From a virus (taxonomy: Duplodnaviria; Caudoviricetes), in IMG/VR virus record IMGVR_UViG_3300033514_000463, positions 1 through 34,070 of that record: DNA of 34,070 nucleotides. The stretch is one strand, 5' to 3'. Under the pieces are notes generated by a model. It worked only from the letters and a program-made list of their open reading frames with translations. It did no database searches and was not told where the DNA came from. Position 1 is the stretch's first letter, and every line of letters begins with the position of its first letter. Both the position numbers and the translations under genes were made by a program. This document shows, piece after piece, positions 1-34,070 of this stretch.

Positions 1-78
1 GTTTCTGAAAAATGTTTCTGGTTTCTGAAAAATGTTTCTGAAAAATGTTTTTGTTTCTGAAAAACGTTTTTGTTTTTG
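1..78. repeat. Tandem GTTTCTGAAAAA(T/C) repeats (4 copies) upstream of the AAA ATPase
   Basis: Read directly from the sequence; the array may extend left of the window. Confidence 0.8.
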
Positions 79-108
79 TTTTTGTTGATGTTTATGAGAG
101 GTAAAAAG

Positions 109-1683
109 ATGTTGAAAGAAGTAAAAAGTGAAATGCAGTTGATGTTGTCAGCAAGATTCCCACTGTTATGGATAGTATCGCCAGAGGAAGAAACTGCGGA
201 AGAAGCGCTATGTGAGGTGGCGATCGCACGAAAAGCTCAAATCTATTTCTGGGATTTTGCCCGTGGGTTCAGTGATTCTGGTTCGGCTAAAGGTAATCCG
301 ATGCAAGCCCTGGACAGAGTTGTTAAAGCATCACCTGAAGTACCAGCAATTTTTGTGATGAAGGATTTAGCGACTTTGATAATGCCCAGTACACAAAATG
401 GACAGATAACACCAGGTCAACTACCGATCGTTCGTGAGATAAAAAATTTAGCAAGGGAGATGGCACGCGATCGCAGAACGTTGATAATTTTGTCGGATAA
501 TCTGCGTGTTCCACGGGAGTTGCGGGAGGAAACGACCATTATAGATTTCTCGTTTCCATGCATGGAGGAAATTTTTGAACTGGTTTATCGGCTCGTCCCA
601 GGTGAGAAAATTCTTCTAACTGTTGAGGAGAAAGAACAACTAACCAAAGCCTGTCAGGGTTTGACTCGTTGCCGGATAGCGCGCGTTCTCTCAAAATGTT
701 TAGCAAGGTCGGGAAAAATAGAAAAAAATGCGATCGAATCGATCATCGAGGAAAAACGCCAGACTATCCGTGAAACCGGGATTCTCGAATTTATCCCTCA
801 TCAGGCAGGCTTAGAAGCGATCGGTGGTTTGGAAAATCTAAAAGCTTGGGTGAAGGTGCGATCGCACTCTTTCTCAGACAAAGCCCGCAAGTATGGTCTA
901 CCCAGTCCCAAAGGTCTACTACTTGCCGGGATTCAAGGTACAGGCAAAAGTTTATCAGCTAAAACTATTGCTGCTGAATGGAAATTACCTTTACTTCGCC
1001 TGGACGTGGGACGGTTGTTTGGTGGCATTGTCGGTGAATCAGAATCACGAACCAGGCAAGTCATTCAATTAGCGGAGGCGATCGCACCATGCGTTTTATT
1101 CATAGACGAAGTAGACAAAGCGTTCGCAAGTATTACCATTGGCGGTGACGGTGACTCTGGCACATCTCAGAGAGTATTTGGAACTTTGCTTACTTGGATG
1201 CAAGAAAAGACTGCCCCGGTGTTCGTTGTGTTGACGGCTAATCGGACAGAAGTTTTGCCCGCTGAATTGATCCGCAAAGGTCGCATAGATGAACTATTTT
1301 TCGTTGGATTACCTAGTCAAACTGAACGTGAACAAATCTTTAAAGTTCATTTGAAAAGATTGCGAGGTAGTTCAGAACTTCCCAGTTTTGATATTGAGGA
1401 ATTTGCGATCGATACCAAAAATTTCTCTGGTGCTGAAATCGAACAAGTGATTTATGAAGCAATGCATACAGGATTTAGTTACGATCGAGAATTTACGAAT
1501 GACGATATTTTTTCCGCCATTCACGAATGCGTCCCATTAGCGCAAATTGCTCAACCACAGATTGAAGCGTTGAAAGCTTGGGCGGTGCGATCGGGTGCTC
1601 GGTCAGCTAGTCTTGAATATTCAGAAATTCATCAACCACGGATGAAAATGTTGGAAATTGATCATAATGAGGGAGTAAAATAA
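109..1683 (+). CDS. ycf46: Ycf46-family AAA+ ATPase
   Basis: Walker A GIQGTGKS, Walker B LFIDEVDK, SRH LPAELIRKGRIDE, degenerate N-terminal AAA domain. ATG 109 follows GAGAGG. DUF2997 and DUF1257 genes lie nearby. Confidence 0.88.
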   Translation: MLKEVKSEMQLMLSARFPLLWIVSPEEETAEEALCEVAIARKAQIYFWDFARGFSDSGSAKGNPMQALDRVVKASPEVPAIFVMKDLATLIMPSTQNGQITPGQLPIVREIKNLAREMARDRRTLIILSDNLRVPRELREETTIIDFSFPCMEEIFELVYRLVPGEKILLTVEEKEQLTKACQGLTRCRIARVLSKCLARSGKIEKNAIESIIEEKRQTIRETGILEFIPHQAGLEAIGGLENLKAWVKVRSHSFSDKARKYGLPSPKGLLLAGIQGTGKSLSAKTIAAEWKLPLLRLDVGRLFGGIVGESESRTRQVIQLAEAIAPCVLFIDEVDKAFASITIGGDGDSGTSQRVFGTLLTWMQEKTAPVFVVLTANRTEVLPAELIRKGRIDELFFVGLPSQTEREQIFKVHLKRLRGSSELPSFDIEEFAIDTKNFSGAEIEQVIYEAMHTGFSYDREFTNDDIFSAIHECVPLAQIAQPQIEALKAWAVRSGARSASLEYSEIHQPRMKMLEIDHNEGVK

Positions 1684-1687
1684 AACC

Positions 1688-1981
1688 ATGACTAATTCTA
1701 ATTTCATTCATCCATTGTTTTCGTTAGAGACAATTGATACTGCTGAAGGCAAAAAGAAAGTTATGAACTCTTGGGCTTTTGCTTCAATGATTTGGTCAGG
1801 AGTTCTTAGTAAAAAGTTGCCAGCATTATGCATCGCTCAAGAATTGTTTAGCTCTTCTGAAGAAAATCGTCTTGATCAACTGATCATTCGTTCTCAAAAA
1901 GGTGATGCAACTGCAACTAGAGAGGCGATCGCATTTATGGCTTTCGCGATTGATGAAAAACTAACAGAGGCATTTGACTAA
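1688..1981 (+). CDS. Hypothetical protein
   Basis: 97-aa ORF 4 nt after ycf46, with GGGAG upstream. Confidence 0.7.
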   Translation: MTNSNFIHPLFSLETIDTAEGKKKVMNSWAFASMIWSGVLSKKLPALCIAQELFSSSEENRLDQLIIRSQKGDATATREAIAFMAFAIDEKLTEAFD

Positions 1982-1983
1982 AA

Positions 1984-2109
1984 ATGACACCAAATGCTGT
2001 TAGCGGAAAGAAAGTTAACCGTAAAATCGCCATCATTGGTTTTGGACTTGAAGACAAATTGCAAAAGTTTTTGCACTTAGAAGAAAAAAATCACACCATC
2101 CTTACTTAG
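1984..2109 (+). CDS. Small hypothetical protein (41 aa, MTPNAVSGKK...)
   Basis: Not in the ORF track; fills the gap between neighbours, GAGG upstream. Confidence 0.4.
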   Translation: MTPNAVSGKKVNRKIAIIGFGLEDKLQKFLHLEEKNHTILT

Positions 2110-2124
2110 AGAAGAGAGAAAATA

Positions 2125-2427
2125 ATGACATCAGAATCTTTGAAGTTAAAAGCATTAACACCATCAGAATCTTTGAAGTTAATGCAAAAAGCATCGAATG
2201 AATTTTACACTTCTAGTGCAAAAACTCAATGTCATGCTTTCATCGAATTTACTGGATTGATGAATGAATACATCAAAATTTGTGAGGATTTTCAAATGGC
2301 AAACCCTAATGAGGATTTTCGATCGCTCAATGCCCACAGTGGTAAATCCCTAAAATTACAGCCTTTTGAGAGACTTTATATCAAGGAAAAACTGAATTGT
2401 ATCTATCAGGAGGAGATTATCGGTTAA
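2125..2427 (+). CDS. Hypothetical protein
   Basis: 100-aa ORF with purine-rich RBS; N-terminal SESLKL duplication. Confidence 0.7.
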   Translation: MTSESLKLKALTPSESLKLMQKASNEFYTSSAKTQCHAFIEFTGLMNEYIKICEDFQMANPNEDFRSLNAHSGKSLKLQPFERLYIKEKLNCIYQEEIIG

Positions 2428-2490
2428 TAGACTACCACTCAATGCATCAATGTATTACTCGTATCAGCAAACAAAGAGAAGGGGAGAATT

Positions 2491-2721
2491 ATGCAATACT
2501 ACAAACTTGAAATAACCATCAAACCAGACGGGTCGATCGTAGAAAAAGTAATCAACGGCTCAGGTTCTGATTGTACGAAACTGACAGAAGAGTTGAATCA
2601 GGCGATCGGTAACATAGAAACTCAGGAACTTCTCCCAGAATATTTCTCTGAATCCGATGTTTTGTCTGATGTTCTGAATTACTCAAACTTTAGTGGAGGA
2701 AATGACAATGCCATTATGTGA
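2491..2721 (+). CDS. DUF2997-family protein
   Basis: ITIKPDGSIVEKV..GSGSDC.KLT..L...IG...ELLPEYF pattern; usual partner of ycf46/DUF1257; GGGGAG RBS. Confidence 0.75.
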   Translation: MQYYKLEITIKPDGSIVEKVINGSGSDCTKLTEELNQAIGNIETQELLPEYFSESDVLSDVLNYSNFSGGNDNAIM

Positions 2722-3040
2722 TTTTGAACCTTCGCAAGGCTCAGGACTCAATATTGTTTGGCAACAGTCCCAATACAATAACTTTCAAGATTGTTCAACA
2801 CTTGGAGAAATTCTTGAGAGATATCATCAAATGGTTTTGGCAGAACATTTAGCTGGTTCTAAATCAGAACCTGAATATTTCTTAGAATTTGTAGAGGAGG
2901 CAAAAATTTTGATTCAAACTTGGGCTGACTCAGATAATAATGAGGATCTGTTCTTACAAAAAGCAGAATTATTGTCAGATAACATCTTTGCAATCGCAGA
3001 AATTGTTGTTTCTGGTAATTATTTTGCACTTAGTTTTTGA
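2702..3040 (+). CDS. Hypothetical acidic protein
   Basis: GGAGG upstream of ATG 2702/2708; overlaps the end of DUF2997. Confidence 0.7.
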   Translation: MTMPLCDFEPSQGSGLNIVWQQSQYNNFQDCSTLGEILERYHQMVLAEHLAGSKSEPEYFLEFVEEAKILIQTWADSDNNEDLFLQKAELLSDNIFAIAEIVVSGNYFALSF

Positions 3041-3059
3041 TTAATCACAGGAGAGAAAA

Positions 3060-3458
3060 ATGAGCCATTTAACACGAATTAAAACGACTATCAAAAATCC
3101 TGAGATTCTTGAGAAAGTTTTAAAATCCATGATTGAGTCAAGACTGGATGGAATTTTGACCAATTCAAGACTTGAAGAAAACACAACAATCATTGACTAT
3201 TTTGGGAAACAAAAAACAGCACATTTTGTGATTCGCAGAAGCAAGTACAACGACTTTGGTTTCGTTCTTAACACTAATGGTGAGTACGAATTTATTTCTG
3301 ACAATGATGCAAAAGGTAGAAAGCAATTTTTGGCTCAACTTTTGCCGTGGTACGCAAGAGAAAATACGATCGCCTCTTTGATTTCTCAGGGATTTGATAT
3401 AGAATCTCAGATTGAAGAAGATGGCACAGTAAAGATTGTTGCTGGAAAATGGTCGTGA
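3060..3458 (+). CDS. DUF1257 (Ycf35-like) protein
   Basis: MSHLTRIKT start, DFGF..N..GEYEFISD, QGF.I...EEDGTVKIV..W end; context with ycf46. Confidence 0.8.
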   Translation: MSHLTRIKTTIKNPEILEKVLKSMIESRLDGILTNSRLEENTTIIDYFGKQKTAHFVIRRSKYNDFGFVLNTNGEYEFISDNDAKGRKQFLAQLLPWYARENTIASLISQGFDIESQIEEDGTVKIVAGKWS

Positions 3459-3536
3459 TTTAGTTGAATTTAAGCGAAGCTTTTGTGGTTTCGCTTAAAG
3501 TTTCTGGATGTTTTCTGGAGATTTTCTGGAGGTAAT

Positions 3537-3872
3537 GTGAAACTAAATCAGACTAAACAATGCAAAACTTGTCCTTGGAAAGTGTCAACAACAGTTGCTG
3601 ATATTCCTAATTACATTCGCGATAAACATGAAAATCTTATCACCACGATCGCTGATTCAACTGGCAATCTTTCAAAAATTGGACAGTCCGTCAAAATAAT
3701 GGCTTGTCACAAGAGTTCAGATGGCAAAGAATACGAATGTATTGGTTGGCTTCATAATCAGTTAGGCAAAGGCAATAACATTCCTTTGCGGATGCAGATG
3801 ATGTACTCAAATGTTAAAAACATTGTCCTTGATGGCGAACAAGTTGCTAGTTTTGACGAAACTTTTAGGTAA
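3537..3872 (+). CDS. Cys/His-rich hypothetical protein (DUF6283-like)
   Basis: CKTCPWK...MACH...CIGWL motifs; GTG 3537 after GGAGG. Confidence 0.6.
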   Translation: MKLNQTKQCKTCPWKVSTTVADIPNYIRDKHENLITTIADSTGNLSKIGQSVKIMACHKSSDGKEYECIGWLHNQLGKGNNIPLRMQMMYSNVKNIVLDGEQVASFDETFR

Positions 3873-3978
3873 ATTTTAGATAATGACAAACGCAAATGAA
3901 GACTAAACATACACCTGACTCCAGTATCAGTGAACACGGAAGTTTAATGACGGAAGTTTAATGCGGTGTCGAAACGTT

Positions 3979-4000
3979 GCTCTCGCTTTAAGCTGTTGAT
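3979..4000 (+). promoter_or_regulatory. Element-specific upstream motif (GCTCTCGCTT-N8-TGAT)
   Basis: Variant copy of the 12-copy motif, 56 nt before ATG 4035. Confidence 0.5.
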
Positions 4001-4034
4001 TTTATTCAATTAACCACTTCAACAGGACTTTTCA

Positions 4035-4679
4035 ATGTACAAATCTGACGACAAAATTGGACAACTGAAACTTTCGATCGCACTTAATCTTGTTCCTAAT
4101 CTGCCACCAATTCCATGCAAGGATTATCGACTAATTGTCGTGGACCCTCCGTGGTCTTATTCCTTGAGAGAAACTGATGCCACTCACCGGGGAAGATGCC
4201 CTTATCCAAGCATGAGTGATGAACAGATTCTGAATTTGCCAATTGGTGCGATCGCACATCAAAACTCATATCTTTTGCTTTGGGTCACCAATAATCATTT
4301 ACCACTTGGGTTTCGGTGTCTGGAACGTTGGGGATTTACATACAAATCCATCTTTACATGGGTAAAAACAACCAAGGCTAGCACAGAGGAAAAACCGATC
4401 GCCAACATGGGGATTGGTCACTATGGGCGGAATTGTACCGAACATTTTCTCATAGCTACCAGGGGAAATCCAGGAAGTTTTACAAGTCACGGCCTGACGG
4501 ATATTCGTAACATAATCTTTGCCCCTCGATCGAAACACTCCGAAAAACCACCGGAATTTTGGACGATCGCTGATCGACTTGCCGAGCATTTAGATGGTCC
4601 GAGAATTGAGCTATTTGCTCGCTCCTCTGGTTTGTTCAAACGTGAAGGTTGGGACAGTTGGGGTGCTGAAACTGACTAA
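4035..4679 (+). CDS. MT-A70 family N6-adenine methyltransferase
   Basis: DPPW catalytic motif, LLLWVTN, WGF.YK..FTWVK, HSEKP, IELFAR, GWDSWG. Confidence 0.9.
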   Translation: MYKSDDKIGQLKLSIALNLVPNLPPIPCKDYRLIVVDPPWSYSLRETDATHRGRCPYPSMSDEQILNLPIGAIAHQNSYLLLWVTNNHLPLGFRCLERWGFTYKSIFTWVKTTKASTEEKPIANMGIGHYGRNCTEHFLIATRGNPGSFTSHGLTDIRNIIFAPRSKHSEKPPEFWTIADRLAEHLDGPRIELFARSSGLFKREGWDSWGAETD

Positions 4680-4721
4680 CAATCCCATGCAAGATAGTGC
4701 GAATAGCTTTATTTATGTAGA

Positions 4722-4743
4722 GCTTTCGCTTTTAGGTATTGAT
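4722..4743 (+). promoter_or_regulatory. Element-specific upstream motif (GCTTTCGCTT-N8-TGAT)
   Basis: 38 nt before ATG 4760. Confidence 0.65.
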
Positions 4744-4759
4744 GTCTTGAGGATTTTTT

Positions 4760-4924
4760 ATGGTTATCAAATTTGATGATTACGAAGATTTAATCGTGTT
4801 TGTAATCCAGTTTGTGGAAGTCTGCCCAGATTCTACTTATACAGAGCTTGATAATGCTCTGTATATTAATGAGGAACCCTGTGTGGAGAAAACAGATGAA
4901 GAAGATTCCGACATCCCCTACTAG
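4760..4924 (+). CDS. Small acidic hypothetical protein (54 aa, MVIKFDDYEDL...)
   Basis: Not in the ORF track; GAGG RBS and conserved upstream motif at canonical distance. Confidence 0.6.
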   Translation: MVIKFDDYEDLIVFVIQFVEVCPDSTYTELDNALYINEEPCVEKTDEEDSDIPY

Positions 4925-4930
4925 CAATAA

Positions 4931-4960
4931 ATAGCGTATTTGCTGGGTCGCTCCCAGCTT
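4931..4960. promoter_or_regulatory. Conserved hairpin/pseudoknot leader element, copy 1
   Basis: ATAGCGTATTT-GCTGGG-TCGCT-CCCAGC just before ATG 4968. Confidence 0.65.
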
Positions 4961-4967
4961 TTTTATC

Positions 4968-5318
4968 ATGTTCTACGTTTTGATTAATTCCAAAGGCATC
5001 GACATTCGAGAATCCAAAAAAATGCTGACTCTCAAAGAAATGCAAAACTTAGTAGGCATTGAAGGTGAGCCAGCTTACATCGAAGTTGCTTCTTATCAAA
5101 GTTTTTCTGATAAGTCGATCACGATGATTTGTGATGAAGAGTTCTTGATGAAAGAATGTCAACCAACTTGCAAGACGATCGAAGGTACTGTAATTCACGG
5201 TCAAGTTTTGATTGTAGGAACTAATGCCAAAAAAGATGATTTTGATTTGTTAACTGGGGAGCAGGTTTTAATTGTGAGACGTGAAGTCCTATTAGCACGT
5301 CTTCTAAGGCCTCGCTAA
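4968..5318 (+). CDS. Hypothetical protein (DUF3846-like)
   Basis: LKEMQNLVG...IE...ICDEE...IHG.VLIVG...L pattern. Confidence 0.6.
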   Translation: MFYVLINSKGIDIRESKKMLTLKEMQNLVGIEGEPAYIEVASYQSFSDKSITMICDEEFLMKECQPTCKTIEGTVIHGQVLIVGTNAKKDDFDLLTGEQVLIVRREVLLARLLRPR

Positions 5319-5323
5319 CAAAT

Positions 5324-5352
5324 TAGTGAATTGCCGGGTCACTCCCGGCTTT
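5324..5352. promoter_or_regulatory. Conserved hairpin/pseudoknot leader element, copy 2
   Basis: TAGTGAATT-GCCGGG-TCACT-CCCGGC before ATG 5358. Confidence 0.65.
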
Positions 5353-5357
5353 CTTTC

Positions 5358-5591
5358 ATGCAACACTACAAAACTGTTTATTTGCACCGTATTATTGCTG
5401 AACAGGCGATCGGACGCAAACTACAACCAGGCGAAGTTGTTCACCATCTGGATGAAGATAAAACCAATAATTCACCCGAAAACTTGGTCATTTGTTCATC
5501 TTTCGTTCATCGACAATATCATCGTAAATCTCTGCGACAGAAACTTGAATCCGTTAACCCTCTGATTCAAGTCGATGATTTGTGGTTCTGA
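5358..5591 (+). CDS. Small HNH endonuclease-domain protein
   Basis: HRIIAEQ.IGRKL..GEVVHHLDEDKTNNSPENL...HRQYH. Confidence 0.8.
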   Translation: MQHYKTVYLHRIIAEQAIGRKLQPGEVVHHLDEDKTNNSPENLVICSSFVHRQYHRKSLRQKLESVNPLIQVDDLWF

Positions 5592-5614
5592 TTCATCTAA
5601 ATACTCAGATTTTG

Positions 5615-5642
5615 ATAGCGTATTACCGGGTCGCTCCCGGTT
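5615..5642. promoter_or_regulatory. Conserved hairpin/pseudoknot leader element, copy 3
   Basis: ATAGCGTATT-ACCGGG-TCGCT-CCCGGT before ATG 5649. Confidence 0.65.
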
Positions 5643-5648
5643 AAAACA

Positions 5649-5882
5649 ATGTTTCAAATCAAGTTTGCGATTTGTATGGCAAATTATGCGATCGGTGCTG
5701 CTACCGAAAGCTTTGAATTGAGTTGGTTAGGTCAAACTGATTGGGTTGATGAATTTGATGACGCAAAATTCTTCAACGATGAACTTGAAGCCCAAGCCTG
5801 GTTGAAAGCTGAGGAAGTTCACGGCATCGATCCTCGTTCACTTTCAATTATCAAAGTTTTGTGGAGTGATTTTAGCGATTAA
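5649..5882 (+). CDS. Hypothetical protein
   Basis: 77-aa acidic ORF downstream of the conserved leader element. Confidence 0.65.
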   Translation: MFQIKFAICMANYAIGAATESFELSWLGQTDWVDEFDDAKFFNDELEAQAWLKAEEVHGIDPRSLSIIKVLWSDFSD

Positions 5883-5884
5883 GT

Positions 5885-5906
5885 GCTTTCGCTTTTGGGA
5901 TTTGAA
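5885..5906 (+). promoter_or_regulatory. Element-specific upstream motif (GCTTTCGCTT-N8-TGAA)
   Basis: 46 nt before ATG 5931. Confidence 0.65.
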
Positions 5907-5930
5907 TTTTTTGTTTAGAGGACTAGAGAC

Positions 5931-6149
5931 ATGAAACTTACGATCGAACAAATCAAATCAATTCTCGCTGGTGCTGAAGAAACTTTGATTCTGTTACAAA
6001 ATCAGCCAGAGTATCAAGCGATCGAGGCTAACAATGATTTCACGACTGAGAATGACTTAGTTTTGGCAGACGCGATTCAAGCTTTGTCTGAAATTTATAA
6101 GGCGATTATTGAGTCAGAATGTGATTTTCCTGACTTAAATCCCGAGTAA
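5931..6149 (+). CDS. Hypothetical acidic protein
   Basis: 72 aa, GAGG RBS. Confidence 0.7.
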   Translation: MKLTIEQIKSILAGAEETLILLQNQPEYQAIEANNDFTTENDLVLADAIQALSEIYKAIIESECDFPDLNPE

Positions 6150-6161
6150 CTAGGTAAATAA

Positions 6162-6190
6162 ATAGTGAATTGCCGGGTCACTCCCGGCTT
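6162..6190. promoter_or_regulatory. Conserved hairpin/pseudoknot leader element, copy 4
   Basis: ATAGTGAATT-GCCGGG-TCACT-CCCGGC before ATG 6196. Confidence 0.65.
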
Positions 6191-6195
6191 CAAAC

Positions 6196-6567
6196 ATGAA
6201 ATACAAAACTGTTGATTGGAATCCACCAACTACTGAACAATTGCCCGTTAATTGGTCAGCAAAAAAGTTGGGTTCGGATGGTGGGGCGTACAAAAGTAGA
6301 AATGGTTTAGCTGTAATCATCTCCTGTTGTGTTGAGGAAGACGGCAGAAATTGGATTCATCTATCGGTATCCAAGAAAAACTCTCTCCCCACTTGGGGAG
6401 ATTTGGTTAATGTGAAAGAGGTTTTTCTTGGAAAAGATGCCTTGGCCATTCAGGTTTTACCATCTCGATCGGAATGGGTAAATATTCACCCATACTGTTT
6501 GCACTTGTATCAATGTTTAGAGGACGATCGACCCATTCCAGACTTTCGTAAACTAGGCACAATATGA
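6196..6567 (+). CDS. Conserved phage-type hypothetical protein
   Basis: WIHLSVS...PTW.DL..VK..F...AIQVLP..SEWVNIHPYCLHL, a pattern I recognise from phage proteins of unknown function. Confidence 0.75.
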   Translation: MKYKTVDWNPPTTEQLPVNWSAKKLGSDGGAYKSRNGLAVIISCCVEEDGRNWIHLSVSKKNSLPTWGDLVNVKEVFLGKDALAIQVLPSRSEWVNIHPYCLHLYQCLEDDRPIPDFRKLGTI

Positions 6568-6740
6568 AAACTAATCCCAACGATTTACTGTGTAGTTGCT
6601 CAGTTCAGGACACGCCATGCAAAACTTGTCCGTTTGTATGCGATCGCTCTGAAACTCCTGAAAATCCTGAAACTGTCTGTGTAATGACATTGGGTGAGTT
6701 TTGGTATTTGTATGCTAAAATAGTCTCATCCATTTATTGA
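6564..6740 (+). CDS. Small Cys-rich hypothetical protein (58 aa)
   Basis: ATGA overlap with the previous stop; CSC...CKTCPFVC. Confidence 0.4.
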   Translation: MKTNPNDLLCSCSVQDTPCKTCPFVCDRSETPENPETVCVMTLGEFWYLYAKIVSSIY

Positions 6741-6750
6741 ATCACCATTC

Positions 6751-7257
6751 ATGCTGACAGCCGTTTTAGCCGTTAAGTTAATTCGTCAAATCCTGGTAGA
6801 TTATAACTCTTGGCCCGAATCTGAATCTGATTTACCTATGAAGGTTTATCGATCGAAAACTTTTGACGACAAAGCCATCCTTGCTCGTGACGCAAGAATG
6901 CGACGGGTTCAGGAAAAAGTAGCCAATCCTACTGCGACTGGTTACAAACCCCCAGAACGTCGTATCGAAACTAAATCTCTCACCGAAGGTTTGCGCCCTT
7001 TGATAATCCTTGCGGGGAATGAATGTGAAGCAGCATTTCAATTGGTGAAGGATAACACCGCTAGCGTAACCACATTAGAATCACCCATTGAAGTGGTTGA
7101 ATGTTTGGTTCAACTTTTTAGTGCATTTAGTGAGTTGACCAACGCTAAAATGTCCTACGTCATTGATGCTACTGATCCTTATACAGGATTGTTTATCAGC
7201 GGTACCACCGCTGATGGCGAATTTATTGTCGCTCAAACTTTGTTAGTTCAAACCTGA
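6751..7257 (+). CDS. Protein with NuiA (nuclease A inhibitor)-like C-terminal domain
   Basis: C-terminus LFISGTTADGEFIVAQTLLVQT resembles NuiA YVIGETPAGNLAGISTKVVET (from memory); extended -10 TGCTAAAAT at 6713-6721. Confidence 0.55.
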   Translation: MLTAVLAVKLIRQILVDYNSWPESESDLPMKVYRSKTFDDKAILARDARMRRVQEKVANPTATGYKPPERRIETKSLTEGLRPLIILAGNECEAAFQLVKDNTASVTTLESPIEVVECLVQLFSAFSELTNAKMSYVIDATDPYTGLFISGTTADGEFIVAQTLLVQT

Positions 7258-7262
7258 TGACT

Positions 7263-7310
7263 TTCCCAGTAACAAGAAACTCTTAAACTCTTGTTACTGG
7301 GAATTTTTTT
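7263..7310 (+). terminator. Intrinsic terminator
   Basis: TTCCCAGTAACAAGA / TCTTGTTACTGGGAA stem plus T7. Confidence 0.8.
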
Positions 7311-7363
7311 GTTTCTTGTTTCTTGTGTTATTTAAGGACTTGTTATTTAAGGAGTGAGAAAAA

Positions 7364-9325
<1,962 letters not shown>

Positions 9326-9345
9326 TTCTCAAAGTTATTTGAACC

Positions 9346-9389
9346 AAAATAATGGTTGGTGAATCTTTCGACTCATCAACCATTATTTT
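9346..9389. terminator. Bidirectional terminator between convergent genes
   Basis: AAAATAATGGTTGGTGA / TCATCAACCATTATTTT. Confidence 0.7.
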
Positions 9390-9436
9390 TACACTTCGAC
9401 TTCAGTTCCTGTTTGATGCTTTAAGGAATATAAAAA

Positions 9437-9709
9437 TTAGGGTTCAGAATCTTCAGAATCTTCAGAATCTTCAGAATCTCCAGAATTTTCAGCGATTGTT
9501 GCTTCCAAAGCTTCGGAAATCTCAGTCAGTGAAGCCAAGAAAGAATCAGTTTCTGCATCTTCAATACCTTCAGCTTCTATTGAAGCCGCGTATTCAGAAG
9601 ATACGGCAGATAAACGAGTCTTCAAGTCTACGATCGTATTCTTTTGAGCTGTGATAAGGGCGGTTGCGGATGCAATCGTTGCTTGGATTGGTTCTAAATT
9701 AGCTTGCAT
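9437..9709 (-). CDS. Acidic coiled-coil hypothetical protein
   Basis: 90 aa; SED repeats arise from a 9-bp tandem repeat; TATAAT upstream on the minus strand. Confidence 0.65.
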   Translation of the reverse strand: MQANLEPIQATIASATALITAQKNTIVDLKTRLSAVSSEYAASIEAEGIEDAETDSFLASLTEISEALEATIAENSGDSEDSEDSEDSEP

Positions 9710-9835
9710 TTACTTTAATTGAAACTACACTAATATTATATATTAAATACTCAATATTTGACAAAGATTCTATCAAATGTTGTTCGCTAGTCATATTTAT
9801 GCTAAGATTAGTTATCTTTTAATTATAGCAAAAAT

Positions 9836-10666
9836 ATGCTTCCTCAACTAGCAAATACTTACACTCCAAGCAAAGATTACAAGTTATCTCAATGGTTAGC
9901 AAGTCCAAAACTTGATGGAGTCAGAGCTTTGTATATCCCTGGTGGTGGGCTATTTAGCCGAAGCCAAAAAAGTCGCTATATAGGATTCGGTTCGATCGAA
10001 TCTATATGTCTCTCAATTTGCCATTCTTACAATTTCAGTTTTATTGACGGTGAACTTTACATACCAGGAGAAAGGTTTGACATAATTTCTGGAATAGTGA
10101 GAAAGTCAAAGAAATATGATGTTGATGCAAAAGCTAGAGTAGAATTTAAAGTATTTGCGGTAGGTTCGACCATTACTCCAAAGATGAAAGCTGATCATAT
10201 GTACGATTTGATAATATCTACGATGTTATCAACAGGAAAAGTAAGTTATTTATCTCATTCATATATCCAAAATACACCATCAGTAATTTACGCTGAATCT
10301 GAATTGGTGAAAAGTAGCGGTCAATCAAACGAAGGGATTATGTTGCGGAATCCTAGCTCGGTTTATGCGGGAACGCGATCGAACGATTTAGTCAAAGTCA
10401 AAAATTTTGTTAAAAGCACTTTTGTTGTTGTTGGTTTTACCAAAGGTACAGGCAAGTATATCAAATCTTTGGGCAATCTATTAGTTCGGGGAATGGTTGA
10501 TGGCAAGATTGTCAATGCCAGAGTGGGGACTGGATTTAGTGATCAAGAGCGATCGAATATCTGGATGGATCAGTCGAATTTTCTGGGTAAAAATATCTCT
10601 GTGATTTATCTTGGAGTCACGTCTAATGGAAGACTGAGACATCCTATTTTTTCTGCATTTGATTAA
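9836..10666 (+). CDS. Minimal ATP-dependent DNA ligase
   Basis: Motif I KLDGVR, DGELY, EGIMLR, LVKVK, OB-fold VGTGFSD and LRHPIF; extended -10 TGCTAAGAT at 9800-9808. Confidence 0.92.
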   Translation: MLPQLANTYTPSKDYKLSQWLASPKLDGVRALYIPGGGLFSRSQKSRYIGFGSIESICLSICHSYNFSFIDGELYIPGERFDIISGIVRKSKKYDVDAKARVEFKVFAVGSTITPKMKADHMYDLIISTMLSTGKVSYLSHSYIQNTPSVIYAESELVKSSGQSNEGIMLRNPSSVYAGTRSNDLVKVKNFVKSTFVVVGFTKGTGKYIKSLGNLLVRGMVDGKIVNARVGTGFSDQERSNIWMDQSNFLGKNISVIYLGVTSNGRLRHPIFSAFD

Positions 10667-10711
10667 TCACGGTTCGACTACGCTCACCGACCGCAAATTT
10701 TGATTAATAAA

Positions 10712-10744
10712 AACCCTCGGATAAAATTTATTTATTCGAGGGTT
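10712..10744. terminator. Hairpin between convergent ligase and HU genes
   Basis: AACCCTCGGATAAA / TTTATTCGAGGGTT. Confidence 0.65.
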
Positions 10745-10820
10745 AATGTGAGAAAACGCTTTTCTGTCTGCTTCCTGTAGTTTACTACGATTTTAACAAT
10801 CCTACAAGTTCAGGAATTTA

Positions 10821-11567
10821 CTAAGATTTTAGCAATCCCGTAAGTTCAGGAATGTTTCCAGCTAATAGCCAACCAGTTTCAGGCGAATAAATTGGTGTGG
10901 TTACCGTGACCCCCCAACTAGCTAAATCATTTGTTTCAACTTCAACAAATGATTCATCAGGTGCTTTGATATTCCAGACTTTTTTAACTGTCACAACTTT
11001 CGACAAAAGTCCGCTCGGAATTGGTGGTATGGATGAAACACCTAAGCCTTGATTGATTGTGAGTCCTTCGGAAGCACTCAGGGTAGGGGAAGGAACAGGA
11101 ACTGGTTCTGAAGACGAAGGAGACGAAGGAGCACTCAGGGTAGACGAAGGAGAGGAAGGAATATATCCTGGGAGAAGTTCTAGAGGAATTGCTTGAGAAA
11201 ATTCTTGGGAGATATCAGAAGAAATTTCTGGATAAACTTCTGGAAATTCTTCAGAAAATTCTGTTTGAGCTTCTGATTGAGCTTGTGAATCGGGTAGAAC
11301 TGAAACACCAAAGCTTTTGCTAGGGGTAAATTTGATTTTGCGAGATGCCTTAAAAGTAGACAGTTCACCAGTCCGAGGATTTCGACCTTCACGTTCAGGT
11401 CGATCGACGGCTTTGAAAATACCGAGCCCTTCGAGTTTTACGGTATCGGACTCTCTGAGAGACATGGAAAGGAACGAAATCACAGAAGTCGTAACGGCTG
11501 CGATCGTACTTTCAGCGAAACCAGTCGAAGTTTTAACGTAAGCACTTAGATCTGTTATGGATGTCAT
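10821..11567 (-). CDS. HU-family DNA-binding protein with long C-terminal extension
   Basis: VKLEGLGIFK..RPEREGRNPRTGE...KFTPSK signature, then a Ser/Pro/Glu linker and a GYF_2-like tail. Confidence 0.85.
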   Translation of the reverse strand: MTSITDLSAYVKTSTGFAESTIAAVTTSVISFLSMSLRESDTVKLEGLGIFKAVDRPEREGRNPRTGELSTFKASRKIKFTPSKSFGVSVLPDSQAQSEAQTEFSEEFPEVYPEISSDISQEFSQAIPLELLPGYIPSSPSSTLSAPSSPSSSEPVPVPSPTLSASEGLTINQGLGVSSIPPIPSGLLSKVVTVKKVWNIKAPDESFVEVETNDLASWGVTVTTPIYSPETGWLLAGNIPELTGLLKS

Positions 11568-11684
11568 AGACTTAAAAAATTGATTGAGATTACTTCATTA
11601 TGTACTACTCGAACTACATACATCAATTTTTTATTGGATTTTAGACCGAAATTTGGTAAAATAATTGTATGAGCGTAACCTACG

Positions 11685-12092
11685 ATGCGACAAAGAACGC
11701 TAAAACCTATGCGAGAATACATCAAAGGAACATATGGGGAAGATGATGTAGACCATCACATAATAACTGATGATGGTCGCGGTCCCAGGGGTGAAAGGGG
11801 CTATGAAGTGATGAGCTTGTACATTCGTCAATATCTTGTATGGCTTGTGAAGGAAAAACGATTTGTCTTGCTGCGTGATTATGATGAAGAAAAAATGGGA
11901 GAGAGCGATTCGGTATTTTATGACTATGACGACCTTGTTGAAAAACTTTTGGTCTATGAGAAAACATCTGAGTGCCTTCAATTAGCTGCGATAGATAAAG
12001 AGGAAATGAGAAAATCCAGAGAGACAAATTCTCCTCCTCCTTATGTTCACAGTCCTCGCAATCCTGATGATCTTAATGATTTAGGCTTTTAG
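11685..12092 (+). CDS. Hypothetical protein
   Basis: 135-aa ORF filling the gap; TGGTAAAAT extended -10-like site upstream. Confidence 0.6.
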   Translation: MRQRTLKPMREYIKGTYGEDDVDHHIITDDGRGPRGERGYEVMSLYIRQYLVWLVKEKRFVLLRDYDEEKMGESDSVFYDYDDLVEKLLVYEKTSECLQLAAIDKEEMRKSRETNSPPPYVHSPRNPDDLNDLGF

Positions 12093-12096
12093 ATTT

Positions 12097-15000
12097 TTAG
12101 TATGGGGAAAATAAAACCTCTTTAGTTGAAGAAGTGTAACGAATTTTAGCTTTCACAGTAATACCGGGATTAATTGCCGTGCAATTAATAGGAAAAAGAC
12201 CTAAGCATTTATAACTTTTGTCAAAATCACCATAAACTGCGTATCTTTCTAGCGTAAATCCTTCGTTATCATAGGTGTCAACTTTTTCTAAAGATAAACG
12301 AATTTCTGACCATTCACCATGAGAAATGGTGCTAAAATAAGTTTCATGTTGTTCAATTATGTACCATTTCTCTTTCATTCCTTTAACGGTTACAGTGACT
12401 GTTGCGATACTCCATCCTTTTGCGCCGTTAAGAGACATTATCTCCGCACTCATAATTTGACCATATTCGATCGAGTCATCATGGATAGCAGTAAGTCCGG
12501 CATCTATCCAATTTTGACCAGATTTGACTTTCACCATAATTGTCTCTCGTTCTTCAGAAATTGATATTTTTCTTGGGTGAGGACGTTCATAAGAAGTCAC
12601 TAGAGAACCATCGGGTTTTAGATAAAGATATTCATTAAGATTCAACAGTCGATCGGATATTAAAACACCTTTAAGAGTAAAGATTTTATCATCTTTAACA
12701 AAAGCGTAAATATTGCGATCGTTGTCAACAAAATCAATTCCTCTGAGTTTCAGAGCGATATATCCAGCACCGTTAATCATCACATATTTGCCATTTTTAT
12801 CTGGATCTATAACCCATTCTCGTCTTTGAGAAAGCCCATATATTCCTAATAAAACTTCGTTTGTTGGTTGAGTGATTGGGAGCCTCTTCGAGAATGTTTT
12901 ATCTTCATCGTGTCTAAAACCAAAGATTGTGAAGGAAAATTGTTCTTTGAGTAGTTGTTGTGCGATAAGATCTGGAAAAAGTAGGAAAGGAAAACTGGCT
13001 TTACCTAAAGGATGATTGGTTACAGGTTTTTCATTATGAGCTGCCCACCAATAAGCCGTCGCCCAACTTAAAAGTTTTAAACTTGCTTCTGCTTCAGAAA
13101 GTTGACTTTTTTTCAATCTGTCTTCCAAATCTTTGCGAACTTCTTTAACGTGTTTCATAAGTTTACTGATAGCATTGCTATCATCAAAAGATGAAACGGC
13201 GATCGCTTCTCGTAAACGTTGATAATATTGACCTTGTTGTTTTCTAGCAAAATCTATTTGTTCTTGAGTAGTTAAATGATTAATGATCGGATTTCTACCG
13301 AATAAATTTCTAAATTTGTCAGAAGTTAGAGGTTGAGGCGAGGGCATTTTTTCGGCAGCGTCTTCCCAATAAATATTGACATCTCGAATCATGTGAGAAA
13401 TAGGATCATTATCGATCGCCTCAGATCCAACATTCATGGGTCGAGTTAGATAAGCTTCTTTGCTTTTATAATCAGTTTGCCAGACAGGTTTTTTGGCTCC
13501 TTCATTCAAGATTTCTCCTACCAATGCCAACGCTTTGGTATCTCGTGCTAAGTCATTTTTGAATCGATCGACTTCATCTTGCAAAGCTTGTGACAAAACT
13601 TCGAGAACAGTCCTCTTAGAACCATCGGGGATTACGACGTTAGCCAATCCCTTAGCCTGAGCGTGCATGATTTGACTTGCTACTAAACCAGTCAGATTAT
13701 CCATCGATCGCAACGCAACTTGTTTCAAAGTATCCTGGATGGGAGACTTAGGAGCTTTGATAACTTTGGGACGTACGTAAACAGAAGGATTATTTTGCCA
13801 TTTCTGAACTTCCGCAGTAACCAAAGGCAATTTATTAGCGGCGATCGCATCCCCGTAATCCCCATCAAAATCACCGCCTTGTCCATAAGGAGCTTCATTC
13901 AGTTCACCAGTACCGCCAAAGGTGACGTGAGAAACAAAGAATACGCCTGTATAGCTATCATTTTTACCTTTCTTAACACAATTCCACAACTGTATATCGC
14001 CCCAGTGACGAACTGGATATCTGAATGTTATGTGTTTTCCGGCTTTCAGATGTTTGCAAGAAAAGGTCAAATCCGGCAAAGCATCATCGGGCAAAGCCAT
14101 GTAAGAATTGAAATGGATTGCGCCATTTATCGCCAACCGAGTCCACTTTTTCTTGAGACTTCTTTGTATAGAACCCAAGACATAAGGATGCCTTTCTAAG
14201 ATTTTTGATTTGTCATTTTCTAGGATTAAGTTTAGAGCCGGGGCGTAAGGTTCAGCATGATCATCTGTGTCATCTTCTGGGTTGCCACTAGCCCAAATTT
14301 CTCTCAGTTCATTGAACCATTTATCAATTAAATTGATGTCTGTAAGTTCGGCTAAATCTTTTTCTGGTTTGAAAAGTTTTATCAATGCGTAAATATTTTT
14401 AGCATCAAGAGCTTCAGAAATTTTGGAACATTCGGCTTGACTTGGTGGCATTATTTCTGTTTCGATAATATCGCTCGGAAACCATGACCAAATTTGCGTA
14501 CCGCCCGCAGCTTGTCTTTCCTGAGCTTCCCCTAATACAGCTAAATTAACCCTCCTAAATGTATGGGCTCCCATAGAAGGCTTGAAAGTTTTGAAACACG
14601 ACTCAGGCATAATCAGATCATATCCTTCCATTTTATCGGGAGGCAAAGGAGCGACTGTGCCTTTGCCCCATATCCCTTTTTCATTTTCTGACCCGGGGAT
14701 ACTTAAGCGAAACTGAACAGGAGTTCTGTCATCATCTGTCGAAATTCCATCTAATAATTCTACCAACAAATCTGAATTGATTTTTCCGTGAGCATCCCCT
14801 GTGCCATATTCATTATCGTAGTCATCATCAGGACGATTATTGGTTAACTTCAAATCTGGAATGACTAGAATCTTGGCATTATCTAGACAAAATAAAGATT
14901 TGGATTCACTCAAACTGATTGAGCCGTAGTTAATCCGACCCATGTTAGATTTCTCTGGGGGAAAGTAGAACTCTCCAATCGTTCCTTTCGTGTTTTCATT

Positions 15001-15378
15001 CTTTCGAGTAAATACGAAGTGTCCATGTTTGCGCGCACCGCCCGCTATGTCAAGAGAAAAGTTTTCATAGTCGTCTAAACGTTCTGTTCTATCCACAGTT
15101 GAATCTGTAGGAATTGCACAAATAGAAAATTCTGTATCAGGGTGCATCTGAGACAGCATGATGTTTTTGTAGACAGTCTGATTTAACCGGGCAGTTTTAG
15201 TGCCATCGGGTTTTGTCTTGTACATCCACTGTTTCTGAGCTCCGTTCCATACACCAAATTTACTGGTAGATTTAATGCGGATTAGTCGATCGCCATAGAT
15301 AGCTGAACCTAAAGCAATAGCATTGTAGGTAAAAACAAAACGTTCGACTGGAACAGGCGTTTTTGGATCTGTTGGCAT
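12097..15378 (-). CDS. Single-subunit two-barrel (double-psi beta-barrel) RNA polymerase, eukaryotic RdRP/YonO-like
   Basis: Catalytic GGDFDGD (~13858-13878). Colinear RdRP-type motifs: GDAHGKIN (cf. DGxGxIS), VQFRL (cf. FQIR), GKGTV (cf. KGVV), FRYPVRHWGDIQL (cf. KNPCLHPGDIR). AGAGGAG RBS. Confidence 0.85.
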   Translation of the reverse strand: MPTDPKTPVPVERFVFTYNAIALGSAIYGDRLIRIKSTSKFGVWNGAQKQWMYKTKPDGTKTARLNQTVYKNIMLSQMHPDTEFSICAIPTDSTVDRTERLDDYENFSLDIAGGARKHGHFVFTRKNENTKGTIGEFYFPPEKSNMGRINYGSISLSESKSLFCLDNAKILVIPDLKLTNNRPDDDYDNEYGTGDAHGKINSDLLVELLDGISTDDDRTPVQFRLSIPGSENEKGIWGKGTVAPLPPDKMEGYDLIMPESCFKTFKPSMGAHTFRRVNLAVLGEAQERQAAGGTQIWSWFPSDIIETEIMPPSQAECSKISEALDAKNIYALIKLFKPEKDLAELTDINLIDKWFNELREIWASGNPEDDTDDHAEPYAPALNLILENDKSKILERHPYVLGSIQRSLKKKWTRLAINGAIHFNSYMALPDDALPDLTFSCKHLKAGKHITFRYPVRHWGDIQLWNCVKKGKNDSYTGVFFVSHVTFGGTGELNEAPYGQGGDFDGDYGDAIAANKLPLVTAEVQKWQNNPSVYVRPKVIKAPKSPIQDTLKQVALRSMDNLTGLVASQIMHAQAKGLANVVIPDGSKRTVLEVLSQALQDEVDRFKNDLARDTKALALVGEILNEGAKKPVWQTDYKSKEAYLTRPMNVGSEAIDNDPISHMIRDVNIYWEDAAEKMPSPQPLTSDKFRNLFGRNPIINHLTTQEQIDFARKQQGQYYQRLREAIAVSSFDDSNAISKLMKHVKEVRKDLEDRLKKSQLSEAEASLKLLSWATAYWWAAHNEKPVTNHPLGKASFPFLLFPDLIAQQLLKEQFSFTIFGFRHDEDKTFSKRLPITQPTNEVLLGIYGLSQRREWVIDPDKNGKYVMINGAGYIALKLRGIDFVDNDRNIYAFVKDDKIFTLKGVLISDRLLNLNEYLYLKPDGSLVTSYERPHPRKISISEERETIMVKVKSGQNWIDAGLTAIHDDSIEYGQIMSAEIMSLNGAKGWSIATVTVTVKGMKEKWYIIEQHETYFSTISHGEWSEIRLSLEKVDTYDNEGFTLERYAVYGDFDKSYKCLGLFPINCTAINPGITVKAKIRYTSSTKEVLFSPY

Positions 15379-15381
15379 AAT

Positions 15382-17937
15382 TTATTTCTCCTCTGTTTCT
15401 TCTTCTTCAAAGTCATAAAAAAATATAGGAAAGTCTCCGTAATCAATGTCATCGTCTTTTTCCTTCTCCTCTTTCTCGAAAACTTGAGCGCATTTATTTT
15501 CTGAACTAGAGAAAGAAATTGCGTCTTGCGTTCCAGGAGAGTCATCACCATTGCTAAAAGCGTAAAGTGAATTGCATTCGTAAATAATAACTTTGTTACG
15601 TTCTGGTCCCGCGTTGGCGCGTTCGTTGGAAAATTCTACAGTGCGATCTTTTGGGAAATATTTAGGTTTGAAGCCGGGGGCGATCGTCCCATCTTTGAGA
15701 CGAGTTTTTCTCTGAACCCATCGGGCATTATGAATCAGAGTTTTCAAACCTCTAGCTTTGGCGGTTGTTTCCGCAAAAGTATCAGCTCCGGCAGCCCCCC
15801 CGGAGACGAGGGTACAAGAAGCGGGGAGAGCATTAACGAATTGTGCGATCGCAATTTCTGCCCATTTGTCTTTGAACTCCCGGCTACCGACTACAGCAAC
15901 GTAAGTACCTGGGGGAACGGCTGCGCCATATTTAGCAAAGCGTTGAGGGTCTTTGAAATCTGGAAGGGGATTGGGGATTCTAACATTGGGCAAGCGGTAA
16001 TAAGCAACGAGCGCTTTACTCCCGGCAGCTTGAATCAGTGCTCCGATTTCTGGATCGACTTCATCCCATTGAGCATGAAGGTAGTTGAATTTTGCGGGTT
16101 CGAAAGGTGCATCGGTAGAAACCCAACCTTCGGGAGCTTCATCAGGGAGTTTGCCGTGAACGATGACATCTTTGTATTTTTCACGATAGAGATAGCGCTG
16201 AACTTGCCCATCAAAACCAACTTGAGGTCCAGCGATTTTACCGCCAACTCCCCGCACATGAATCACAGGATTTTTGGTAGGTACACCGTTAAGTTTTAGA
16301 TACCATTCACGGTGTTTATTATCAATAATACTTTCGATTTCTAATTCAGATGTGGGATTTAAACCTTCAATCCATTTACGTCCGACCATGCCAACATGAA
16401 GGCGATCGTCTGAAGTTAGGGATTCATCGGGAGTTGAGGGCACTTTGTTTTCCTTAATCATCCAAAAAGCTGCATTCCTTATTATATCGCCATGACAGGC
16501 GAGTGGTTTGCAGTGACAGACCAATTCTACATTTTCCCCAGAAGCAAGGGTAGAGGCAATTTTTTCGATCGCCTTGTAGAATGCGCCATCATTAATTTGA
16601 AGTTGTTGCCAAGAATATTTACGAAAATCCTCAATGACTTTTTCTCGGTTATTTTGTTCATTTATGACATAAGGATTATTAAGGGGCGATCGCATAATTT
16701 TCTGAGAACCGCCACGACCGACGTATACTTTTGACCAATCGGGGCTATGCCAATTAGCTGATGACAAACCTTTAGTGCCAGAATCTCGGATGTTGGATAC
16801 AGTACAATTGCCTACCGATTTTGCTGGTCTTGACGGTTCTGGTACTGGGGGTTCTGTTGAAGGTGGTGGAGGTGGTGATGAATCTGATTGACCTGAGTCG
16901 TCATCAACATCTGGGACAGTGACAATCCAAGGAGTTTTGCCGATGGAAGTAAAATATGCGATCGCATCTTGGACAAATTTGTCGGAGCCATTGGTAGAAG
17001 CTAAGAAGTGGTCAGATTCTTGGAGTATCTCATGGACAGTGTTTAGCTCGTCACCTACTTGGCGAGTGGGGTAAGGTTTCTTTGAAGTTTCCGAAGTTTC
17101 ATAAATCAGAACTTGGGGATATTTTCGGGATTTCAGATAGGTCGCGACCAAAGTATCAAATCCGGGGCGATCGGTCAGTAGAATTTCGCTAGCATTTTTG
17201 CGATCTGTAGATTGTCGAAAAACCATTGCTTTTTCTATTTCAGCTTTCTCTGGTTCTGACAAAGATTTGGTTCGTTGCATCCCTACCATAGAAATGATTA
17301 AAGGTTTATCGGCATTTGATATCGGGTCTACCATTCTGCCAGTGAGATTGATTCTGCGATCGCCTATAACTTCCCCAGCTCCATGAAAACATAGACGTTC
17401 TTTCTCAGACATCACCAAAAGATCACCGTCTTCTAACACCATTTTTGTCGTAACAGTTTTATTAAGAAACTTGAGATCTGATGATGAAACTTTTCCTGAT
17501 TCAACTTTTCCGGCTACCAGAAATGTACCTTCGCCAAAAGTTAGACTTATTATTGGAGCATCTTTGTTTCTTTCCGATGTATCTTGATGAAACCCAAGGA
17601 TATTTTTACTAGCATTGTTAAGATCACTGCTGTAAAAATTTATCAAAACAGTTTCTAGCCTAAATTCTGGATAATAATGTTTACCTGCCTTTAACATTAC
17701 CTGACCGATCGTGGCTGGAATTGGTGGCCATCTTCTGCCAGTTAAGGGATTAATTTTTGTATAACCTTGTGTAGAAAGCCATCCATATTTTCCGCAACTG
17801 GTTATTTTAAATTTAAGTCTACCAAATTCTCCCGCTCTTGCATGAAATGGTGGAGCTAATTCTACAACGTTTTCTATTTCTTTGAGAATTGCTTCTTTTT
17901 GAGATGCTGCGTATCCTTTCGCTATTATTATTGGCAT
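15382..17937 (-). CDS. Multidomain protein: AlkB-like 2OG-Fe(II) dioxygenase + SLOG-like + DUF4326 + C-terminal SLOG domain
   Basis: LINFY..GFHQD...PIISLTFG...FHG...RINLTGR (AlkB HxD..H..R); VYVGRG..SPLNNPY...LVCHCKPLACHGDII (DUF4326); VAVVGSREF..LVSGGAAGAD..AGPERN..SPGT (SLOG); AGGAG RBS. Confidence 0.85.
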   Translation of the reverse strand: MPIIIAKGYAASQKEAILKEIENVVELAPPFHARAGEFGRLKFKITSCGKYGWLSTQGYTKINPLTGRRWPPIPATIGQVMLKAGKHYYPEFRLETVLINFYSSDLNNASKNILGFHQDTSERNKDAPIISLTFGEGTFLVAGKVESGKVSSSDLKFLNKTVTTKMVLEDGDLLVMSEKERLCFHGAGEVIGDRRINLTGRMVDPISNADKPLIISMVGMQRTKSLSEPEKAEIEKAMVFRQSTDRKNASEILLTDRPGFDTLVATYLKSRKYPQVLIYETSETSKKPYPTRQVGDELNTVHEILQESDHFLASTNGSDKFVQDAIAYFTSIGKTPWIVTVPDVDDDSGQSDSSPPPPPSTEPPVPEPSRPAKSVGNCTVSNIRDSGTKGLSSANWHSPDWSKVYVGRGGSQKIMRSPLNNPYVINEQNNREKVIEDFRKYSWQQLQINDGAFYKAIEKIASTLASGENVELVCHCKPLACHGDIIRNAAFWMIKENKVPSTPDESLTSDDRLHVGMVGRKWIEGLNPTSELEIESIIDNKHREWYLKLNGVPTKNPVIHVRGVGGKIAGPQVGFDGQVQRYLYREKYKDVIVHGKLPDEAPEGWVSTDAPFEPAKFNYLHAQWDEVDPEIGALIQAAGSKALVAYYRLPNVRIPNPLPDFKDPQRFAKYGAAVPPGTYVAVVGSREFKDKWAEIAIAQFVNALPASCTLVSGGAAGADTFAETTAKARGLKTLIHNARWVQRKTRLKDGTIAPGFKPKYFPKDRTVEFSNERANAGPERNKVIIYECNSLYAFSNGDDSPGTQDAISFSSSENKCAQVFEKEEKEKDDDIDYGDFPIFFYDFEEEETEEK

Positions 17938-17972
17938 ATTTTCTCCTTCTAATCACTAACTAAAATCAAAAA

Positions 17973-19634
17973 TTAAAATGATTTCCATACACCAAGAGGG
18001 AAACTAACTGCGTGTTTTTCACTAAATTCTTCTAGCAATTTTTTAGCTTCATCAACATTCAATATGACCGGAATTTCACCAGATAAATCAAAGCCTCCTT
18101 TAATTTCTAATTTGTCTTTTTCCATCTCCATTCCGACACCAGAAATGGAGTCATATTCTACAGTAGCTAAAGTTAATAAATCTTCCTTCATTGCCTCAAA
18201 TTCTATTTTAGCATCATCAGCATTTTGGATACTTGCATAAACAAACCCCGGATATTTATCATGTTCAGCCAAGAGATAAAATTGTGAGAATGTCATCGTA
18301 CTCTCGTTTTTCATTGCCAAAATGATGATGATTGAAACGAGTAAAATAGGGACAGCCATACCCATCAAAAACATCCAACAAGTAGCATTCATATTGGTTG
18401 TGCCGAATACCGTCATCAACAAATCTGAACCAGCTTTTAAAGCACTCGCAGCAAAGAATCTTAAAGCATTAGCCCCAGCACTACCAGAAACTTTAAGGAC
18501 GATCGAAGTAATACAGCCAGTTAGTGCTGGTAGTAGAACTGAAGGTAATCCCAATAAATTCATGCAACTTGTTAGAAACCAATTTGCAATGGTCGAAATT
18601 ACCCCAGCAACTATTCCTACAGTCGCTACAGCACCGCCCACAAGGACGATCGGCGCTACAACTGGAATAATTACTAAAGCACTCGCATTCACTTTGATGC
18701 TTCTGATTGATAAAATTCGATCGTTATAAATTGAGTTTATTTCATATGGATTCTGCCCAATTACTAAATTGCTAAAATAATTCTGATGATTTGGTGCTTT
18801 AATCCCACTTCCACCTCCACCTCCTGGCGGAGTTTTGGGTTCAGTTTTGGGTTCAGTTTTGGGTTCAGTTTTGGGTTCAGATTTGGATATTTTAGGAGAG
18901 GGTTCAGATTTGGATTTTTTAGGAGAGGGTCTGGCTGGATCACCCATAGCAACAAGAGCTTTAGCAACAGCGTTATATTTATCTCGTGTTTGTTTTCGTT
19001 CTTTGAGTTTTAGACGTTTATCTTGCAATTCTTTATACAATTTATCTCTCAATTCTCTAGATTTTCTAAGAGCTTCTTCTTTTTGTGCTTTAACAAATGC
19101 CGAAGCCGAGTCGATCGCATAATCAACTTTAATCCCAAGCGTTGATAATAGTGGCAAGTTTAAACTTTCATTAAAAGCATTTATTACTTTAGCATAAATG
19201 CCTTTTTCGTTATCGTTATAACGAAGATTAGATAATATTGTTTCACCAGCACCAGCCAAATTAGAATGAGCTTTGCTATTATAAGCACGATTTATACCGT
19301 GGGCTGTTTCTAAAAAAGCTATGCCACATTGACCTATTAATTTAGGAAACATTTTGACGATTTTCCCGGTTTCAAGCCAACCGAGAATAGTTTTAGTATC
19401 TTTATGATTCAAAAGAGCTTGAACAGGCGCTTGTGCCATTAGCCAATTTTGCGGTGCTTCCATCAATTTTCTAACTTCGTCAGCACCTGTCAATGATTTA
19501 ATATCTGCCCATATTCCTGTGATTGTATCCGATATTTGCTCTGATGGCTCTTTTCCTGAGCCTTGCGAAGGATCAGATTCTGATTCTGGTGTTGGTGTTG
19601 GTGTTGGTGTTGGTGTTGGTGTTGGTGTTGGCAT
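17973..19634 (-). CDS. Membrane protein of unknown function
   Basis: PT and PKTE repeats, a coiled coil and 3-4 long hydrophobic segments; first gene of the polymerase operon. Confidence 0.75.
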   Translation of the reverse strand: MPTPTPTPTPTPTPTPESESDPSQGSGKEPSEQISDTITGIWADIKSLTGADEVRKLMEAPQNWLMAQAPVQALLNHKDTKTILGWLETGKIVKMFPKLIGQCGIAFLETAHGINRAYNSKAHSNLAGAGETILSNLRYNDNEKGIYAKVINAFNESLNLPLLSTLGIKVDYAIDSASAFVKAQKEEALRKSRELRDKLYKELQDKRLKLKERKQTRDKYNAVAKALVAMGDPARPSPKKSKSEPSPKISKSEPKTEPKTEPKTEPKTPPGGGGGSGIKAPNHQNYFSNLVIGQNPYEINSIYNDRILSIRSIKVNASALVIIPVVAPIVLVGGAVATVGIVAGVISTIANWFLTSCMNLLGLPSVLLPALTGCITSIVLKVSGSAGANALRFFAASALKAGSDLLMTVFGTTNMNATCWMFLMGMAVPILLVSIIIILAMKNESTMTFSQFYLLAEHDKYPGFVYASIQNADDAKIEFEAMKEDLLTLATVEYDSISGVGMEMEKDKLEIKGGFDLSGEIPVILNVDEAKKLLEEFSEKHAVSFPLGVWKSF

Positions 19635-19670
19635 AGCGGTGAAAAATATGAAAAGTGAAATATATTAGTT

Positions 19671-19679
19671 ATTATAGCA
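19671..19679 (-). promoter_or_regulatory. Consensus extended -10 (TGCTATAAT) for the polymerase operon
   Basis: Reverse complement of ATTATAGCA, ~36 nt upstream of ATG 19634. Confidence 0.55.
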
Positions 19680-19703
19680 TTAGCAAAGTACCTTGAGGTT
19701 AAA

Positions 19704-20075
19704 ATGGGCGGAAGAGGTAAAGAAGGACAATGGCCAACGATAAAAGTTTACGCTTGGGATACTTTTTTCTTCAATGGTATTGAAGAGTCTCTCTTTAACG
19801 TAAACGCTGGATACGGCAAACCGAGTGCAGCACTATATACCGTTGATGAATGGGGAACACAACACTATTATATGGAAGCGGGGGAAATAGAATGTTCAGG
19901 TGTTGGGATTAATATGAAATGTTCAGTCAAAAAATTCATCGCTGTTGTAGGTTTTTCCATAAATTTAGTAGAACAAGCGATGGGACGATACTATCGAATT
20001 GACAACGTAAGATTAGTTGGGAAAGCGCAAGTTTGGGCGAACAGAACGTATCCAGCTTGGGCTCTGAAACTATGA
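19704..20075 (+). CDS. Hypothetical protein
   Basis: 123 aa, GAGG RBS. Confidence 0.7.
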   Translation: MGGRGKEGQWPTIKVYAWDTFFFNGIEESLFNVNAGYGKPSAALYTVDEWGTQHYYMEAGEIECSGVGINMKCSVKKFIAVVGFSINLVEQAMGRYYRIDNVRLVGKAQVWANRTYPAWALKL

Positions 20076-20085
20076 AGATGATAAT

Positions 20086-20742
20086 TCATCGTGGTGCAAA
20101 ATACAGAATTGGACAATAAGTATTTGTCTGTAGTTTTGACAATATTTTTTTTCCACCAATCATTACTATAAGTTTAGGTTTTAAAAGAAGTTCCATTTCT
20201 TTAAACCCATTCAGAAATAAGGAAAGTTCATAAGGTTCTGAAATTTCGTGAGCTGACAAACCGATTACAGAGTTGAGGGGCATTCCTTCAAAACACCAAG
20301 AGTAAGATCGCTGATCAAGCCAATTAGCAACTGGAATTACATCAACACCTTGCGATCGCCACCAAGCAGAAACCCACATTTTTCTATAATGATTCCACTT
20401 ATTCATCAAGTCAGGAAAATCAAAACTGAGAGTAAAATCGGGTGAGAAAAGACATGAGAATTTTAGCAATAGCGGAAGTGTTAGATTAGGTCGATTCCAA
20501 ACCCTCACAAACCTGTAATCATCAGTAAAAAAATGACAAGCAGTTTCGGGCGTTATGTGGATTTGGAATTTATTAATATTTGCACTGCCATACTGAAAAA
20601 CTGATTTAGGGATAAATTCGGATGCGGGAAGTATGGGTACACCGATCATTGTCGTTTGTTCAGGTATCCAAAAATTGTTAAGTCCACAGTAATTTTCAGT
20701 TGATTTCTTTAAGTAATCTTCAGTTGTGTATTTTCTTGCCAT
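20086..20742 (-). CDS. DUF4417-family protein
   Basis: HFFTDDYRF.RVWNRP, SPDFTL, WNHYR...WW...GVDVIP..W...SY.WCFEGMP. Confidence 0.85.
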   Translation of the reverse strand: MARKYTTEDYLKKSTENYCGLNNFWIPEQTTMIGVPILPASEFIPKSVFQYGSANINKFQIHITPETACHFFTDDYRFVRVWNRPNLTLPLLLKFSCLFSPDFTLSFDFPDLMNKWNHYRKMWVSAWWRSQGVDVIPVANWLDQRSYSWCFEGMPLNSVIGLSAHEISEPYELSLFLNGFKEMELLLKPKLIVMIGGKKILSKLQTNTYCPILYFAPR

Positions 20743-20745
20743 ATT

Positions 20746-21561
20746 TTAAAGTAATGAAGTAAGAAATTGAATCCGCATTAGTGCGATCGCAGCGCATTGA
20801 GGAACGATCGATCGTCCATACAAACTTACACATTCTCTACGTCCGGCTGTTCGTGGTTCAATTCCGGCTGTGAGTGGTGGTTGATTGAATTTCCACCATC
20901 CATCAATGCCGATTCCGTCCAAGTAGGGGGGAATCCTAACATCCACGCGCACAGTGCTGGGTTGAGTTTTTGGGTAAGAGACAAACGATTTTGCGATCGC
21001 AATGTGGTTTCCAAGTTGTTCTGACCAGCAGCAGAAGTTTTGCCGTTGCCAGAGGGCAAGGTGGTCGGCGTAGGCAATGACAAAAACTCTTTGTCTCTCG
21101 TGAGGCGCACCGAGCTCCGACGCGCTGATAACTTCAACCTCTGTTTGATATCCTGCCATTCTAAGTCCGGCAAGAGCTGTTCGTAGTCCTCGATTGATAA
21201 ACCCACCTGGCTGCTCCACAACCACAAAACCTGGTCTACCGATGATGATACATCGGAGCGCTTCAAACCATAATTCTGACTCTTCATGTTTTAGCCCTGT
21301 CTTTTTCCCAGCAGCAGATGTGCCTGTACAAGGAAATGAAATTAAAAATAAATCGGCTTGATTTTTAGTTGGAATGTACGATCGCACATCAGAATGGATT
21401 GGGATTTCTGGAAAGTGTGATTGTAAAACCCGCTGAGCCTGTGGATTAATTTCAATGAGTTCGATCGTCCGAAACTTTATCCGTGAAATAGGATTGACCA
21501 AACTACCCGCTAATTCCCAAGCTCCGATACCCGCAAAAAAATCAACACATTTTAATTCCAC
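20746..21561 (-). CDS. DNA cytosine-C5 methyltransferase, alpha-type polypeptide (lacks motif IX)
   Basis: FFAGIG (I), SFPC (IV), EQP (variant VI), HERQRVF (VIII), LYGRSIVPQ (X); GTG start. Confidence 0.88.
   Translation of the reverse strand: MELKCVDFFAGIGAWELAGSLVNPISRIKFRTIELIEINPQAQRVLQSHFPEIPIHSDVRSYIPTKNQADLFLISFPCTGTSAAGKKTGLKHEESELWFEALRCIIIGRPGFVVVEQPGGFINRGLRTALAGLRMAGYQTEVEVISASELGAPHERQRVFVIAYADHLALWQRQNFCCWSEQLGNHIAIAKSFVSYPKTQPSTVRVDVRIPPYLDGIGIDGWWKFNQPPLTAGIEPRTAGRRECVSLYGRSIVPQCAAIALMRIQFLTSLL
20826..21287 (-). CDS. Nested alternate-frame C5-MTase beta polypeptide carrying motif IX
   Basis: 153-aa ORF entirely within the MTase gene in another frame; LPTPTT and KLNPALCAWMLGFPPTWT; AGGG just upstream of the ATG. 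Confidence 0.7.
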   Translation of the reverse strand: MKSQNYGLKRSDVSSSVDQVLWLWSSQVGLSIEDYEQLLPDLEWQDIKQRLKLSARRSSVRLTRDKEFLSLPTPTTLPSGNGKTSAAGQNNLETTLRSQNRLSLTQKLNPALCAWMLGFPPTWTESALMDGGNSINHHSQPELNHEQPDVENV

Positions 21562-21623
21562 AATTTCTTTCCTCTTCGCTTCGCTAACAGATTGTTTCGC
21601 TAACGACTACGCACTAACAACTG

Positions 21624-21986
21624 TTATTTTTTCTTAGTTCTAAAGTTTGCTATTTCTGATTTGTGCTTAGCTGATAGTGTAGCCTTGGCAGATTTGTGGT
21701 TAGCTGATAGTGTAGCCTTGGCAGATTTTGCACGCTCTTTAATGTTTGAGATTCGGACTTTGTAATCGTTGTTAAAGTTCGCTTTTGTAATTCTCTTATC
21801 AGCAGAACTCATCCACTTATAACCATGTGAGTTTGTTAATAGAGGGGCTCGTCGTGCCTTCTCTTCTGTAACAAGTCTAAGCTCACGAGTCCACAAATCA
21901 TTCAGTTGCTTTTTCTGGTTTGCCTGGTTCGATGTTAAGTTAGCCTTTTCTGTTACGTGTCTTGCTCTAACTGATGCAATTGTCAT
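21624..21986 (-). CDS. Lys/Ala-rich basic protein, paralog 5 of tandem family
   Basis: KSAKATLSANH KSAKATLSAKH KSEIANF 11-mer repeats. Confidence 0.8.
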   Translation of the reverse strand: MTIASVRARHVTEKANLTSNQANQKKQLNDLWTRELRLVTEEKARRAPLLTNSHGYKWMSSADKRITKANFNNDYKVRISNIKERAKSAKATLSANHKSAKATLSAKHKSEIANFRTKKK

Positions 21987-22008
21987 AATTTAGTGAAAGG
22001 TTTTGTAG

Positions 22009-22037
22009 TCTACACTTCGACGGATTCGAAGTGTAGA
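22009..22037. other. Perfect 12-bp intergenic hairpin
   Basis: TCTACACTTCGA-cggat-TCGAAGTGTAGA. Confidence 0.6.
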
Positions 22038-22053
22038 GGAAAGTGCCAGTAAT

Positions 22054-22674
22054 TTAAAGACTTTTAGGTATTGTTAAAGTACCAAAAGAACTATTAGTCA
22101 AAGGTTTAGGTATTGTTAAAGTACCAAAAGAACTATTAGTCAAAGGTTTAGGTATTGTTAAAGTACCAAAAGAACCTGAACCGCCTACTGAATTAGAACC
22201 TGAAGAACCTGAAGAGTCTGAAGAAGTATTTGGATTCCACCCCAACTCAAAACTAGAACTACCACCACGGGGTTTTGTAGGTTTTGTAGGTTTTGGAACA
22301 TTTGCTATTTCAGTTTTATGTCGAGATGCCATATTAGATTTTGCTTGTTTGTGCTGTGAAGCCATAGAAGCTTTGGCAGTTTTTGCATTTGCTCTGGTGG
22401 TGGTCAAATGATTTGCCCATGTAGTTTTGAGTGCATTTTTCTGTTGTTTCTGAGCAATTACTAAATTAGCCTTCTGTGTTTTATCTTTTACGGATTCCTT
22501 TTGTTTAGTATGCTGTGAAGCCATAGAAGCTTTGGCAGTTTTTGCTGCTGTGCGTGAACTAGCAATATTACTCGTCCACGCTTTGTTGAGTGTATCTTTC
22601 TGAGTTTTCTGAGCGGTTGCTAAAGCCGTTTTTTGTGTTTTGTGACTAGCTCGAAGTTGTGCGATCGCTGTCAT
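22054..22674 (-). CDS. Lys/Ala-rich basic protein, paralog 4, with internal duplication and repeat tail
   Basis: AKTAKASMASQH x2, RHKTEIAN, Ser/Gly linker, FGTLTIPK x3. Confidence 0.8.
   Translation of the reverse strand: MTAIAQLRASHKTQKTALATAQKTQKDTLNKAWTSNIASSRTAAKTAKASMASQHTKQKESVKDKTQKANLVIAQKQQKNALKTTWANHLTTTRANAKTAKASMASQHKQAKSNMASRHKTEIANVPKPTKPTKPRGGSSSFELGWNPNTSSDSSGSSGSNSVGGSGSFGTLTIPKPLTNSSFGTLTIPKPLTNSSFGTLTIPKSL
22063..22175. repeat. 42-bp tandem repeat (2.7 copies) encoding FGTLTIPKPLTNSS
   Basis: Identical units at 22063 and 22105, partial unit at 22147. Confidence 0.9.
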
Positions 22675-22730
22675 GGTTTTTCCTCATTGAACTTGAATGG
22701 AAGATGGTACCAATACTGAAGCCGAAGCGT

Positions 22731-23123
22731 TTATTTTTTAGGTTTGGGCTTGGCTTTTTCGGCTTTTATAGCATAAGCCAAATCATTTTTGTGTTTAGCT
22801 GCCAGATTTTCCTTGTCTACTCTCCATCCTTGTGCCTGAACTTTCTTATAACTAGCCCACTGTTCTGTCTCTCTTTTATGTCGAGCAACCATTGCGGATT
22901 TTTGACTTGCATAATTATTCTTGGCAATCGCGCGATCGGATTTATCTTTAATTCCCGCTAGTCTCGATTTGTGAGCATCCGCTAAACTTTTTTTTTCTCT
23001 AGTTCGCTGAGCCTTGGCAGAGGATACCATCGTAGCTACCGAAACTTTCAGTTCTTTCTGAGATTGAATCAATCGTGCTTTTTCTTGAGCTTGGCGAGTG
23101 CGTAACTGTGTTACATAGGACAT
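22731..23123 (-). CDS. Lys/Ala-rich basic protein, paralog 3
   Basis: QLRTRQAQEKARL start; AHKS, RHKR, KHKN motifs; AAGGA RBS. Confidence 0.8.
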   Translation of the reverse strand: MSYVTQLRTRQAQEKARLIQSQKELKVSVATMVSSAKAQRTREKKSLADAHKSRLAGIKDKSDRAIAKNNYASQKSAMVARHKRETEQWASYKKVQAQGWRVDKENLAAKHKNDLAYAIKAEKAKPKPKK

Positions 23124-23188
23124 AATGCGTTTTATCCTTCATTTGATACTTCAGAACAAACGTGTTCTAATAGTGAAATATTTAAGAA

Positions 23189-23545
23189 TCAACGTTTCTT
23201 AAAACTAGCCAATTCCGACTTATGCCTTGAGGACATACTAGCCTTAGCAGATTTGTGTTGTGCTGACAGTGAGGCTTTGGCGGATTTGGTTTGTGATTTA
23301 ACGTCGGCGATGTTGCTTGCATACGATCGCGTCATTGCCCCTTTTTCTGAACTCTTTTGAGAAGCAGATTTTTTGCTCCAACCTGAACCAGTAGTCAACC
23401 TATTCAAAGCTTCTTTTCGAGCAAACATAACGGTTTTAAGTTCACCTTTCCACACGTTATCTAGGTTCTTCTTTTGGTCTGCTTGGGCTGAAGCCAGGGC
23501 ACTTTTTTCTGATTTTTGGCGTAATCGAGCTTGAACAATACTCAT
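23189..23545 (-). CDS. Lys/Ala-rich basic protein, paralog 2
   Basis: KSAKASLSAQH KSAKASMSSRH KSELASF; GGAG RBS. Confidence 0.8.
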   Translation of the reverse strand: MSIVQARLRQKSEKSALASAQADQKKNLDNVWKGELKTVMFARKEALNRLTTGSGWSKKSASQKSSEKGAMTRSYASNIADVKSQTKSAKASLSAQHKSAKASMSSRHKSELASFKKR

Positions 23546-23604
23546 ACAAAGTCTCCGTAAGTTTCGTAAATGCGGTAATGGATTTGACTACAGTATAACC
23601 AATT

Positions 23605-23838
23605 TTATTTAAGTGATGCTAGTTCACTTTTGTTACTTTTGATTTGGTTAGCTAAGCCAGTTTTTGCATCGGCTCGTACTTTTTTAAGACTAGCCGTAGC
23701 TGTTTCAATTCGTACTTTCCATAGGTTTTTTACAAACACTATAGCAGCTTTATGATTTGCTATCATCGCTTTTTTAGCTGCTGCTAGTCTAGCTTTTTCC
23801 GCTTTTTTTGTTGAGCGTTGCGAAACATCTGTAGGCAT
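23605..23838 (-). CDS. Lys/Ala-rich basic protein, paralog 1 (77 aa)
   Basis: Start moved to ATG 23838 after AGGAGAG; EKARL...NHK...KSELASLK. Confidence 0.75.
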   Translation of the reverse strand: MPTDVSQRSTKKAEKARLAAAKKAMIANHKAAIVFVKNLWKVRIETATASLKKVRADAKTGLANQIKSNKSELASLK

Positions 23839-24032
23839 TAGTGAGTTCTCTCCTTGATATATTTTTAGTTTAACAGATGTTTCTAAAACCCGCAAGGGAT
23901 ATGCTAAATTAAAATACAATACTCCAGTCACATCCATCCTCTTTGAGGGCTACGCCATCGAATCTATCGCTAACGCAAGGCTCAGGAGAAGGCTCAGGAT
24001 TGCAAAGGATCGTCCTACTATAAAGCAAAAAG

Positions 24033-24653
24033 ATGTTAATTGTCACAGAAGCGCATGATCTCGATCCAGTTTACGGTTCAAATTACAAGCCAGGTTATAT
24101 AGGATTTACGAACAGAGATAGTAGCATAGTCTCGCTCGGGATAGCTTATTTTACTGGATGGAATCTAATGAACGATATCCACGTAACACACGCATTTATT
24201 GTTTTGGATGAAAATACGTGTATTGAGGCAGATACAACAAATAATTCAGTGGAAAAGTCATCATTAAAAAAATACTTTGATGACCCAGAATGTCAGATAT
24301 TCTTTCGGAAACCTATAGATTTTACAGAAAAGATTGGGGATGCGATCGCACTAACTGCTTTAGGAGAAGTGGGGAAACAGTACGATTTTGGAGCAATTCT
24401 TACCCAAGCTTTATCAGGAAGTTTGGCGGGTCGGATACTTGCTCGAATATTTCGAGGCAAGTTCGAGGACAAAATTGCGGAGATTCTTCAGGAATCTGAC
24501 AAATGGGTTTGTAGCGAGTTGGTGGCTTATGCGTTGGATGAGCAACCGATTTACCGGGACAGAGGGATTCTCTCGCGACCCAATTCGGCAATTAGTCCCC
24601 AAGAATTGTTTGAAGATTCTCAGATTTTTACACCGTGGAAAAACCAAAAATAG
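24033..24653 (+). CDS. Permuted papain-like NlpC/P60 enzyme (YiiX/YebB-like)
   Basis: His before Cys: THAFIVL ... GKQYDF ... WVCSELVAYAL ... ISPQEL. Confidence 0.8.
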   Translation: MLIVTEAHDLDPVYGSNYKPGYIGFTNRDSSIVSLGIAYFTGWNLMNDIHVTHAFIVLDENTCIEADTTNNSVEKSSLKKYFDDPECQIFFRKPIDFTEKIGDAIALTALGEVGKQYDFGAILTQALSGSLAGRILARIFRGKFEDKIAEILQESDKWVCSELVAYALDEQPIYRDRGILSRPNSAISPQELFEDSQIFTPWKNQK

Positions 24654-24720
24654 TTTAGGAGTAAAATAATGGGCGGAAAAGCTAGGGTATATTTGACATC
24701 AGACAAGAAGTGGATGGAGT

Positions 24721-25231
24721 AGTTTAAGTTAAGGTTCGATTGAATGCAACGGTTTGATCCACGAGAACTACGCTAACAAATGCAACGGTTCGATCAAATG
24801 CAACGGTTCGATCGAGTACAACAGTTCGATCGAGTACAACGGCTCGATCGAACTGTTGTACAACGGTTTAATCCTCTACGAGGGCTACGCTAACGAAAGT
24901 AAATTTGTCTTACGGGCTACGCTAATGGTGAAGGGAAGATGAAGGGAAGATGAAGGGAGATGATAGATGAAGATAATGAAGAGATTGAATTTAGTGGATT
25001 TAGTAAGATTGTTTCTGTGCGATCGTTTTATGTAGTTAGTTAGTTATTTAGTAAGATTATAGGTAAAACCTGCTAATTTAGTGGCTTTATAGACGGGGGA
25101 AGTTGAGTTAATTTTTACTGGGTTTGTTTGATTTTAGTGTTTGATTTTAGTGAGTATTTGATTTGATTTTGATTTTGATTTTGAGTTTGAGTTTAAGTTT
25201 AAGTTTAAGTTAAGGTTCGATCGCATGCAAC
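24721..25231. repeat. Origin-like non-coding region: 18-bp iteron-like repeats, purine-rich repeats and T-rich tract
   Basis: A(A/G)T(G/A)CAAC(G/A)G(T/C)TCGATC(G/A) x4 in tandem (24779-24850) plus variants at 24743 and 24858; GATGAAGGGAA repeats; ~30-bp imperfect direct repeat at 24721 and 25202. Confidence 0.7.
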
Positions 25232-25383
25232 ACGTTACTGAGGATTACTGAGGATTCATAACGCTTCGACTTCACTCAGTGCAAGACTCAGCGCACCGCT
25301 TCAGAAACACCATAACAATCAGAAACAGTTTTTGTTACTGAGAAACAGAGAAACAAATTAGTGATTTTGGATTTTTGGATATT

Positions 25384-25405
25384 GCTTTCGCTTTTGAGTT
25401 TTGAT
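25384..25405 (+). promoter_or_regulatory. Element-specific upstream motif (GCTTTCGCTT-N8-TGAT)
   Basis: Heads the second + strand gene block. Confidence 0.65.
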
Positions 25406-25434
25406 GTTTAATACAGCAACATAACGGCAAACCA

Positions 25435-25800
25435 GTGCATAAACCACGTTATCCCAAGCATCTTTTCCTAGTAACTCCCAAAGATAATATCTCTGATATG
25501 ACTTCCAATGGAAAACAGGCAAAAGGATGTCAATTACCACAAATCAAATTCACTGATTACCAAGTTAGAGAAATTAAAGTCTTACTTGGTGAGAAAAAAT
25601 CCATTTCACGAGTAGTAAAACTTTTCGATATCGAACCGCCATCGATCCTCTCCGAGGACTGCGTTAACGCACCGTCGTTGATTGAAGCGTCGTTGATTGA
25701 ACCATCAACGAGAGTCAAAATCTGTGCGACAGGTAAACAACTAGAACTATTCGATTTGGATAGTTTCACAAAACCCAAGAAAACCAGGAGAAAAAAATGA
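25435..25800 (+). CDS. Protein with truncated HNH remnant and HTH-like segment
   Basis: PKHLFLVTPKDNISDM..KFTDYQVREIK resembles the C-terminal half of phage HNH endonucleases; the N-terminal H/C residues are missing. Confidence 0.5.
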   Translation: MHKPRYPKHLFLVTPKDNISDMTSNGKQAKGCQLPQIKFTDYQVREIKVLLGEKKSISRVVKLFDIEPPSILSEDCVNAPSLIEASLIEPSTRVKICATGKQLELFDLDSFTKPKKTRRKK

Positions 25801-26162
25801 AAAACATCATGTTTGCGGAGATTGAAGGCAAGGTTATCGAAAGTTCACCTCACGGGAATTATCTCGTTGTGGAACTTAGCGATCGCATAACCATCGTAGG
25901 GACATTCTCGAATATTTGGAATTGGCAAGAAATGCCAGAGATAAGTTCAGGATTTGAGAGTTTTATCACATACATCGGTGTACGATCGCTCAGTGAAAGT
26001 AAAAAAGTCAAGGAAATAGTCACAAGTTCTGGCGGATATTTCCACAAAAACGAACAAGAACCACGTTCATCCAAACGAGTAAAAGGTTTTCCGTTAGAGC
26101 TGAAAGTCCGTGGTCTGAGTGTTGATTTTTGCGTCGCACTGATTGTGAAGAAAGATCTATAA
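25797..26162 (+). CDS. Hypothetical protein
   Basis: ATGA overlap, AGGAG RBS. Confidence 0.75.
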   Translation: MKNIMFAEIEGKVIESSPHGNYLVVELSDRITIVGTFSNIWNWQEMPEISSGFESFITYIGVRSLSESKKVKEIVTSSGGYFHKNEQEPRSSKRVKGFPLELKVRGLSVDFCVALIVKKDL

Positions 26163-26169
26163 AATTAGT

Positions 26170-26209
26170 AAAGAAACCTGCTGTCAAAGTGTGGTAGGTT
26201 TCTTTTTTT
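26170..26209 (+). terminator. Intrinsic terminator
   Basis: AAAGAAACCTGC / GTAGGTTTCTTT plus T run. Confidence 0.75.
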
Positions 26210-26218
26210 AAGAGGTTG

Positions 26219-26240
26219 GCTATCGCCTTGAGTTTATGAC
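26219..26240 (+). promoter_or_regulatory. Element-specific upstream motif (GCTATCGCCT-N8-TGAC)
   Basis: 39 nt before ATG 26258. Confidence 0.6.
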
Positions 26241-26257
26241 ATTTATTGGTGGCAATC

Positions 26258-26572
26258 ATGGCTATTATCATCCCATCTAAGTCGGAAAAACGCGCATCTG
26301 AATTGCGTGATGGATTGCGTTTGTTGGCTTGGGAAGCTTACAAAATTGCGAATAATCTCAAAGGTCAAGATGCCTTTAACGGTTATTCGCAATTTAACGA
26401 TGAATGGAAAGAACACGAAGTTCAAAAATTTGATCTTAAGGGAGTTGAAAAACTTATAGTCTCCCTTGGTTACACGATTGATGAATTGATGCAAATTCGC
26501 GAGGAAACTTATCAACGAAAAGCGGAGTTCAACAAGAACGATAAGAAAGATAAGGACGATGTGCCTTACTAA
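26258..26572 (+). CDS. Hypothetical protein
   Basis: Single-gene unit between motif and terminator. Confidence 0.75.
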   Translation: MAIIIPSKSEKRASELRDGLRLLAWEAYKIANNLKGQDAFNGYSQFNDEWKEHEVQKFDLKGVEKLIVSLGYTIDELMQIREETYQRKAEFNKNDKKDKDDVPY

Positions 26573-26581
26573 TAAGTAGGG

Positions 26582-26622
26582 AAAAAGATTCAACCATCCA
26601 AAATGGTTGAGTCTTTTTTTTT
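26582..26622 (+). terminator. Intrinsic terminator
   Basis: AAAAAGATTCAACCAT / ATGGTTGAGTCTTTTT plus T run. Confidence 0.8.
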
Positions 26623-26719
26623 GGCTGATTCCACACTTTACCTAAACCAAAAATGCTTCACCTAAAACAATACCTAAATACATCACAGCAAAAGCGATCC
26701 AGAATTTCTGGCTGGGTAG

Positions 26720-26741
26720 GCTATCGCCTTGAGTTAATGAA
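26720..26741 (+). promoter_or_regulatory. Element-specific upstream motif (GCTATCGCCT-N8-TGAA)
   Basis: 39 nt before ATG 26759. Confidence 0.6.
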
Positions 26742-26758
26742 AATTATCGGAGAAAATC

Positions 26759-27163
26759 ATGGCTATTACAGTTGAAAAGTTCGATCGCAGTATTTATGAC
26801 ACTGAAAAACGGTCTTTCCAAATTGGAAGAACGGTTTACAATGTTAGCGAAGGTACTTATAGCGATTGGAACGATGACGAACTCGATTGCTCACCCTTGT
26901 GGGGCAATTGGCGCACAATCGAAGAACTGCGACAAGAACTTTGGAGTGAAATTCAAAGTTTCATGCCGACTTACTTGGAATCTGGCATGGATGCCGTCAG
27001 AAAACGTCGCAGATGTTCTGGCAGATTTCAATGTTTAGTTAATGCCGCCAATAATTATCTAGATTACGGCAAATTAAAGCTAATCTACATCAGCAATCGC
27101 GATCATGCTGAAATGATAGCAAGATGCATTCAGTATGTTGCTGACCAAATTCGACCATTTTAA
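26759..27163 (+). CDS. Hypothetical protein
   Basis: GGAG RBS; single-gene unit. Confidence 0.75.
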   Translation: MAITVEKFDRSIYDTEKRSFQIGRTVYNVSEGTYSDWNDDELDCSPLWGNWRTIEELRQELWSEIQSFMPTYLESGMDAVRKRRRCSGRFQCLVNAANNYLDYGKLKLIYISNRDHAEMIARCIQYVADQIRPF

Positions 27164-27165
27164 AT

Positions 27166-27204
27166 AAAAATCCCAACTTCTACTAAGAAGTTGGGATTTT
27201 TTTT
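27166..27204 (+). terminator. Intrinsic terminator
   Basis: AAAAATCCCAACTTCT / AGAAGTTGGGATTTTT plus T run. Confidence 0.8.
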
Positions 27205-27209
27205 CTGTT

Positions 27210-27231
27210 GCTTTCGCTTCAAGATTTTGAT
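27210..27231 (+). promoter_or_regulatory. Element-specific upstream motif (GCTTTCGCTT-N8-TGAT)
   Basis: 38 nt before ATG 27248. Confidence 0.65.
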
Positions 27232-27247
27232 TTTTATTTGGTGTTAT

Positions 27248-27829
27248 ATGTTCCGAAACCAGTTTTATGACGATTATATGGGTGGATTGAATCGCGAAAC
27301 TCAATACACTTTCCCTGAATTTGAGAAGGAATATCACACAGCAATGGTAACGGGTCATCGTTGGTTCGTTTATCGAACTCCGATCGATAAACTAATCACA
27401 ATGGCTGTGAATCAAGGAGTTACCCATTTTCTTTGCGGTATGGCGATCGGTGCTGATCAAACTTTTGCTGAAGCATTGATCGATCGCAATCTTAAATGGA
27501 CGGCGGTAATTCCTTGCGCTGACCAAGATAAATTGTGGAAACCGCATCAGCGATCGCATTACAGGAAACTCCTAGACCAGGCAACTAAACAAGTGATTTT
27601 GTATCCAGGTTATTGTCCTGGTGTTATGCAAGGTCGCAATCTCTGGATGATTAAACGTGCCGATCTCTGTCTTGCAATTTTCAGTGGTGATCCATGCGGT
27701 GTCGGTGGCGGAACTGCGACTACAGTCAAAATGGCACGCGATCGCAACCTTTTGATCTATCAGTACATTCCTGCCGAATCCAAGTTCACAATCATTGAAC
27801 CAGCTTATCAACAAATGAGCCTGTTTTAG
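27248..27829 (+). CDS. SLOG superfamily protein (YspA/DUF1273-like)
   Basis: MVTGHR, FLCGMAIGADQ, VIPC.DQ...W, MQGRNLWMI, GGTATTV..A. Confidence 0.85.
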   Translation: MFRNQFYDDYMGGLNRETQYTFPEFEKEYHTAMVTGHRWFVYRTPIDKLITMAVNQGVTHFLCGMAIGADQTFAEALIDRNLKWTAVIPCADQDKLWKPHQRSHYRKLLDQATKQVILYPGYCPGVMQGRNLWMIKRADLCLAIFSGDPCGVGGGTATTVKMARDRNLLIYQYIPAESKFTIIEPAYQQMSLF

Positions 27830-27909
27830 CCGTGAAACTACCATCCCCCTTTAAAAGGGGGATTCAGTACACCGCAAATCAAACCCAAAGAAAAACCCAA
27901 AGAAAAACC

Positions 27910-28131
27910 ATGAAAAAGATAGTTGATCCACATCTTGTTCTTCATGTCAGAATCAAAGCTCTTACCATGCAACTGATCGCCCGTGGAGAAATAATTTCAT
28001 GCGATCGCCAAGCTGATGATTCCTACATAATCGATCGCCCAGGATATTTGCCAACAACCTTCACCGCTGTCAGTGCCGGGACTTTGCTTTATCTCCTTAA
28101 TTCTGCGATTTCCTCAGAAACAGAAACTTAA
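27910..28131 (+). CDS. Hypothetical protein
   Basis: ATG 27910 preferred over the GTG start at 27832. Confidence 0.6.
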   Translation: MKKIVDPHLVLHVRIKALTMQLIARGEIISCDRQADDSYIIDRPGYLPTTFTAVSAGTLLYLLNSAISSETET

Positions 28132-28147
28132 TCCTGTGAAGGACAAT

Positions 28148-28178
28148 AACGTTACTAGAAACCAAATCTAGTAACGTT
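28148..28178 (+). terminator. Hairpin, probable terminator
   Basis: AACGTTACTAGA / TCTAGTAACGTT. Confidence 0.6.
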
Positions 28179-28209
28179 TCTGATTTCTGATTTTCAAGAA
28201 AAAACCAAA

Positions 28210-28231
28210 GCTTTCGCTTTGGAGTGTGGAT
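28210..28231 (+). promoter_or_regulatory. Element-specific upstream motif (GCTTTCGCTT-N8-GGAT)
   Basis: 37 nt before ATG 28247. Confidence 0.6.
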
Positions 28232-28246
28232 TTTTAGGTGTTACTT

Positions 28247-28636
28247 ATGGACATTCTAACACGAGAATTCTGGAATACACAGAAATTAAATGTTTGCTGG
28301 ACTGATTCTGACAAAAGCTTGTTGGAATCGCTCAGCAAAATGATTGATTTAGACGCAACGATCAAACGTCTACAAGATTTTAATTGTCAAAATTGTTTAG
28401 TCTTCACAGATGAGCAAGTAAAATTTGCTTTTGTGAAATGGTTTGAATCAACGATTGAATCGATCGAACAACAACCCGAATGGTACATCAAAAATGAACC
28501 AAAAGTCTTCAAGCAAAATCTTCCTTTCGATAAATTGGAAGAGCTTATGTATTCCGATGATTTGCGCGAATATGATGCTGAACATGTTAGCGAAGCCCTT
28601 GAAGAGGTAGCCATAGATTCAATCTACGACTGGTAA
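28247..28636 (+). CDS. Hypothetical acidic protein
   Basis: AGGTG RBS before ATG 28247. Confidence 0.7.
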   Translation: MDILTREFWNTQKLNVCWTDSDKSLLESLSKMIDLDATIKRLQDFNCQNCLVFTDEQVKFAFVKWFESTIESIEQQPEWYIKNEPKVFKQNLPFDKLEELMYSDDLREYDAEHVSEALEEVAIDSIYDW

Positions 28637-28640
28637 CAGG

Positions 28641-28676
28641 AAAATGGCTGTAGGAGAATTTTCTACAGCCGTTTTT
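28641..28676 (+). terminator. Intrinsic terminator
   Basis: GGCTGTAG / CTACAGCC stem plus T run. Confidence 0.7.
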
Positions 28677-28713
28677 CAAAATCTCTCTTTCTCTTTCTCT
28701 TAACTATTTTACC

Positions 28714-29163
28714 ATGAATTATCTCAAACGACTTGCAGAACTTCGCAAAAAAATTGATTGTTTAAAACTTGAAGCTTCAGCGATCGAACCTGACGCAATT
28801 CTTGAAGCTTTCGAGATTCTTGAATCAGAAACATCAGTAAATGGTAAAAGTGTAGTTTTTTCCGATACTAATGCTAAAATTGTGTTAGTCTTTCGTAGCC
28901 ATTACGATGATGAAATCCCAACAATTAAGCGGTTGGATGAAGATATCGATCGAGAATACGAGAAACTTTGTCAATCAAACGCATTTGTGATCGAGAACAA
29001 CAGAGCTTACATCCAAGAATTACAAGAAATGATTGACATCGCCAAAACAAAACAAGAAACGTTTTTGGTTTCTCCGTACTTAGAACAACTGAGAAAACAA
29101 CGGGCGATCGCATTGCAAAAGACAGAACATAAGGTGCCGAGTTTGGCTATTTATGTTAAATAG
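28714..29163 (+). CDS. Coiled-coil hypothetical protein
   Basis: 149-aa ORF with heptad-like segments. Confidence 0.7.
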   Translation: MNYLKRLAELRKKIDCLKLEASAIEPDAILEAFEILESETSVNGKSVVFSDTNAKIVLVFRSHYDDEIPTIKRLDEDIDREYEKLCQSNAFVIENNRAYIQELQEMIDIAKTKQETFLVSPYLEQLRKQRAIALQKTEHKVPSLAIYVK

Positions 29164-29164
29164 T

Positions 29165-29186
29165 GCTTTCGCTTTGGGTTTTTGAT
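29165..29186 (+). promoter_or_regulatory. Element-specific upstream motif (GCTTTCGCTT-N8-TGAT)
   Basis: 92 nt before ATG 29257 (longer leader). Confidence 0.6.
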
Positions 29187-29256
29187 TTTTTACGCCAATT
29201 TACGGTAAGGCTGAATAGAACCGTACTCAAACAAAAACCAAATTCAGGAGAAACTT

Positions 29257-29994
29257 ATGAACCCTATCATTATCGACAACTTTGCTTTCAGAATTCCTAA
29301 TATTCCGGCACGTTATCGCGCCAATTGCGGGAAAGATTTCGGAATCTTCGTCACCGGAGAAAGCAAAGGCATGAATTGCTCTAAAGCCGAAAAAGCTGGC
29401 TTAACTCGCGGGTCATTTGTAGAAATGGCAGTTTGCGCGCTCGGGAATCGGACACTGACTTTCAAACCTCATTACGAAAATGAATCCTTCACAGAAATTT
29501 GGGGTATCCCAGTTGCTGGCGAAATGAAAACCGCATTCCACGAAAATTGCTCAGAACTTTCAACTTTTCTGATTCACCGTCAATCGCAAGACAAAATCAA
29601 AAGTTTGATTGAAACATTCGGTTGCCAAGCATTCAATTCTTGGGTCACAGAAGGTATGCCCGGAGATGTTAATGAATATGCGATCACCAAAGCATCGGAA
29701 GCATATTTCGCCAACATCTTTCGCTTTGAATTTATCCAAACTGAAGGCAATTACGGACTTTACTTTTACATCAGTACGACTGTCCGCCCACCTTCTACTC
29801 CTTTTGAAAACGCAGCACTGAAAGCTGTTCATCAAATTTACGAATCCGATCGATTAGGAGCTGGTATCTGCATCGACTACCGATTAATCGAAAACGAACA
29901 GCTTTGCTTGGCTATGGCTTCATCACCCGATGCTGCGATCGAACAACAAGCTCTTCCTTCTATTCCTCCAAAACAAATCAAAGGCAAAAGCTAA
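29257..29994 (+). CDS. Hypothetical protein
   Basis: 245 aa, AGGAG RBS. Confidence 0.8.
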   Translation: MNPIIIDNFAFRIPNIPARYRANCGKDFGIFVTGESKGMNCSKAEKAGLTRGSFVEMAVCALGNRTLTFKPHYENESFTEIWGIPVAGEMKTAFHENCSELSTFLIHRQSQDKIKSLIETFGCQAFNSWVTEGMPGDVNEYAITKASEAYFANIFRFEFIQTEGNYGLYFYISTTVRPPSTPFENAALKAVHQIYESDRLGAGICIDYRLIENEQLCLAMASSPDAAIEQQALPSIPPKQIKGKS

Positions 29995-30100
29995 TCCCTC
30001 GACCTGAGTAAGTCGTTAAAACTGCTCAGTGTTATCATGTTTGGCTAATTAATTACTGAGAATAATTAATTAGCCTTTCTAAAAAAATAGGGTAATAAAA

Positions 30101-31000
30101 ATGGGAAACACTAAGATTGAATGGACTGATATCACAGTAAATCCAATTCATTTAATCCGTGAAGACGGTAGCAATGGTGGTCACTGGTGTCATAAAGTTT
30201 CACCTGGATGCGCCAATTGTTATGCAGAAGCGCAAAATCAAAGCAATTATTTCAAGTTTGCTTCGCATCTTCCTTACACAGGCGAAGTTCCTCAGAATCT
30301 CATCTTTGATGAAAAAGTGATGAAGAAATTGCTCAATATGCGATCGCCCAAAAAAATCTTTCTCTGTTCCATGACAGATTTATTTGGTGAATGGGTGCCA
30401 GACGAATGGATTGATAAAATTTTTGCTTATATGGCGATGGCATCCCAGCATACTTTCCAAATCCTTACCAAACGCGCAGAACGGATGCAAAACTATTTCG
30501 ATGGGCTTAGTGCTCGTCGTATCAACGAAGCAGCTTATAAAATTGACAAAACAAGGATAATTCCATTTATACCTTTGCCAAATGTTTGGCTCGGAGTCAG
30601 TGTGGAAAATCAGAAAGCTGCTGATGATCGCATTCCTTTACTTCTTGCAACACCAGCAAAAATTATATTTCTGAGTTGTGAACCATTGTTGGAAGCGATC
30701 GATCTTCGTAAGCATTTCAGAACATCAAATAGTGGCGATATATTGACTTGGCTTGATTATCTACACTTTATTATCATTGGTGGTGAATCCGGTAGCAAAG
30801 CACGACCATGTGATGTGAATTGGATTCGATCGATCGTTCAACAATGCAAACCAACCAACGTCGCTGTATTCGTCAAACAATTAGGTTCCCGTTCGAGCCT
30901 CTCCTCTGGTTTATCAGGTTTGAAACATCACAAAGGTGGTGATATTAACGAATTTCCCGAAGAACTCAAAATCAGACAATTACCCTCCGAAAAATTATGA
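30101..31000 (+). CDS. Phage Gp37/Gp68-family (DUF5131) protein
   Basis: TKIEWTD..NP, C.KVSPGCANCYA, FLCSMTDLF, HTFQILTKR, NVWLGVSVENQ, FLSCEPLL, IIIGGESG, VFVKQLG. Confidence 0.92.
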   Translation: MGNTKIEWTDITVNPIHLIREDGSNGGHWCHKVSPGCANCYAEAQNQSNYFKFASHLPYTGEVPQNLIFDEKVMKKLLNMRSPKKIFLCSMTDLFGEWVPDEWIDKIFAYMAMASQHTFQILTKRAERMQNYFDGLSARRINEAAYKIDKTRIIPFIPLPNVWLGVSVENQKAADDRIPLLLATPAKIIFLSCEPLLEAIDLRKHFRTSNSGDILTWLDYLHFIIIGGESGSKARPCDVNWIRSIVQQCKPTNVAVFVKQLGSRSSLSSGLSGLKHHKGGDINEFPEELKIRQLPSEKL

Positions 31001-31200
31001 AACCTACACTTGACGAATTGAAAAACTTGCCTACGATTCATTCTGGACAATTCAGTGATTTAAAATCTGAAACAGATGATACACGAATCTGGTTATCTCG
31101 ATCGACCACTGAAGATGGAGAACCTTACGACAACAAAGTTACGATCGAACACTTTGATGATGGAAATCTAACAACTACCGAGGAATATCAAGCCAGTTAA
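30997..31200 (+). CDS. Hypothetical acidic protein
   Basis: ATGA overlap with the DUF5131 stop. Confidence 0.65.
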   Translation: MKPTLDELKNLPTIHSGQFSDLKSETDDTRIWLSRSTTEDGEPYDNKVTIEHFDDGNLTTTEEYQAS

Positions 31201-31207
31201 TTCTAAC

Positions 31208-31249
31208 AAAAGGTATCAAGGATTTTAAATCTTTGATACCTTTTTTTTT
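31208..31249 (+). terminator. Repeated terminator, copy 1
   Basis: AAAAGGTATCAAGGATTT..ATCTTTGATACCTTTTTTTTT. Confidence 0.8.
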
Positions 31250-31253
31250 AGGC

Positions 31254-31275
31254 GCTTTCGCTTTGAGATGATGAT
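31254..31275 (+). promoter_or_regulatory. Element-specific upstream motif (GCTTTCGCTT-N8-TGAT)
   Basis: 39 nt before ATG 31293. Confidence 0.65.
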
Positions 31276-31292
31276 GTTTAGGACTAAAAATT

Positions 31293-31679
31293 ATGTCTAA
31301 TATTTCGTCGAATTCCAAAGATGGCTTATGCGCTGTTTTGACTAATCCCACAGAACTGGCATATCGAAAAGGAAATCTTAAGCGCCATTATCCAATTACG
31401 GATAAAAATGGCAAAGTCTGGAAAGACGCTGAAGAAAGTTATAAACACTTCAAGACGGGCAACCTTGAGGAAGACATGAGGATTATGACAAAGATAATAG
31501 TTGCCAAATTACGACAATATCCAGAAATTGTTGTAGCGATCGAAAAGCGAGGTGGAATAGAATGGCTAAAAAGCTGTTCACATATCGTAGGAAGTTTTCC
31601 CTCACGATGGGAAGGCAAAGGCATGAATAGCAATTTTATAAAGTGTTTAGTTAACGCTTATAGAATTGCTACTAATTAG
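31293..31679 (+). CDS. NADAR (YbiA)-like protein
   Basis: YPI..NGKVW.DAEESY..FK ... MTKIIVAKLRQYP ... RWEGKG..SN resembles the NADAR pattern. Confidence 0.5.
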   Translation: MSNISSNSKDGLCAVLTNPTELAYRKGNLKRHYPITDKNGKVWKDAEESYKHFKTGNLEEDMRIMTKIIVAKLRQYPEIVVAIEKRGGIEWLKSCSHIVGSFPSRWEGKGMNSNFIKCLVNAYRIATN

Positions 31680-31684
31680 AATTT

Positions 31685-31725
31685 AAAGGCATTAAGGATT
31701 TAAAACCCTTGATGCCTTTTTTTTT
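31685..31725 (+). terminator. Repeated terminator, copy 2
   Basis: AAAGGCATTAAGGATTTAAAACCCTTGATGCC plus T9. Confidence 0.8.
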
Positions 31726-31754
31726 CTTTGTCTTTGCTAACGCAAAGAATAGGC

Positions 31755-31776
31755 GCTTTCGCTTGAAAGTAATGAT
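31755..31776 (+). promoter_or_regulatory. Element-specific upstream motif (GCTTTCGCTT-N8-TGAT)
   Basis: 42 nt before ATG 31797. Confidence 0.65.
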
Positions 31777-31796
31777 CAATTTTGAGGACTACGGCT

Positions 31797-32012
31797 ATGA
31801 CTCCGATTCTATCAGTTGAATACAAAGGTTTTGAAGTTCGAGTTTATGGTTCTGATTCTTGCTATGAATCAGAAGTCTTAGACACCTCGAACAACGACAA
31901 ATTTGTTTTTCAAAATCAAGGTAGTTCAGTAGCTCTTAATTTAAGAGCTTGTTGCCAAGATATTGATTGGGTTATCTCCCAAAAACAATGTTTGTGGTTT
32001 GATAAAGACTAA
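31797..32012 (+). CDS. Hypothetical protein
   Basis: GAGG RBS; single-gene unit. Confidence 0.65.
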   Translation: MTPILSVEYKGFEVRVYGSDSCYESEVLDTSNNDKFVFQNQGSSVALNLRACCQDIDWVISQKQCLWFDKD

Positions 32013-32019
32013 ATAATTT

Positions 32020-32061
32020 AAAGGCATCAAGGATTCAAAACCCTTGATGCCTTTTTTTTTT
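32020..32061 (+). terminator. Repeated terminator, copy 3
   Basis: AAAGGCATCAAGGATTCAAAACCCTTGATGCC plus T10. Confidence 0.8.
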
Positions 32062-32071
32062 AAAAGAAAGA

Positions 32072-32093
32072 GCTTTCGCCTGAAAGAAATGAT
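32072..32093 (+). promoter_or_regulatory. Element-specific upstream motif (GCTTTCGCCT-N8-TGAT)
   Basis: 38 nt before ATG 32110. Confidence 0.65.
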
Positions 32094-32109
32094 GTATTTG
32101 GAGACGGCT

Positions 32110-32394
32110 ATGTTGAAAATTAATATCGAATGTTTTGCCATTAACTTTAAGAAACTCGAAAACGACAACGAGGGTTCTTGGTTTTCTGGCAAAGCTGGCG
32201 ATTGGCAATGGAACATAGAAAACTTTGGCATGAGTTGGGGGATTGCCTCAACTTTTGATGAAGCTTTTGCAAATGCAAAGAAAGAAATTCAAAGTATCCG
32301 AAAGGATTTTGACGTTTCTGACCATGACATTTACGCTATGGCAAAACCAGAACCTTCGCGTTGGCAGTTACCAACAGACTATTGCGAATTTTAA
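32110..32394 (+). CDS. Hypothetical protein
   Basis: GGAG RBS before ATG 32110; the longer track start lies inside the terminator. Confidence 0.7.
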   Translation: MLKINIECFAINFKKLENDNEGSWFSGKAGDWQWNIENFGMSWGIASTFDEAFANAKKEIQSIRKDFDVSDHDIYAMAKPEPSRWQLPTDYCEF

Positions 32395-32398
32395 ATAG

Positions 32399-32438
32399 AA
32401 GGCATCAAGGATTCAAAACCCTTGATGCCTTTTTTTTT
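32399..32438 (+). terminator. Repeated terminator, copy 4
   Basis: AAGGCATCAAGGATTCAAAACCCTTGATGCC plus T9. Confidence 0.8.
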
Positions 32439-32619
32439 CGGTCAGGACATCAAAATGAGTCAACTAGCCGATTTCATGCTAACTGTACACGACGTTTTCT
32501 GAGTAAATCAGAAGCTTTTTTAACCTCCAAAATTCCGTATTTTTACTGAGGACAAAGATACTGATAATTCCTATAATTCCTATAATGGTACTTTGTCCCC
32601 ATTATTCTCCCAAATTAAA

Positions 32620-33174
32620 ATGATAGTTAATGTTCAACCATATAATGCAATAGTTGTTGGTAAAGGATACAAATGTGTTTCTAAATTTGTATTTGATGGT
32701 GATACATTAAAGTTAGATTTTAAAGGGTTTGAATTTACTGCTAGACTTCAGTGGATAGACACACCTGAAACTCAAAACTTTAAGAAAAGTACAGAGCCAG
32801 CGATGTTGAAACATTGGGCATGGGCAGAACGCGCAAAAACCGCATTAATGGATTTGGTTTACCAAAAATCAATTATTGCTGTTCCACTAGAAAAAGACAG
32901 GTTCGATCGATGGGTTTGTGACTGTTATATCAACAGAATTTCAGCAGCAAATAATATCCAAATTCAACTTTGCAAAGCCGGATTAGCTGTTAGTTATCTA
33001 CCATTTGGTAGGCATGATTTCATCAATCGCGAACTGGTACTATTAAGGGGAGTTATTACCGAAACTGCAAACGCCAACCGTAAAAAAATTGGCATTTGGT
33101 CTGAACCAAATTTCATCTTACCCGCAGATTTCAAAAAGTTACCTTATCCATCAAAACCTGAAAATCAAAATTAG
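32620..33174 (+). CDS. Thermonuclease (SNase) family protein
   Basis: VFDGDTL, RLQWIDTPET, DRFDRW, GLA..Y, A...KIGIWS; TATAAT boxes at ~32572-32586. Confidence 0.88.
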   Translation: MIVNVQPYNAIVVGKGYKCVSKFVFDGDTLKLDFKGFEFTARLQWIDTPETQNFKKSTEPAMLKHWAWAERAKTALMDLVYQKSIIAVPLEKDRFDRWVCDCYINRISAANNIQIQLCKAGLAVSYLPFGRHDFINRELVLLRGVITETANANRKKIGIWSEPNFILPADFKKLPYPSKPENQN

Positions 33175-33183
33175 GAGAAAACC

Positions 33184-33792
33184 ATGAGTTTTATCGATCG
33201 CATTATCGCTTACATGGAAAAGAAAAAGTACAATATTTCTCGTAAAGTTGGAGAAAAAAATATTGTATATGTTGAAGGATGCAATACAGATGGAAAACCA
33301 AATTCTGATGCAGCTAATCATTTTAACGATGTACGCCTTGTTTTTGGATTTGACCTCTTAATTCCCGTGATACAAGGTGTTTGGGAAGCGACAACCGAAC
33401 CCGGTTTCTATTACACCGACAATTCCATGAATCCCAACGGTGCCGCTAGAATTGCCTTCGGACAATACCAAGCTTGGCAAGTTGGCATTCACGGTAACTC
33501 CGAACCTCACGAAGCACTGGAACAAGTTGGTTTAGTTCGAGTTCACCGGGACTACAACCGGGATATGATTCGTACCGGGGATGCGATCGATGAAGGGTAT
33601 TTTGGAATTAATAACCATCATGGTTATGATCACCCTTACTCTGATATTCATACCGCATCTGCTGGTTGTTTGGTCGGACGTACTCGTGAAGGACATAGAG
33701 AATTTATGCGAATAATCAAATCTGATCCCAGGTATATAACTAACAGAAACTACACATTTTCGATAGCTATCATACCTGGAGATAAGCTATAG
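33184..33792 (+). CDS. Putative cell-wall peptidase/endolysin (YkuD-like His/Cys motif)
   Basis: ATTEPG, GINNHHG...SAGCLVG; AGGAG RBS. Confidence 0.6.
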   Translation: MSFIDRIIAYMEKKKYNISRKVGEKNIVYVEGCNTDGKPNSDAANHFNDVRLVFGFDLLIPVIQGVWEATTEPGFYYTDNSMNPNGAARIAFGQYQAWQVGIHGNSEPHEALEQVGLVRVHRDYNRDMIRTGDAIDEGYFGINNHHGYDHPYSDIHTASAGCLVGRTREGHREFMRIIKSDPRYITNRNYTFSIAIIPGDKL

Positions 33793-33914
33793 TTCTTCTC
33801 CTGATTCTTCTTCTGATTCTTCGTAATAATCAGAAGAAGGATCATTATAATCTTCATAATATTTGACTAATTTAACTATCATTTTTTACTGATACTATTT
33901 TAGGTAAAAACAAG

Positions 33915-34070
33915 ATGGATATGAAAATCATTTTGGACATAATGGGAATAACTGGTGGGCTATCCTCTTTTGTATTTTGGATATCATCCAATCATATTTA
34001 CAAAGATGTTATTACCCAAATCAAAGAAATTCGCAATGAAACGAAATTCACAACTGATCACAAGATTATA
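33915..34070 (+). CDS. Partial ORF with N-terminal hydrophobic segment (possible holin-like)
   Basis: MDMKIILDIMGITGGLSSFVFWISS...; open to the window end, downstream of the lysin-like gene. Confidence 0.4.
   Translation, partial: MDMKIILDIMGITGGLSSFVFWISSNHIYKDVITQIKEIRNETKFTTDHKII

Follow-up and report, generated by a model that had tools for sequence, protein, structure and literature searches.

Twelve copies of a short motif in the window, as we call the whole 34,070-nt stretch of DNA that was analysed, carry on their template strand a known DNA mini-hairpin sequence that is probably the promoter for the RdRP-type polymerase encoded by this cyanobacterial mobile element; the polymerase would itself be made by the host sigma70 enzyme and would transcribe short genes. 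This reading is built on sequence comparison and structure prediction. The initial annotation had taken the motif for a double-stranded sequence confined to a single element, while the evidence points instead to a family-wide template-strand mini-hairpin that keeps a constant distance to a TG(A/G) box.

The annotated positions proved to be the exact set of matches to GCTHTCGCYT-N8-KGA, all on the + strand, with 0 in 100 dinucleotide shuffles (Table 1). As had been claimed, 12/12 copies are intergenic and nine begin 37–46 nt 5' of an ATG; the other three lie 51 nt (a GTG, of uncertain start), 56 nt and 92 nt from the start codon. A leave-one-out PWM scored the 12 sites at 22–31 bits and the best non-site at ≤13.3 bits. 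The looser copy that had been proposed at 3487 reached only 8.8 bits and was not counted. It was rejected as a full site because the inner base pair is disrupted and because the sequence forms part of a more extended inverted repeat from ~3472, of which it makes up one arm. Several copies had been placed just after a terminator and, in a scan of 23500–34070, terminator-like hairpins do end shortly 5' of four of the nine right-arm copies (27210, 28210, 31254 and 32072). The spacer had been called invariant in length and variable in sequence; its 8-nt length is indeed fixed, but positions 13 and 14 are purine in 12/12 copies and position 18 is A/T in 12/12. Conservation of the 'YT' 3' of CGC is lost across relatives, and the conserved unit is therefore GCT-N(1,2)-CGC-N10-TG(A/G). 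On the template strand all 12 copies read GCG(N)NAGC, in which two G-C pairs close a G(N)NA loop. The core hairpin was closed in 9/12 nearest-neighbour folds of 42-nt template contexts, using a model without sheared-pair treatment, and most copies have a 2–4 bp stem and a 4-nt loop, unlike the 5–7 bp stem and 3-nt loop centred at -11 in phage N4 promoters.

Table 1. Positions of the motif copies, the polymerase and associated features in the window.
Feature	Position	Strand	Remarks
Motif 1	3979..3999	+	Template core GCGAGAGC; 56 nt 5' of MT-A70 methyltransferase gene 4035-4679
Motif 2	4722..4742	+	Template core GCGAAAGC; ATG 4760 38 nt on; putative RNA start at or just after G4741
Motif 3	5885..5905	+	GCGAAAGC; ATG 5931 46 nt on
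Motif 4	25384..25404	+	GCGAAAGC; opens right array; start codon uncertain (GTG 25435)
Motif 5	26219..26239	+	GCGATAGC, 3-bp stem; ATG 26258 39 nt on
Motif 6	26720..26740	+	GCGATAGC, 4-bp stem; ATG 26759 39 nt on
Motif 7	27210..27230	+	GCGAAAGC; terminator 27166-27201 before; YspA-SLOG gene 38 nt on
Motif 8	28210..28230	+	GCGAAAGC within longer stem 28205-28222; terminator 28148-28178 before
Motif 9	29165..29185	+	GCGAAAGC; ATG 29257 92 nt on
Motif 10	31254..31274	+	GCGAAAGC; terminator 31208-31244 before
Motif 11	31755..31775	+	GCGAAAGC; ATG 31797 42 nt on
Motif 12	32072..32092	+	GCGAAAGC; terminator 32020-32054 before; ATG 32110 38 nt on
HU-like protein	10821..11567	-	Downstream of polymerase
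Polymerase, 1093 aa	12097..15378	-	Predicted single-chain two-barrel, RdRP/QDE-1 type; DFDGD at residues 503-507
AlkB-like 2OG-Fe(II) + DUF4326 + SLOG protein, 851 aa	15382..17937	-	Ends 4 nt before polymerase gene
553-aa protein with hydrophobic segments	17973..19634	-	Upstream of polymerase in 26/27 motif-bearing stretches
Extended -10 box TGCTATAAT	19671..19679	-	Precedes 553-aa, 851-aa and polymerase genes

The core is found again near related polymerases, with a loop of three or four nucleotides, and in most cases it precedes TG(A/G) by 10 nt and an ATG by ~38 nt. The template cores at 126 sites were GCGATAGC (31), GCGAAAGC (29) and GCGAAGC (25), with other GNNA/GNA loops making up the remainder, although the search pattern preset the flanking G and A, so that the information lies in the variation being confined to the middle and the length of the loop. 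A G...A pair closes the loop in 167/185 GC..GC cores at that position. Across 61 stretches a spacer of 10 gave 313 matches, compared with 25–65 for spacers of 7–9 and 11–13. The core lies on the template strand at 330 sites vs 19 on the coding strand, and the TG-to-ATG distance is sharp, with a mode of 20–21 nt. Orthologous genes also showed compensatory stems: ACTATCGT in G395 vs GCTATCGC in G255 (72% identical), and ACTTCGT in G392 vs GCTTCGC in G347 and G221 (77–83%), and GC/GC, AC/GT and GT/AC stems are all found in one gene family. The first flank pair is Watson-Crick at 81/255 distinct sites vs 49.9 in within-element shuffles (0 of 10,000), and at 23/24 in three phages vs 17.6 shuffled (7 of 10,000), counts in which sites within one element are related to each other. 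One comparison gave 13 compensated double changes, of which 10 came from the single element G107, which was seeded by hand and has a split polymerase gene. In the cyanobacterial elements the first flank is most often an unpaired T..T (51/117), leaving 2 bp plus the sheared pair, and each element prefers its own loop sequence. The motif site has likely been selected to fold as single-stranded DNA, since its loop varies in sequence and switches between three and four nucleotides, and its stem and flanks change in compensating pairs. GNRA is the loop rule applied to RNA hairpins; GATA, GCTA and GGTA loops and the triloops do not fit it, and the mRNA-side strand carries the core at 19 sites vs 330, and a hairpin acting at the RNA level was rejected.

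The same comparisons bear on whether the polymerase instead reads a double-stranded box, with the match to a hairpin consensus a side effect of a near-palindrome close to HIP1 (GCGATCGC). GCTATCGC is one base off HIP1, a sequence with 26 occurrences in the window, the element-specific loop preference implies some base reading, and in G009 and G016 the outer pair is not strictly kept, being broken at several real-looking sites (A..C at 2, T..C at 4, of which 2 look real, and C..T at 1). However, a duplex box would not be expected to change by 1 nt within its 8 bp, nor to show paired stem changes at orthologous genes, flank covariation and a 330:19 strand bias, and we consider this reading decidedly unlikely.

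The template cores match the mini-hairpin consensus GCGNNAGC/GCGNAGC and its stable variants, which the available text of PMC13037366 describes as extraordinarily stable DNA hairpins; in its melting table stems containing A/T are weak and GAGAAATC stands without a melting point. The early promoters of the N4 virion RNA polymerase, in the available portions of PMC4496689 and PMC13037366, share the template-strand hairpin, the C:G closing and sheared G:A pairs (GCGGAGC/GCGAAGC) and a ruler distance to the start. The N4 enzyme is T7-like, however, whereas the element's polymerase is predicted to be two-barrel, and N4 has three promoters, located at the end of its genome, with a triloop and 5–7 bp stems, which the same portions state are needed for extrusion. 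Here tetraloops prevail, stems are often of 2 bp, and there are 12–25 copies with a downstream TG(A/G) box, unlike N4.

The polymerase matches Pfam family PF05183 above cut-off (E 3.9e-7), with no match in a PDB sequence search. A first model from 10 sequences was poor (core pLDDT 53) and was replaced by an AF2 model with pLDDT 88 and pTM 0.82, for which Foldseek returned RDR2 (1.7e-13) and QDE-1 (1.7e-12) aligned over 800–950 columns. In the catalytic DxDGD loop of 120 sequences D505 and G506 are invariant and D503 and D507 are conserved in at least 90%. The Pfam, AF2 and Foldseek results predict an RdRP-type two-barrel fold in one chain. The eukaryotic RNAi polymerases QDE-1 and RDR2 are the best structural matches (E 1.7e-13 to 1e-10) and share PF05183 and the DFDGD motif, but identity is 12–15%, the whole-chain TM-score is only ~0.4, and the available portions of the literature examined give them no promoter-directed role. 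The polymerase clade also has its own C-terminal beta domain.

YonO, a DNA-dependent RNA polymerase of the Bacillus subtilis prophage SPbeta, resembles the predicted enzyme in being a single two-barrel chain encoded on a mobile element, has the same gene order of polymerase then HU-like gene (yonO then yonN), and gave a weak profile match to the polymerase family (E 3e-7, one-sequence search). It differs in transcribing one late operon, its promoter sequence was left open in its characterisation, and GCT-N(1,2)-CGC-N10-TG(A/G) was not found in the SPbeta yonN-yonK interval, where YonO starts. The gp64/gp96 enzymes of Thermus phage P23-45 and gp66 of crAss-like phi14:2 are also two-barrel single-chain early-gene polymerases (structural matches, E 2e-8 to 2e-4); in the accessible descriptions the former have conserved promoter motifs given as AT-rich and GC-rich sequences, not hairpins, and phi14:2 early transcripts have no common motif. 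DNA-dependent RNA synthesis has been demonstrated for YonO and gp66 and may be shared by the element's clade. The accessible part of bioRxiv 2020.03.07.982082 reports that gp66 and QDE-1 prefer single-stranded DNA.

When 401 cyanobacterial genomes were examined, as the initial annotation had advised, motif clusters were confined to polymerase-bearing genomes (13/13), on the polymerase contig in 11/13, and the 319 genomes that gave no polymerase hit had none. This co-occurrence shows linkage, not recognition; it favours the earlier idea of a promoter for the element's own polymerase, though the evidence points away from the duplex, one-element form of that idea. Of 45 families tested, the polymerase is the only one common to all three element types with the motif. 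G409 is a complete tailed phage (terminase, major head, integrase) with 15 same-strand copies, and G396 is a conjugative element with 15 copies in an array oriented towards a MobP-like relaxase, where a nic site search (G396, L187) found none. Relatives of the window element exist as plasmids and chromosomal islands and differ in array gene content, and the Planktothrix agardhii plasmid of L184 has 6 sites; no relaxase was seen in the window-type element, and neither the 50 proteins of the incomplete window nor 74/87 ORFs of the bounded relative G221 included a terminase, portal or HK97 capsid by Pfam. The G409-type pattern gave 54 matches in viral contigs, 12 in G409 and 42 singles, with no other clusters, and a search of 50,697 GenBank phages gave no match. 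Twelve polymerase-bearing 20–40 kb stretches (G214, G089, G307, G321, G287, G118, G344, G279, G129, G166, L018 and L019) hold only 0–2 sites. In 12 array-less stretches, k-mer scans of upstream regions gave no substitute motif. The remnant G186 keeps 2 sites, with no polymerase found. Single matches in G088, G180, G094 and G250 sit among host genes and were treated as chance.

Arrays span separate polymerase clades in a quick tree that carried long-branch warnings, and the same core accompanies polymerases only ~26–30% identical, which would be explained by a conserved host reader. In that case host RNA polymerase would recognise the motif as a promoter element together with a further factor, which might be a single-strand-binding protein or alternative sigma of the host or else a protein of the element (for instance the 553-aa product), and the element's polymerase would have some other task. 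Almost all window-type elements have the 553-aa and the 121-aa gene (26/27 and 25/27); the product of the former, to which the Atlas assigned no family, is a possible partner of the polymerase. G409 has a sigma factor gene, and its hairpins also occur on the same strand as the polymerase gene. We nevertheless think a host reader unlikely, as clusters are absent from the 319 polymerase-less genomes and, for the G409-type pattern, from other viral contigs, the right array shows no enrichment of sigma70-like sites (31 vs 27.3 ± 5.6), and the 553-aa family was not detected in phages G409 and G411 or in G396. None of the listed sigma70-like sites coincides with a right-arm motif copy, and in 10/12 copies the hexamer after TG does not have the A that is conserved at the second position. 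The element-encoded sigma or activator offered earlier as an alternative was not evident among the 50 window proteins scanned.

The extended -10 boxes annotated at 6713 (+), 9800 (+) and 19671-19679 (minus strand) are present, and TGCTATAAT at the last of these is likely a host sigma70 promoter. Since the polymerase gene has no hairpin in the window, we suggest that the host sigma70 polymerase transcribes the polymerase operon from this box. At the short genes, the comparisons here and near related polymerases place the core on the template strand, with a constant interval to TG(A/G) and ~38 nt to the start codon, and its varying loops and compensating stem and flank pairs suggest a site that folds as single-stranded DNA. 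The polymerase would capture the hairpin once local melting of the A/T-rich spacer, replication or single-strand transfer has exposed the template strand, and a 2-bp stem probably needs protein help. The TG(A/G) box lies 10 nt past the hairpin; RNA synthesis would begin on its G or immediately after it, and the resulting short, terminator-bounded transcripts would express small genes of the establishment type (methyltransferases, SLOG, HNH) outside the control of the host.

Structured single-stranded DNA before small anti-defence-type genes is also a feature of Frpo/ssi in plasmid leading regions, and the G396 array points to the relaxase as leading-region genes do. Frpo, however, mimics a duplex -35/-10 for the host polymerase, whereas here a 7–8 nt hairpin without -35/-10 is linked to an element-encoded polymerase. 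In the available text Frpo serves both transcription and priming, and GCGAAAGC-type hairpins mark the G4 and RSF1010 priming sites (PMC13037366); the accessible part of PMC3417536 proposes a primase role for bacterial RdRP-like enzymes and notes an RNase H association, and RNase H genes adjoin the polymerase in G221 and G396. The hairpins could thus be ssi-like priming signals and the polymerase a primase on single-stranded element DNA, the position before genes being secondary or a dual use. We regard this as improbable, as the sharp TG-to-ATG distance, the one site per short gene and the upstream terminators suit gene expression instead, and G221 already encodes a VapE-type primase-helicase. 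A strain contig that skips 26746-27208, near two motifs, together with the variable array gene content, would also fit an integron att-like recombination or cassette boundary that swaps short genes; there is no attC-like structure, any repeated promoter yields such breakpoints, and recombination needs no fixed spacing to TG(A/G) and ATG, making this very unlikely.

A literature search found no published promoter for an RdRP-type polymerase of this kind, although supplements may hold logos (YonO Supplementary Fig. 2, P23-45 Extended Data Fig. 2), and the work that characterised YonO did not settle how polymerases of its type choose their start sites; for the cyanobacterial members a primase function has been proposed. 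With a 21-nt candidate promoter, natural compensatory variants and a confidently modelled single-chain enzyme now in hand, the question can be answered in vitro with oligonucleotides. If the template-strand hairpin is a promoter for these polymerases, hairpin promoters would have two separate origins, one with the T7-like enzyme of N4 and one with two-barrel enzymes, and cyanobacteria may gain an orthogonal expression system of 21 nt. A broader and more doubtful proposal, which we put forward tentatively, is that one family of RNAi-polymerase relatives uses a portable 7–8 nt hairpin promoter in cyanobacterial tailed phages, plasmid-like islands and conjugative elements, and in the conjugative ones transcribes establishment genes directly off the incoming single strand without host polymerase, as a private, host-independent counterpart of Frpo. 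Were this true, these elements would offer a living model of start choice by bacterial kin of QDE-1 and RDR2.

In the window, GCTHTCGCYT-N8-KGA matched exactly the 12 positions listed in the initial annotation, all on the plus strand, with no match in 100 shuffles. Leave-one-out scores of these copies were 22–31 bits and no other window position exceeded 13.3 bits, while a looser copy previously placed at 3487 reached only 8.8 bits. All 12 lie between genes and nine start 37–46 nt upstream of an ATG, as first described, and terminator-like hairpins stand ahead of four of the nine right-arm copies (those from 25384 on). Sigma70-like sites were not enriched in the right arm (31 vs 27.3 ± 5.6), and the window, a record of its own beyond whose right end the element runs on, contains 26 HIP1 sites. 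We regard a cassette site as a very improbable reading of the motif.

Features of the window and of related DNA
Feature	Location	Strand	Remarks
Motif copies	3979, 4722, 5885, 25384, 26219, 26720, 27210, 28210, 29165, 31254, 31755, 32072	+	
Motif strain variant (run X8 contig end)	26716		GGCGTTCGCC; G-C pair instead of sheared G-A, hairpin kept
Polymerase ORF	12097-15378	-	DFDGD; PF05183 match above cut-off
TGCTATAAT of polymerase operon	19671-19679	-	
Five tandem Lys/Ala-rich basic proteins	21624-23937	-	Upstream of polymerase operon; three in one PHROG family; may condense DNA
Ycf46-like AAA ATPase, DUF2997 and DUF1257 genes	70-3458		No motif in window; trio common to 8-12 related elements
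Second repeat, ATAGYGWATT then G/C-rich hairpin (loop TCRCT)	4930-4960, 5322-5351, 5615-5640, 6161-6190		Ends 5-10 nt upstream of ATG, no Shine-Dalgarno; stems covary among copies; hairpin core 1-4 times in each of 8 related stretches; may serve in termination, processing or translation
Short tandem and dispersed repeats rich in CGATCG, TTTGAT	1-100 (left end), 24733-25212 (in 730-nt gap before right array)		May be an origin or control region
Collagen-like fibre protein, thermonuclease, endolysin-like gene (phrog_33083, 1e-15), small membrane protein	7364-9325, 32593-34070		Present in an element without recognised capsid
Conjugative region of G396	G396:C2 173423-221000		One side: relaxase, VirB4-like, coupling genes; other side: ParM-like gene, polymerase, hairpin-led array (TerD, clamp-loader subunits, SLOG)
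601-aa in-frame polymerase version, Microcoleus chromosomes	L007 10001-11803 (= G007); also L008, L025, P0012		Lacks residues about 214-706, including catalytic loop; remainder 90% identical; 1 motif site only in surrounding 100 kb; possibly domesticated or dominant-negative

GCGNNAGC is the reverse complement of GCTNNCGC and, together with GCGNAGC, forms the consensus of an extraordinarily stable DNA mini-hairpin, described in the accessible part of PMC13037366 as two G-C pairs plus a sheared G-A pair, melting at 70–76 °C. In DNA fetched from the surroundings of polymerase relatives, the template cores (reverse complements of GCT..CGC) of the 126 sites of the first set were GCGATAGC (31), GCGAAAGC (29), GCGAAGC (25) and eleven other loops, and TG-to-ATG distances peaked at 20–21 nt. 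With any loop-closing bases allowed, G...A closed the template loop in 167 of the 185 GC..GC cores. Across 61 stretches, two of them near-copies of the window, a spacer of 10 gave 313 matches vs 25–65 for each of six neighbouring spacers, with 9 or 11 used by some lineages. Among sites with a downstream ATG, the core lay on the template strand in 330 and on the coding strand in 19. A primase role has been proposed for these RdRP-like enzymes (PMC3417536, in the portion available), and the motif could be a priming signal; we think that unlikely.

Both stem sides have changed between orthologous genes of comparison genomes, as in ACTATCGT (G395) vs GCTATCGC (G255) and ACTTCGT (G392) vs GCTTCGC (G347, G221), one gene family is preceded by GC/GC, AC/GT and GT/AC stems, and in both G176 and G107 the inner pair is changed by GTTTTCAC. 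Outer pairs among 184 included five A..T, no G..T, two A..C and four T..C. Under stricter scanning there were 13 double changes with compensation and two single ones, ten of the 13 coming from G107, which was seeded by hand. For 255 distinct sites in 31 stretches, the first flank pair was Watson-Crick in 81 (49.9 in within-element shuffles; 0/10,000) and the second in 104 (89.8; 56/10,000), and the third and fourth did not exceed chance. In three phages, flank pairs 1–3 covaried at 23, 17 and 13 of 24 (7, 101 and 5 of 10,000 shuffles). Kinship among sites is left in all of these shuffles. Some points speak against pairing: in cyanobacterial elements the first flank is most often T..T (51/117), the outer pair is loosened in G009 and G016, and stems with A/T have low stability in vitro according to the accessible part of PMC13037366. 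The loosened outer pair would suit a duplex box, which, set against the compensated changes, appears quite improbable.

The initial annotation had proposed a check of motif-polymerase co-occurrence, which its promoter proposal withstood. A polymerase-family match (E ≤ 1e-40, with two candidates per genome being scored) was found in 82 of 401 genomes of the cyanobacterial order. Two strict patterns formed motif clusters, defined as at least two matches no more than 30 kb apart on the same contig, in 13 genomes, all among the 82 and 11 with the polymerase on the same contig; none occurred in the 319 genomes without a match. Single matches in four of five followed-up genomes sat among host genes and were taken as chance; the fifth, G186, has two sites in a decayed remnant in which no polymerase was found. 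The complete 75.7-kb phage G409 encodes terminase, major head protein and integrase besides a 772-aa polymerase relative. Its 15 copies all lie on the same strand, and GCTAACGC accounts for 14, usually within a longer stem; its pattern formed no clusters in other IMG/VR contigs, the 54 matches being 12 in G409 and 42 singles. The conjugative element G396 encodes a relaxase as well as VirB4-like and coupling proteins, and its 15 copies share a strand and are directed at the relaxase. Among profiles of the 45 most widespread window-type families, only the polymerase is common to G409, G396 and another phage, G411, and the SLOG and RNase H genes of G396 belong to other subfamilies than the window-type ones. 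A Tolypothrix PCC 7601 plasmid (L187) shares the gene order of G396:C2 and has two sites with spacer 11. Against linkage, twelve polymerase-bearing stretches of 20–40 kb have 0–2 sites, and no motif was found in the SPbeta yonN-yonK interval. The motif might instead be read by the host polymerase with another factor; with clusters confined to polymerase carriers, we consider this improbable.

The polymerase model, built from 82 sequences (pLDDT 88, pTM 0.82), matched maize RDR2 (1.7e-13), QDE-1 (1.7e-12), P74-26 gp62 (1.7e-8) and phi14:2 gp66 (2.6e-5), the best matches having TM-scores of about 0.4. The family comprises 434 representatives at 50% identity. Its catalytic loop differs by clade (DFDGD, DTDGD, DEDGD, DYDGD; DNDGD in YonO), and the hairpin loop sequence is likewise element-specific. 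Residues about 815–1093 form a well-predicted beta-rich C-terminal domain, which, being limited to the 1093-aa clade, would not be a family-wide hairpin reader. The operon, encoding 553-aa and 851-aa proteins and the polymerase, has TGCTATAAT and no motif in the window, and the host polymerase would thus make the element polymerase.

Capsid, portal and terminase were not found among 50 window proteins, nor in 74 of the 87 ORFs of G221, a bounded relative whose genes include those for an HTH repressor and a VapE primase-helicase. A membrane-anchored protein encoded past the right end of the window shows FtsK/HerA-like features, a lead only. Relatives are chromosomal or on 36 plasmids, and Planktothrix plasmid p2 has a window-like layout with six sites. 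The element is best called plasmid-like or integrative, though it could be a virus whose coat genes went unrecognised. Because G006, G221 and G358 bear sites on both strands, a transferred-strand-only model cannot be general.

At the level of titles and listings, with most subscription papers outside coverage, we found no promoter described for this polymerase family. In the parts available, the sequence of the YonO promoter is left open (PMC5467207), phi14:2 early transcripts have no motif (bioRxiv 2020.03.07.982082), P23-45 has sequence motifs (bioRxiv 2022.12.01.518664) and the host polymerase reads Frpo (PMC11541004). The motif would work in the way of the N4 early promoter, as far as the accessible text of PMC4496689 goes, but its stems and loops are of other lengths and the linked enzyme is of another class, placing the motif outside that group. 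From the motif's sequence, position, strand, covariation and polymerase linkage and the predicted fold, we consider it probable that the element's own polymerase reads it as a hairpin promoter on the template strand. The host polymerase would transcribe the 553-aa/851-aa/polymerase operon, and the element polymerase would recognise the motif on a template strand that would somehow become exposed, with RNA starting on the G of TG(A/G) or immediately beyond it.
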